The position numbers and the translations under genes are program-made. A stretch of DNA of 49,799 nt, taken from a virus. Taxonomy: Duplodnaviria > Caudoviricetes. The first letter of the stretch is position 1, and each line of letters begins with the position of its first letter. The notes beneath the pieces are model-generated. The model was not told the DNA's origin. It made no database searches and was given only the letters and a program-made list of their open reading frames with translations. The stretch is taken from positions 1-49,799 of IMG/VR virus record IMGVR_UViG_3300004806_000004. One strand, 5' to 3'. This document shows, in pieces, positions 1 through 49,799 of this stretch.

Positions 1-90
1 ATGTTTTAATATAGTTGCAGGTAGTTATTTAGATTCAGAAAATTAACCCCGTTTGTTAAACCTGTGGCAAACCATGCGGCCTGAATCACC
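1..90. repeat. 90-bp direct terminal repeat, left copy (circular assembly overlap)
   Basis: Bases 1-90 (ATGTTTTAAT...CTGAATCACC) are identical to 49710-49799. The repeat lies in the 3' end of a CDS and gene order continues across the junction. Confidence 0.95.
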
Positions 91-881
91 GGATCGGATA
101 TGAATGGCAGATTCCCCGGAGCAGTATGCAGACACCCTAGGATCACCGGATTACCATTGACCACAGTAAAGCAGGGAGACGATGAATCCCCAGAGGATGC
201 ACCACCATCAAAACCAAACGGTGCAACCTGAGTACCAGCCATGAAGGCTTCTGCACCGGGGGCGTTCACGGTGAATGTGACACTTACAAGATGATTTGAA
301 TTTCTGTGTGGCCAGATACCGGAAAACGTTTTCGGGGTGTAAAAGTTGGTGTAATTGGCCGGCAGCACGGACGGAAAAACAAACGTGTTGGGAGCAGCAT
401 TACTGATTTGCAATAGGCAAAAATCACCATAGGGATATACGGCATTGGTAACATACGCATAATAAGGCGTTCCGTTTGTATCCTTGAAGCTGATGAATTG
501 GCTGTTGGACGGTGCAAATGCACTCCAAATGTGCTGTGCTGAAATAATAAGGTTCGATGACAGCAATGTGCATTGATCGTTGGGCCCGTTATTGGTAGCA
601 ATTCCAACGCACGAAAGATTCACCGGCCACGTCCAAACTTGCTTATTTGTTCCCAAGCCGAAATCTAGATAATTGTAATAGTTTGTCTGGTTTGTGTTCG
701 ACAAAAGCGAAGTCATGTTGGCGGCAATATTGTTCAGCAGTGTCGACGGTATATTTGCCTCGCCGACATTTACCGTGGTTGCAACAGACGGCCTATTAGT
801 GGCGACGCCAAGTCCAACAAGGCTGAAAGCGTTTGCCGTCAAGCACACCAAAAAAAAGGCTGTGGCAATGACTGATTTCAT
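6..881 (-). CDS. Exported trypsin-like serine protease-fold protein
   Basis: N-terminal signal peptide MKSVIATAFFLVCLTANA. Triad-like motifs occur in order: LIISAQH (His), GDFCLLQI (Asp), GDSSSP (Ser; cf. GDSGGP). Confidence 0.7.
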   Translation of the reverse strand: MKSVIATAFFLVCLTANAFSLVGLGVATNRPSVATTVNVGEANIPSTLLNNIAANMTSLLSNTNQTNYYNYLDFGLGTNKQVWTWPVNLSCVGIATNNGPNDQCTLLSSNLIISAQHIWSAFAPSNSQFISFKDTNGTPYYAYVTNAVYPYGDFCLLQISNAAPNTFVFPSVLPANYTNFYTPKTFSGIWPHRNSNHLVSVTFTVNAPGAEAFMAGTQVAPFGFDGGASSGDSSSPCFTVVNGNPVILGCLHTAPGNLPFISDPVIQAAWFATGLTNGVNFLNLNNYLQLY

Positions 882-2494
882 TAGAATAAAAAGGTATCTT
901 GCCGGTTGCTGTTCACGTCAAAATAGCTCTTGTAATAGGTGGCCGGCAGACTGTTGGAGGCCCAAATAAACGTGCTGTTGGTTTGCTGTGTTGCCGCCCA
1001 AGCCGGTCCAGACGCCAACGGGGTTATGGTCAGAAAATTTTGAAGTGTCACCCCGTTTAAACAATTGATAATTATGGAATTATTAACGGTGTTAGTGATG
1101 TGGGCACCAGTATTTCCGCTCATGTCAATAATCCCGGCGGCATTTGCGTTGCACACACCTTGTCCGCCGGGAGCGATAATTAAACAATTGGTGCCATTGA
1201 TGGATGAGTTGACTCCGCTCTGTGGCTTTGCAAACGCAATGTTGTAATCCCCATATACGTTGACGTAACCAGAAACAAAATTGCCAGCCCCAAATATCCC
1301 CTTGTAAACGCCTGTTAAACCCGCATTAAAGCCAACATTACTAGGCCCAAAAATTCTTGATCCACAAAAACCAACGCTTCCAGAAGAACTTGCGGAGACT
1401 CCCCCGATAACCGTCGGGTAATTTGTGAATCCGGATATTCCTGTCGGAACCCATGAATTTGACGACGTTTGAGAACTTCCGCCAATTTGCATTATGCCAT
1501 ACGGGTCGGTAAACAGTGTCGAGACTTGGTTGTTGTTGTTGGTTACGGTCTTATAGACGTTCGTAGTTCCAAACAGGGCATACCACACATAGCCGTTATT
1601 TGTTAGACTCAGTTTTGAAGTGGTGTTGGTATAATAACCGTTGGTGTTCCATGTTAGGGTGGCATTATTAAACGGAACGTCACTGGTGGTAAATTTTAAG
1701 GTGTTGGTTTTTCCAACGATGCCATTAACAACTGAATTATTAAAGGAACAGTCATAATTATACAGTGCCCCGTTTTTGTAACCACCAGCGGCAAAAGAAC
1801 AAATACCAAGAGCCGACATTCCACTAAAAGCCGTTGATCCACCAAGGGCCGCCGGGTATAACGGAACATTTCCCTGTCCATTCCCCTGACCAAAAGCCGT
1901 GTACAAATTTAAAAGGCCCGCATTGCCAACCGCCGTTGGGTCCGAACCATAAATTAAAAAGCTGCCATCAATCGGGTTTGAATAGGCCAAAGAAATATAC
2001 CCGTTGGCGTTGGTTGAGGCCATAATCGTCCACGGCAGGATGCTGTTTGACACCGTTCCAAACATCCAACCGTTTGCTCCGTTTGCCATCAGCACCGTTC
2101 CGGCTGATCCCGTGGAGGCGGTGTTTGTAAGGGGAATCGGGTTCACCAGATTCAGCGTGCTCACGGTGAGTGATTGAAAATTCGCATTCACAGGAAGCGG
2201 CCCAGTGGTTGACGGATAAATTCCGTTTGTCGGATCACCAGCCCACAGCGTAGGCACATTAATCAGGTTGGTGATATTTGCACCATTACCAACAAAGTTA
2301 GAAGACGTAACAGTGTTGGCATTAGTCAAACTAAACCCGGCACCATTGATGTCAGAAGTCCAAGGTGTGATTGGACCACCACCTCCACCACCAGTCCCTG
2401 TTCCACCACTGATAGTACCTCCCGCGCCAATTCCATTTCCTGCAAAGATGGAAAGAGGCGAAATTAACAGTAAGTAAGTGAGTAAGTTTTTCAT
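881..2494 (-). CDS. Exported Gly/Asn/Thr-rich fibre/adhesin-like protein
   Basis: Signal peptide MKNLLTYLLLISPLSIFA, a poly-Gly linker, the fibre-like motif SSNFVGNGANITNL and low charge. Lies in the late operon. Confidence 0.55.
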   Translation of the reverse strand: MKNLLTYLLLISPLSIFAGNGIGAGGTISGGTGTGGGGGGPITPWTSDINGAGFSLTNANTVTSSNFVGNGANITNLINVPTLWAGDPTNGIYPSTTGPLPVNANFQSLTVSTLNLVNPIPLTNTASTGSAGTVLMANGANGWMFGTVSNSILPWTIMASTNANGYISLAYSNPIDGSFLIYGSDPTAVGNAGLLNLYTAFGQGNGQGNVPLYPAALGGSTAFSGMSALGICSFAAGGYKNGALYNYDCSFNNSVVNGIVGKTNTLKFTTSDVPFNNATLTWNTNGYYTNTTSKLSLTNNGYVWYALFGTTNVYKTVTNNNNQVSTLFTDPYGIMQIGGSSQTSSNSWVPTGISGFTNYPTVIGGVSASSSGSVGFCGSRIFGPSNVGFNAGLTGVYKGIFGAGNFVSGYVNVYGDYNIAFAKPQSGVNSSINGTNCLIIAPGGQGVCNANAAGIIDMSGNTGAHITNTVNNSIIINCLNGVTLQNFLTITPLASGPAWAATQQTNSTFIWASNSLPATYYKSYFDVNSNRQDTFLF

Positions 2495-2856
2495 GACACT
2501 TGAGTGTTGAAGAACCCAGGAAAGGTGGACAAATCTTTCCGTGCCAAGATGGTTGTACTAACAGTTACATTAGACGTAGAATACACCCAAACAGCATCGC
2601 CAAAGTTGGATGCATCAAATTGTTGATATGGAGCGAGAATACCGTTATAGTTGGTTGTGTCGCATTGATGACCAATAGCATAGTACACAACATTCACAGG
2701 ATCATTATTCTGCACATACCTACCAGCGTATTCAAGAGGATCACCACGAACAGCAGGAAGAATGGGTGTGCCAAGCTGAGTATTGGCAGAAAGCTTAACA
2801 GGATTGGTCGGAATGCATGTCACCGACTTATCTACTGCATTGATTGTTCTGATCAT
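2491..2856 (-). CDS. Hypothetical virion-associated protein
   Basis: ORF in the late operon with an ATGA overlap into the next gene. ATG at 2856 (context ACTAATATG) is preferred over GTG at 2904. Confidence 0.6.
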   Translation of the reverse strand: MIRTINAVDKSVTCIPTNPVKLSANTQLGTPILPAVRGDPLEYAGRYVQNNDPVNVVYYAIGHQCDTTNYNGILAPYQQFDASNFGDAVWVYSTSNVTVSTTILARKDLSTFPGFFNTQVS

Positions 2857-2915
2857 ATTAGTGGTGAAAGGAAGTGGTAGTGTATAGGAATTGGACCTAT
2901 ACACTACCGGTTGAA

Positions 2916-3419
2916 TTAACGATACTGAATAGTCAGCGTCACGATACCAGAACTGGTGTTGGTAGCAAACACACCATTGTCGAAGTAGTAACCAGCAGAC
3001 GACTGATTACCAAACTGAACAGTGGAGTTAGACGCAACAGAGCTAGAGAAACGAATCGGATAGAAACTCGTCGTAGCAGCTTGAGTATTAGTGATGGTGA
3101 ACAATGCAATGTTGGTGAAACCCTGAGCGACACCATAATAGTTCGTCCAGAGAACAGGCAAGTTCGTAGCATACCGAGTGATATACGTGTACGAGGCATT
3201 GGTGAAGCCGAGGCTGTTGGTCGGAGTATCAATCAACTGGAACGAAACGTTCGTGCCAGGAGCTTGAGCCGTGATCTGTTGCACATACACTGAACCAGGA
3301 AATCCAGTGAGCAAGTTAGTGAACGTTCCAGGTTGAACAGCGAGTGTAACGGTATTACCAGCAAAGGCCGAGACCATGCTAGCAGCACCGACAAACAGGG
3401 AGATGAGTGACTTTTTCAT
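2916..3419 (-). CDS. Exported TN-rich protein, possible capsid decoration protein
   Basis: Signal peptide MKKSLISLFVGAASMVSAFA, beta-rich composition and 9 TN dipeptides. Immediately follows the capsid gene. Confidence 0.55.
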   Translation of the reverse strand: MKKSLISLFVGAASMVSAFAGNTVTLAVQPGTFTNLLTGFPGSVYVQQITAQAPGTNVSFQLIDTPTNSLGFTNASYTYITRYATNLPVLWTNYYGVAQGFTNIALFTITNTQAATTSFYPIRFSSSVASNSTVQFGNQSSAGYYFDNGVFATNTSSGIVTLTIQYR

Positions 3420-3457
3420 TAGTTTAATTTATTGGTTAAATGTTAATGATTATTTGA

Positions 3458-4783
3458 TTAAGCCTGTTGAACGCTCGGACGAGCACGAGCGATGATCAAC
3501 GGGAACGCGAAACGGCGTTCAGTGAAGATCAAACCGTGCATGAGCGAGGCCTTGAGTTGCAAGTTCTCACCGAAATCATTCAATTCCAGAGAGCCGTCAG
3601 CGTTGACGATGATCAACTGATCAGTCAAGCGAACTTCACCATTCCAACGGAGAGAATAGAATTTCTCCGCAGACATATTCTTCGTCGCAAACTCTTTCGG
3701 GGGAGGGCCAACCTTGAGAGTTTTGCAGAAGTTGTCACCAAGCAACCAAGCAATGGTGTACGGAGCGGAGATGAGTGACGTGTAATACGGATTCGGTTTC
3801 CACTTGTTATCCGTAGGATCGAAGATTTCAGGATCGATCGGAGCACCGGCAGCCCAGAGAACGTTACCAGCGCCGTCAACAATATTGGTAGTGTTGTAAC
3901 GGATAGGATACTTCTTGATTTTGCAGGTCACCTGACCGAACAGAGATCCCTTGAAGTCCTCAAACACAAGGTTCAAATCGCAAGGAGCAAGGCCTTGGAG
4001 CTTGTTCAAGACATCGGGATCGAACGTGAAGTTATACCAATCTTCCGACGAGCAGAAGAGAGCATAACGACCTTTCAAACCTTCGTTATCCTTGGGCATG
4101 TTCTTCGCACCAGTAAACTGAGGAGCGCCAAGGTCATCCTGCAAGTTCATCAACGCGCGATAAACATCACGCAAACGGAGGTTCTGAATAGCACCAGTGT
4201 TACCACCAGTACCCTGAGTAACCCCAACCAACCAAGCAGAAGTTTTGGAATTCGCAGCATTCAACGCCGTGTTGCCCTGAGCGGTAGGAGCACCACCAAC
4301 AAGTCCGGTACCGCAGAGATACACATACTGGCAACCAAACCACATCTGAGTCTCAATGAATTGGTTATCACTGATCGAGATCTGTTTGATGATGTCATCA
4401 CTGTTGAACTTAATGTACTTGTCCCAGAACGCTTGGAACGAAGGGAGGAAGTTAAACACATACGATCCATACTTGTGACGGTACAGAACGGCGGTTTCGT
4501 TAGATTCGCTAATCTGATAGATGTCCTTGTTAGGAGCAGCCGTAACAGGATTAGGGAAGAAGAATGAGCGACCAACGGGAGAACGCTGCGGAGTCACAGC
4601 TTCCATCGTGGTACCCATGTTTTCTTGCCACGGGAGAGTGCCATACAGCTGAGTGAATTCATTCCAAACAGCGTATTGTTCGATTTCGTTATGAACCAGA
4701 TAGAACGGAAGCTGGGCAAAGCGATTTACTGGTTCGATAATCGCATTACTAAACTGCCCAGGTAGATTGTAGAATGACGGCAT
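3458..4783 (-). CDS. Major capsid protein (putative)
   Basis: 441 aa, in the order portal-scaffold-capsid, with its own promoter and a long leader. Called by synteny and size, not by a recognised motif. Confidence 0.75.
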   Translation of the reverse strand: MPSFYNLPGQFSNAIIEPVNRFAQLPFYLVHNEIEQYAVWNEFTQLYGTLPWQENMGTTMEAVTPQRSPVGRSFFFPNPVTAAPNKDIYQISESNETAVLYRHKYGSYVFNFLPSFQAFWDKYIKFNSDDIIKQISISDNQFIETQMWFGCQYVYLCGTGLVGGAPTAQGNTALNAANSKTSAWLVGVTQGTGGNTGAIQNLRLRDVYRALMNLQDDLGAPQFTGAKNMPKDNEGLKGRYALFCSSEDWYNFTFDPDVLNKLQGLAPCDLNLVFEDFKGSLFGQVTCKIKKYPIRYNTTNIVDGAGNVLWAAGAPIDPEIFDPTDNKWKPNPYYTSLISAPYTIAWLLGDNFCKTLKVGPPPKEFATKNMSAEKFYSLRWNGEVRLTDQLIIVNADGSLELNDFGENLQLKASLMHGLIFTERRFAFPLIIARARPSVQQA

Positions 4784-4939
4784 AGGAGTTTATTGTGCTA
4801 ATAGAGAGGTAACTTACTCTCAGATTAAGGGGTGTTTAAAACCGTTAAACACTCAAACACGTTGTTGTATGCCCTTACAACTAACATTAGAGGCAGGTTG
4901 CCATATGCCCTTATGACTTATTTGAGGCGAGTACTTGAT

Positions 4940-4955
4940 AGCAAGGTTCATGCCA
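4940..4955 (-). promoter_or_regulatory. sigma54 -24/-12 promoter for the capsid operon
   Basis: Minus strand reads (T)TGGCATGAACCTTGCT(A), i.e. GG-N10-GC. Intergenic and facing the capsid gene. Confidence 0.85.
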
Positions 4956-4969
4956 AGTGTCAGTTAACG

Positions 4970-6202
4970 TTAACGAGTGGGAATACCTTCTATAGAAAAG
5001 GTAGATGGAATACCCTTACGTTTAGCTGCTCCATCTGTGGCCCCAGACCGATCAGACGAAGGTTCAACTAGGCGCTCTTCGCTCTTCTTAACTGTCGCCA
5101 CTTTACTCTGTGTTTGCAGCTGGCGCAACTGTGCACTTTGGATTTGCAGAGCTACAAATAGGTTAGCTGCAACGTTAACGCCGGGGGTATTGGCGAGGTA
5201 ATCAGGGAAGAGAGATTTGAAATCTTGAACGACTTCCCTAACCTTCTTCTCACCCACACCATCAACATCTAATGTATGGTCAAGTAGAGTTTGATCTGCT
5301 ACCCAAGCGAACCTATTGCGTTGTTCGTTCTCGATAGCTTGAAGATCCTGTATAATTTGCTTTGAATGATTAACTTGATATTGACTCAACTCACCAACAA
5401 AACGTTGTTCAGCTTGTTGACAAGCCATAACATTGCCCTGCAATCGAATTTCGTCTCGGTCAGTTGGCATACGTTCCTCAGACATGACAGGGCGACCATT
5501 GGTATCAAATCCTGTGATCTCACGATACTTCTTCCCAGCACGGATATCGAGTAATGCTTGTTCCCAAATACGACCTTCAACCTTAGCTCTGGTAGTTTTC
5601 GTTTGCAACTCTTGAAATTTCGGTGACAGAACGTATGCCTGTTCGTGTTGGAGGTAGGATGCGTCTTTCAGCTTCTCCAATGACTTACGTTCATCAAGCA
5701 TCTTCACCACACGCTCACGTGCTTTCTTAGACATATTCTTCAACATATCTTGCTCATCAGCAGCATACTTCGTATAGTCAAACACGTCCTGCTCTCCGCC
5801 CTGACCATCCTTCTTAACAGGTGAGATTTGCGTAATCTTCTTACTCGCAGTCTCATCTTTCTTCCCTTCGGCAGCTGTAGCTGGGGCGGGTGTAGAATCA
5901 GATTTAACCACCACCGCTGGATCGACCGCAGACTCAGAAGACTTAGGTTTATCAGGATCAACAGGTTTCGACTCATCCTTCGTTGCTTTAGAAGACTCCG
6001 GTCCAGTAGTTTCAACCTTAGTCGGTACCTCAGCAATAGGCTTCCCATCAACTTTAACCTCAGTTAAATCCCGTTTAGTCTCAACTAACGATGGATCAAA
6101 GTTAAATGTCTGACTCTTCACACTCTCCGGAATCTCAACTGGTTCTGAGAATGGAGGGGTGATGTTGTTTGCTTGTCCTGATTGTTTAAATGGCTCACTC
6201 AT
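4970..6202 (-). CDS. Capsid scaffolding protein (putative)
   Basis: Disordered charged/Pro-rich N-half and helical coiled-coil C-half, located between portal and capsid. Confidence 0.7.
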   Translation of the reverse strand: MSEPFKQSGQANNITPPFSEPVEIPESVKSQTFNFDPSLVETKRDLTEVKVDGKPIAEVPTKVETTGPESSKATKDESKPVDPDKPKSSESAVDPAVVVKSDSTPAPATAAEGKKDETASKKITQISPVKKDGQGGEQDVFDYTKYAADEQDMLKNMSKKARERVVKMLDERKSLEKLKDASYLQHEQAYVLSPKFQELQTKTTRAKVEGRIWEQALLDIRAGKKYREITGFDTNGRPVMSEERMPTDRDEIRLQGNVMACQQAEQRFVGELSQYQVNHSKQIIQDLQAIENEQRNRFAWVADQTLLDHTLDVDGVGEKKVREVVQDFKSLFPDYLANTPGVNVAANLFVALQIQSAQLRQLQTQSKVATVKKSEERLVEPSSDRSGATDGAAKRKGIPSTFSIEGIPTR

Positions 6203-6212
6203 ATTATGTCAT

Positions 6213-6515
6213 TTACTGTTGTTTAGGTTTGTTTGATTCAGCCTTAGCTACGAACTCACTTGTCGTCGTAACTAGCGCTAAAATTGTATCAATAGTTTTG
6301 ATTCCATAACTGTACATACGGAACATTTCATTCGGTACAGTTGAATCGATCGAATACCCCGCTAGTGCACGAGTGTACTTCTCTCTCAGATCTCGCATGT
6401 GAGAGATCATCTGAGATGTTACTGGATGACCCAGCCATTCAGTGTGTTGTAATGTCAACACTTGATTGATGTCGAACTGTGGCTTGTGCGGAGTAAATTC
6501 TACTTCTGAGTTCAT
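6213..6515 (-). CDS. Small hypothetical protein between portal and scaffold
   Basis: 100-aa ORF coupled to the portal stop codon. Confidence 0.65.
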   Translation of the reverse strand: MNSEVEFTPHKPQFDINQVLTLQHTEWLGHPVTSQMISHMRDLREKYTRALAGYSIDSTVPNEMFRMYSYGIKTIDTILALVTTTSEFVAKAESNKPKQQ

Positions 6516-8410
6516 TATTTCTGTCCTTTCATCATTTGTTCAAGTTGTGCTGCACCTTGCTCAATTACTGGGTATGCGTGAATCTTACCAGTTTCAGAGA
6601 AGAACTCAGGATGTTTCGACAGCTGAATTACCTTATCCGCTGCACCCTTAGCAATGCCCATCATCTGTTGCGATTGCTGAGCCTGCGCCGACTGCTGCTG
6701 TTGCTGTGCCTGCTGCATAGCTGCAATATACTTCGGTGCGTTATTCGGAAACATCAGCATGAGTAAGTCGCTAAGGAACGGTTGAGCAGCAGCTGTCTGT
6801 TGAATCACTGGCCACGCTTGCATCATGGTCTGTACCATAGTTTGCTTCTCAATCACATCAACATCTCCCGCCGGTTTGACATACCATGTACGCTGGTACA
6901 ATGGCATGAGATTGGGAGAGACTTTAATTAATCCAGCCAATACACGGCTACGGATAATGTCACACATGTACTGGTATTTCTCCCTAGTTGCAGTTGAGAA
7001 CAGTGTTACCTGAACACCACTCAATAATGTCTGCTGTTGAGCAGAGAACTTAATAGCTGCTGCGGTCTTCCGACTATCACCTTGACGATTGTTCTCAGCA
7101 TAATTGACTTGTGATGTCTCCTGTTGATTGGCAGAGATTAACGTATTGATAGCTGTGAACATTTGCGCGTCAGGCGCGTCTAGTTTCAACTCTTTGATCT
7201 TACCGTTAATCAATGCTCCAGTGCGGAAATAGACATTCTTCTGCATCAAGAAGTCATCATTAGGATCAGTAGTATCCTTACTAAAGTATAGTCCACTTGA
7301 TCTCCGAGCCTGTGTGAGGGTAGATGACAACAAACTTGTCGCTCCAGACTGAACATCTTGATCAAGAAAGATGCGCCCTTTCAAACACGCGATGGTGTTG
7401 TTTTCCGTAATCAGATAAGGATAAATGAAGTACGGATACATGGTTTCATACTCTGCATCTGATGCAGGTACGCCAGACTTGATCTGTTCGATATGGTCAT
7501 CCGTTACCCCTGGCATCATACCCTTGGCTATAGAGAGTAACGGTGCAGGAGTGTTCTTGATGATCGCAGCCTTAGAGTTAGCTTCGTCAACAAGTCTACG
7601 TCGTCCTACGAACAACTTCCTAGGTTTCCGCAACCAGTCAGAACACAGTGTAGGTTCCGCCCAAGCAACATACACATACCCATCAACACGGAACATAAGC
7701 TTCATCAGCTTATACAGCGAGCGATTAACTGTGGTAGTACCAGAGTAGATCTGTGATTGTTCATCATTTGGCTGTGCAGCCAACACTTTATCAACCTGTT
7801 CTTTATCCCACCTCTCATCCTCATCTTTTTTCTTTGTCAACGCTACCAAATCAGTTTTAGTGAAGTAGTACGCACGCGCTATGATCTCAGCTTTCTGAAT
7901 GTCTTTGGTATCCGCAATGAAAGCGAAATCACCAAATTGAACCATCTCACAGCCCAATTCTCCAGGGTTATTCGTGTCACGTACAACTTCCATCACTCCA
8001 TAACCGAACGATTGCATGGAGTCAATGTTAGAGAACTCTGGTAGTTGCCAACCGTCGTAACGCAACTTTGCCGTCAGATCTTGCTCCAGGAGACTCAGGT
8101 CCAGCTCTAACTGTTCTTTATCTTTCAGTATCACTGCCCGATTGCTCTGCGACACGAATTGAATATACGGCGCTTGCTCACGACGAATGTTCGTATCGAT
8201 AATATGAATCGGCACATACATTTCATCCGGTGCAATTCTCCCCGCCTTACGCTCAATCTCAACATCAACTTCTGCGTATCGCAACCTACGGCCACCTAAC
8301 ATTTTAGCTGTTAGATCGAACGAAACATCACGTAACGTGCGTACCTTATCAGCAAGTTTGGTGTAGTCGGTGCTGTTGATAAAATCGAGATTTGAATCTT
8401 CTGGTGACAT
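6515..8410 (-). CDS. Portal protein (putative)
   Basis: 631 aa, downstream of terminase. Has a KTAAAI helical segment and a Gln-rich C-terminal barrel-like region typical of P22/podovirus portals. Confidence 0.8.
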   Translation of the reverse strand: MSPEDSNLDFINSTDYTKLADKVRTLRDVSFDLTAKMLGGRRLRYAEVDVEIERKAGRIAPDEMYVPIHIIDTNIRREQAPYIQFVSQSNRAVILKDKEQLELDLSLLEQDLTAKLRYDGWQLPEFSNIDSMQSFGYGVMEVVRDTNNPGELGCEMVQFGDFAFIADTKDIQKAEIIARAYYFTKTDLVALTKKKDEDERWDKEQVDKVLAAQPNDEQSQIYSGTTTVNRSLYKLMKLMFRVDGYVYVAWAEPTLCSDWLRKPRKLFVGRRRLVDEANSKAAIIKNTPAPLLSIAKGMMPGVTDDHIEQIKSGVPASDAEYETMYPYFIYPYLITENNTIACLKGRIFLDQDVQSGATSLLSSTLTQARRSSGLYFSKDTTDPNDDFLMQKNVYFRTGALINGKIKELKLDAPDAQMFTAINTLISANQQETSQVNYAENNRQGDSRKTAAAIKFSAQQQTLLSGVQVTLFSTATREKYQYMCDIIRSRVLAGLIKVSPNLMPLYQRTWYVKPAGDVDVIEKQTMVQTMMQAWPVIQQTAAAQPFLSDLLMLMFPNNAPKYIAAMQQAQQQQQSAQAQQSQQMMGIAKGAADKVIQLSKHPEFFSETGKIHAYPVIEQGAAQLEQMMKGQK

Positions 8411-8435
8411 AAAGCGGGGAGTTTGTTGTTAACAC

Positions 8436-8693
8436 TTAGCCGGGCATTGCTTCCGTAGAGTAGTTCTCAGGTGTAGGAGTGTTACCTTTCTTCATCGCAC
8501 CTTTCATTTTCTTCTCACCTTTACTCATCTCTTCTTTCCTCATTTTATCTTCGTGATCATACACACGTTCACGAATGTGAGCTAGGTGGTGTTTCGTCGT
8601 AGCCTTACTCAGCAACTCATGAGTCTGTTTCTGAAACTCCTCAGGCACAACTACTCCGTCTCCGTCGGACTGGGATTCGATTTCGGGTGGCAT
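8436..8693 (-). CDS. Hypothetical protein
   Basis: 85-aa charged ORF filling the operon. Confidence 0.6.
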   Translation of the reverse strand: MPPEIESQSDGDGVVVPEEFQKQTHELLSKATTKHHLAHIRERVYDHEDKMRKEEMSKGEKKMKGAMKKGNTPTPENYSTEAMPG

Positions 8694-8701
8694 AATAGTA
8701 G

Positions 8702-9073
8702 TTATTTAGATGTTTTCACAGGTTGCACAGGGGCCGTCTGGGCCACAGGAAGGAACGATGACGTAGGCTTGCCATTCTTATCGCGCCCATCTGCACGACC
8801 AAACAGTACGCCTTTAATGTTGAGCGTCTCATCAGTTTCATTCATGACGAATGACACGCCAATCTCGTTCACATACACATTCATGGCGTTCTTCATGGGT
8901 TTAATATCCGGTGGCATGAACTGTCCGCAATGTGGGCAGATCTTACTTTCAGGTTTAGCGATGAATGTACGCTCACGGGGATTGTATGTTTCAATTTTCT
9001 CAGTGCGAGTAATGTCACCTTTCAGTGCCACAACAGTTGTAGGAGCTACATTTGAGTCAGGATTATTTGACAT
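8702..9073 (-). CDS. Hypothetical protein with CPHC motif
   Basis: 123-aa ORF starting 4 nt after the terminase stop. Confidence 0.6.
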   Translation of the reverse strand: MSNNPDSNVAPTTVVALKGDITRTEKIETYNPRERTFIAKPESKICPHCGQFMPPDIKPMKNAMNVYVNEIGVSFVMNETDETLNIKGVLFGRADGRDKNGKPTSSFLPVAQTAPVQPVKTSK

Positions 9074-9077
9074 ATGA

Positions 9078-10871
9078 TCAGTATTTACGAGTTGTTAAGA
9101 GGCGGTTTCTGTTGTAGTCTGACACAGCCTCATGTATGTCTGACATATCTGGTGTTTCGATAGATGGATCTGGGCGGGTGGAAGATGGAATTAACGATCT
9201 CTTCGCCCATTCTCTCATATCAAAATCATGCGTAATCTCTGGTTTCGTTTTATCCTCAGGGATAACAAACGGTATCGGTGCAGACTTCTCTTCCTCAGGA
9301 AACTTATATCCCCAGAATGAGAGGTTGAAAGCATCCGCCCGATCCGGCGAAGGGTACCCTCTACTACGCTGCTCTTCCTTCGTCAACAATTGATGTACGT
9401 TCTTAGTTGAGATTTTATAGTATCTACCACATAACTGCGTTATGAGTAACCTATCATTCATCACAATGATCTCACCCTTCTCAAACAGTAAGCGAGTATT
9501 GAAGAATAGTTCTGTCGCACGATTGAAATAGACTTTCGGATCCCTGGCTGATGAGCGAGAGTCAATCAATCTTATATTACTCCACCCTTCTCGTTTGAGA
9601 CGTACTAATGTAGGTTTGCCTATGCCAGTTGCATCTCCGTAGATCAGAGCCTCAGGATGGTTCAGATCGTATTGATTGAATTTCTGTCTCAGATACTCTA
9701 CCATATCCTCAGAGTTATCGAAACGAAATGCCTCTTGTGCGATCTGTTTATTACCATTCCTCACGCTCAGTACTGTCTCCGCTCCACCGTCAGATAAATC
9801 TAATCCTGCTGTATTGAAAGGTTGCTTAAACCATCTCTCATTCTTTACAGCTTTCCAGACGTATTGTGACGGTATTACCACCTTCTCGTCAGTCGAACCG
9901 AACTCTGCCATCATCGACGAAAGGAACGTAGAGTTGTTCCTCCCACCAGGGAGTTTAGATGCCATACGTTCTGCCTCAGACTCGGTGATATGGGGGCAGT
10001 CTTTGTACGTTACTTTATAGAGTATTTGTTGAGATGATGTGGTTTCTTTAATGTTGTTTAACGTATCCCTTGGTACAGCAGTTTGACATACGTTATAGAA
10101 ATATCCAGACTGTATTCCCGGCGATGAGCAGTCTACTCGGTGAGTGAATCCATGGCAACGTTCTAATGCTTCGATGATTGGTTCAGGAATAGATTTCGTC
10201 TCTGATGTGAAGATGCACATCTTCCTTCCAGCAGATGCAGGGTGAAAACCTTCCGCCTTTCCAGGTTCATCAGTAGCAAATAACTTAATACAAGATGGTA
10301 ATGGTTCACCATATTTACCCCTATGTCCGAACTCATAGTACCTATCCTGAACCTTCCACACTGGACCTAAAATAGCGTTGGCTTTATTGGTTAGACGATC
10401 TATGTGGGCGCCAGTTTGACTATCCAACTGTTGGCCAGACGATGATGTGATAGGTATTTCACACTCAACGTATCTCATTGCCGCCCAGACTGCACACGCT
10501 GCTATGACATATTTGTCCTTGCCGGAACTGTTACACGCCTGTACTACAGCTTGAAAAGGGCTCTCTTTCGTGTGTGATCCATTCGCAAAGTCCATCATGA
10601 ATCTTATTTGCCAATCATGCAACCTTGCTCTTCCAGCTAACAGATCTTCATCTAGTAGAAACAGCAACTCTACTGGATCTTTGATATCTACGCCATCTAC
10701 TCCTAATCGGTATTCTTCCACAGGTGCAGGTGACAAGGCTGCATCTTTAACTGGACCAGTGGAGCAGAACACTGGTGAAGGTTCAGTCTGTGGAAGAGCC
10801 GCTGCGGCATACTCAGCATTGAGTTGTTCCGCAAGTTCTTCAGGAGTTAATGCTACGTTAGTGTCAACCAT
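9078..10871 (-). CDS. terL: Terminase large subunit
   Basis: LHDWQ Q-motif, Walker A-like ACNSSGKD, Walker B-like CIFTSE, coupling motif CSSP, and RNase H-like nuclease motifs AGLDLS, YGDATGIG and SPDRADA. Confidence 0.9.
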   Translation of the reverse strand: MVDTNVALTPEELAEQLNAEYAAAALPQTEPSPVFCSTGPVKDAALSPAPVEEYRLGVDGVDIKDPVELLFLLDEDLLAGRARLHDWQIRFMMDFANGSHTKESPFQAVVQACNSSGKDKYVIAACAVWAAMRYVECEIPITSSSGQQLDSQTGAHIDRLTNKANAILGPVWKVQDRYYEFGHRGKYGEPLPSCIKLFATDEPGKAEGFHPASAGRKMCIFTSETKSIPEPIIEALERCHGFTHRVDCSSPGIQSGYFYNVCQTAVPRDTLNNIKETTSSQQILYKVTYKDCPHITESEAERMASKLPGGRNNSTFLSSMMAEFGSTDEKVVIPSQYVWKAVKNERWFKQPFNTAGLDLSDGGAETVLSVRNGNKQIAQEAFRFDNSEDMVEYLRQKFNQYDLNHPEALIYGDATGIGKPTLVRLKREGWSNIRLIDSRSSARDPKVYFNRATELFFNTRLLFEKGEIIVMNDRLLITQLCGRYYKISTKNVHQLLTKEEQRSRGYPSPDRADAFNLSFWGYKFPEEEKSAPIPFVIPEDKTKPEITHDFDMREWAKRSLIPSSTRPDPSIETPDMSDIHEAVSDYNRNRLLTTRKY

Positions 10872-11274
10872 TTATCTGCCCCTTTACGGTTGTAGCCATC
10901 TCACGAACTCGTTTCATTTGTTCGTTAATCATGAAGATGTTTGTCTGTTGATTAGCGAACCCTTTCACCACCTCTTTCCTGCCCTTCTTATCATCACGCA
11001 CATACGTAGCAGCAGCAAGACGAACCTTCTCATTCTCGGCTGACAATGCTAATGCCATGATAACTTCATTCACTCGTTCTAGATCATCGTTAGAGAAGTT
11101 CAACCTATCTTCTGATTCAGGCTCCTGTCCACAATCCTTTCTGTATTTACTTGACACCTGCATCAAACAAGCCTTGACAGAGGCAACCTCTAGACCCCTG
11201 TCAGAAGCGATCTCATCAGGTAGCATAGATTCATTCTCATATGCTACTTTTATGGCTTTGTGTTCTGCTGTCAT
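10864..11274 (-). CDS. Terminase small subunit (putative)
   Basis: HTH-like N-terminus (PDEIASDRGLEVASVK) and an ENEKVRLAAA helix. Overlaps the terL start. Confidence 0.65.
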   Translation of the reverse strand: MTAEHKAIKVAYENESMLPDEIASDRGLEVASVKACLMQVSSKYRKDCGQEPESEDRLNFSNDDLERVNEVIMALALSAENEKVRLAAATYVRDDKKGRKEVVKGFANQQTNIFMINEQMKRVREMATTVKGQING

Positions 11275-11292
11275 ATCCTATTGGGCGCTCAA

Positions 11293-11589
11293 TTAAACCT
11301 TCTTGGCTAATTCTCGCATTTTGCTGATGTTCCCATTTATCACTTCATCAGTGATTTCTTCATCCATTTTCGCATACGATTCTTGCTGTTTGAACATTTG
11401 AGTATATCGAATCGCAGCATGTAACCTATCGAGTGCTTCTTTGTCCATTGTATTCTCTACCGGAACATCTGCCCGATCGTAATAGATACTCAATTTATTT
11501 GCCAATTTAACCTTATCAATTTTGCGTCTCTGAACGTTGTTCGGGACAGCGCCCCCTTTGGCAGATGATGGAATAATGATATTACTCAT
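11293..11589 (-). CDS. Hypothetical protein
   Basis: Start trimmed to the ATG at 11589 (MSNIIIP). The upstream extension looks non-coding. Confidence 0.55.
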   Translation of the reverse strand: MSNIIIPSSAKGGAVPNNVQRRKIDKVKLANKLSIYYDRADVPVENTMDKEALDRLHAAIRYTQMFKQQESYAKMDEEITDEVINGNISKMRELAKKV

Positions 11590-11658
11590 ACAACCTCCAC
11601 AAACGATACCACCCCATTCCACGCAGCCATTACCACCCCATACGCCGCACAAACCGAA

Positions 11659-11829
11659 TTAACTTGTTTTGTGTCTTGATTCATAGTCTATTTTATGTGC
11701 TTGTTTTAGTGTCTCGCGAATCTCCCCTAACCTACGTCTCACCATAGGTGTCGCCCTCGCTCCCAGCCTCACTATCATATCCCTCTCGCTCCTCAGTCTT
11801 TCATATTCATCTGCGGTTAGGATTCGCAT
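11659..11829 (-). CDS. Small basic hypothetical protein, first gene of the packaging operon
   Basis: ATG at 11829 (MRILTADEYERL) lies just downstream of the sigma54 promoter at 11846-11861. Confidence 0.5.
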   Translation of the reverse strand: MRILTADEYERLRSERDMIVRLGARATPMVRRRLGEIRETLKQAHKIDYESRHKTS

Positions 11830-11845
11830 AGTCGTATATCGATAT

Positions 11846-11861
11846 AGCAACAATTGTGCCA
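11846..11861 (-). promoter_or_regulatory. sigma54 -24/-12 promoter for the terminase/portal operon
   Basis: Minus strand reads (T)TGGCACAATTGTTGCT(A), at the head of the minus-strand arm. Confidence 0.85.
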
Positions 11862-12059
11862 ACTGTCGCGCAGCGAAATATAAAGGGTTTATATTGCACA
11901 TCCGCTTATTGATTTTGTAAATTTTCTGAGAGAGGTATAGTTGCGATGAGCCTTCGACCTTCTGGTTTTCCATTAGCCAATCTAATATCCCTTGGCTATC
12001 ATTAGCTCTACTGAACAAGTGAAGCTACTATTAGCTGCTCTATCATTAGATATGGTTAA

Positions 12060-12590
12060 TAATCGCTCCTATCATTATGCCAGCTGAATAAGGGTAATAC
12101 ATTAGAGTATATAATGGTACATATAATGACCGGGCTAGTCGTATATCAGATTGATATAACAGACCCCTTATTAGTATATGTATAACCTCGTTATCTCTTT
12201 TTCCCCAAAAATTGAAAATTATATTAGATAATATAATAGCTAATAATAATAATAACTAATATAGTATAAATATGTATATACTAATAACATGGATGGTGTA
12301 TTGGGGGAGATATAAGGGGATATATGATATACGACTATGATGGTAGATTATAGGCTAGTAAGCGGGATTGGCTAATTATCAGGTGATAATGTGATTATCA
12401 GGAGATAAATGGGCGTGAAAGGTTGGATTATCACGTGATAAATGATTGTGTCCTATTATGGGACGTATATTTAACGATAAAACATTGGGGAATCCAATAA
12501 TGGGACAGTAGGTGTCAAGGAATGGGACAGTTGGGAATTGTGGAAATGAGCTTTATCGTTATTCATTGGCAAATACGCATATTGGGACGT
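12060..12590. other. AT-rich non-coding control region (candidate origin and/or genome end)
   Basis: No ORFs in the track, a very AT-rich tract at ~12205-12290, palindromes and TGGGAC repeats, between the divergent arms. Confidence 0.55.
12375..12442. promoter_or_regulatory. Three operator/enhancer-like palindromes ATTATCA-NNN-GATAA
   Basis: ATTATCAGGTGATAAT (12375), ATTATCAGGAGATAAA (12394), ATTATCACGTGATAAA (12427). Confidence 0.65.
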
Positions 12591-12606
12591 TGGCATGGTG
12601 GGTGCT
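12591..12606 (+). promoter_or_regulatory. sigma54 -24/-12 promoter at the head of the early arm
   Basis: (T)TGGCATGGTGGGTGCT(A), GG-N10-GC, upstream of the first + strand gene. Confidence 0.7.
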
Positions 12607-12785
12607 AAGGATTCGGTAGTTCTTTGAAATCAGTTTGCTAGTTGGCACGTTACTCGGTAGTGTAGTGATACATTTCCCGAACAGATACAGCTAGTTTAAC
12701 GTTGTTAGTGCGATTCACTTTACTGGTGAATATAGGCGATAACTGCCATAATGGCCGCCCAATAGTCACCAGTGATACAAACAAC

Positions 12786-13277
12786 ATGAGCACGAGCACG
12801 AGCAACGATCAAACCGCATCTATTAACAACATCCCCAAAGTGACAATCGGTAAGTTTGGCGACGGACGCTACAGCCCCCTTATGGCGGAAGTATTCGACA
12901 GCCTCCAAACATGCCTCGGCATGGATGAAGGACTGGCCGACAGCCTGGCCCGTAAGATTGCATCTGATTTCGGTGCAATCATGTCCAATGGTCAGATTGG
13001 GTTATCGAAGGTGTCGCTCGGCAAGGTGAGCAAGAAGGATTCTAAGCTCACTGTTAAGGAAGCTGCAACCAAAGTAAAGGGTGTATCCCTTAGCCATCCG
13101 TTGCTGTTACTGAAAGCTGTCTGCTACTTCGGCGAGGCTGGTGTTAATGGGGTTAGTTATGGCAATACCAAATTCAAGCTTACTGATAAGCTTGCCGATT
13201 GGGTTGCCGAACAAAAACCGACCGTTGGTTCAACCAAGGTTGAACAAGCGGACGAACAAGCGGACAAGAAAAACTGA
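12786..13277 (+). CDS. Hypothetical early protein
   Basis: ATG at 12786 follows the A/C-rich leader TACAAACAAC. The gene is followed by a long hairpin. Confidence 0.75.
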   Translation: MSTSTSNDQTASINNIPKVTIGKFGDGRYSPLMAEVFDSLQTCLGMDEGLADSLARKIASDFGAIMSNGQIGLSKVSLGKVSKKDSKLTVKEAATKVKGVSLSHPLLLLKAVCYFGEAGVNGVSYGNTKFKLTDKLADWVAEQKPTVGSTKVEQADEQADKKN

Positions 13278-13282
13278 TAGAA

Positions 13283-13339
13283 CACGCGAGACTCTGCATG
13301 AGATAAAACTTGTGCGGAGTCTCTCCTATTTCCCGCGTG
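13283..13339 (+). terminator. Long RNA hairpin (terminator or processing site)
   Basis: 15-bp stem GAGACTCTGCATGAG/CTTGTGCGGAGTCTC with G-U pairs, enclosed by CACGCG/CGCGTG. Confidence 0.6.
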
Positions 13340-13843
13340 ATCTTTGACAAATTATGAGTATAGATATTATCGTCGCTATTGTGACGCAATCGAAAGATTG
13401 ACACCTAATATCTATCCATCCGAAATAAGACCCAACTCTTATCTATCTAGCAAGATAACATCTTATCCATCCCAAGTGGAAGGTAGAGACTTACTATTTA
13501 GGCTCATTAAGAGACATGATAAATAGGGTATCTGTGCAATGAATCTATGCAACACAGACAGACAATCCGTAAGCGGTAGCAAACTTACTTTTGAGAAGTA
13601 TTGGCACGCAATAGCGGGGTATGTGACCGTTGAGTCAGTTGTTAGTTAAACGTTAGTCATCCATCCCAATATAGTCGCCAAACTTAGTAAGATAACAGTA
13701 CCGTGATATTATGGACCTGACAGTTGAATCTAGCCTTTATTCGCCGTGCGAATGACGACAGTGATAAGCCTGTGTAATAGAGAATCAAACTGTGAACAAC
13801 TTAACAATACCGCTCACGCCTAGTGCGCAAGTGTAGGACCAGT

Positions 13844-14080
13844 ATGAATCCATCACCTAAACAACTGCATGAAGAGAAGATGCGTCTAAATGGCATTGTT
13901 CATGCTAGACGCAATGCGCCCAAATGGCGATGTGCAACCCGTAAACATGCGAAGAATGCAACTAAACAATTCTTCGGTAAAGACGCTAAACATGTGAGAT
14001 GCGTAGTAGAAGCGGGGATGGAAACTGTGTATAACAGACCATCGTATCAAATGCCGTTGTATAACATTCGGAACAAATAG
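13844..14080 (+). CDS. Small basic hypothetical protein
   Basis: ORF from the ATG at 13844, ending 9 nt before the next gene. Confidence 0.45.
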   Translation: MNPSPKQLHEEKMRLNGIVHARRNAPKWRCATRKHAKNATKQFFGKDAKHVRCVVEAGMETVYNRPSYQMPLYNIRNK

Positions 14081-14089
14081 TAACCAATT

Positions 14090-14380
14090 ATGTCAATATC
14101 CATCGACTATGATAGATTAGCAGACGTAATTAAACGTCACGAAAATAGCATACGATACCCGTATGGATGCCATTACAGGTCAAGTGTAGATCATAAGTTA
14201 CACGGCTATACTGAACCCGTAGCGCGTGCTATGTGTGTTAAACTCTGTCACCGAGCGTATGATAAATGGGTGAAACTAGGGATGAAAGGTGACTACTTTT
14301 TGGTACTTAATACATCATATGCAGAAGATACAAAATGGCATGAAGATGTGGAGAAACTCTATTACAAAGTAACCAAATGA
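14090..14380 (+). CDS. Hypothetical protein, possible minimal lysozyme/transglycosylase-like fold
   Basis: The pattern LADVIKRHE..PYG...SYAED..W...V resembles small lysozyme-like proteins. Recognised by eye only. Confidence 0.35.
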   Translation: MSISIDYDRLADVIKRHENSIRYPYGCHYRSSVDHKLHGYTEPVARAMCVKLCHRAYDKWVKLGMKGDYFLVLNTSYAEDTKWHEDVEKLYYKVTK

Positions 14381-14407
14381 ATGTAGATGTGTAGAAATTA
14401 TATTATC

Positions 14408-14578
14408 ATGAAAATCGCAACAGTATTCTTCCCTCCCGTTAAAGAAGACGACAAAAAGGATGGTTATGTATCCTACGTCAAACAACGTAACCAATGGCAT
14501 CGCGAACTTGAAGCCAAATGGAAAGGATTTACAATCAAAAATTCCGCTTGCACAGATTACGCTATTATTTTTAAATAG
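14408..14578 (+). CDS. Small hypothetical protein
   Basis: ORF from the ATG at 14408, followed by tandem hairpins. Confidence 0.45.
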   Translation: MKIATVFFPPVKEDDKKDGYVSYVKQRNQWHRELEAKWKGFTIKNSACTDYAIIFK

Positions 14579-14591
14579 CCGCCCTTTCACA

Positions 14592-14662
14592 TCCACCCAA
14601 TGTGAACTATTGGGTGGAATTTAACCAGTACTATCGCGCCCCAGTAAGGTGTGATGGTGCTG
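14592..14662 (+). terminator. Tandem RNA hairpins
   Basis: TCCACCCAAT/ATTGGGTGGA (14592-14618) and a 15-bp stem CAGTACTATCGCGCC/GGTGTGATGGTGCTG (14626-14662, four G-U pairs). Confidence 0.6.
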
Positions 14663-14939
14663 TTTAGATTATGTTCCATATTGACCTAACATTCGAAGAC
14701 CATCGCATCATCGCGAACAAACAAACAACTGGGAAGTTATGCTCTGTGATAACTTATCTGGTAAGCAACAACTGATTGTCATGCCGTATAGAGCACTGAC
14801 TGACTTAATCAGTATTAACATCAATCCTGATGGAGTTTTGGAAGGAAAGACTGAAAGTCAAGTTTATGAGCAACTTGAAGCGTTGACTTATATGTTCAGC
14901 ACACTGCCCAACGAACTCCGTTTTATCCCCTAATATTAT

Positions 14940-15140
14940 ATGAAACCAACTGAAATAACAGATCAACCCGCTCCCAAACGTCGCCTTGCCTGTGTGCAAA
15001 TTGCAGGTAAGCCGCCTATTATCGGTGAGATTGTGAACGAGAATAGCAAAGGTTACACAATCCGCACTGGAACTGGAGACTCTCCAGCTACTGAATGGTT
15101 TGCACGTGAATCGGCGTTGGTAACAACACACGAGCTATAA
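14940..15140 (+). CDS. Small hypothetical protein
   Basis: 66-aa ORF with the ATATG start context. Confidence 0.55.
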   Translation: MKPTEITDQPAPKRRLACVQIAGKPPIIGEIVNENSKGYTIRTGTGDSPATEWFARESALVTTHEL

Positions 15141-15184
15141 ACAATACAATCCCGTTATCGATATCGTGCTTACGTCCTATCCGT

Positions 15185-15200
15185 TGGCACGATTTTTGCT
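15185..15200 (+). promoter_or_regulatory. sigma54 -24/-12 promoter (consensus match)
   Basis: (T)TGGCACGATTTTTGCT matches TGGCACG-N4-TTGCW exactly and is intergenic. Confidence 0.9.
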
Positions 15201-15405
15201 TCCTATACCACGAATATGAAATCATTATTTAATGTTGGAACTGAAAAACTTATCCAAATGTCAAACCAATCCAAGGAAATACTCCTATGTGGAATGATCC
15301 ATCTCTATCACTCAATGATAGATGGAATCTATTCCGTCAAACGGTGATTATTAAACGTGATGACTGGGCAGCTTGTTCATCATCTGAAACTGGAAGGAGA
15401 AAGAA

Positions 15406-15594
15406 ATGATCTTAAACGCATCAATCAAAGTAATGAACAACGTAGATTATGGTTCCGATGTTGTTGGAGTCTCGAAAGAGACACAGCACAGCACAATCAC
15501 AATCTTAACTAAACAGACTACCATAGAACTCTCAGCCGATGAACTGTTGGAGTTTTTGCTACGGACGCAATCCTGTCAGGAGGCACAGCAATGA
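15406..15594 (+). CDS. Small hypothetical protein
   Basis: ATGA overlap with the next gene. Confidence 0.5.
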   Translation: MILNASIKVMNNVDYGSDVVGVSKETQHSTITILTKQTTIELSADELLEFLLRTQSCQEAQQ

Positions 15595-15887
15595 AACCCC
15601 TAATTCTATCCCTTATCGCGTCTAGCGCGGTGGCTGGTGCGCTGGATAGCACAAATTGGTTTGCTGAAAACACATTCAGAAACACCAATTTCTGGACGAA
15701 CATTTCAGGTGAAATGAGTTTCACAAATACTCGGAACATGGGGGTGATTATGATCAAGACCAACTTTACCTATCTTGACTTTAAAGGTCAAATCGTAATC
15801 CCAGTGTCATCAAACGACTTCGCGATTCTCACGAACGCTTACAGCAAAAACATCAAAACCACACCGATTATGGCGTTCGACAAATAA
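15591..15887 (+). CDS. Small exported TN-rich protein
   Basis: Signal peptide MKPLILSLIASSAVAGA and 6 TN dipeptides in 98 aa. Confidence 0.6.
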   Translation: MKPLILSLIASSAVAGALDSTNWFAENTFRNTNFWTNISGEMSFTNTRNMGVIMIKTNFTYLDFKGQIVIPVSSNDFAILTNAYSKNIKTTPIMAFDK

Positions 15888-15888
15888 T

Positions 15889-16227
15889 ATGACTAAAGAT
15901 CAAATCAAAATCGCCTGCGCCAAGCTGGATGGTTGGGATGCCATGCCATCAAACCCGCCCAGGCCTTTAGGCTTTGGCGCTGCCAATGAGAAGCCTGAAT
16001 GGTGGTTTACACATCAGTTGCCCAGCTACACTTCATCCTACGACGCCATCATCCCGTTGATTCAGAAGCAGTTCAAGGATGATAACATTTCCATCAGTGA
16101 ATGGTATTACAACCTGCAAGTAGCGACTGGCCTTGTCACTCGCCACGAACTGTCCATCAAACCCGCCCCTCTCCAACTCTGCGAAGCGTTGCTGAGGGCA
16201 ACCAATAATTACAAGGAAAAGAAATGA
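15889..16227 (+). CDS. Phage ABA-sandwich-like protein (putative)
   Basis: LPSYTSSYDAII and APLQLCEALL patterns resemble this small phage family. Confidence 0.45.
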   Translation: MTKDQIKIACAKLDGWDAMPSNPPRPLGFGAANEKPEWWFTHQLPSYTSSYDAIIPLIQKQFKDDNISISEWYYNLQVATGLVTRHELSIKPAPLQLCEALLRATNNYKEKK

Positions 16228-16898
16228 ACTTTAAAGAACTACAAGAAAAAATCGGAACGCAAATTAAATCAGACTGGCGGCAATCGTCTGGCGGTGGGTG
16301 GATTCACAAGTCGGCCAAAATCGACAAGGAATCAAACATCATCGAAAACGCAATCGTTTGGGGCAGCGTGTACGGAAATGCTCGTGTGTATGGCGATGCT
16401 CAGGTGTACGACAACGCTCAGGTGTACGGAAATTCTCAGGTGTATGATGATGCTTGGGTGTACGGAAATTCTCAGGTATCCGGAAATGCTCAGGTATCCG
16501 GAAATGCTCGTTTATCCGGAAATGCTCAGGTATCCGGAAATGCTTGGGTGTACGGAAATTCTCAGGTGTACGACAACGCTCAGGTGTATGGCGATGCTCA
16601 GGTATCCGGAAATGCTTGGGTGTATGGCGATGCTCAGGTATCCGGAAATGCTCAGGTATCCGGAAATGCTCGTGTGTATGGTGATGCTTGGGTTAAACCC
16701 GTTCTGTTTCTCATGGATTCACGCGGCCACGGCGCAACAAATTGCAAATATGGCCGGCTTAAAATTGGATGCGAAGAACACACATTCAAGGAATGGGATG
16801 AACGATTTGATGCCATCGCCCGAAAACACAATCTGAACGATGCGGAAAAAGTCGAGTACCGCGCAATAGTTGAACTCTTTACCAAAATTGGAAAATGA
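16224..16898 (+). CDS. Hexapeptide-repeat (left-handed beta-helix-like) protein
   Basis: About 18 tandem V[YS][GD][ND][AS][QRW] repeats, followed by a KIGCEEHT C-terminal domain. Confidence 0.85.
   Translation: MNFKELQEKIGTQIKSDWRQSSGGGWIHKSAKIDKESNIIENAIVWGSVYGNARVYGDAQVYDNAQVYGNSQVYDDAWVYGNSQVSGNAQVSGNARLSGNAQVSGNAWVYGNSQVYDNAQVYGDAQVSGNAWVYGDAQVSGNAQVSGNARVYGDAWVKPVLFLMDSRGHGATNCKYGRLKIGCEEHTFKEWDERFDAIARKHNLNDAEKVEYRAIVELFTKIGK
16368..16694 (+). repeat. Coding 18-bp tandem repeat
   Basis: Units such as GTATCCGGAAATGCTCAG and GTGTATGGCGATGCTCAG are repeated in frame. Confidence 0.85.
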
Positions 16899-17299
16899 CA
16901 AAAGTAAATCCACCAATGATAGTAGGGATAACTAACCCATCGTTAGTAACGAGTGTTAAATCCCTCACAACAGCAGACATCGAACGTGAGATTGTGGATG
17001 TATATCGTACAGCAGTAGCGATCAAGCGTCCCACGTATCCCAATCAAAACTGTGACTGTGTCAAACAATGGCGATTGAACGTACCCTATCTAATTCGTTA
17101 CGCTGAACATTTGTTCGCTGAATACAAACATAGGATGAAGAACGATCACATCCATTCAACCCGACTAATCCTACCACCAACAGTTATCGTTACCGTTCCA
17201 CCATTCCTTACCGTCGGATACATGACGTTCAATCGTCAAATTCTCACCAATCGAAACAAAGATTGGTATAGTGTTATCTTTAACGTAACACCCATTTAA
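16895..17299 (+). CDS. Degenerate pyrimidine-dimer glycosylase (endonuclease V)-like protein
   Basis: The pattern C.KQW..N..YL..Y...L..EY..R....H resembles the family. Catalytic residues are not confirmed. Confidence 0.4.
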   Translation: MTKVNPPMIVGITNPSLVTSVKSLTTADIEREIVDVYRTAVAIKRPTYPNQNCDCVKQWRLNVPYLIRYAEHLFAEYKHRMKNDHIHSTRLILPPTVIVTVPPFLTVGYMTFNRQILTNRNKDWYSVIFNVTPI

Positions 17300-17309
17300 T
17301 GAATACCAT

Positions 17310-17325
17310 TGGCACGATTCGTGCT
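17310..17325 (+). promoter_or_regulatory. sigma54 -24/-12 promoter for the helicase/ligase/activator unit
   Basis: (T)TGGCACGATTCGTGCT(A), 10 nt after the upstream stop codon. Confidence 0.85.
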
Positions 17326-17485
17326 ATAGTGTATCCCGTGAATTTAGACAAGAGCAGTTCTTCTGACCATTCCGGTGTAACAAACAATTAAATAGTTACT
17401 TACTACACAGACTGTGTAGTGACAGATGAATTATCGTCTCTTGACTAGAACAAGTCAGTAAAACCCCAACAAACAAAACAAACAT

Positions 17486-18058
17486 ATGAGCAACCATAAT
17501 ACACACCCCCTCGCGCACGCCCTCACCATCAGCCGTAACGGCATCAACGGAGTCTTGAAGATCTTCGTCGGTAAGAAAGGTGCTTGGGCTGAGCGTCCGT
17601 ATCAAGCGTTTCAGGTTGAAGCTGATGCTGATTCCGTCGCCATCACCGATGACAAAGCGTTCATCGACTCCCTCACGTTCATCGGTAAGACGAACGTCAA
17701 GAACTTCCTGAACGTTATCTGCAAGCGCTTCGGTCAGGACTTCGTTGAAGACGCCACTGGTGAAGATGGTATTTTCAGCGTTGATAAGTTCTGCAAGTAC
17801 TGGAGCGATCTGAAGTCCAGTGCGCTGAAGCTGTCTGAGTTGCAGGAAGCTATCCTCGATGGCCAGAAGGACTACATGAACTTCATTGCTACGGAGTTCA
17901 CGGCTGGTCTGACGTCTGGCAATCCTGAACTGATTAAACAGGCTCAGGAGAAACGTGAACGCATGGATCGCAACCTCAACGCTCTCCGTGCTGAATGGGA
18001 AGAGCGCAAGGCTCGCCGTTCCAAAGAAGCCGCTGCGGAAACTGTGACTGCAGTCTAA
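17486..18058 (+). CDS. Hypothetical protein with C-terminal coiled coil
   Basis: 190 aa with an A/C-rich leader and a downstream hairpin. Probably highly expressed. Confidence 0.8.
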   Translation: MSNHNTHPLAHALTISRNGINGVLKIFVGKKGAWAERPYQAFQVEADADSVAITDDKAFIDSLTFIGKTNVKNFLNVICKRFGQDFVEDATGEDGIFSVDKFCKYWSDLKSSALKLSELQEAILDGQKDYMNFIATEFTAGLTSGNPELIKQAQEKRERMDRNLNALRAEWEERKARRSKEAAAETVTAV

Positions 18059-18090
18059 GCTGTAGCCAACACTTGTCGGTGGTCCTAAAC

Positions 18091-18131
18091 TAGGGTAGGG
18101 TGGAGAGAATGACAATCTCCGCTCTACCCTA
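18091..18131 (+). terminator. 16-bp RNA hairpin (terminator, attenuator or processing site)
   Basis: TAGGGTAGGGTGGAGA/TCTCCGCTCTACCCTA pairs fully with two G-U, followed by an AT-rich tail. Confidence 0.65.
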
Positions 18132-18141
18132 AATTATTTAT

Positions 18142-18612
18142 ATGAATAAACCAGAAACAACACTTGTAACATTACCTTTAGATGATCTAATAAACTCTAT
18201 ATTAGGAACAGAATTAGATGGTCTTGAGTGCGTGTATGTTACACCGTTAGTAGCTCAGATACTTAACGGAGTAATGGAGAGCGTAGGATACAGACGGGCG
18301 TTGATAAAGTTTGAAGATTTCGACGGTGAATTGCTCGACCGCCCATTACTCTGGAACAGACGTTCGTATGATCTTGAACGAGATTTAGCTTATGCTAGAC
18401 GATCATACAAACACAAGACTCGCATCGCGAGTATGATACGGTCGCGTAATCTAGATTTGATCGTAGCAGCGATCAAGAAACAAACTGGTATGACAGACAA
18501 GCAAGCTGGATTGTTGGCAGATAAACTGTTTAAAGATTCAGCTACGGCGGCACTTGTTGCGAAGGAAGCTTTTGGGGTGGAGAAACTAATCGAGAAAGAA
18601 GAAGAACTATGA
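18142..18612 (+). CDS. Hypothetical protein
   Basis: 156-aa ORF, ATGA-coupled to the next gene. Confidence 0.7.
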   Translation: MNKPETTLVTLPLDDLINSILGTELDGLECVYVTPLVAQILNGVMESVGYRRALIKFEDFDGELLDRPLLWNRRSYDLERDLAYARRSYKHKTRIASMIRSRNLDLIVAAIKKQTGMTDKQAGLLADKLFKDSATAALVAKEAFGVEKLIEKEEEL

Positions 18613-18791
18613 AGATTAAACCAATCACAGTTGATGGCATTACCTACAATAAGTTTTGGGTAGGCGGCTTGCAGCAGCCATTATTAGCTGTTAGGGATGA
18701 ATTGTTGGCACAAGGATTACTTCCATTTGCCGCAGCTTTATCAGAGATAAATGTAATCATGGAGGACTACAAGGAAAGGCTTGAATCATGA
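18609..18791 (+). CDS. Small hypothetical protein
   Basis: ATGA overlaps at both ends. Confidence 0.6.
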   Translation: MKIKPITVDGITYNKFWVGGLQQPLLAVRDELLAQGLLPFAAALSEINVIMEDYKERLES

Positions 18792-20998
18792 CAGACAAAG
18801 AATTAGCAAAGTTCGAAAAGCAGCAACGATTTATTGTACAGAAGTTGTGCAATAAAATTAAGATGGCGTTCTCATTTAAACAGATTACTACTTGGCGAGA
18901 ACTGTACGTATATACTCACGGTGGGAATGAACAGTACATTAACGATAACTACAAAGGTCCTGAACTGACTACCGCTATTACCAAACAAGATGTAGATAAA
19001 TGGTGTGAAAAACTGTTCGCTGACCTAGATAAAGAGCAAGCAGCTAAACGTGCAGAGCCTCCGTCAGTACCGACTGCCATAATCCAAGAGGTCATCACAC
19101 CCTCAAAGGCGCCCAGTGTGACCGACACAACTGTTGTAACCACACAGCCGACACCTATAGAAACAACCGTTGCCAACAAAGCTCGTTCCGAAGAAGAATC
19201 TAACTACGGTCTAATACCATCACCAAATGAAAAAGCATTCCTCTACTGGTTCCAAAAGAAAGCAATCGCGGAAGCGATGCATAAAATCACAGTCGACAGA
19301 GTGTCAGCTCTTCTTATCATCGCAGGAACTGGAACTGGTAAGACATTCATTGATGCAGCTATCAAACGTCGACTCATTGACTCAGGATATCACAATGGTA
19401 AATCTTATGGTCTATCGCAGTACCTTACGATTACACGATCGACTGTTGTCGAACAGACAAAACGGGTCGGTGAAAAGAAATTCAACCTCAAGCACCCGAG
19501 TGACAATGAGGTGATTAACATCGAACAGTTACGCTCCCGCGCTGGTGCAATGTGGGTCAAGAGTGAACAGAAGATTATCAACGGCGAAGAGGTAACTGAA
19601 TGGAAGTGGCATCCGATGTTGAATCCAGTAGTGATAGCATTGGATGAGTGTCAAGCTGTGAAGAACGAAGATAGCACACAACACAAGATCATGTGTGCGT
19701 TCTCTTCCGTACCGAACACACTACAAATCTATATCTCAGCTACTCCATTCACCCGAGTATCAGAAGCGAAAGCTTTCTGTCTAGCAACTAAGATGGACAT
19801 ATCGAAATATGGATTTCCATCTGGAACGAGATTAGACGCATCTAATTGGCAAACATTTGCTGCTATCATTGCAGGAGGTACAGCACCACATGAATATAAT
19901 GAAGCGGCGATTGGTCGCCTCATGGATGCCATCGAACCCTATACAGTACGCGTGAAGGGTGTGAGGTGGCAGTTCAATGCTCACAATAGGGTGGAAGTTA
20001 TTCCATTCCAATCAGAAGCTGCGAGGAAAGAATACGCTGATGCTTGGGAGAAATATCTGATCAAGAAAGCTCGACTAGAAGAATCAGTAACCGATAACCC
20101 ACGGTTCCAAGCGATGATTGAACTGATGATGTTCCTCACAGCAGCTGAGTATTGTAAGCGTGATATCTTTGCTGAACGTATGTACAATAATGTACAGGAT
20201 GGATACGCATCTGTGCTAGGAGTCAAGAATAAGAAGACTGTAATATCGGTAGTCAAACTCTTGATAGAAGAATATGGTGTGTCGCGAGACGATATCAGCA
20301 TCGTATGGGGAGGAGGTCAAACCGCTCTCAACGCGAAACAGAAAGCTAAGTTGCAACTGATGAATAGCCCCGAGGCTCTAGCTGCGTTAGAGGCATCTGG
20401 GATAAGTATGGAAGACTTACAACTCGATGAAGTTGAAGCGAAAGAGTTGGAGGACTTGCCTAAGGAATGGAGGTTGGGAGTACAGTCGAAGGAAGATAGA
20501 CAGCGTGAGATTGATCGGTTTCAATCTGGTAAATCACGCTACGCAATCTTCACATACAAAGCAGGTGGAGTTGGATTGTCATTACATCATTGTGATGAAC
20601 TCTCTCCGTTCAAATGTCGGCGTAAGGAATCTGGATTTGCAGTAGAAGAAGACATCCCGAACGTGCCTATTCGTCAGAGGAAAGTTACCATCGGCCCCAC
20701 GTGGAGTCCGATCGAGTTGATCCAAGCGATGGGACGAGTGCCTAGGTTGACGTCATTGAGTGACACAGATCAAGAATTCTTGTACTATAAAGGCACTGTA
20801 GAAGAAGAGCAAGCGCATGTTGTATCACATCGATTGAAGTGTGTGAGACAGGTGGTACGGCAGAATGAGAACTGGATGACTCTACTCCGCGAACCAAACA
20901 AAGCTAAAGAGTTAGTGAAAGAGCTGTTAGACAAACCGATCAGCGAAGACAACCAAGATGAAGGAGAAATTGAATATGACAATGAATCGGAAGACTAA
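18788..20998 (+). CDS. Superfamily 2 (DExx) helicase
   Basis: YWFQ Q-motif, AGTGTGKT, IALDECQ, ISATP, AGGVGLSL and QAMGRVPR. Confidence 0.9.
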   Translation: MTDKELAKFEKQQRFIVQKLCNKIKMAFSFKQITTWRELYVYTHGGNEQYINDNYKGPELTTAITKQDVDKWCEKLFADLDKEQAAKRAEPPSVPTAIIQEVITPSKAPSVTDTTVVTTQPTPIETTVANKARSEEESNYGLIPSPNEKAFLYWFQKKAIAEAMHKITVDRVSALLIIAGTGTGKTFIDAAIKRRLIDSGYHNGKSYGLSQYLTITRSTVVEQTKRVGEKKFNLKHPSDNEVINIEQLRSRAGAMWVKSEQKIINGEEVTEWKWHPMLNPVVIALDECQAVKNEDSTQHKIMCAFSSVPNTLQIYISATPFTRVSEAKAFCLATKMDISKYGFPSGTRLDASNWQTFAAIIAGGTAPHEYNEAAIGRLMDAIEPYTVRVKGVRWQFNAHNRVEVIPFQSEAARKEYADAWEKYLIKKARLEESVTDNPRFQAMIELMMFLTAAEYCKRDIFAERMYNNVQDGYASVLGVKNKKTVISVVKLLIEEYGVSRDDISIVWGGGQTALNAKQKAKLQLMNSPEALAALEASGISMEDLQLDEVEAKELEDLPKEWRLGVQSKEDRQREIDRFQSGKSRYAIFTYKAGGVGLSLHHCDELSPFKCRRKESGFAVEEDIPNVPIRQRKVTIGPTWSPIELIQAMGRVPRLTSLSDTDQEFLYYKGTVEEEQAHVVSHRLKCVRQVVRQNENWMTLLREPNKAKELVKELLDKPISEDNQDEGEIEYDNESED

Positions 20999-21929
20999 AT
21001 TCAAACCAATGTTAGCTGCACCATTACTACCTGCTCATGCAGAACATACTGATGCTAACATCCTATCAGCAATGAAAACCCTTCGCTATCCAGTTTATGC
21101 AACAGTTAAGATGGATGGCATACGAGCGTTGAGACTCAACGGGACATTACTATCTCGTACTCTGAAAGAGATACCGAACAAATCAATACGTAAACGATCA
21201 CTCAAATTACCCGGTGGATTTGATATGGAACTATGTGCTGAGGGGTTAAGGTATGATGAAGTTGAATCAATCGTCATGAGCAAAAAGCACAATGACTCAC
21301 ATAAGATTCAATTCTATATACTTGATTGGTACGGAATATTAGACCAGCATGGAGTTGAAGCTAATTATAGAATCCGTCAACAACAGATAGACGGATGGAT
21401 AGGATCATTCGGTTCTCGTATGGATGGGATGCCAGTATGTTTTTATATTTGTAATGACTACCTCAGTTTGTTTGAGTTCTTCCTTGAATCAGAGCGACGT
21501 GGTGATGAGGGCATCTGTTTCCGTACACCTGACTCACCGTATAAGTTTGGTCGCTCTACTCTTCGTGAACAGTGGTTGATTAAACTCTGTCGCTATCACA
21601 GGACTGAATGTGTGATAACAGGGTTTGAGGAACAGATGGAGAATGATAATGCAGAAGAATATAACTCCGTCGGTAAGATGGATCGATCATCGTGTAAGGA
21701 TAATCTAATTCCAAAGGATACACTGGGCGCCTTTATCGTTACCCATAACCTCTGGGGAACCATGCGAGTAGGTACTGGAGTAGGGCTAACTGATAAGTTG
21801 AGGAAAGAGATTTGGGAAAATAGGGATCGCTATCATGGGAAAGTAATCACAGTGAAGTTCAAACCCCACGGCTCGAAAGATAAACCACGTTCGCCAATCT
21901 ATGTTGGCTTTAGAAAGGATGGAATATAA
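20976..21929 (+). CDS. ATP-dependent DNA ligase
   Basis: KPMLA, KMDGIR adenylation motif, FDMEL, EGICFR, YKFGRS, LIKL, and an OB-fold region with GTG and PRSP. Confidence 0.93.
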   Translation: MTMNRKTKFKPMLAAPLLPAHAEHTDANILSAMKTLRYPVYATVKMDGIRALRLNGTLLSRTLKEIPNKSIRKRSLKLPGGFDMELCAEGLRYDEVESIVMSKKHNDSHKIQFYILDWYGILDQHGVEANYRIRQQQIDGWIGSFGSRMDGMPVCFYICNDYLSLFEFFLESERRGDEGICFRTPDSPYKFGRSTLREQWLIKLCRYHRTECVITGFEEQMENDNAEEYNSVGKMDRSSCKDNLIPKDTLGAFIVTHNLWGTMRVGTGVGLTDKLRKEIWENRDRYHGKVITVKFKPHGSKDKPRSPIYVGFRKDGI

Positions 21930-22273
21930 TGCACCCTGACCAACGCAACCCAAGGATAGTATTCGATTTCAGTAAAGCTCAATGGTGTGAGTTCGGGTAT
22001 GAGAATCAGTACGGACATACATCACCCACGCTACCCTATGGCCCAACCATTCGTGGATGTAGGTTCAAAGAAGATGCAGTTATGTTCGGTGGGACTGAGA
22101 CTCATCTCGACTATGCAAAGCGACAGGGCATACTTGATACATGGCGACTGAAGATTAAGCTCACCTTCGCATCTAATCATAGACTGACATTCTATGGTGA
22201 GAAAGCTGTGAGTGTCTGGAGTGAATGGTCAGCGAAACAATTCGGTGGTAAGAAAACAAAGAAAGGTAAATAA
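21929..22273 (+). CDS. Hypothetical protein
   Basis: 114-aa ORF coupled to the ligase stop and ending 4 nt before the activator start. Confidence 0.65.
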   Translation: MHPDQRNPRIVFDFSKAQWCEFGYENQYGHTSPTLPYGPTIRGCRFKEDAVMFGGTETHLDYAKRQGILDTWRLKIKLTFASNHRLTFYGEKAVSVWSEWSAKQFGGKKTKKGK

Positions 22274-22277
22274 CTAT

Positions 22278-23186
22278 ATGGCAAATGACAAAGTGCAGAA
22301 GGTTCCGACAGAGGCAGAGTTACGTCTGTTCCTCAAGAACGGAATGAAAGATCTAGTTCAGCAAGTGTTAGACATCGCACCGGACTTACGCTTGAAGCTA
22401 GAGAAGAACGGTGGTAGGTTTCCAGACGAAGGCGAGTGGGTACTAGTAGAACTGCTCTCCGGTGCATCAGCATGGCTTAAGAAGTTCATCACTTGCGATA
22501 GTGACATGATCGAGATGAAAGAAGATGTCAAGAAGCTTGCTGTGTGTAATGATGAGGTACTGATCACTGGTGAGACTGGTACTGGGAAAGAACTAATCGC
22601 TCGGGCCTTACATGGTGATAGGGAGGGCGACTTCAAACGAATCAACTGTGGAGCAATGCCAAGTGAACTAATTGAATCAGAACTGTTCGGTCACGTTAAA
22701 GGTGCGTTCACTGGAGCAGACAATAACAAAACTGGATTACTAGTTGCTGCGAAAGATGGTACAATGTTCCTCGATGAGGTAGGGGATCTGCCATACACAT
22801 TGCAAGCGAAACTACTCAACGCATTACAGCCTATTGATGGTAAGCGATTCATCCGTCCGGTAGGGTCAGTGAATGAAGTTGAGATCAACTGTCGCATAGT
22901 CGCAGCGACACATAAAGATTTGCGTCAGATGTTTGAGTGTAATCAATTCAGGAAAGATCTTTATGCTCGACTGTCCACATTCGAGATTCATATCTCCCCT
23001 CTATCGAAGCGAGTAGGAGATGTTGAGCCTATCGTGCGTGAACTCTGTGCCCAGATGGGTGTAGATTACATCAAAGTAATGGATGGCATTAGTGCCAAGT
23101 CACTCAACAAGACTCTCGACCTATCGTTCAATGTACGTTCACTTGAACAGATGGTGAAGCGGTACAGAGTCTTAGGCAAGCTATAA
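22278..23186 (+). CDS. sigma54-dependent transcriptional activator (bEBP AAA+ domain) lacking receiver and HTH domains
   Basis: GETGTGKE, INCG, ESELFGHVKGAFTGA, GTMFLDEVGDLP, RIVAATHKDL, FRKDLYARL and FNVRSLE. The protein ends about 12 aa after sensor II. Confidence 0.95.
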   Translation: MANDKVQKVPTEAELRLFLKNGMKDLVQQVLDIAPDLRLKLEKNGGRFPDEGEWVLVELLSGASAWLKKFITCDSDMIEMKEDVKKLAVCNDEVLITGETGTGKELIARALHGDREGDFKRINCGAMPSELIESELFGHVKGAFTGADNNKTGLLVAAKDGTMFLDEVGDLPYTLQAKLLNALQPIDGKRFIRPVGSVNEVEINCRIVAATHKDLRQMFECNQFRKDLYARLSTFEIHISPLSKRVGDVEPIVRELCAQMGVDYIKVMDGISAKSLNKTLDLSFNVRSLEQMVKRYRVLGKL

Positions 23187-23212
23187 CGGTAAAGCTAATA
23201 AGATGTTATACT

Positions 23213-23228
23213 TGGCACAAGACCTGCT
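23213..23228 (+). promoter_or_regulatory. sigma54 -24/-12 promoter for the recombination/replication unit
   Basis: (T)TGGCACAAGACCTGCT(A), 26 nt after the activator stop. Confidence 0.85.
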
Positions 23229-23324
23229 ATCAATATCTTCCAACAATTTGAGTAGGTGAGTCTCAAAGCGACCACTGTAAAAACTGGTAGTGAAATTGAC
23301 AGAGCCTACTCAATCCAATTTAAT

Positions 23325-23921
23325 ATGAGCAAACCAATAACAATCACCTTACCAAATGGCGTGACTGCTGCTGCGGTAACTAGGGCGGTAACATCTAAAC
23401 GACCTGCTGGGTGGAGCAAACGTTCGTATGGCAGTTACTTCAATAACTTCTACGGTGAGCAAGCGAAAGCCATCTTTGATGGGATGATGACAGATGGTCA
23501 ACCTCGCATATTACGGTATGACTCTGTGAAGGGTGTGTCGAATGATTCACTGTATCTCCGCTTCCAGCAGGGTAAGATGTTCCTGCTACAGAACATGGAT
23601 ACAGCGGATGGTAAGTATGCGAAGTTCGCTGATGGCATACGGTGCATACGGCGTAAAGGCGTAGGGATCATCATTGAACATGGGGGCAATGAGATACCAT
23701 TGAACGCGGTTCAAGTTATGCCAGTAGCATCTACTCCCAAATGGAAGAAAGAATTAGACGATTATCTAGAGAATGATAACCCTACTGGTGTGCCTTTCAT
23801 CCGTGATAACCTCGCGCTGAAAGAGGAAGATGTAGTGTTACTGACACAAGAGCTAGAGGGATTAACCAACATCATGTTTGACATAACTCAATCATCTGTT
23901 AGGGTGATCAAAGGAGTATGA
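23325..23921 (+). CDS. Hypothetical protein
   Basis: ATG at 23325 (TAATATG) is preferred over GTG at 23256. Confidence 0.7.
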   Translation: MSKPITITLPNGVTAAAVTRAVTSKRPAGWSKRSYGSYFNNFYGEQAKAIFDGMMTDGQPRILRYDSVKGVSNDSLYLRFQQGKMFLLQNMDTADGKYAKFADGIRCIRRKGVGIIIEHGGNEIPLNAVQVMPVASTPKWKKELDDYLENDNPTGVPFIRDNLALKEEDVVLLTQELEGLTNIMFDITQSSVRVIKGV

Positions 23922-24166
23922 CACTAGAGCAACTCCTACAATGTTCAGCGACAGAGCTTGAAGCAATGACTGACGAGCAGCTAGCTGAGCACTTTAAACC
24001 TGTTCTGTGTGTGACAAGACCAGAACAACAACCTAAACAAGCACCGAAAGTAATGGGTATGGCTATTGATCCTAAGATGGCGCAGGCAGCCCTGATAGCT
24101 AAGAGCCACGGGATTACATTAGACTTATCCGTACTTAAACCATTAAAAGGAATGAAAAGAAAATGA
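23918..24166 (+). CDS. Hypothetical protein
   Basis: ATGA overlaps at both ends. Confidence 0.7.
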   Translation: MTLEQLLQCSATELEAMTDEQLAEHFKPVLCVTRPEQQPKQAPKVMGMAIDPKMAQAALIAKSHGITLDLSVLKPLKGMKRK

Positions 24167-25110
24167 GCAGCAAACTTACAATCAACTTAGACTCAACAGT
24201 ATTGAGTCATTCGAAATGTATTCGTGCATTGAAGTGGAAAGTATTGGATGGATACACAGAGCCAGTACAATCATCTGCGATCATCTATGGAGTAGCGGTA
24301 CATAAGTATATTGATACTATGTTCAGGACTAAATCCAACTATGAAGCAGCGAAAGAGGCGGCGATTAAAGCGTTCAATATTCCTAAGCAGGGGAAGAAAC
24401 GTATGGAGCATCTGGAAGATGAACGTCATATGCTGACTACGTCAATCATGACATGGGAGAACTGGGTTAAGAAAGACAATGACTATAAAGTGTTGCAAGA
24501 TCCCGCTGGTCAACCGATGACTGAGTTCACATTCAGTATTAAGTTCTGGGAAGATGAAACTCTCTGTGTGAATCTATGTGGCACTATGGATAGTATCGGT
24601 AAGATGAATGGCGGCATTTACACTATCAGAGATTGGAAGACCACATCTAGCTGGGATCCGAAAGAATACTTCTCTCAATATGCTATGAGCAAACAGCTGC
24701 GTATTTATGCGCTGGCGCTGCGCACTATCGGTAGGTTGCATCCTGACTCATTGATCGGAGCTGTGATTAAAGATGGAGTAATTGGTGCGGTGATCGATGG
24801 GATATTTATCAAACCCAATGTGACGGAGAACAAATGGCTGAGGTCGGAAGGATTTGCGTACCGCGACAGGGAGCTAGATGAGATGGAGAATCTGCTAATT
24901 GATAAGTGTGAAGAACTATCTCGCGCGGTTAAGTTTAACAGGTTCCCCAAACAAGGATTACTCAATGAGGCTTGCCTAGGCAAGTGGGGTAAGTGTATGT
25001 TCTGGAACGCCTGTGGAGTTAGTGATCCTAAGGTGGAAGAGATCGTGTTGAACAGAGATCTGGTGAAGAAGACATTTGATCCATTGAAATATAATGAGGT
25101 GGTTGAATGA
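24163..25110 (+). CDS. PD-(D/E)XK exonuclease, Cas4/RecB-like
   Basis: GVAVH, GTMD..IRDWKT and QLRIYA motifs. One N-terminal Cys plus three C-terminal Cys (Fe-S-like). Confidence 0.85.
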   Translation: MSSKLTINLDSTVLSHSKCIRALKWKVLDGYTEPVQSSAIIYGVAVHKYIDTMFRTKSNYEAAKEAAIKAFNIPKQGKKRMEHLEDERHMLTTSIMTWENWVKKDNDYKVLQDPAGQPMTEFTFSIKFWEDETLCVNLCGTMDSIGKMNGGIYTIRDWKTTSSWDPKEYFSQYAMSKQLRIYALALRTIGRLHPDSLIGAVIKDGVIGAVIDGIFIKPNVTENKWLRSEGFAYRDRELDEMENLLIDKCEELSRAVKFNRFPKQGLLNEACLGKWGKCMFWNACGVSDPKVEEIVLNRDLVKKTFDPLKYNEVVE

Positions 25111-25625
25111 ACCTCATAGGTATAGCAGGCAAGAAACGATCAGGTAAGAATACCGTCGCAGACATAATCAAATCCCTCACAACCACCGAAGTAGTTCAAC
25201 ACGCCTTCGCTGATGCGTTGAAAGATGAGGTGGCGAAAGCTTGTGGTGTGTCGCGTGACTTCATCGAGAAGAACAAGCCAGCATTTAGATTGATCTTACA
25301 AGGCTGGGGCACAGAATTCCGTCGTAGACTATGCACACCAGATTATTGGGAGATTCGTCTGGCGAAGAAGATCCTATCTGCGCCCGATGAATGTATTGCA
25401 ATAGTCACCGACGTTAGGTTTCCATCAGAAGCGGATCTGATTAAACGATGTGGAGGAACGTTGGTATGTGTGAAGCGACCGATGCTAGATGATACCGACA
25501 GCCACGCGTCAGAGACATCACTCGACGACTACAAACATTTCGATTATGTGATCGAAAACAACAGTACATTAAACAACCTAAAAGAAGATGTGAAGCGACT
25601 ACTTCACAACATGAAAATCAAATGA
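25107..25625 (+). CDS. Deoxynucleoside monophosphate kinase
   Basis: GKKRSGKNT, FADALK, LQGWGTE, DVRFPSE and HASE. Confidence 0.9.
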   Translation: MNLIGIAGKKRSGKNTVADIIKSLTTTEVVQHAFADALKDEVAKACGVSRDFIEKNKPAFRLILQGWGTEFRRRLCTPDYWEIRLAKKILSAPDECIAIVTDVRFPSEADLIKRCGGTLVCVKRPMLDDTDSHASETSLDDYKHFDYVIENNSTLNNLKEDVKRLLHNMKIK

Positions 25626-25635
25626 AAGGAAATAT

Positions 25636-25803
25636 ATGAAATGCAAAATGTGCGCAGAAAATCCTGAGAATAATGTGGATAAATTGCCAGAGGTTAATAA
25701 TACTTTTGAGCTTGTTTGTAAAGAAACTGGAGAAACAAAAACGGTAACACTGTGTGTACCTCATGGGCTACGATTGATTAATGCTATCATTAACGCAATA
25801 TGA
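25636..25803 (+). CDS. Small Zn-finger-like protein (55 aa, not in the ORF track)
   Basis: Read manually: MKCKMC...LCVPH...NAI-stop, with an ATGA overlap into the next gene. Confidence 0.6.
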   Translation: MKCKMCAENPENNVDKLPEVNNTFELVCKETGETKTVTLCVPHGLRLINAIINAI

Positions 25804-26666
25804 GCAACTTATACATTCCACCGATGGCTAGACCTCTATCTGAGGTTACAGCAAAGCAACAGATTCGATTGGGGCTGCAAGGATACTCTGGAGTCGGTAA
25901 GACTTGGGCAGCGCTCACGTTTCCCAATCCAATCGTGTTGAACTTAGACAGAGGCTTAGGCGCCCACGCTGGTCGCGCTGATGTGATTGAGATCCCATTC
26001 TATAAGCCAGAACTCTCTGGAAAGAAACCGGGTGAGTTGAAAGATAAACTTATCGAATGGGGGACGAGAGAGGGATCGAAACTATCAGAGGAACAAACCC
26101 TTGTATTCGATGGTTGTACATCCCTGCAGAACGCATATCACGCGTGGTACAAAGTCAATCAACATATGTTCTTGACGAAGACTAATAAGATTGATGACTA
26201 CGCAGAGTGGCGAGAGAAGAAGAATTACTTCGCCGAGCTGTTTGAACTGTTTAAGACATTCAAGTGTGACGTAGTATTCATCGCTCATGAGTCAGCACAG
26301 AAAGATAAAGAGACTGGAGCATATACTGGTAAGATCCGCCCACTGCTCACCGGAGCGTTCAACGATGAGATCATTAACCACTGCACTGATTGGTTCCGTT
26401 GTCATAGTGCAGATAAGCCAGCCGATTACTCATCCCTTAAACCAGAAGCACTTGCTGCATGGGGTGTGAAAACTCACGGAGAGTTCAAAGCTATGTGCGA
26501 TGAGTTCCCTCGTAACACAACCTACTACTGGCAGCTAGAAGGCGATAGCATCTTCGACGGTAAGGCGTCGTCACTAGTTAATTTCCCTCGGTACATTCCC
26601 GCAGGGTATAAACATTTCGCGCAATATATGCGTGGAAATCAAAACAAACCAAACCAAACAAAGTAA
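25800..26666 (+). CDS. Sak4-like / AAA_24 ATPase (single-strand annealing recombinase)
   Basis: GYSGVGKT, LNLDRG, LVFDG and VVFIAHE. Located between the exonuclease and SSB. Confidence 0.8.
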   Translation: MSNLYIPPMARPLSEVTAKQQIRLGLQGYSGVGKTWAALTFPNPIVLNLDRGLGAHAGRADVIEIPFYKPELSGKKPGELKDKLIEWGTREGSKLSEEQTLVFDGCTSLQNAYHAWYKVNQHMFLTKTNKIDDYAEWREKKNYFAELFELFKTFKCDVVFIAHESAQKDKETGAYTGKIRPLLTGAFNDEIINHCTDWFRCHSADKPADYSSLKPEALAAWGVKTHGEFKAMCDEFPRNTTYYWQLEGDSIFDGKASSLVNFPRYIPAGYKHFAQYMRGNQNKPNQTK

Positions 26667-26679
26667 CCAACACAAACAT

Positions 26680-26847
26680 ATGCAGTTCACCATCCAACAA
26701 ATCGTTAACGGATTTCTGTTCGTAGTCAACGCTCAAGGCCAGCCGCCTGTAGTGACATATTTTCCCGATTGGGAGTCACTCAAAGCGGGATTCAATCGGA
26801 TTGAAGTTAAACCTGCGACTGAAAACCAAACAACCCAAACCAACTAA
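26680..26847 (+). CDS. Small hypothetical protein
   Basis: ATG at 26680 follows the leader CACAAACAT. Confidence 0.55.
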   Translation: MQFTIQQIVNGFLFVVNAQGQPPVVTYFPDWESLKAGFNRIEVKPATENQTTQTN

Positions 26848-26871
26848 ACCAACAAACCCAATAACAAACAT

Positions 26872-27420
26872 ATGAGCGAAACTACTAAATGGAACAGTGA
26901 AGTGCCGTGGAACAAAGACTCCAACTATATTCTCCGTTGCATCGAAGAAACCTTCGGGCAATCGAAGTCGTCTGGTAAGCCGATGATCACCCTCAATTAT
27001 GAGGTGGTCGCGCCTGAGACGATGGAAGTGGCTGGGGTTACTTACACCATCGCTGGTGCGACTATCGGTCTGACACAGTACCACACCACGGTGAGCATCG
27101 ACGACAAAGGTAACGTTAACATCACCAAGACTCAGTCGTTACGTAATCGGCTTGAGAAGCTGTACGCTGCGTTCGGTCTTGACTTCACTGACTTCAATCC
27201 TGAGAACCCGACACTCGGTTTCAAAGGTAAGACAGTGTATGCGTTACTCCGTAACAACGCTGAGTACCAGCGCAAAGCGCCGACGGCAGAAATGCTGGCG
27301 AAAGGTATTCGGGAGGGTGAAGTTCTCATCAACCCTGTGACGAAGAAACCGTTGCTGTTCAACAAGCCTGAGATCCGTGAGATCTTCGGTCTGGCTGACA
27401 TCGGCGACAAGGCGTATTGA
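26872..27420 (+). CDS. DUF669-like single-stranded DNA-binding protein (putative)
   Basis: SKSSGKPMITLNYEV and LEKLYAAFG patterns, and position after the Sak4-like gene. Confidence 0.65.
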   Translation: MSETTKWNSEVPWNKDSNYILRCIEETFGQSKSSGKPMITLNYEVVAPETMEVAGVTYTIAGATIGLTQYHTTVSIDDKGNVNITKTQSLRNRLEKLYAAFGLDFTDFNPENPTLGFKGKTVYALLRNNAEYQRKAPTAEMLAKGIREGEVLINPVTKKPLLFNKPEIREIFGLADIGDKAY

Positions 27421-27424
27421 TCAT

Positions 27425-27592
27425 ATGAAAATAGCATACATAATACAACTGGCACTGACGGTTGAACAAGAGTCAGAAGATGCGGAGTCTCCGAAAGTTA
27501 AAGAGCTTATAAAAAAGCTTGAAGCTATCAAAGGGATCTCTTGTGTTGAAGTGGTCGACTGTGATGATGCGGACTGTGAGGATGCGGACTGA
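27425..27592 (+). CDS. Small acidic hypothetical protein
   Basis: ATG at 27425, 4 nt after the SSB stop. Confidence 0.5.
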   Translation: MKIAYIIQLALTVEQESEDAESPKVKELIKKLEAIKGISCVEVVDCDDADCEDAD

Positions 27593-27601
27593 TAGTTCAT
27601 C

Positions 27602-27639
27602 GGCGGGATAGCTCTGTGACAAGGGTTGTCCCGCCTTTT
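27602..27639 (+). terminator. Intrinsic terminator
   Basis: GGCGGGATAGCTCT/AGGGTTGTCCCGCC stem followed by TTTT. Confidence 0.7.
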
Positions 27640-27651
27640 GAGTTATCAATT

Positions 27652-29175
27652 ATGCACCTAAGAACACGCCCTCGACTGACCTATTGTGGCCTGACTATCA
27701 TCATGTCGAACCCATCTCGGTTCGATAAACTCCGTCTGCTCTCCGCCAATGGTGGAGCAATGTTCAATGACTTCTGCTTACGACCAGAACTGAATCTAAT
27801 GCAATGTGATGTGCGTGTGATGGAAGATGAATCCCCATTACTCGATGGGACTAAATGCATACTACTGCTAGGTGAAGCGGCCATGTGGAAGTATGGATTG
27901 AACGTATCTCTCAACACGCTTAACGAACTACGTGGGTCAGTTCTCACTACCAAGTGGGACATCCCAGCCATAGCAACCTATCTCCCTCAAGAAGCAACAG
28001 ATCAAATCAATCATGAAGCAACACACAACCCACTCTGTAAATCGCGACAAGCAGAACTGGAAGCGAAAGAAGATGAAGACGAAGGCAACGTCAAAGCACA
28101 CGGCAACACCAAAAGAATCAACTACTCCTTCTGGATGCGCCGTGATGTCTGGAAGTGTAAACAGATTCTTCAAGGTAAGTTTCAACAAAGACATTCGGAC
28201 AGCCCGGTCTATCATATCTACCCATCTGCGGATGAAGTAATAAAACTATTAACCAATACAAAGAATGAAATTCTTGACTTTGATATGGAGACAGACATCG
28301 AGGCCCTCAATCTCCAATGCTTTGCGTTTAGCTTTGGCAACTCTCATGACGTCTATTGTGTGCCTATACTCGACCATACTTATAAAACGGCTTACTCAGT
28401 TTGCCATAAGATACTTCGAGCTTTAGCCATTGCATGTAGGGACAATACAGTAGTAGCACACAATGGTTCGTGTTTCGATTTTCGTGTATTGGCATTGCGG
28501 TATCGCATACCTGTATATAAATGCTATGACACACTGATCGCAATGCACAGATGTTTCCCTGATGTAGAGAAGTCATTGGGGCATTGTGTGAGCTACTGGA
28601 CATGGGAACCATTTCATAAAGATCAAGACTCTCACGGATATAGGACTCATGAGCAGATGATGGACAGGATGAGGTATTGCGCGAAGGATGTTTGGACTAT
28701 GAAGTTAGTTCGACAAGCTATAACAGATTACGCCAAAACTATCCCAGGGTTAACCAAGTCTATTGATGATGCAATGAGGTGTATCCGTCCATACCTAACC
28801 TCTACCATCATAGGAGTTCGGGTAGATGAGCAGAAAGTTAACGATATCGTTAATGAGAATGATAGATTGATGGTGCAGTACAATAGGATGGCAGAGATAT
28901 TGATTGGAAAAGATTCTCTGACACTGATGAAGAATGGATCGAAGTCTATGTTCGCTGGATCGAACAAACAATGCGCACGTTACTTCCATGAACTAATGGG
29001 GTATCCAGTGCAAGGTAAAACTGATGCAGGTGCACCAGCGTTGGGGAAACATTCACTCTATAAATTGGCACTGAAATACACTAACCCAGTGATTCAATTA
29101 GTGTGTATATATAGGTCAACGCAGAAAGAAACCTCTCGTCTACGGTTCACTCCATGGGAAGGGAAACTTGTATGA
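27652..29175 (+). CDS. polA: Family A DNA polymerase, N-terminal part (UDG-like domain, 3'-5' exonuclease, thumb)
   Basis: UDG-fold-like ILLLGEAA...LRGSV...IATYLP, ExoI DFDMET, ExoII HNGSCFD, ExoIII YCAKD, and thumb elements GVRVD and GSNKQ. Confidence 0.8.
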   Translation: MHLRTRPRLTYCGLTIIMSNPSRFDKLRLLSANGGAMFNDFCLRPELNLMQCDVRVMEDESPLLDGTKCILLLGEAAMWKYGLNVSLNTLNELRGSVLTTKWDIPAIATYLPQEATDQINHEATHNPLCKSRQAELEAKEDEDEGNVKAHGNTKRINYSFWMRRDVWKCKQILQGKFQQRHSDSPVYHIYPSADEVIKLLTNTKNEILDFDMETDIEALNLQCFAFSFGNSHDVYCVPILDHTYKTAYSVCHKILRALAIACRDNTVVAHNGSCFDFRVLALRYRIPVYKCYDTLIAMHRCFPDVEKSLGHCVSYWTWEPFHKDQDSHGYRTHEQMMDRMRYCAKDVWTMKLVRQAITDYAKTIPGLTKSIDDAMRCIRPYLTSTIIGVRVDEQKVNDIVNENDRLMVQYNRMAEILIGKDSLTLMKNGSKSMFAGSNKQCARYFHELMGYPVQGKTDAGAPALGKHSLYKLALKYTNPVIQLVCIYRSTQKETSRLRFTPWEGKLV

Positions 29176-30194
29176 GAGATACTTGTGAGTGGGCGATCCA
29201 TGGTACGAAAACCTTTCGCCTCGGGTCGAGGAAGATCAATAAAATCTACGGTGGAAATCTTCAGAACATTGAGAAATCAATGCGAGAAGTCTACATACCA
29301 GACGAAGATAAAACGTTAGTTCAGACAGACCAATCTGGCGCCGAGGCATTAATCGTTGCTTATCTATGTGAGGCAGCAGCCTATAGACAGCTGTTCATCC
29401 ATGGAGTTAAACCACACGTTTATGTTGCACTACACTTGTTCCGTGATATCTGGAAACGTAAAGCCAGAGAACATTCTCTTAGCTCTGAGCTTAGTATTGA
29501 TGCTCTATGCGCTGCACCAATCCAAGCATTGAAGTCATTCCCAGGATGGCGAGATCTTGATGGATTGATTAAGGATTCCGATAACTGGAGCATGAGCGAA
29601 CGGTATTATTACCTAGCCAAACAGACTTGCCATAGTGCGAACTACGGCATCGAGGCTAATGCATTTCGCATGAACATCTTGACGAAGTCTGGTGGTAAGA
29701 TTAACATTTCTCAAGATGAGGCGAGTAGGTTCTTGCAGGTGTATCGTGGGCTATTCCCAGAGATCCCTGATTGGAATAGACGAGTGACGAAACAAGTGAA
29801 AGAGAATAGGATGCTGTTCAATCTACATGGCCATCCCTACACTATCACTGGACATGAGATCACTGACACTCAGATGAAGGAACACATAGCATGGATTCCT
29901 CAATCGACAGTAGGTATGATAACCAATATCGCTTACGCTAATATGGCAGAGTTTATCTATAACAATAAGTTGGACTGGGACTTGCTAACAAATTGCCACG
30001 ATTCTTATTTACTCCAATGTCCGATCAACGAGACGTTAGAGTGTGCGAAGAAATGTAAAGAGTTCATGGAGCAGGAATTTGAATCTCCCTTCGACGGCGT
30101 TAGATTCCGAATGAAATCAGAAACACAAGTTGGCTTCAACTGGGCGCCAGCTAAAGAAAAGAATCCTATGGGATTGAAAGAAATTAAGATATGA
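29172..30194 (+). CDS. polA: Family A DNA polymerase, palm/fingers part
   Basis: GTKTFRLGS, NLQNI, motif A DQSGAE, motif B KQTCHSANYG, PQSTV and motif C CHDS. Starts at an ATGA overlap. Confidence 0.9.
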   Translation: MRDTCEWAIHGTKTFRLGSRKINKIYGGNLQNIEKSMREVYIPDEDKTLVQTDQSGAEALIVAYLCEAAAYRQLFIHGVKPHVYVALHLFRDIWKRKAREHSLSSELSIDALCAAPIQALKSFPGWRDLDGLIKDSDNWSMSERYYYLAKQTCHSANYGIEANAFRMNILTKSGGKINISQDEASRFLQVYRGLFPEIPDWNRRVTKQVKENRMLFNLHGHPYTITGHEITDTQMKEHIAWIPQSTVGMITNIAYANMAEFIYNNKLDWDLLTNCHDSYLLQCPINETLECAKKCKEFMEQEFESPFDGVRFRMKSETQVGFNWAPAKEKNPMGLKEIKI

Positions 30195-31543
30195 CTAACA
30201 GACAACACTGGGATAATTACACATCATCCGTATGTTCACCACAGAACTTCATAGACTGGTCAATTAGATCCGTAATAGGAGCAGCATTACAAAGAAGGGT
30301 CTCTATAAATGGGTGCCCAAAGTATGGGCATTTTCCATTGTTTGCTAACTCTTATACACTTCTAGTAGGTCCAGCTGGAGTTGGGAAAGGTGTCATCATT
30401 GGCCCCGCGACAGATTTATTGAAAGTTCACAAACAGAAAGACTTCTTAGCTGGGCGCAATGCCGGCAATGAGAAAGAAAACATGATTGAGACAGAGGTGC
30501 AGAAGGCCAATCTTAATGATGCAGAGGAATCTACTCAACAGATGAAACGTGGTGAGAAGATTGATCCACCGTTATTTCCTTATGCAGCAGACGCTATAAC
30601 GTATGAGGCGTTAGTGGAGGCGATGGGTGCATCATTTAGACGTGTGAACTTCAAACATATAGATGAATCAGGTGTGCCTAAGATAGATATCTATGGCCAT
30701 TGCTCAATGTATTTTTCGCTCCCTGAGCTAGCGTCATTGATGAGGAAACGAACAGATGATACAGTCAATTATCTACTAGGATTGTTTGATTGCCCAACAG
30801 ATTATGAATACAAAACAAAAACAAAAGGTCAAGACAGAGTTAAGCGTGGATGCCTCAATATTCTTGCTGGCACAACTCCTGAGTTTATGGAGACAATCTT
30901 CGACCAGCAACTTATTGACCAAGGCTTCTCGTCGCGAGTGTTCTTCATATTTGGAGAAAAGAATCGACGACATATCGGACTCCCTGAACCACTCACTAAA
31001 GACCAAATCGAAAGTAGGAAAGTCCTACAAGCTCACACGAAGAAGCTCGCTGGACTATACGGCGAAGTTCAAATCTCTCGAGCAACCAGAGATAAGTTCA
31101 ACAACTGGTGGATCCAAGAACAAGAACAGTTAGCAGAATGTTCACCTAAACTCTTGCCATTCAGAGCTAGGTTAAATATTCATGTTCTGAAAGTCGCTAT
31201 GCAAGAACACTTCCTAGAGCGAACCGACATGGAGCTAACGTGGGATGAGATTGAGATAGCTATTGGGATAGTCAAAGCAGAGATGCAGCATATGCATAAA
31301 GCTTTGACGTTCGAATCAGATAATCCTCTCGCCAAGGTGACTGATAAAGTGTTGAAGTTTATCGCATCTCATGGTAAGACATCACAGATGGATTTGATGA
31401 CAGAGTTCTGGAAGCAGCTGCCGCAAGGTAAGAAGTCAATGGAAGAGATACTAGTTCAGTTGATTCAGGTACAGAAGATCAAAGAAACATTTACAGAAGA
31501 TCCTATAACGAAACGCTCCATGCTACACTACAACGCACTATGA
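30191..31543 (+). CDS. DUF3987-like P-loop ATPase, putative replicative helicase
   Basis: LVGPAGVGKG, ITYEAL, ELASL, LNILAGTTP, GFSSR and a winged-helix-like C-terminus. Coupled to the polymerase gene. Confidence 0.75.
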   Translation: MTNRQHWDNYTSSVCSPQNFIDWSIRSVIGAALQRRVSINGCPKYGHFPLFANSYTLLVGPAGVGKGVIIGPATDLLKVHKQKDFLAGRNAGNEKENMIETEVQKANLNDAEESTQQMKRGEKIDPPLFPYAADAITYEALVEAMGASFRRVNFKHIDESGVPKIDIYGHCSMYFSLPELASLMRKRTDDTVNYLLGLFDCPTDYEYKTKTKGQDRVKRGCLNILAGTTPEFMETIFDQQLIDQGFSSRVFFIFGEKNRRHIGLPEPLTKDQIESRKVLQAHTKKLAGLYGEVQISRATRDKFNNWWIQEQEQLAECSPKLLPFRARLNIHVLKVAMQEHFLERTDMELTWDEIEIAIGIVKAEMQHMHKALTFESDNPLAKVTDKVLKFIASHGKTSQMDLMTEFWKQLPQGKKSMEEILVQLIQVQKIKETFTEDPITKRSMLHYNAL

Positions 31544-31734
31544 CAAACATTAAGATTACACAGAAGGTATTACAGATTCAAATTACCACTAAGACCATTG
31601 ACTCAGGTGAAGGAATAGAAGATGAGAGTGTGCAGATTGAGATGCAAGAAAAAGGAGTAGGTGTGCCAGAAAAATCTGATCTACGCCTACTCTATAATGT
31701 ATTAACTGAGTATCTGAAAGAACCAACTAATTAA
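31540..31734 (+). CDS. Small hypothetical protein, last gene of the + arm
   Basis: ATGA-coupled. Its stop overlaps the convergent stop of the giant ORF. Confidence 0.55.
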   Translation: MTNIKITQKVLQIQITTKTIDSGEGIEDESVQIEMQEKGVGVPEKSDLRLLYNVLTEYLKEPTN

Positions 31735-34700
31735 GGTATAACAGAATCCTTAACCGAATTCAAAGCCTTGTGAGACAAATAATCTCGCAGGGCTTTTTCA
31801 GCTTCCTCAGGGCCCTCGACACGCTGCAGATAGCCGATATACTTAGCGAACTGAAGTGGCATAGATTCCATAGACGGGAACGTATCATACGATGCATGTT
31901 TGAGTGCATCGAGTTTATTCTTCATCACGTCGGGATTATCGTGGTAAGCGTTAACGATATTGCTAATCATTCCAGGGAGCATAGCAATAGCTTTCTGTGG
32001 ATCCTGTTCCATGTGGAATCGTTTAGCTTCGATGTTCATGTACGGGTTAGATGCTGCGTCAACATCGGCATACGGTAACCCTTGCACTTGATCGAACCGG
32101 CGCAGCTGTTGGAGCTTGTCGCCTAACAGTTTCTTATCAGCTTGATATCCGGTAATCAACCCGTGATTGATTCCTTGATTCATTGCGATGCGAGCGAGTT
32201 GAATGTTCGACGATAAAACGTGCATTGTGAAATCACCAATAGCGTCTGCCCAGTTGAAGTTAGGATCAGTTGCTGCAGCGGAGGTCATCTTGCTGATATG
32301 TTCGATTACATCCGATCCAACCTCATCGAGAGGGAATGACATAGATTGAGGATTGTTTTTGTGTGCTATATCAAATGGATACTTAGCAACCTGACCGAGT
32401 AATCCACCGAAACCAGCGTACTGTAAGGATGCCATTAAGTTATAGGCGAGTAGCCCTTTATTGCCTTCTAACCCTTGCTCAGAGTTGGCTATTTCAGTTA
32501 ACGACGGGATGGGATTCTTACGTCCAGTAATCTCTTCTCGTAAGAGTTTGATTGCATAGCCACCGAGAGCAGATCCCATAGCAGCAATAAGTAACGGCTG
32601 TACATTCCCTTGTCGCAAAGGGGTGTAGACATCTTTCATGAATGCATTAGTCCGCGCCGTACTCCAATGCGCCAAAGTGAAGAACCCTGACAGTTCAGAA
32701 TCGTTCAACATCCACTTCGGGAGAGACCTGATGTCTCCTGTTCCATGCAACGCTGTTGCGAATTGAGAAGCCAGCTTGCTCATCTCATCTGGACTGTACG
32801 TTCGTTTAGGATCGAATGATGGATCCAAGTTACGCATCCGTTGAAGCGCGGTCATATCACCAGCTTTCGCTCGATTGATGTTAGCCGGCACGATTACTTC
32901 TCCCATCGCTTGCATCAATCCAGCGTTCAGCTTAGTGGTCAACCCGCCGATAGACGAGATCTGACGGATGATCTTGCCCAATCCTTGCATACGTTCAGCA
33001 GCGTTTTGGCCACCGGTGAGCATATCAATACCAGATCGAGCATCAAGTTTTACAACTCCATTCTCGACAGCTTTAGTGTAACCAGATTGTAGATTAGTTA
33101 ATCCATGAATCAATGCGTGAATAGCAGTAGTCCCGTCGGGTGCTTGAGTCATAGCACCTGGGATACTGGACATAATTTTATGCGATTCTAACGCTGGAGA
33201 GGATGTAAAGGCAGTAGTAATGAGTGACGATATACCACGCTCCAATTGATCGTGAGTCATGCTACGCTTCCATTGATTAGACAATGCCTGTATGTCGGAA
33301 TCATTCCCATTCACAGGTTTAATATCAGACTTAACTCTATTGCCCCAAGCATCTTTCTTGATACCTTGAGCAGCGAGGATGTCGTGGTCTTTCTCCATGA
33401 ATTTATAGTGAGCTAAGTCGGTGGACGCACGGTTGAAATATCTCTGCAATCCACGAATAGGATTAGGTTCTTGGAACTCTTTCGGGAGTGACTCACCCAT
33501 AGCTTTACGATTCGCGTTGAACCAAGCTAAGTTCTGTTCAGGTGTATCACCCATAGACGCCTTCATAGCGTCATTGAATTGACGCAACCGAGTAGTTGCT
33601 TCCTTTGGGGTGAGACCATTGTTGTTCACCAAATGGTCATACATGATCTTATTGTTGGCTTCAACATTCCGTCCCTGACGATAATCATCAGCTACTGATT
33701 GACGCATCATAGACGGCCAATAGTTCTCCATCTGTTTGAGGGATCGGGTAACATATACTGTCTTACCATTCTTCGTTACAGGCTGCACTACCGGCAATCC
33801 CTCTTTCAAACGGAGCACACCAAGTTCATGGAGTAGGCCCCTCAACTTGATATAAGCCGGTCGAATGTCTATATCCATTGGGCCTACATATCTATTGCCA
33901 GTTGACTGTTCTTGAACAATAATGTCACGCAACTTATCACGTTGCTCTTTGCTTAATCCTTCGCCAGCCTGAACAGCACCGTTTGCGAAATGTCCTCTCA
34001 ATTCTGATTCATGATTGAGAGTTTGATGAGCGCGATCGGCGACGAGCTTGTTATTCTCTCCGCCCTTGGCACGGACAGTATCGGTAACGGAACGAGTGAT
34101 GCCGAGAGACTTCTCTGGGGGAGTACCGGTAGTTTTATTCGACTCACCGAGTTTAGATTCGAGATGAGATCTGATAGCTTGCTCATTTACTGGTGCATTG
34201 TGATTAGCTTTGATGTGTTCGATTGCTTTCGAGATAGCAGCGTGAATAGATTCACCAGCTTTGATGGCGACCTTAGCCATGTCGATAGCTGTATTCCACA
34301 CGGCAGGAATAATACCGAAAGCGTGGAGTTGGCCATTAGTATCTATCTTCAATGAGTCGAGTTTATCGGCGATTGAGAATCGTTTACCAAATAGAGCAGG
34401 TTTAGATTCTGGTACTTTGCCAATGTCATATACCCGTGCCGTCACGTCCGTCTTCGGCGTGCCATCAGGGTTACGGAAGATGAGGTTTTTGCGATAATCA
34501 CTATCGCGAGTAAACCCAAGTTCATTCGCTATCTTTTTGTAGTGAATATAGTCATCAGGATACATTGCAAGTTTATATCCACCATCAACGTCAACAGGAG
34601 CAACTTTGAAAGGAGCGTCAAAGTTCCTTGCTGCTTTATCAGCCTCAAAATAGTTGTCATAGACTTTAGAGTTGTGTAACACAGGATTAGCTAATCCAGC

Positions 34701-37700
34701 AAAACTAGTAGATGGAACTAACGTCTTCGCATGCTCCCCAAAACTAGCACGCTCACCCTTACTCCCAGTGAGTTCTTCTGCAATCTTGGGCAAAGACTTA
34801 TCATAGTGCATTCCCATGCCACCTTCAAAAGGTGCACGCGTCATTATGATTTGCTTCCCATCTGAAGTTAGTTCGAACTTAGCTCCATGTTCTTCATAAG
34901 CTTTTGTGAGTTTCTCCAACAACACTTGAGGAGCTTTAGGCTTGTCAAAGTCAAGCCTATCTTCATCCTTCATGAAATATTCTTTTGCCTGATAGTTGGC
35001 CCGGTCTACATACTTACGCGCTTGATAAATATCCTTATCATGCTCCTCACTTATCATCGCTGTCTCTGCATCACTTATCGCTATCTTCGTAGCACCCTCT
35101 TGGCGAGCGTGTTCGATAGCAGCTTTGAGTGCGAGGCGTTCGTAGTGCGGGAGGAGGGGGTCTTGTAGCTTATGCTCCGTGATCCGAGACTCAGGATAAT
35201 GTTTATCTACATAATCTTTGATAGCAGCCTCTTTGGTGGGAAACACAGTTTCGCCACCATACTGTTTTACATAGTATCCTTGATGTTCTCCTTCGAACTC
35301 GTAAGGCACAACCTTATCAGCAACACTATTGATATCAACCTTGTGGTCAGCAACTTCTTGGCGTAAACGCTGCGCCCAATCACTCTGCACTTCAATCACA
35401 TGAAACACCTTCTCCCCTGCTGGCGTAGTCTCCATATACCCACGCAAGAAGCCGAGGGTGTTCGGAGGGAAGCCGTGGGAGGAGGGGAATTGTTCGCCAC
35501 GCTCAGCTGCGCTAGTGGTGCGCATATTGCCTACAGTCTTGTCTTTTGTGTAAGCACCAATCTTCAACGGCTTCACCACCGCAATCTCCACATATCCCGG
35601 CATATCATGTTCCGCTTTAGGGGCTACGAAGGACCAGTGGGCGGACGGAATATCTTTAACCGATTCTTTATCTAAAGTCTTTTTCAACTCCATCAATCGT
35701 TGACGGTCGGCTTGTTGTTCAGGTGTCCAGTTATACGAAGAGTCGTGTGGGTCATGTAACGAATCAAATTTATGATACAACGCATTATACTCCCTACGCT
35801 CTGGTGACAATGCCCCCTCCCCAAACTTCTTCACCTCCACCTTCGGAGTATGCTCTTCAAACCATTTAATAGCATCATCCTTACTGATGTATCTATTCTG
35901 GAAATGTTCAATTACTCCTTGACTCTTATACATCTCTTGTTCAGTCGGCGACAGCTTGTTGAAGATCGTGCCCAACAGTTGCGTACCGTGAAACGCACCA
36001 GACGTGTTAGGCTTAATCCCCAATTTCCCATCACGAATAAGATCCGCAGCGTTAGTGCTAAATGCACGATCTCCATCAGTGAGTGATTGATGAACATATC
36101 GACGAACAGCATCCTCATTAAATGAAGGAGAGTTCTGTTTCAGATAGTTCACGAACGCCTCAACAGCTTCATGAATCTTACCACCAGCGGTGATAATACC
36201 CTTAGCCATTTCCAACCCAGTATCCCACACTTTAGGCAACAAACCAAACGCATGGAGTTGATCAGGACTCTGATTGGATTTCATCTTGTCTAACACTCCA
36301 TGCATATTATCAACCCACGATTTGTTACCAGTAAGAGGATTAACTACTGGCGGGTTTTGCTTTGTAACTTTAGTCTTGCCAAATGTCTCAGACAGAATTT
36401 GATCCTTCTGTTCTTTGGTAAGTGTAGGATCATTAAGCAAAGCCTCTCTGACAGATGGATTAGATAGATCTTGCTCATTAAACATCCTACTAGGATTCTT
36501 TCCCTGAGCAATCATGTGCTCATTAACCCAGTCAGGTAACTTAGGATTTACTTTTTGATTCGTTTTAGTTTCTTTACTTGATGTGTCTCCGGCAGACTGT
36601 TGTAATCCACCGGACTCTCCTTCTGCCACTGGTGGAGTAGCTGAGGGTGTTTGACTGCGAACATCTTCCACTGAGCCTTTGATTTGATTGGCATAATTTT
36701 TAGATATAGTTAGTAGACGTTGAGCATGCTCATCAGATAGATTGGGCATGTCTTCCCTTAGAATGTTCTTAACTGCATTAACATTGCCAGCCTTTTTATC
36801 GGTTAACAATTTAGCTAAGGGAATCTTATTCTGTTCGATGAAAGCTTCGTCAGATAATTTATTCCAAGACTTCATGAAGGCTTCCGATACCTTTTCAGAT
36901 GATGGGAGCTTATCTAACTCATCATGCGGTATTTCATGTACTGTGCCGGATTGATCCAATACCTTAACACTAGTCTGTCCATTGTCAACTACTGTCCCTT
37001 TCAAAGGTTCATCTTCATCGGAATGAATCTCAACTTCATCTCCGTGTTGGAGAGTCCGTGCATACTGCTCAATTTCATCTTCCTGATTAGCCTTCATCTC
37101 GTTGTCTTCCAAGCGTAAATTGTGCGTGACCTGATTACCAGTCAGCAGTGCCTGTAAATCATCGTCAGCTTTCCCTAGAGACTCTCTGTGTAGGAAATCC
37201 CGCTTCTTATCGGGATCCATTTTTAATGCTCTGTCACGGATAGTAAGTATCCGTTCACGCTCGACAGGGTCAATGTCATTAGATGGCACTGGTTGAATAC
37301 TGTCTAGTTTACTTTTGAATAATTTAGAAATTGATTTATTGCCTAATTCGTATTCACCATTAGGATTCTTGTTGTTAAATTGGCTTACGATATCGTTAAC
37401 GTCAGTAGAAGGTTCAGCAGCCTGTTGCTCAGGGCGAATACCGCTACTAGACGATGTAACTTCAGCAGCAGGCTCATTCTTAACCTTCCCGCGATTCATC
37501 AATCTCTCTGCCCACTTAGCTTGACCACTGAACAGAGCCCCACCTGCAACTTGCGCGCCTAGTTCAGTTCCAGACGGAAGGCCCTGCCCAGTGGCTAAAC
37601 CGATACCAGTGTTAATAGCCGGATTAACACCAGCGTTCATGATGGTATGAACTAAAGCTTCCTTAGCAGCGGGAGACATTGCCCCCTTACCGATCAAGCC

Positions 37701-38144
37701 TTTAGCAGCCGTGAGGGCATTGAGAGATGGCTTACCACCAGATGCTAGGGCAGAACTTACAATGTCCGTACCTAATGCGGTATACGGATTCTGTTCAGCA
37801 GACGCTTGAGCCTGTTGTTCCCATCCCTGTTGAGTCTCGCCACCGATAGCATTTTGGATTCCCTGACCAGCAGCACCACCTCCAAGGGCGCCAATAGTAC
37901 CACCGATAATACCACCAGCAGCGATACCGATAGGTCCACCGGGCGCACCAATAGTAGCACCCAACTCCGCTCCACCTAATGCTCCCGCTCCACCGCCAAT
38001 GGTACCACCAGCGTGAGCACGGAGAGTCTTGCCGATGGTAGCTAGCTGGGACTCCTGAGGACGAATTGGATTGATAGCAGCGATCTGTTCGTCAGTGTAA
38101 CCCATCTGACGAAGCATCGGAATATCTTCTGGTAATGCAGGCAT
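31731..38144 (-). CDS. Giant internal virion/ejection protein (polyvalent-protein-like)
   Basis: 2137 aa, last gene of the tail module. Has Gly/Ala-zipper hydrophobic segments at the N-terminus, a central SH...LR...IEVQSDW domain and a helical C-terminus. Confidence 0.75.
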   Translation of the reverse strand: MPALPEDIPMLRQMGYTDEQIAAINPIRPQESQLATIGKTLRAHAGGTIGGGAGALGGAELGATIGAPGGPIGIAAGGIIGGTIGALGGGAAGQGIQNAIGGETQQGWEQQAQASAEQNPYTALGTDIVSSALASGGKPSLNALTAAKGLIGKGAMSPAAKEALVHTIMNAGVNPAINTGIGLATGQGLPSGTELGAQVAGGALFSGQAKWAERLMNRGKVKNEPAAEVTSSSSGIRPEQQAAEPSTDVNDIVSQFNNKNPNGEYELGNKSISKLFKSKLDSIQPVPSNDIDPVERERILTIRDRALKMDPDKKRDFLHRESLGKADDDLQALLTGNQVTHNLRLEDNEMKANQEDEIEQYARTLQHGDEVEIHSDEDEPLKGTVVDNGQTSVKVLDQSGTVHEIPHDELDKLPSSEKVSEAFMKSWNKLSDEAFIEQNKIPLAKLLTDKKAGNVNAVKNILREDMPNLSDEHAQRLLTISKNYANQIKGSVEDVRSQTPSATPPVAEGESGGLQQSAGDTSSKETKTNQKVNPKLPDWVNEHMIAQGKNPSRMFNEQDLSNPSVREALLNDPTLTKEQKDQILSETFGKTKVTKQNPPVVNPLTGNKSWVDNMHGVLDKMKSNQSPDQLHAFGLLPKVWDTGLEMAKGIITAGGKIHEAVEAFVNYLKQNSPSFNEDAVRRYVHQSLTDGDRAFSTNAADLIRDGKLGIKPNTSGAFHGTQLLGTIFNKLSPTEQEMYKSQGVIEHFQNRYISKDDAIKWFEEHTPKVEVKKFGEGALSPERREYNALYHKFDSLHDPHDSSYNWTPEQQADRQRLMELKKTLDKESVKDIPSAHWSFVAPKAEHDMPGYVEIAVVKPLKIGAYTKDKTVGNMRTTSAAERGEQFPSSHGFPPNTLGFLRGYMETTPAGEKVFHVIEVQSDWAQRLRQEVADHKVDINSVADKVVPYEFEGEHQGYYVKQYGGETVFPTKEAAIKDYVDKHYPESRITEHKLQDPLLPHYERLALKAAIEHARQEGATKIAISDAETAMISEEHDKDIYQARKYVDRANYQAKEYFMKDEDRLDFDKPKAPQVLLEKLTKAYEEHGAKFELTSDGKQIIMTRAPFEGGMGMHYDKSLPKIAEELTGSKGERASFGEHAKTLVPSTSFAGLANPVLHNSKVYDNYFEADKAARNFDAPFKVAPVDVDGGYKLAMYPDDYIHYKKIANELGFTRDSDYRKNLIFRNPDGTPKTDVTARVYDIGKVPESKPALFGKRFSIADKLDSLKIDTNGQLHAFGIIPAVWNTAIDMAKVAIKAGESIHAAISKAIEHIKANHNAPVNEQAIRSHLESKLGESNKTTGTPPEKSLGITRSVTDTVRAKGGENNKLVADRAHQTLNHESELRGHFANGAVQAGEGLSKEQRDKLRDIIVQEQSTGNRYVGPMDIDIRPAYIKLRGLLHELGVLRLKEGLPVVQPVTKNGKTVYVTRSLKQMENYWPSMMRQSVADDYRQGRNVEANNKIMYDHLVNNNGLTPKEATTRLRQFNDAMKASMGDTPEQNLAWFNANRKAMGESLPKEFQEPNPIRGLQRYFNRASTDLAHYKFMEKDHDILAAQGIKKDAWGNRVKSDIKPVNGNDSDIQALSNQWKRSMTHDQLERGISSLITTAFTSSPALESHKIMSSIPGAMTQAPDGTTAIHALIHGLTNLQSGYTKAVENGVVKLDARSGIDMLTGGQNAAERMQGLGKIIRQISSIGGLTTKLNAGLMQAMGEVIVPANINRAKAGDMTALQRMRNLDPSFDPKRTYSPDEMSKLASQFATALHGTGDIRSLPKWMLNDSELSGFFTLAHWSTARTNAFMKDVYTPLRQGNVQPLLIAAMGSALGGYAIKLLREEITGRKNPIPSLTEIANSEQGLEGNKGLLAYNLMASLQYAGFGGLLGQVAKYPFDIAHKNNPQSMSFPLDEVGSDVIEHISKMTSAAATDPNFNWADAIGDFTMHVLSSNIQLARIAMNQGINHGLITGYQADKKLLGDKLQQLRRFDQVQGLPYADVDAASNPYMNIEAKRFHMEQDPQKAIAMLPGMISNIVNAYHDNPDVMKNKLDALKHASYDTFPSMESMPLQFAKYIGYLQRVEGPEEAEKALRDYLSHKALNSVKDSVIP

Positions 38145-38147
38145 AAA

Positions 38148-39581
38148 TTAATAGGGAGATTCAGTCCAATATTTATAAGGAGTTCCAATCAAGGCATCTC
38201 CAGCAGCAGAGCCTAAATCACGCATAGGCTGGCCACCAGTTCCAACATCGTAGAGAGTGTTCAATGCAGTGTTGCCAACAATCCCAGCTCTTGATGCACC
38301 GTGATTGGCTTTCAATTCTTTCTGACGCTGCTCAATGCGAGCTAACATAGCATCATGCTCAGCTTTTTTCTGTTTTAATTCCGCTTTTTGTGCTTCTAAT
38401 GCTGCCTGTGCAGCTTCATGTCTATCTTCTAGATGATTCTGCACATCCTCAATAGTCGCATTAGGATTCATGATTTGAGGAGTGACTGTACGAGGAGCAA
38501 CAGGTTGCGGACCTTTAGACGGAGGGGCAGGATAAGCTGCTCCAGAAGGAAAGGGCTTACCATCAGGGCCGGTGTTGACAACTGATGGGGCTCCATTAAG
38601 TTGACTAGACATTAACTCAGATGCAATACCTTGCTGAGTTCTAACTCCAGGAGTAACGTGACCGCCAGATGGAATAAGATTTCCATTCTCATCATATGAC
38701 ACTTGAAGGGGAGTCATAGCAGTTGTGTCAGCAGCATGAGCAGCGTCATAATTGTTGTGAGTGTTGATCATCGCCTGAGTGCCGAAATTGACAGGCTGTT
38801 GATTCTTTTCAAACAACAATCGAGAGTTCTCAAGACCAGCTCCAATCAACCCGTTAGCAGACTGTAATCCCTGAGTATTAACATCAGTTGGAGTATTGCG
38901 TAATGCACCAGCAACCAACATATTATTACGCAGGTTAGTCATTGGTACTGTATGCTGCTGATTCCAAGCTTCATTCCCATACATAGCAGATTCATAGTCC
39001 TGCTTAACTGGCTCAACATTTAACTGACGGTTAATCGCATTCTGATTGCCCAGCACTCCCGCTTGAATTCCAGATGACCCGCGTTGACCAACTAATCCAC
39101 TACTCAACTGACCTGCTGCTTCGGTATCGCCAGCTAGAACAGGAGCGGAGAGTTTATCGTTCATCAATGAACGAACCATCTGTTCATGAGCCATTTGATC
39201 AGGAGACTTTCCAACCTGACCAACTAATAGACTGTTCTGTCCTTGCTGATTCTTGAAATACGACGACCAAGGATTGAGACTAGGATCCATTCCGTTTACC
39301 GTGGATTCAATACCCGCCCTTTGACGAGCAAGCTGACGTTGAGCATTAGCATCTAACAACTGTTGCTGTGTGGCATTTTGCGCCTGAGCAAGAGCAGCAC
39401 CAGTATTCTGGTAATTGTATATGTCCGCTGCCTGTGGTGACAGTGCTCGGGCAATGATACTAGGATGATATACCTGACCCTTCTCATCCATAAATTGATG
39501 AGTATCGGGGTTGTATGACAGTTGACCTGGACCAACAGCATTGCCTAGTGCTTGTAATCCTATATTTGCGAAGTATCCCAT
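38148..39581 (-). CDS. Internal virion/ejection protein (putative)
   Basis: Gln/Asn/Gly-rich with a coiled coil. Called by position. Confidence 0.6.
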   Translation of the reverse strand: MGYFANIGLQALGNAVGPGQLSYNPDTHQFMDEKGQVYHPSIIARALSPQAADIYNYQNTGAALAQAQNATQQQLLDANAQRQLARQRAGIESTVNGMDPSLNPWSSYFKNQQGQNSLLVGQVGKSPDQMAHEQMVRSLMNDKLSAPVLAGDTEAAGQLSSGLVGQRGSSGIQAGVLGNQNAINRQLNVEPVKQDYESAMYGNEAWNQQHTVPMTNLRNNMLVAGALRNTPTDVNTQGLQSANGLIGAGLENSRLLFEKNQQPVNFGTQAMINTHNNYDAAHAADTTAMTPLQVSYDENGNLIPSGGHVTPGVRTQQGIASELMSSQLNGAPSVVNTGPDGKPFPSGAAYPAPPSKGPQPVAPRTVTPQIMNPNATIEDVQNHLEDRHEAAQAALEAQKAELKQKKAEHDAMLARIEQRQKELKANHGASRAGIVGNTALNTLYDVGTGGQPMRDLGSAAGDALIGTPYKYWTESPY

Positions 39582-39593
39582 AATAGTATTTAG

Positions 39594-40199
39594 TTAATCG
39601 GCATAACCGAAAGCATCTTCTGTTTCAGCGGGTTTACCGATGGTTGATGTCTTAGCTTGATCAACTAATTTCTGAGCATAACCATCAGCGCTCTTGCCGC
39701 CTGTTCCATTCCCAGCACCGATAGTCGCGAAAGCAGGGTTAGCTCCAGATGATTGAGAGTTGATACCAGCATGAATTTGTGCTTCAGTAGTATGGTTGCC
39801 TTGTCCGACTATTGTGTCTTTAAAGTCATCTTTCATTTTATCAAACGCTGCACCCAATCGACCACGCCGGAGCGTCGATCCGTCAGCAGAAGCACCAGCA
39901 TCCTGACTCTGTTTTGCCTGTCCCTGAGATTGGGCAACACTCTGACCGATGAGCTGAGAGTTGTCTTCTATTGTCCCAGGAGCCAGTCCAGCTGCACTAG
40001 ACTGTAAGTGATTCATACCGTGTTGAGTGAGGGGAGCGAATCCATCTGCATCACGCTGACCATAATGAACTCCAGCCTCAAAGCCGAAAGGATTAGATAG
40101 CTGGGCGAGCTTATTCGCTGCAACCATCTGTCCAGGAGAAGCATCTGCTCCACCCTGATATGGTGACATTGCATTAAGATAATCAAGCGTGGATGCCAT
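39594..40199 (-). CDS. Internal virion protein (putative)
   Basis: Ala/Gly/Gln-rich. Called by position. Confidence 0.55.
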   Translation of the reverse strand: MASTLDYLNAMSPYQGGADASPGQMVAANKLAQLSNPFGFEAGVHYGQRDADGFAPLTQHGMNHLQSSAAGLAPGTIEDNSQLIGQSVAQSQGQAKQSQDAGASADGSTLRRGRLGAAFDKMKDDFKDTIVGQGNHTTEAQIHAGINSQSSGANPAFATIGAGNGTGGKSADGYAQKLVDQAKTSTIGKPAETEDAFGYAD

Positions 40200-41337
40200 A
40201 ACGAGTAGTTAGAGTTTTGACCATCTTGGTGTAGGCGAGAGTGGCGTAGGAGGCTTTGCCATTACGTATATAACCGATACAACGTTGGACAACTCCCCAA
40301 ATGTATTCTAGCTCCTCAGGATTGTTCTGAATACATTGAGTGATCGCCGGTGCGAGACGGTAGTACTCTTCCACAATATGCTGTGGGACGTGTTTGTCAC
40401 GAAACTTACGGAGAGTCTGTAACTCGTCACAATCATCCGGTAGACCCTTATAGTCACACGCAGCGGTGGTGAGGAAGCATCCAGCAGATGCATTACCAGA
40501 CGATGTTGTACCTTTCGACGCCGCGCCAATACCAGCTAACTGATTACCAAACGATGATGCGAATGAGAATGGTGTAGACGTAGTAGAGTTAGCCTGTGTG
40601 GGATTGAATTGAGCTAATCCGAAGTTATTGGCTGTATTACCAGCCCCAGCAGCAGTAGCCACAGGATTGAATGTAGCATTCTGTGCTCCTGAAACATTAG
40701 CAGCCGTTCCTAGAGCTGAACCTAACATCTGACGTTTAGTGTTCAGTGCATTGCCGAAATTCATTGCATTTGATACAGCATTAGTAGCGTTATCTACTCC
40801 CAGATTGCCTGTGGCGTAGTTAGATTGATTGAGCGAACGCTCAGCCGCAGCCTGTTCACCACCACTCAAACCATTGAGATTGATGGAGTTCACCAAATTC
40901 GCTGCTTGACCATTGGCAGCAGCCTGTGCTGGATTGTATTGATTAGCTAGCGCAGCTGCTTGTTGATCAACAGCTGCTCCACCATTAGCAAGAAGACCAG
41001 CCTGACTGTTGGCCTGCATATTCGCCAATGCTGCCCCAGCCTGTTGATAGTTACCTGATTGACCAGCGAGCTGATTCAGTACTGATTGGGTATAAATAGG
41101 GTTAGCTCCATACGCACTAGCGGCCATTGACTGGGTAATCCCTGGACCAGTATTAGCTACAATCTGTGATGTCGGAGATACAGCCTGAGCATACAACGCA
41201 AGCATATCTTGTGGAGATAGCTGAGGGGTGGTGGACCCAGAAGATTCTCCAGCACCGCCTGAGTAGTATCGGGTAGCTAATAGATGAGGCCTAAAAGGAA
41301 GATTGTTCTCAAATTCACTTGCGTAAAAGTTTCTCAT
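40183..41337 (-). CDS. Pilot/ejection protein with C-terminal CFI-box-CTERM-like domain
   Basis: Ala/Asn/Gln/Gly-rich body followed by CFLTTAAC...ELQTLRKFRD...YYRLAP. Start at 41337 is preferred. Confidence 0.7.
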   Translation of the reverse strand: MRNFYASEFENNLPFRPHLLATRYYSGGAGESSGSTTPQLSPQDMLALYAQAVSPTSQIVANTGPGITQSMAASAYGANPIYTQSVLNQLAGQSGNYQQAGAALANMQANSQAGLLANGGAAVDQQAAALANQYNPAQAAANGQAANLVNSINLNGLSGGEQAAAERSLNQSNYATGNLGVDNATNAVSNAMNFGNALNTKRQMLGSALGTAANVSGAQNATFNPVATAAGAGNTANNFGLAQFNPTQANSTTSTPFSFASSFGNQLAGIGAASKGTTSSGNASAGCFLTTAACDYKGLPDDCDELQTLRKFRDKHVPQHIVEEYYRLAPAITQCIQNNPEELEYIWGVVQRCIGYIRNGKASYATLAYTKMVKTLTTRYGIHA

Positions 41338-41674
41338 AGATTTTATCGGTATTAGGGTTTTTGTAGATCCCATTCTTCATCCAACGCAATTTCGCTTTGG
41401 GCCAACGCTCTTTCGCAATCTTAGCAAAAGCTCGTAAATTTTCAATGTTCATCGCCAAGTTTTCTGTGATAAACAACTCCTGCTTAGGTTCATCAAAGTG
41501 AGCAATAATCATGCCAGAGATATTGCCTGTATCGTTAATGGAAACCAACAATAGTCCATGTTCGTATGCCTCACGTATGAGATACGCAACTTGTAGAGGG
41601 TTCTGATTTAGGAAACACTTCCCGCCCTTGTTGCGTAAGACAAAGTTAACTACGTCGCCTAGTGATAGGTTCAT
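41315..41674 (-). CDS. Small tail-module protein, possibly GNAT-fold (T7 gp13-like position)
   Basis: 119 aa from the ATG at 41674, with the alpha/beta pattern LLVSINDTGNISGMII. Located between tail and ejection genes. Confidence 0.45.
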   Translation of the reverse strand: MNLSLGDVVNFVLRNKGGKCFLNQNPLQVAYLIREAYEHGLLLVSINDTGNISGMIIAHFDEPKQELFITENLAMNIENLRAFAKIAKERWPKAKLRWMKNGIYKNPNTDKIYEKLLRK

Positions 41675-41678
41675 ATGC

Positions 41679-42656
41679 TCAACGTCCAGTAATGCGATAA
41701 GCATATCTCCAATCTCGGCCGAAGCCAATTCGAGGGTTAATCTTATCGTGAGGATTCTCTACTAATGACACGTGGTCATTAGTTCCTCTGTTAGCATCTT
41801 CATGTATTTGCGCGAGCAACATAGTACTCTTCTCTTGATAGCCCATCGCCACCTGTAGATTGGATTGTTGCTCAAACCATAATTGGAGAGATTTATTAAT
41901 GATAACGTCATCGTATCCAGGAGCAGGGAACTCATCTGAATCGTTGCTGAACGTCGGCAAGGCCTTCTTATACAGCACCTCAACCCAACCGATAACTGGA
42001 TCACTATTCGGAGGGTACCAAGGAGCAGATGAAACATCAACAATCTGGAACTGGGCGGCCAGTTTGTTATTCGCGATCTTTGATAACTGATTGCCATCAA
42101 CATCAAATAACAACACGTCTTGAGTATTAACAGTTGATTTAGTGATAGAGGTGATAGTATTGTAACTATTCACACTCATCACAGAAGTAGAGTTAATCAC
42201 CACTGTCTCATGAACTGATGACGCAGTATCAGTAGAGCCGACAATAGTCACCTGAACATTCGGTGTCTCTACTGCTCCAACTGTAATCACAACCTGCGAT
42301 TGGTTGTGAATACTCATCATCAAACACGACAAGCCTTTCAATCTCCAATTCCTCCACTCCTGATCTCCCCAAGCAAACTGATTGTAGTGGGGGCGAAGTT
42401 GAGATAGATTAACAGGTATCTGCGAGTACGACTCACGCATCGCTCTAATTTGGCCGACGTAATCTGGTAGTGCAATAGTCTGATCTGCATTAACCTTTAG
42501 AATCATTTCATCCAACGACCCTGCCATATCAGAGGTTTGATAAACCTCTTTCGCAGCAGGATTGATGAAACGGAGTAACGTTGCACGTTGATTCGTATCA
42601 GATGGATTGAGGCCCAACTTATAGCCAACTTGTTGTAAAATATATTGTAAGCTCAC
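41679..42656 (-). CDS. Head-tail adaptor / tail tubular protein A-like
   Basis: N-terminal helices (LLRFINPAAKEV), IALPDY and the C-terminal P.YDDVII pattern of phage adaptors. Confidence 0.65.
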   Translation of the reverse strand: MSLQYILQQVGYKLGLNPSDTNQRATLLRFINPAAKEVYQTSDMAGSLDEMILKVNADQTIALPDYVGQIRAMRESYSQIPVNLSQLRPHYNQFAWGDQEWRNWRLKGLSCLMMSIHNQSQVVITVGAVETPNVQVTIVGSTDTASSVHETVVINSTSVMSVNSYNTITSITKSTVNTQDVLLFDVDGNQLSKIANNKLAAQFQIVDVSSAPWYPPNSDPVIGWVEVLYKKALPTFSNDSDEFPAPGYDDVIINKSLQLWFEQQSNLQVAMGYQEKSTMLLAQIHEDANRGTNDHVSLVENPHDKINPRIGFGRDWRYAYRITGR

Positions 42657-44440
42657 GATTGAGAGATACTCGATTGAGTAGTTAAGGGTTGCATGGGAGT
42701 GTAATCAATAGTGCCGATACTCACCGTATTGAGTGATGCTCCACCAGTCCATGATATAGCGACACAGGATTTCCATCCTTGAGATGCTTCAACGAACGAG
42801 AATAGAATGGAGTTAGTTTGAGTACCAATGTCAGTACCGACAGACTGACCAGTATAAATATTACTCGGCGCACTATATCCGATCTTCGATATGAGAGTTT
42901 CATCGTATCTATTATTGGTGAATAATGATACTGACACATCACACTCTTGTGTAATGTTAGTCATAATCACTCGACACTCAGACACTTTCAGTTCTTTCTT
43001 CGGGTTGAGATTACAAACTGAACCGAGTCGGATGTAAGCTTTATCATACGCAGTAGCGGCGTAAAGTTGATACAGATAATCGTCGGTAGTTATAGCAAAC
43101 AGATTCAATCCAGAGATAGTATTCGCTGCAAATTGTTTAGCTCCAGCACCATTGAGTTGAGCTATGTCGAGAGATTGATAACAACTATTGACCGTATCAT
43201 ACACCAACAATCCGTACCCGAGAGTCGTATTAACTCCGAATATAGCGTAGTTGTCGAAATAAGTTGCACAGACGGCCCCATCCACTTGTGTCAACCCTTT
43301 GAACAAGCCCTGAACATTAGCTGAGAATATGCCATTACGTCCTTCATTGCCCTTATCAACTGATGCTGCCGCCATAGAACGAATACCGTTAGCGTCGATG
43401 AATAGTGTATCAGTAGTGCCACTCGCCGATGGAATATCAATTATCCCCCTCTCATTAACGCAAGACGCATTAAACAGAACCTGTCTGTTGAACGTGTATT
43501 CACCAAACAATGTGGGTGCCGTAGGGGACTGATTAAGTGTAACCAGAAACATACCACCCCCACCAGCGGATACCAACAATCCACTATTCGGCAATGCGTG
43601 CAACGCTGTAATTCCACCGACACCCACTGAGTAAGAGGTAGTAGTTGCGTCTCCACCAGCCTGTCCCACTGGGGTAACATTCACCACAAAGTCCAATGGC
43701 CGCCCAGATACAGATCTGTATATGTTGGTATACGCAGAATCAACTATAAACAATATGCCATTGTACCACTCCATATATGTACCGACCGGTACATACTCAC
43801 GCAAATCTGGACCTGTGGATGTACCGTCAGTCCCGATGTTGGGATTCCATTGTGCATACGTTTGAGTCTGTCTGGCAGCAATCTGCCCAGATCCATTGAT
43901 ATAGATGAACCAAGGTTGAGTAGTACCATCTTGCACTAACACCCCAGAATAGTTTCCGTAGAGAGATGCAGCATATTGAGCCTGTTGAATCTGGATAATC
44001 GGCTGATTTGCTTGTGCTGTGGTTATAGGACCAGTAGTAGGCTTCGTCGCGAATCGAGCATAGTTGGTTGTGTTCAACGGCACTACCACCGTCCAAACGC
44101 GAGGGGCAGACGCATTGACTTTGAAGTTAGTTATGAGATACCAACCAGACGTTCCTATCTGTCTGTAGAAAGCATAACCAGCTACGAAAAGGAGTAGGTA
44201 ATTGCCGAACACAACCAACCCTTGCTTAGTTCCGCTGGGGGCAGAATAATCTATTACTGATGATTGAGTGGGGGTAGCTATATCGAATCTCGTCCGGCAG
44301 TTTAAACCTAATCTGTACTGATTGTATGTTACATCATACACACTATCACCTTCCTTATATTTGATTGATACAGGAAGGCGTGTGTCATCTAGTAGGTAAT
44401 TCATCCCACCAGAAAATGATGTCTGTTTGAATTCGCTCAT
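42653..44440 (-). CDS. Tail nozzle / tubular protein B-like
   Basis: Starts with QTSFSGGMN, has beta-propeller-like composition and is 595 aa long. Confidence 0.7.
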   Translation of the reverse strand: MSEFKQTSFSGGMNYLLDDTRLPVSIKYKEGDSVYDVTYNQYRLGLNCRTRFDIATPTQSSVIDYSAPSGTKQGLVVFGNYLLLFVAGYAFYRQIGTSGWYLITNFKVNASAPRVWTVVVPLNTTNYARFATKPTTGPITTAQANQPIIQIQQAQYAASLYGNYSGVLVQDGTTQPWFIYINGSGQIAARQTQTYAQWNPNIGTDGTSTGPDLREYVPVGTYMEWYNGILFIVDSAYTNIYRSVSGRPLDFVVNVTPVGQAGGDATTTSYSVGVGGITALHALPNSGLLVSAGGGGMFLVTLNQSPTAPTLFGEYTFNRQVLFNASCVNERGIIDIPSASGTTDTLFIDANGIRSMAAASVDKGNEGRNGIFSANVQGLFKGLTQVDGAVCATYFDNYAIFGVNTTLGYGLLVYDTVNSCYQSLDIAQLNGAGAKQFAANTISGLNLFAITTDDYLYQLYAATAYDKAYIRLGSVCNLNPKKELKVSECRVIMTNITQECDVSVSLFTNNRYDETLISKIGYSAPSNIYTGQSVGTDIGTQTNSILFSFVEASQGWKSCVAISWTGGASLNTVSIGTIDYTPMQPLTTQSSISQS

Positions 44441-45849
44441 TAGAGGTATTCAGTGATTTCAATCCCCACATTGGCTTGCATAGTAGGCGTAAATGTACTG
44501 GAAGCAAATCCAAATGCAAAATCCATACGTGTAGTTTGACCTGACGTAATCTTATAAATAATATCAGGAAACAATATGCCAGTGCTATTGCCGCTCCAAG
44601 TTGTGCTAATCCATGTCACAACAGCTGTAGCGTATCCACCTGAGAATGTAGCGGTTCCAGAAGGATCATAGAATAAATTGACTCGACTATTATCAGCTGA
44701 ACTGTTAGTCATAACTATGCCAGAAACTCGAATTACCAATGTAGAACTGGCTGAGATGGGGACAAAATTGGTAATCTTAATGACAGTAGAGATCTTGCCA
44801 TTTGTGTAAGATGTACCATTATTCCCTGCATTTCCAGCTTCACTTGATGTGTTGGTTACAACCACTCGTTGCAAGATTCGTCCAATGGTAGCACCAATAC
44901 CAGTAGCCAAACTATACGTTGTACCACCGGCAGCTACCTTTAAGTATTGATCATATGTCTGTGATGTGGGCTCAGCGAGATTCAATAGTGCCCGTTGGAT
45001 GGTAACGAATCCACGTTTTGACGTAGTGGCATTGTATGATATTCCCAGCACATCTCCGGGCGCGGATGCATTTGTGCTACTGCCAGCACCGGGAATACCA
45101 ACAATAGACGTAGTTGGGACGAGAATATTTAACCCGGGATCAACAGCACCTGTGCCACCAGCGGTAGTGGCTACACCACTATTCGTCACTAACTGAGCAG
45201 CTGTGATAGTGTTATTAGCGATATTCGCAGCTGTAATAGTGCCCAACGCTAGTTTGCCAGCCACACCAGTTTGAGATTGAGCGAGCAGATTTTGCCCAGT
45301 CACTACCCCAACAGCAATAGTAGGCGATTGCAGCTGAGTCCCAGCACCAGACGCTCCACCTGCAAGATCACCAAAAACAAGTGACGTATTGTTCATGTAT
45401 CCATTAGATATATAAGTAGTGTTGTAATTGTTAAGTACTGCCGCTGTTGGCCCACCAGTAACCTTACTCCAGTCTAAAGAAGTAATAGCAGATGATGGAA
45501 CAGAGTTAGTTATTAACGCATATCCAGGAATGGTTTGAGATCCATATGATGCAGATGCGATAGTTACCCAGTTGTAGTAGGTAGAATCAGGAGATGAAAG
45601 ATTGGGATTCCATACATACGGAGTAACAAAGGATGCACCAATACGAAGCCAAATGTAGTTCTTCCATTTAGTGGTTATATCAGCACGAGGTACGTTAGGT
45701 GCTCCTGAGTTGTCGCTTGTAACCACAACCAGACCCTTATCTGCATAAGGTGTGGCCTGATTAACTTGCTGAGTTAGCTGGGCTCCAGTTATAGTAGTTG
45801 AGCTAGTAGAGTCAAATCCAGTTATAAAATCTTGTGTTGATGCTGACAT
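44440..45849 (-). CDS. Tail fibre protein (putative)
   Basis: ITGAQLTQQVN head, GTITAANIANNTITAAQL shaft repeats and a GRILQRVV...IEITEY tip domain. Confidence 0.7.
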   Translation of the reverse strand: MSASTQDFITGFDSTSSTTITGAQLTQQVNQATPYADKGLVVVTSDNSGAPNVPRADITTKWKNYIWLRIGASFVTPYVWNPNLSSPDSTYYNWVTIASASYGSQTIPGYALITNSVPSSAITSLDWSKVTGGPTAAVLNNYNTTYISNGYMNNTSLVFGDLAGGASGAGTQLQSPTIAVGVVTGQNLLAQSQTGVAGKLALGTITAANIANNTITAAQLVTNSGVATTAGGTGAVDPGLNILVPTTSIVGIPGAGSSTNASAPGDVLGISYNATTSKRGFVTIQRALLNLAEPTSQTYDQYLKVAAGGTTYSLATGIGATIGRILQRVVVTNTSSEAGNAGNNGTSYTNGKISTVIKITNFVPISASSTLVIRVSGIVMTNSSADNSRVNLFYDPSGTATFSGGYATAVVTWISTTWSGNSTGILFPDIIYKITSGQTTRMDFAFGFASSTFTPTMQANVGIEITEYL

Positions 45850-45854
45850 AAATA

Positions 45855-47141
45855 TTAATTGGTTGTTGAAACAGAGTTTGAGGGGAAGGTTAACGGTAAT
45901 GCAAAGGCTGCTTGATTGTACTTAGAACCTAAGTAATTAAGAATTGCCTGTCTAACTGGACTTGTAAAAGGATTCAATGTTGTTGGCTGATAGATCAATA
46001 TCTCAGCAACTTTCATAGGTTGAGTATTGGTAGGTGCCATAAGCGGTTCACCCAGACCGAATACACTCATAGCAGGCTGTCCTGTCATTGAATGAAGTGT
46101 TAATGTTGGCTCTGTTGCATACGAACTGACAGGCAATAAATACCCTCCAGTATCCTGTACTTGAACATTATACCACAGAAACAAAATATACCATTGACCA
46201 GTAACAGGATTAGCCGTTCCCCCTAACGTAGCTCCATTATATGTGAATGGTGAGTATCCATTGGTAAGTACCTTCAAATCAGATGCTGAAAGTGCAGATG
46301 AACCAAAACCAAAAACTTGAGCGCCAACAGCTGGTGATGTACCGGTTAGTTGGATAACCGCAAATACTCCATATGCAGTTGTGGTGGGTGAATAAGTAAA
46401 AGATGGACCACCTTGATTAGATGAAACAGGGAAATAATAGTAATTATTTATCACACTGTCCGTTGCGGATGCTCCCCAAGGAGTGAAAGACAAGAACTCA
46501 TTGGTTGAATTGGTGTCAAAGAATTGGCCAGTTCCGGCATTAGGATTAATAGCAGACGCTATATATTGTCCAGTTAATATGTTGGTTGACGGTACTGATT
46601 GAGGATTAAATCCATTACTATCAGTAAACACACTAACTTGTCCATCATTCGCTTTCAACACACTATCACTCGCATACCGATAGTCCTCAGCCTGTAAGAC
46701 AGATGTGGTGAAATCAATATCGGTAGATTGGGTCGCATTACCTTGAGATGTATTCCAAATCTCGAATCTACAGTTCTTCAGTATTACCTGTCCAGTATAC
46801 GCCGGAATCGCTAGGTTAATTACTTGCCCCGAGGCTGACCACACAACATATCGAGTTACAATATTCCCAACTCTATATGCGATGCAGAGTGTATAATTAA
46901 CTCCCGATGGAGCAACAATAAGTTTGAGAGAGAAGTTGTTAGGTGCCTCAAAATTAAATGCAGCTACAATATCCGAGACACCTAACCATGATTTGGTGGT
47001 TGTAAATGCTGGGAGTATTAAGAATGTACCAGCACGACTCAGTGGACTGATAGGGTTAATGTCTAGCCACCGCTGCAAATAGCGAGGGACAGTAAATGCT
47101 CCTGTATCATTTGCAGGCGGTGGTACTAATGGATATGACAT
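45855..47141 (-). CDS. Virion protein with C-terminal LamG/ConA-like domain (putative)
   Basis: GQWYIL...KVAEILIY...RQAILNYLGSKY pattern. Confidence 0.55.
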   Translation of the reverse strand: MSYPLVPPPANDTGAFTVPRYLQRWLDINPISPLSRAGTFLILPAFTTTKSWLGVSDIVAAFNFEAPNNFSLKLIVAPSGVNYTLCIAYRVGNIVTRYVVWSASGQVINLAIPAYTGQVILKNCRFEIWNTSQGNATQSTDIDFTTSVLQAEDYRYASDSVLKANDGQVSVFTDSNGFNPQSVPSTNILTGQYIASAINPNAGTGQFFDTNSTNEFLSFTPWGASATDSVINNYYYFPVSSNQGGPSFTYSPTTTAYGVFAVIQLTGTSPAVGAQVFGFGSSALSASDLKVLTNGYSPFTYNGATLGGTANPVTGQWYILFLWYNVQVQDTGGYLLPVSSYATEPTLTLHSMTGQPAMSVFGLGEPLMAPTNTQPMKVAEILIYQPTTLNPFTSPVRQAILNYLGSKYNQAAFALPLTFPSNSVSTTN

Positions 47142-47152
47142 AACACTTTGTC

Positions 47153-47168
47153 AGCAGTTTCTGTGCCA
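47153..47168 (-). promoter_or_regulatory. sigma54 -24/-12 promoter for the tail/ejection operon
   Basis: Minus strand reads (T)TGGCACAGAAACTGCT and occupies most of a 36-bp intergenic gap. Confidence 0.85.
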
Positions 47169-47177
47169 ACTATATCG

Positions 47178-47798
47178 TTAAGGATTAGACGTAGTAACTG
47201 ACAACCCGTTCGTCTGGCTGGCGGATGCTTGAGCGGAACCAATCGTCAAGATATTGTGACTACGATTTCCAGCAGTAACTCCAGCATTAGCATTGGTGTT
47301 GGCGCTACCACTAACAGTACCAGAGCCATAATCGGATTGATTGATAGCGATCGACGCACTGTGCAGCACGTTCGACGATACAGGAGTGATGATCTGATTG
47401 CCCTTGATGTTCCCACCTTGTAACCGTACCATCAAGAAGTACGAACTGCCGCCGGTGCCGGGAATCGGCACAGATGCCTCAGCATTGAACCCAGATACAT
47501 CTGTATTGTTCACAGCTTGAACTGTTGAACAGCCCGTACAGGCGCCCAAACCAACAGCTGCAACAATCAGTGTGCCCGTTTTCGTGATGTTCGCTACAGT
47601 CACTTTTACATCAGCAGATAGCTGCTCTCGTTTATCCCAGACAGAGTGGACGAATGATCCAATCGTAACGAAGGCAGCAATAAGCTGTTCCCAACCATTG
47701 CTGTCACTATAACCTTTTTGAACGAACCACACACCAACACCACTCAGCACATGACGGAGTAGTGATTTAATTAACGCATTTTGTAGCCAGTTGAACAT
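47178..47798 (-). CDS. Holin-like membrane protein with C-terminal lipoprotein-like extension
   Basis: LLRHVLSGVGVWFV and LIAAFVTIGSFVHSVWDK form a two-TM holin-like unit. A third hydrophobic stretch ends GLGACTGCS, followed by a polar beta-rich tail. Confidence 0.55.
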   Translation of the reverse strand: MFNWLQNALIKSLLRHVLSGVGVWFVQKGYSDSNGWEQLIAAFVTIGSFVHSVWDKREQLSADVKVTVANITKTGTLIVAAVGLGACTGCSTVQAVNNTDVSGFNAEASVPIPGTGGSSYFLMVRLQGGNIKGNQIITPVSSNVLHSASIAINQSDYGSGTVSGSANTNANAGVTAGNRSHNILTIGSAQASASQTNGLSVTTSNP

Positions 47799-47802
47799 AT
47801 AA

Positions 47803-48108
47803 TTAGTTTCTTTCTTTTTCTGCTTGTTGTGTCGAGGCTACCTTGATATCAGCAGATGTTGCATCTAGGTAACCTTCACCCTCATCTCCTGAGGGTAAAT
47901 CTGTTTTGATGTTAAATTTCCAGTACAATACATGTCTGATAGACGTGATCTGTTCTTGGACTCTAGTCAGTTGCTGATGCTCTTGGTACATCACATAGAG
48001 CATTGCACAACCTATTAAGATTTTCACACCGTGCAATCCATTTTGCTTTCCTTTTTCCATGGTAAATAGTTCTACTGCAAGTTCAATTAGTTTTATCATA
48101 TTAGTCAA
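47803..48108 (-). CDS. Small single-TM protein
   Basis: Hydrophobic VKILIGCAMLYVMY followed by a short coiled coil. Confidence 0.5.
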   Translation of the reverse strand: MTNMIKLIELAVELFTMEKGKQNGLHGVKILIGCAMLYVMYQEHQQLTRVQEQITSIRHVLYWKFNIKTDLPSGDEGEGYLDATSADIKVASTQQAEKERN

Positions 48109-48934
48109 CTTTGCTCAAAGTCCAAAAGTCATTAGCTAACTTTGGATTTTGTAGATATGCCATTGGAATTACAAAATAACCAGCTTGACCCCATTTGTCT
48201 CCCCAAGAGTTACGACATAGATACGATCCAGACTTTAGATTGTAGCCCACAATTAAAATGGCATGACCACCAATTGGCCAATCTGTTAAAGGATTGTCTA
48301 CACTTGAGTCAGGAGGATTATCAGGATCCAAATAAGGAGGCATAGGCACAACTCCAGTCTTTGCAACCTCGGGCATTTCAAATGACTCAAATACAGTAAA
48401 ACCTCCGATAACGGGGAATCCTTGGGCCAGGGTAGCAGTTATGGCTGTCTGATCAACAGCTAAGTGTTCAACTGCCAACTCATGAAGTGCTTCACCATAA
48501 CAAGTATCCAAAGGCTTTATGCTAAACAAATCTGTTTCACTGTGAAACATAGTTGAGTAGGGCCACATTGACTCAGGACAAACTCCAAGAGTAGAAACAG
48601 ACACTACTCCATCACGAATCTGTGCACCACTGTCTTGGTCAAGTGGAGTGCCCTCAGCTAGACGTGCATTAGCATAGATGAATAGCCGCGATGGGTGAAT
48701 CCAGGGTAATCCCTCTTTCTTTCTGCAGAAGTCAAAAGCAGCAGCGATTGCATTAGCAGTACAACTACCTATCGCTCCTTGCTCATATACTGGAGGAAGA
48801 AAACCAGTCTGCCGAAGATCAATAGAATCGGGCAGAGGATATACAGCTTTTTGGCAAAATTTCCTGTCACCATGAAACGGAAGCTGTGGCTTCCATCCAT
48901 ACCTACGTCCTAGTGTTGATTTGGCGCGTTTCAT
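48101..48934 (-). CDS. Papain-like (C1A) cysteine protease
   Basis: LPDSIDLR, QGAIGSCTAN (Gln/Cys), SRLFIY, GGHAILIVGY (His) and RNSWG..WG..GY (Asn). Confidence 0.92.
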   Translation of the reverse strand: MKRAKSTLGRRYGWKPQLPFHGDRKFCQKAVYPLPDSIDLRQTGFLPPVYEQGAIGSCTANAIAAAFDFCRKKEGLPWIHPSRLFIYANARLAEGTPLDQDSGAQIRDGVVSVSTLGVCPESMWPYSTMFHSETDLFSIKPLDTCYGEALHELAVEHLAVDQTAITATLAQGFPVIGGFTVFESFEMPEVAKTGVVPMPPYLDPDNPPDSSVDNPLTDWPIGGHAILIVGYNLKSGSYLCRNSWGDKWGQAGYFVIPMAYLQNPKLANDFWTLSKVD

Positions 48935-49089
48935 AAAAGTTTGGATTCACCGATTTTGATCGTCGCAGCGGAAATCCATTCCTCGTGGCGTTTCACCTGT
49001 TTAATGATCCCTTCCTGACCCAAGTCTTCATTGCCGACGAGGGCTGTGTGAATTTCGCGCAACAGTTGTTTGTCGTCTTGGTCACTCAT
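48931..49089 (-). CDS. Small hypothetical protein (52 aa, not in the ORF track)
   Basis: Read manually: MSDQDDKQLLREIHTALVGNEDLGQEGIIKQVKRHE...SKLL-stop, with an ATGA overlap into the protease gene. Confidence 0.55.
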   Translation of the reverse strand: MSDQDDKQLLREIHTALVGNEDLGQEGIIKQVKRHEEWISAATIKIGESKLL

Positions 49090-49114
49090 AAATAAAGTTG
49101 TTCGGCGGTTTTCA

Positions 49115-49705
49115 TCAGAAATTCGTTATTGCGCTGGTGAATATGATGTTGGTTCCAAAACCGGAATATCCCGGCAGGCCGGTGAAGGTGTAGTGCGACC
49201 GCGAGCCGAAATTCGTAGCTGGCGGCTGCACCACGCCATTGGGCCAGCAGACAAAGCTGTTGGAGAATCCCCCCTGGAAATTCGTGAAGTACCACGGGCC
49301 GCCAGCTGCTCCGGTGTTGGTCTGGATGATGTCCAGCGAGTAGATCACGCCCACGTTGATATTCGTGAAGAACACAAGCGGGTTCGTGGTGTTCGTGTAC
49401 AGAAACTGACAACCCCGGCTGCCGTCAAATATCGCCAGATTCGTGAACGGCATCACCACCAAGCCGACGTTCAGGTTGGTGATTACCAGATTGCCGGTTA
49501 TTGCCGTGCCGGAAAGATTCGTCAGGCCGGAGCCGTTGCCGGAAACGGTGCCATAGAAATTTCCATTCGTAACATATATTGTACCGAAAGCGTTTGTTGA
49601 CCTTCCAATATCTGAGCCGGGGTATAACGGGTTAGGCATCATGGAATTGGTAATTCCAGCATGAGCAAATCCGGACAGAATAAACAGAAATAATAAGTTT
49701 TTCAT
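49115..49705 (-). CDS. Exported TN-rich fibre-like protein
   Basis: Signal peptide MKNLLFLFILSGFAHA, fibre motif SGNGSGLTNL and 14 TN dipeptides in 196 aa. Confidence 0.65.
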   Translation of the reverse strand: MKNLLFLFILSGFAHAGITNSMMPNPLYPGSDIGRSTNAFGTIYVTNGNFYGTVSGNGSGLTNLSGTAITGNLVITNLNVGLVVMPFTNLAIFDGSRGCQFLYTNTTNPLVFFTNINVGVIYSLDIIQTNTGAAGGPWYFTNFQGGFSNSFVCWPNGVVQPPATNFGSRSHYTFTGLPGYSGFGTNIIFTSAITNF

Positions 49706-49709
49706 TTTG

Positions 49710-49799
49710 ATGTTTTAATATAGTTGCAGGTAGTTATTTAGATTCAGAAAATTAACCCCGTTTGTTAAACCTGTGGCAAACCATGCGGCCTGAATCACC
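49710..49799. repeat. 90-bp direct terminal repeat, right copy
   Basis: Identical to bases 1-90. Confidence 0.95.

Follow-up and report, generated by a model that had tools for sequence, protein, structure and literature searches.

The window analysed here, a stretch of 49,799 nucleotides, is a complete circular phage genome of ~49.7 kb, its circularity following from a 90-nt overlap shared by the window ends. Seven strict TTGGCAY-N6-TGCT sites, which the sequence-only reading had taken for RpoN -24/-12 promoters at operon heads, were all recovered where it had placed them, and each points toward the next gene. On the minus strand, a site scoring 24.7 bits (4940..4956) precedes a putative major capsid gene (3458-4783, minus strand), another (11846..11862) heads the terminase-portal-scaffold block, whose first ORF starts at 11829, and a third (47153..47169) lies before ORF 45855-47141; the ATG of this ORF falls at about the predicted +2, so its message would be leaderless. 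The plus-strand sites stand before the first rightward (early) gene (12590..12606, 17.6 bits), before a small-gene cluster (15184..15200, 22.1 bits), at the head of a block of helicase, ligase and bEBP genes (17309..17325), and just past the bEBP stop, where the site heads the exonuclease, dNMP kinase, Sak4, PolA and primase block (23212..23228).

Dropping the requirement for the 5' T brings in two further co-oriented sites inside ORFs. The eighth, which the earlier reading did not have, occupies 41501..41517 (minus strand, 18.1 bits) within ORF 41315-41704 and precedes ORF 40183-41373, while the ninth and uncertain one (ATGGCAT-N6-TGCT, 13890..13906, plus strand, 17.2 bits) lies upstream of small genes, within a 78-aa ORF that is not conserved. 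The statement that all sites lie outside coding sequences therefore holds for the seven strict sites and fails for the regulon as a whole. The intergenic position of the 11846 site is borne out by homologues of the adjoining ORF (54-77 aa, 4 relatives), which align with a start at 11829. Because the genome is circular, all genes sit downstream of some co-oriented site, in agreement with the genome-wide coverage claimed earlier, with the holin/peptidase block (47178-49705) reached only via read-through over the join.

Some of the gene labels attached to the sites are weaker than first given, the site positions themselves being sound. The capsid assignment draws on where the gene lies, on its conservation and on an ESM Atlas lead; the protein had no match in Pfam, PHROG, NCBIfam or solved structures, and none was found among 50,697 phage records. 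The portal label comes from a weak PF23899 match at E 0.0025, the terminase label from a top solved-structure match, also weak, at E 0.007, and family searches with the 'tail/ejection' genes gave no match.

A chance origin of the sites is ruled out by simulations and a matrix scan. Markov simulations of orders 1, 2 and 4 (60 each) yield 0.07-0.10 hits per genome with a maximum of 2, confirming the asserted rarity, and changing the spacer to N5 or N7 leaves 0 and 0 matches in the window; a matrix trained on relatives only finds 9 window sites of at least 16 bits against 0.13 expected. The seven strict sites, and at least eight in all, are likely to be sigma-54-type promoters.

The bEBP-type AAA+ protein (22278..23186, plus strand, 302 aa; PF00158, E 5.6e-56) carries a Walker A motif of the GxxxxGK[DE] type (98-105), an exact GAFTGA in loop 1 (142-147), Walker B (163-167), an R-finger region (225-232) and sensor II (285-289). 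Its predicted model resembles the AAA+ domains of FleQ, NtrC1 and PspF, and the structure search put its identity to the central domain of FleQ at 39%. No C-terminal HTH, the DNA-binding domain of bEBP groups 1-4, was seen in the Pfam scan or in the structure model, and the protein stops 17 residues past Asn285 of sensor II; in 31/34 loci where this could be measured, bEBPs of the family end 17-26 residues past that motif. Across 64 parsed loci, loop 1 reads GAFTGA in 19, GSFTGA in 30, GSYTGA in 8 and otherwise in 4, with 3 unparsed. Searched with the bEBP sequence alone, viral contigs returned no relatives; a bEBP alignment recovered them. GenBank phage matches to the protein were mostly host-contig-like records, and MT121960, with one 14.3-bit site, was dropped. 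The bEBP gene is inherited with the genome core and is present in every complete relative: each of the 13 near-complete relatives reached via the capsid encodes it, no family member lacking it was found, and its identity correlates at 0.55-0.83 with that of five core genes.

Among 37 related phage records chosen via the minimal bEBP, which share descent and include some near-duplicates, there are 256 sites (3-11 per record), whereas the counts are 0, 2 and 0 in three viral records whose bEBPs are of the ordinary full-length kind with an HTH, and the reversed pattern gives 10 sites in total over all 40 records. At 80 bEBP loci the N6 spacing accounts for 159 sites, against 4, 5, 5 and 11 at N4, N5, N7 and N8. 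Comparable numbers of matches inside coding sequences or antisense to genes had been named as the outcome that would overturn the promoter interpretation; 145 of these 159 sites are intergenic and 5 lie antisense inside ORFs. A de novo search of intergenic regions returned GGCA-N7-TGCT as the top dyad (106 against 3.5 expected, 18/18 genomes). Positions that played no part in selecting the sites also match sigma-54 preferences, with T before TGGC in 80/128 and a purine after TGGCAY in 123/128.

Site position is conserved to different degrees. The capsid site (4956) is common to 19/19 genomes and 55/80 capsid loci, with 55 sense and 0 antisense sites upstream of the gene, and the site past the bEBP stop (23212) recurs in 19/19 genomes within 700 nt of that stop, in 14 of them within 62 nt. 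The 17309 site is found in 18/18 genomes no more than 750 nt from the homologue of the gene at 17486, and the packaging-block site (11862) in 16/18 within 1.1 kb of the homologue of 10864-11274. The tail-side positions are retained less often (41517-41501 in 9/19 genomes, 47169 in 5/16), and the small-gene region around the 15184 site is variable, with 0-5 such sites in relatives. As a control, nine internal genes, the bEBP gene included, are preceded by a site in 0/19 genomes. In 8/18 genomes, judged by eye, no site of at least 14 bits precedes the first rightward ORF. One marine group keeps the bEBP and has only 2-3 strict sites, none of them before the capsid gene, and another group has 0-1 strict sites and uses TGGCAY-N6-AGC instead.

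At GG-N10-GC elements the sigma-54 holoenzyme settles into a stable closed complex whose melting requires ATP hydrolysis by a bEBP ring, and transcription from such promoters starts some 12 nt past the GC. We consider it probable, at about three chances in four, that host sigma-54 polymerase uses the phage sites and that the HTH-less phage bEBP opens these promoters independently of enhancers. The earlier proposal of RpoN promoters combined with a phage bEBP gains support from the spacing, direction and conserved position of the sites, from the motif recovery and from the intact ATPase domain. AAA+-only activators are described in PMC3844500 as acting on numerous promoters from solution. Initial low-level transcription might come from host bEBPs, from leak or from a weak sigma-70 promoter, after which the 17309 operon would yield the activator; with a sigma-54-type promoter in front of this operon too, the activator would boost its own production by positive feedback. 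Next it would switch on the replication block (23212), the packaging genes (11862), the capsid gene (4956) and the tail-side genes (47169, 41517), and host sigma-54 genes would probably be activated too as a side effect.

A difficulty for this scheme is the start of infection, because the activator gene lies behind a sigma-54-type promoter and sigma-70-like sites are unenriched in the early regions (18 against 11-21 in five simulations). Counts of sigma-70 promoters fall under the shuffle means, at 28 against 34 in 11000-26000 and 31 against 41 in 30000-49799, and the Bacteroidota-type TAnnTTTG is likewise unenriched (42 against 42-56). The more far-reaching version, in which a widespread lytic phage family would transcribe everything between the first gene and the capsid with host sigma-54 polymerase, using no sigma-70 promoter and a self-amplifying AAA+ master switch, is a tentative proposal with the odds somewhat against it. 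If it is true, the host's own sigma-54 activity would gate infection, and the phage protein would be a naturally occurring universal activator of sigma-54, reprogramming the host regulon as well.

FleT acts together with FleQ, which sets a precedent for a host bEBP partner, and the phage protein might similarly activate the sigma-54 promoters with a partner, either a host bEBP or a phage protein, or through an N-terminal tether to phage DNA. Such an arrangement would supply timing and spare host promoters, and a single activator for early and late promoters offers no obvious timing of its own. The ~65-residue N-terminal segment consists of two helices and a hairpin, has a confident fold in the full-length model and is family-specific, with 25 matches in 1.84 billion proteins; 12 of these were checked, and 7 carry a sigma-54 domain, 3 ankyrin repeats and 2 neither. 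Modelled alone, it has a pLDDT of 65; comparisons that covered winged-helix and other known DNA-binding folds gave no Foldseek match at E 0.001, a best VIA Z of 2.8 and no Atlas lead above 0.82. Pfam gave no match to a receiver domain, the N-terminal feature of bEBP group 5. Conservation of the segment is poor (mean column identity 37%), its length ahead of Walker A drops to about 44 residues in a marine group, and no upstream word is common to the promoters. Sigma-54 promoters commonly, if not always, have an enhancer (UAS) 80-150 bp upstream; here no 4+4 dyad shared by the 250 nt before the promoters exceeded shuffles in 19 genomes, a result that leaves room for degenerate or single-promoter enhancers. 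The repeats at 12376-12528, a possible enhancer array, have no counterpart in relatives. A partner or tether appears improbable, at rather less than one chance in five.

Slightly less probable again is that host activators fire the promoters and that the phage bEBP-like protein targets host genes or is a decoy, titrating sigma-54 or poisoning host bEBP rings. The lytic Pseudomonas phage YuA (Yuavirus) depends on sigma-54 (PMC10914365) and has three annotated -24/-12 promoters before virion genes (AM749441), with no Pseudomonas phage among 64 tblastn matches to the bEBP; a phage can therefore use sigma-54 without an activator of its own, and the bootstrap in any case requires some host-driven start. 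YuA additionally has sigma-70 and phage-specific promoters, and scanning it with the phage-family matrix gave no site of at least 12 bits. A decoy would have no need to retain Walker A and B, the R-finger, sensor II and GAFTGA-like loops. Host bEBPs as a rule depend on enhancers, of which no common one was found, and the universal presence of the bEBP gene in complete relatives, inherited with the core, also argues against this reading. That the motif is the operator of a dimeric phage regulator, or another sigma factor's promoter, resembling -24/-12 by coincidence, is suggested by a GCA-N7-TGC quasi-palindrome within it and is very improbable given the strict directionality before the capsid gene, the sigma-54 preferences obeyed by unselected flanking positions, and the absence of any detected sigma factor, RNA polymerase or HTH regulator across 59 ORFs.

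Returning to the enhancer-independent phage activator, its parts are textbook. As described in PMC3844500 and PMC7175178, the NtrC, PspF and FleQ systems have the same GG-N10-GC spacing with TGGCAY and TGCW halves and the same clade-6 AAA+ domain with an acidic Walker A tail and GAFTGA loop, and the Salmonella sigma-54 sites mapped by ChIP (PMC3844500) resemble those of the phage family. Unlike in those systems, the sites here are spread on a phage genome over all gene blocks, no common enhancer was found, and the activator has neither an HTH nor a known sensor domain. FlgR, CtcC (group 5), FleT and the engineered DctD250 also lack a DNA-binding domain; DctD250 activates many promoters without an enhancer (PMC3844500), and FleT is named in PMC7175178 as the only known bEBP without both end domains. 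FlgR and CtcC carry receiver domains, the phage protein its family-specific segment, and these four proteins are chromosomal or engineered, whereas the bEBP here is a phage core gene.

Other phages take over transcription through their own RNA polymerase, a phage sigma factor, clamp-coupled late activation as in T4, or antitermination. As in those strategies, a single phage-encoded factor would redirect transcription to phage promoters, but here it would be an ATP-driven promoter-melting activator for a host alternative sigma. No description of a phage core-gene bEBP with a genome-wide -24/-12 regulon was found in the open-access literature, as judged from listings. If the reading is true, it represents a distinct takeover route, in which the phage contributes the ATPase that melts promoters for an alternative sigma of its host, rather than a polymerase, a sigma factor or an antiterminator. 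With this family, natural activators that have neither sensor nor enhancer can be set beside FleT and the engineered DctD250. Recognition of the -12 element can be studied in the AGC-type subclade as an experiment done by nature, and the motif also allows operons to be mapped in this phage family, of which no member is in culture.

Most of the stretch is contained in sequencing runs of freshwater DNA from a single year, with no RNA runs among those listed. Shine-Dalgarno-like words occur upstream of only 73/514 conserved genes, which narrows the host without naming one. The sole GTDB match is a 4.6-kb contig binned in a Terracidiphilus MAG, which is too weak for a host assignment.

The capsid leader (4864..4928, minus strand) contains two tandem RNA-like units, each with a GCYWCT-like box, a short spacer and a hairpin with an AGGGCA loop. 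Rfam gave no match at the gathering score, only noise, and the whole leader folds no better than shuffles (z -0.62). The GGCA...GC occurrences in the leader were rejected by eye as extra -24/-12 sites because their spacing varies. The first unit begins at the predicted +2, and in the 47 capsid leaders with both features the conserved hairpin element overlaps the promoter in none and begins at predicted +2 to +5 in 23.

The sequence-only reading had reported seven TTGGCAY-N6-TGCT sites, candidate promoters of the sigma-54 (-24/-12) type, and all of them were found where it had placed them: 4956-4940 (-), 11862-11846 (-), 12590-12606 (+), 15184-15200 (+), 17309-17325 (+), 23212-23228 (+) and 47169-47153 (-). 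Their claimed rarity by chance held as well, with 0.07–0.10 matches per simulated genome versus 7 in the window, where the same half-sites with an N5 or N7 spacer occur 0 times; tolerating one mismatch gives 11 sites versus 1.79 expected (100 shuffles). A matrix made solely from 128 sites of 18 relatives detects nine window sites of at least 16 bits versus 0.13 expected (15 simulations), namely the seven exact sites, 41517-41501 (-) and 13890-13906 (+). Every site follows the direction of its genome arm, and the start at 11829, on which the intergenic position of the 11862-11846 site depends, is backed by four homologues; for the start at 47141 the homologues open with identical residues.

The promoter reading was also examined in relatives. 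Near the best 80 of 197 loci encoding a bEBP (bacterial enhancer-binding protein) there are 159 TGGCAY-N6-TGCW sites versus 4, 5, 5 and 11 at other spacings. Comparable numbers inside genes or antisense to them would speak against promoters; according to a crude ORF call, 145 of the 159 are intergenic, and of those within ORFs 9 run sense and 5 antisense. Over their whole length, the 40 longest of these 80 records contain 258 sites, and the reversed pattern occurs 10 times in them; the 37 picked by a minimal bEBP have 3–11 each, and the three with full-length bEBPs 0, 2 and 0. A search based on the capsid (best 80 of 95 loci, among them near-duplicates and a record whose capsid is identical to that of the window) found an exact site 123–258 nt 5' of the capsid match in 55 loci, with 0 antisense sites and 0 at other spacings upstream of the capsid in all 80. 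Of the further records reached in this way, 19/22 encode a bEBP, as do all 13 near-complete ones. The suggested de novo motif check on intergenic DNA (18 genomes) also came out in favour of the sites, since GGCA-N7-TGCT ranks first among dyads (106 versus 3.5 expected), and its masking leaves AT-rich words and a single capsid-leader word.

In a survey of the window and 18 whole relatives with a threshold of at least 14 bits, positions and not scores count as evidence because the matrix was trained on the same relatives. A site precedes the capsid gene in 19/19 genomes and the bEBP-containing block in 18/18, follows the bEBP stop in 19/19 and precedes the terminase block in 16/18 (6 antisense sites there come from the divergent arm). 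Sites are less regular before the 40183 gene (9/19), the 45855 gene (5/16), the portal (2/19) and the large terminase (2/18), and none lies ahead of any of nine other internal genes. Before the primase, where 3/19 genomes have a site, the window carries a weak one of 14.6 bits (29970-29986 (+)).

The putative activator (22278-23186 (+)) matches PF00158 with E 5.6e-56 and retains GETGTGKE, GAFTGA, MFLDE, the R-finger segment and NVRSL, ending 17 residues past the latter. Its structure model (mean pLDDT 95) consists of a small N-terminal two-helix/hairpin segment and the AAA+ domain, without an HTH, and its top matches are the central domains of FleQ, NtrC1/4 and FlrC. The 120 best-listed homologues are mostly 260–330 aa and all lie on contigs of 55 kb or less. 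Among the 64 of 80 viral loci readable by our motif parser, 57 have GAFTGA, GSFTGA or GSYTGA as loop 1; the tail after sensor II is 17–26 residues in 31 of 34 measurable loci and 100–108 in three ordinary full-length bEBPs. In one relative (G048) a TAG stop falls within the bEBP profile match, which may lie wholly 5' of a shorter start.

According to PMC3844500, sigma-54 holoenzyme forms a stable closed complex on GG/TGC elements that requires ATP hydrolysis by a bEBP, and activators devoid of a DNA-binding domain can be promiscuous, DctD250 activating many Salmonella promoters; activation requires GAFTGA (PMC7175178). No shared word upstream of the promoters was found in any of the 19 genomes, which fits an enhancer-independent activator. 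With its gene behind a conserved predicted promoter, the activator would generate positive feedback. Activity, binding, timing and the phage's host are inferences here. As a source of the first transcription round, no enrichment of sigma-70-like sites was found; a 10-of-12 match is found at 13344, just past a terminator-like hairpin. Phage YuA has sigma-54 promoters (PMC10914365), also present in its record annotation, but, unlike our phage, no bEBP; HTH-less bEBPs are already known from chromosomes (PMC7175178). The parts are known, while their arrangement in a phage is undescribed: the open-access literature (titles and beginnings of abstracts) yielded no paper describing a bEBP encoded by a phage together with a regulon of its own.

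The system is not uniform. An exact site is present in 11/13 near-complete capsid-found records. One subclade (capsid loci L200-L214; records G050, G055 and G056) with a more divergent bEBP has 0–1 exact sites and carries TGGCAY-N6-AGC with the GG-N10-GC spacing kept, the capsid position included; a marine group has 2–3 sites, none ahead of the capsid. Regulon size and the -12 element therefore vary, and the AGC change may mirror a shift in the -12 preference of the host's RpoN. No family member without a bEBP was found.

The capsid leader (window 4864-4928 (-); also relatives' capsid loci L136-L215) holds a conserved tandem RNA-like element, usually in two copies, each made up of a GCYWCT-like box and a hairpin whose loop is of the AGGGCA type and whose stems vary freely. 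It is present in 58 of 72 distinct capsid leaders, and 26 of 27 genome-wide matches to a stricter pattern fall in such leaders; since stems were chosen for pairing, their recurrence, not pair counts, tests the hairpin. Full units occur in 56 leaders, 47 of them with a promoter site. If the C of GC is numbered -12, give or take one or two, the first detected unit begins at +2 to +5 in 23 of these 47 and at +13 to +78 in 24, never at or before +1, which indirectly supports a transcript beginning where sigma-54 would predict. Pairing between box and loop could form a pseudoknot, for which the evidence is mixed. The element, which we take to resemble boxA/boxB, could by analogy be an antitermination site; it has no Rfam match, and no paper describing it was found. 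At 47141-47153 (-) the ATG lies roughly at +2 relative to the predicted start, and the message would likely be leaderless; family genes mostly have no Shine-Dalgarno words, and their leaders are A-rich with T at -1.

The window ends overlap by 90 nt, and the window is therefore a complete circular assembly. Its two arms point away from each other near 12 kb and towards each other at 31.73 kb. The search found no cultured relative, and scanning 59 ORFs turned up no integrase, sigma factor or RNA polymerase. The leftward arm encodes the portal and terminase (weak matches), holin, peptidase and putative capsid (441 aa, highly conserved, identified by position and an Atlas lead). Behind the internal 41517 promoter candidate lies a conserved virion-side ORF (40183-41373 (-)) whose C-terminal domain is CFI-box-CTERM-like (NF041770, 39.9 bits against a cut-off of 40). 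A papain-family peptidase (48101-48934 (-)) adjoins a Pam3-type holin (47178-47798 (-)), possibly an unusual lysis pair. The AT-rich inter-arm DNA contains three palindromes of the TTATCA-N2-TGATAA type, three ATGGGAC repeats and one 12-mer in three copies (12376-12441, 12458-12528; 11829, 12136, 12326), not common to relatives; they may serve as packaging or origin signals, or be bound by a host factor in front of the 12590 promoter. The rightward arm encodes helicase, DNA ligase, PD-(D/E)XK exonuclease, dNMP kinase, Sak4-like protein, split family A polymerase and primase, and, in its early region at 16224-17299 (+), a YdcK-type beta-solenoid ORF and a pyrimidine-dimer glycosylase-like ORF.

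Follow-up and report, generated by a model that had tools for sequence, protein, structure and literature searches.

Several phages redirect transcription to their own promoters by means of phage proteins, as is the case for gp28 of SPO1, gp55/gp45 and AsiA/MotA of T4, the RNA polymerase of T7 and the N/Q proteins of lambda. We know of none among the strategies of SPO1, T4, T7 and lambda that acts by ATP-driven remodelling of σ54 closed complexes. Among bacterial activators, FleT is chromosomal and flagellar, and works together with FleQ. The available text of PMC3162934 describes this protein, from Rhodobacter (Cereibacter) sphaeroides, as a σ54 activator devoid of signal and DNA-binding domains. 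The σ54 holoenzyme stays closed until an oligomer of a GAFTGA-bearing AAA+ activator remodels the complex, as set out in the available text of PMC7175178, whose Table 1 places FlgR of Helicobacter and CtcC of Chlamydia among the group 5 bEBPs, AAA+ activators without a DNA-binding domain; FlgR is termed enhancer-independent in the title of a reference. On the phage side, the accessible parts of the respective papers report one σ54-like promoter (P015) in Pseudomonas phage YuA, beside σ70-like and phage-specific ones (PMC10914365), and a putative σ54-like protein, gp2, in phage Q19 (HHpred E 0.67; PMC7693777).

The phage locus analysed here resembles each of these systems in part. Its activator resembles FleT in having no HTH, but has a short N-terminal domain of its own, and the phage genome contains no second activator, one strong PF00158 match being found per genome. 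FlgR and CtcC carry a receiver domain and need phosphorylation, whereas the phage protein has no Response_reg and an N-terminus of ~65 aa, and scores 154 bits against the FlgR model (cut-off 750). It lacks both the C-terminal HTH by which bEBP groups 1-4 (NtrC, XylR, NifA and PspF types) are recognised and the N-terminal receiver of group 5. YuA has a σ54-like promoter in common with the phage studied here, but no activator homologue from a Pseudomonas phage appears among the INPHARED matches listed; Q19 gp2 is a σ54-like candidate and not an activator. A phage-encoded σ54 activator was not found in full-text literature, a corpus lying mostly outside subscription papers and supplements, so that the first-pass annotation, which knew of no characterised phage with such a paired activator and promoter system, is borne out there. 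The molecular components are familiar ones; what appears not to have been described before is a phage lytic programme built from them.

The phage genome and its possible host

The window, that is, the whole stretch of DNA that was analysed, measures 49,799 nt and, with a terminal overlap of 90 nt, is circular and completely assembled; it represents a tailed phage whose family consists of uncultured bacterial viruses with genomes of ~50 kb. Pfam and PHROGs families are assigned to a large terminase, a helicase, a ligase, an exonuclease, Sak4, a primase-like protein and a holin, and the same scan of the window ORFs gives a weak match for the portal. The probable capsid protein (441 aa) has feature-level neighbours that are all viral, two clusters of which belong partly to capsid families. 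DNA polymerase A (27616-30194) is divided into two overlapping ORFs, as in many relatives, and is a single ORF of ~800 aa in others. The 736-aa helicase (18788-20998) corresponds in several relatives, among them L041, L046, L052 and L055, to two ORFs whose order is swapped.

Four further proteins are encoded at 6-881, 48101-48934, 40183-41373 and 16224-16898: a trypsin-like protein of secreted type, a peptidase of the papain family, a protein with a CFI-box-CTERM domain and a YdcK protein with beta-solenoid repeats. The trypsin-like protein has neighbours from Verrucomicrobiota, and the best cultured matches of the large terminase are terminases of Akkermansia phages (25-27%); together these give only hints of a host among the Verrucomicrobiota. 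A comparison of RpoN with 30 genomes, none of them from this phylum, identified no host.

No RNA polymerase or sigma factor was detected with Pfam and PHROGs among the 58 window ORFs, about three quarters of which have no family at all, in agreement with the first-pass annotation, which had recognised neither. The catalytic motif of DxDGD type is absent from all six frames of the window. Among 50 genomes of the family, Sigma70_r2 was found in none, and a T7-type polymerase also in none, the latter by a search that had no working positive control.

An HTH-less activator of σ54 type

The activator gene (22278..23186, plus strand) encodes a bEBP-type AAA+ ATPase of 302 aa, identified by Pfam, motifs and fold. 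Sigma54_activat (PF00158) matches residues 73-238 with E 4.8e-56 (189.5 bits against a cut-off of 20.2), and neither HTH_8 nor Response_reg gives a Pfam match at E<=0.01. The translation contains Walker A (GETGTGKE), ESELFG, GAFTGA, Walker B (FLDEVG), the R-finger region FRKDLYAR and sensor II (NVR). The first-pass annotation had described a 302-aa AAA+ protein with all bEBP motifs and an intact GAFTGA loop and had expected Sigma54_activat to be present and both HTH_8 and Response_reg absent, and the translation and the Pfam scan confirm it on both counts. The protein consists of an N-terminal domain of ~65 aa, the AAA+ core with GAFTGA and a helical lid, and ends 18 residues past sensor II. 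Its structural model (pLDDT 94.9) has only bEBPs as top matches (Z 23-28), NtrC4 being the best (Z 27.6, rmsd 1.7, 227 residues aligned) and the next family following at Z 15.9.

Besides the activator itself, the best 120 of 8000 scored in a homologue search over lengths of 166-529 comprise 119 relatives measuring 221-329 aa; HTH or receiver families are listed for none of them, and many lie on contigs of ~50 kb. Their tail past sensor II measures 16-48 residues in the 119 listed homologues, against mostly 79-210 in bacterial activators, a few receiver-type activators of Bacteroidota having tails near 31. The alignment of 60 relatives shows no or almost no variation in Walker A, the ELFG box, the GAFTGA Thr, Walker B, the arginine fingers and sensor II, and the acidic residue after the Walker A Lys lies in invariant columns. 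The loop could be scored in 117 of the 120 listed homologues and reads GAFTGA in 77 and GSFTGA in 20; tolerated GAFTGA variants are listed in the available text of PMC3162934. The protein is predicted to be an ATP-dependent opener of σ54 promoters.

In a quick-search tree, a branch with 97% SH-aLRT divides 59 phage activators from 82 bacterial-type rows; near-identical phage rows had been thinned from 76 to 61, and the outgroup, which includes one row (L300) whose genome is flagged as unpublished, came from 1/64 of GTDB. The phage activators may have a single origin. Host contamination was rejected as the source of the gene, which sits between overlapping phage genes and keeps the same synteny in relatives. 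A Bdellovibrionales locus (L294) considered as another HTH-less activator was also rejected, being a pilin-cluster gene at a contig end. A prophage scan over 1/64 of the genome set yielded bacterial activators only, and a scan of single-protein viral entries gave no match.

Sites of -24/-12 type at the heads of phage operons

The pattern TTGGCAY-N6-TGC occurs seven times in the window, where 0.25 matches are expected and none of 100 shuffles reaches seven; the motif had been fitted to these same sites in the first-pass annotation, so that probabilities within the window are optimistic and the relatives provide the independent test. A T follows TGC in all seven, and each other spacer length from 2 to 12 yields 0-1 matches. 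Chance origin of the motif was rejected on these numbers and on the spacer-6 specificity seen both in the window and in relatives. With GG at -24, GC at -12 and fixed spacing, the sites have the sequence features of σ54 promoters. All seven point toward the next gene, and six are intergenic.

Two sites face away from each other across a control region. The one at 11846..11862 (minus strand) heads the packaging operon, which comprises a 56-aa ORF, the probable small terminase, the large terminase, the portal and a probable scaffold; it lies in a TTG-started extension of ORF 11659-12018, upstream of the internal ATG at 11829 that opens the 56-aa frame. The divergent site at 12590..12606 (plus strand), with a G-rich spacer, is the first of the early/replication arm. 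Further along this arm, 15184..15200 (plus) heads small early ORFs, and 17309..17325 (plus) heads the operon 17486-23186 with helicase, ligase and activator. Only 25 nt past the activator stop, 23212..23228 (plus) heads the replication operon, which encodes the exonuclease, a dNMP kinase, Sak4, the split DNA polymerase A and the primase-like protein. Of the remaining two, 4940..4956 (minus) heads the probable major capsid gene (3458-4783) and the structural genes downstream, and 47153..47169 (minus) is located in a 36-nt gap before probable tail genes, with a predicted +1 just 1 nt before the ATG, so that the transcript would be leaderless if the site is used.

These coordinates match those of the first-pass annotation within 1 nt, and its seven correctly oriented TTGGCAY-N6-TGCT unit heads were all recovered. 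A PWM built from relatives adds two sites that this list lacks. One of them, a good eighth site with C at its first position (41501..41517, minus strand, score 20.7), falls within ORF 41315-41728 and precedes genes for probable internal virion proteins; the other, at 13890 (plus strand), is weaker. In the leader of the replication operon, positions 23247-23310 are predicted to fold into a stable multi-branch hairpin that is not obviously conserved in relatives.

Conservation of the sites across relatives

A scan of IMG/VR confirmed 291 stretches, 80 of which are listed; 78 of these represent phage loci, syntenic or fragmentary, and the other two (L056 and L078) carry long activators of bacterial type. 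Many loci are near-duplicates, so that the counts are not independent. The 80 listed loci contain 110 strict matches at spacer 6, against 2-8 at other spacers, and in whole-record counts over the 47 longest listed records sites are present in 47/47, with 317 matches against 24 for a reversed-pattern control. Of the 76 listed loci with a whole activator gene, 70 have a site in the 1.5 kb that come after it, 54 of these within 62 nt, and the remaining six have no strict site there. Among 58 distinct relatives, 51 have a sense site before the capsid-like gene and one has an antisense site; within 1.1 kb of the small-terminase homologue the corresponding figures are 24 and nine of 27. For the homologue of the gene at 17486 a site stands upstream in seven of eight relatives, and for that of 40183 in three of seven. 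The position of the 47153 site is not conserved, none of five relatives having a site before the same gene and others having one elsewhere in the tail region. Operon-internal genes are rarely preceded by a site (portal 1/66, exonuclease 0/91, activator 2/93). Site positions are conserved though the capsid-like proteins are only 27-35% identical.

Seven capsid genes lack a site, six of them from a single subclade in which the activator is nevertheless retained. In this subclade, typified by G053 (L104, L106, L107, L114, L115 and L274), no site lies within 300 nt of the capsid gene, and the first leader RNA unit, of the kind described below, overlaps the stop of the upstream gene.

Positions outside the search pattern are also biased, with T before TGG in 63%, a purine after TGGCAY in 91% and AT-rich sequence after GC, as in the σ54 consensus. 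The interval from -20 to +4 around the predicted transcription start is free of start codons in all 214 site-gene pairs, and of the 41 capsid-leader RNA units 22 have their first position at +2 to +5; this geometry fits σ54 start sites placed 11-13 nt past the GC. The first early sites have a spacer G fraction of 0.41, against 0.04-0.17 (14 sites), and are possibly a separate promoter class.

The orientation and geometry bear on whether the sites are promoters at all. They could instead be repressive or timing blocks formed by σ54, or be bound by a phage protein not recognised as such, with another form of polymerase transcribing the genes; the large share of window ORFs without a family and the uncontrolled T7-type search leave room for such a player. 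This explanation is highly improbable given the exact -24/-12 spacing, the 51:1 preference for the sense orientation and the start-site geometry, to which the intact activator, the presence of rpoN itself in relatives and the missing DxDGD-type motif can be added.

If the sites are promoters, the activator may act on them freely or be held close by. Over 282 non-redundant sites no position-fixed upstream motif of a shared enhancer was found; enriched 6-mers are diffuse, and a genome-specific box would escape this search. It has to be considered that the activator needs a DNA-bound partner or enhancer and is tethered by its N-terminal domain or by another phage protein, as FleT is by FleQ. The N-terminal ~65 residues are ordered in the model, forming two helices and a beta-hairpin, and are conserved among close relatives; a fold search with this domain, based on a weak single-sequence model, gave no match above Z 2.9. 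A 94-aa HTH-looking ORF, free of Pfam matches, lies two genes upstream of the activator in two relatives (G068 and G070), and tethering would spare host σ54 promoters and provide timing. The N-terminus is, however, neutral to acidic, with net charges from -6 to +2 across the 120 listed homologues, and shortened in part of the family, where the whole protein has only 246-257 aa, which together with the lack of a position-fixed motif makes tethering unlikely.

Pairing of activator and sites

The activator belongs to the core genes of the family: among 28 long records reached through the terminase or polymerase, PF00158 is present in 24, including 18/18 of those at least 90% complete. Since every near-complete relative has the gene, the family offers no close activator-free control for the association of gene and sites. 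The activator-free genomes that could be compared are distant or incomplete: three Akkermansia phages whose terminase is related but which lack the activator have 0, 0 and 1 sites, and a polymerase relative without activator (G072) has no PWM site. The two records with long bacterial-type activators have one and two sites, against four and two for the control.

An unrelated gut phage record, MT121960, contains an HTH-less activator-like gene (L359:22352-23263) and 0 sites in 41 kb, so that such a gene need not bring a regulon with it. Its product is an AAA+ protein with intact GAFTGA and a Gly-to-Asp variant of Walker A. The other INPHARED matches to the activator (60 of 64 listed) appear to be either host contigs entered as phages or fragments that lack annotation.

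MT121960 also speaks for a different division of labour, in which the sites are true σ54 promoters fired by host activators and the phage protein serves mainly to reprogram or jam host σ54 genes. An enhancer-free activator would indeed reach host promoters too, and YuA is an example of a σ54-like promoter (available text of PMC10914365) in a phage group, that of Pseudomonas, with no entry among the INPHARED activator matches listed. Host activators, however, normally need enhancers of their own, none of which is shared at the phage sites; moreover, the catalytic residues are invariant and not decayed, and gene and sites are retained together across the family. We consider firing by host activators quite improbable.

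A lineage with its own σ54

Three complete genomes (G068-G070) have the activator but only 1, 0 and 0 strict sites; in the usual places, the -12 element of their sites reads AGC or GGC. They are exactly the three of 50 genomes in which a σ54 DNA-binding domain was found. A full-length σ54 is encoded in each (24499-25788 in G068, 35469-36764 in G070 and 2730-4196 in G069), with 429-488 aa and the AID, core-binding and DNA-binding Pfam domains in 3/3; two of the proteins were scored against the RpoN model TIGR02395 and reach 286 and 322 bits (cut-off 277). The expectation of the first-pass annotation that the phage does without a sigma factor of its own stands for the window genome and for 47/50 relatives, but not for these three. 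As rpoN lies beside the activator in this sub-lineage, it ties the system to σ54 independently of the motif.

An IMG/VR scan for σ54 gave 23 rpoN loci (L360-L382), which correspond to about two independent events. In 20 of them rpoN is upstream of the helicase and the activator, directly behind a site, and in three it is in the replication operon. The HTH of the phage σ54 reads HETT, which is absent from all bacterial rows aligned. Fifteen rpoN-carrying records contain 48 RGC-type against three TGC-type sites. The reading of AGC as exclusive to the phage σ54 was nevertheless rejected, as 87 RGC-type matches occur in 47 rpoN-free genomes, among them six in G041 and one directly after the activator in G075. 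The first early site is of TGC type in seven of 14 rpoN loci examined, the other seven lacking a TGC-type site there, which hints at a hand-over from host to phage σ54.

Leader RNA and control region

The leader of the capsid gene contains two tandem pseudoknot-like RNA units (4864..4928, minus strand), the first starting from predicted +2. In each unit a short GCYWC stretch can pair with a G(G/A)GC loop whose closing stem covaries. Over 70 distinct units (window; L082-L158, L261 and L265) the stem has on average 4.8 pairs, against 2.7 with shuffled partners (maximum 3.2 of 500), and 41 of 51 capsid-gene leaders have 1-3 units. Rfam gave no match for them at E<=1. The units are a candidate translational operator.

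The AT-rich divergent control region (11863..12589, no strand assigned) contains short repeats and palindromes, namely three CTATCATTA repeats, three TTATCA/TGATAA palindromes, TGGGAC repeats and long inverted repeats, and may be an origin, a packaging end or a place for host-factor sites. A 14-nt element before the 12590 site, found at the same distance in G068, was rejected as a family-wide feature because it recurs only in the rpoN lineage.

Proposed model

We estimate at roughly 85% the probability that a phage of this kind, with an HTH-less activator and -24/-12 sites at its operon heads, transcribes its replication, packaging, capsid and tail genes by means of the host σ54 RNA polymerase, opened by its own activator. 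The first-pass annotation had proposed just such a lytic programme under host RpoN with a switch supplied by the phage, which gains support from the core gene, the conserved sites, the start geometry and the rpoN sub-lineage. According to this model, host σ54 holoenzyme, assuming that the host has rpoN, would sit closed on the phage sites; the phage ATPase would oligomerise, engage σ54 through GAFTGA and open the phage promoters. Because it has no HTH and no recognised sensor, and the sites have no shared upstream box, the activator would act without enhancer and probably constitutively, its amount being the switch.

The 17309 site heads a run of overlapping genes that ends in the activator, which would lead to positive feedback and amplification. 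As the activator gene lies behind σ54 sites, something else must start the cycle. The first round might depend on read-through from a host-type promoter, on a host activator or on packaged protein. The window has one 10/12 σ70-like site, at 13344 behind a hairpin, and σ70 early promoters are not enriched family-wide, with 36 in sense orientation against 42 in shuffles. One sub-lineage would supply σ54 itself. The broader proposition, that σ54 is the engine of the whole family, with a constitutive, enhancer-free activator as self-amplifying switch over replication, packaging and virion operons, rpoN captured in some lineages and drift at -12 possibly staging a hand-over, seems to us reasonably probable.

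Biological significance

If the model is true, these phages would take over transcription in a new way, through a form of the bacterial polymerase that is off until an ATPase opens it, and would represent a class of gene control apart from phage-owned polymerases, factors of the σ70 family and antiterminators. Infection would then be predicted to depend on host rpoN. The family provides hundreds of natural minimal activators together with their sites, with which enhancer-free action, specificity and timing become testable, and its rpoN-carrying lineage offers cognate sets of sigma factor, activator and promoter with a shifted -12 element. A compact one-gene switch would also be on offer for synthetic circuits.
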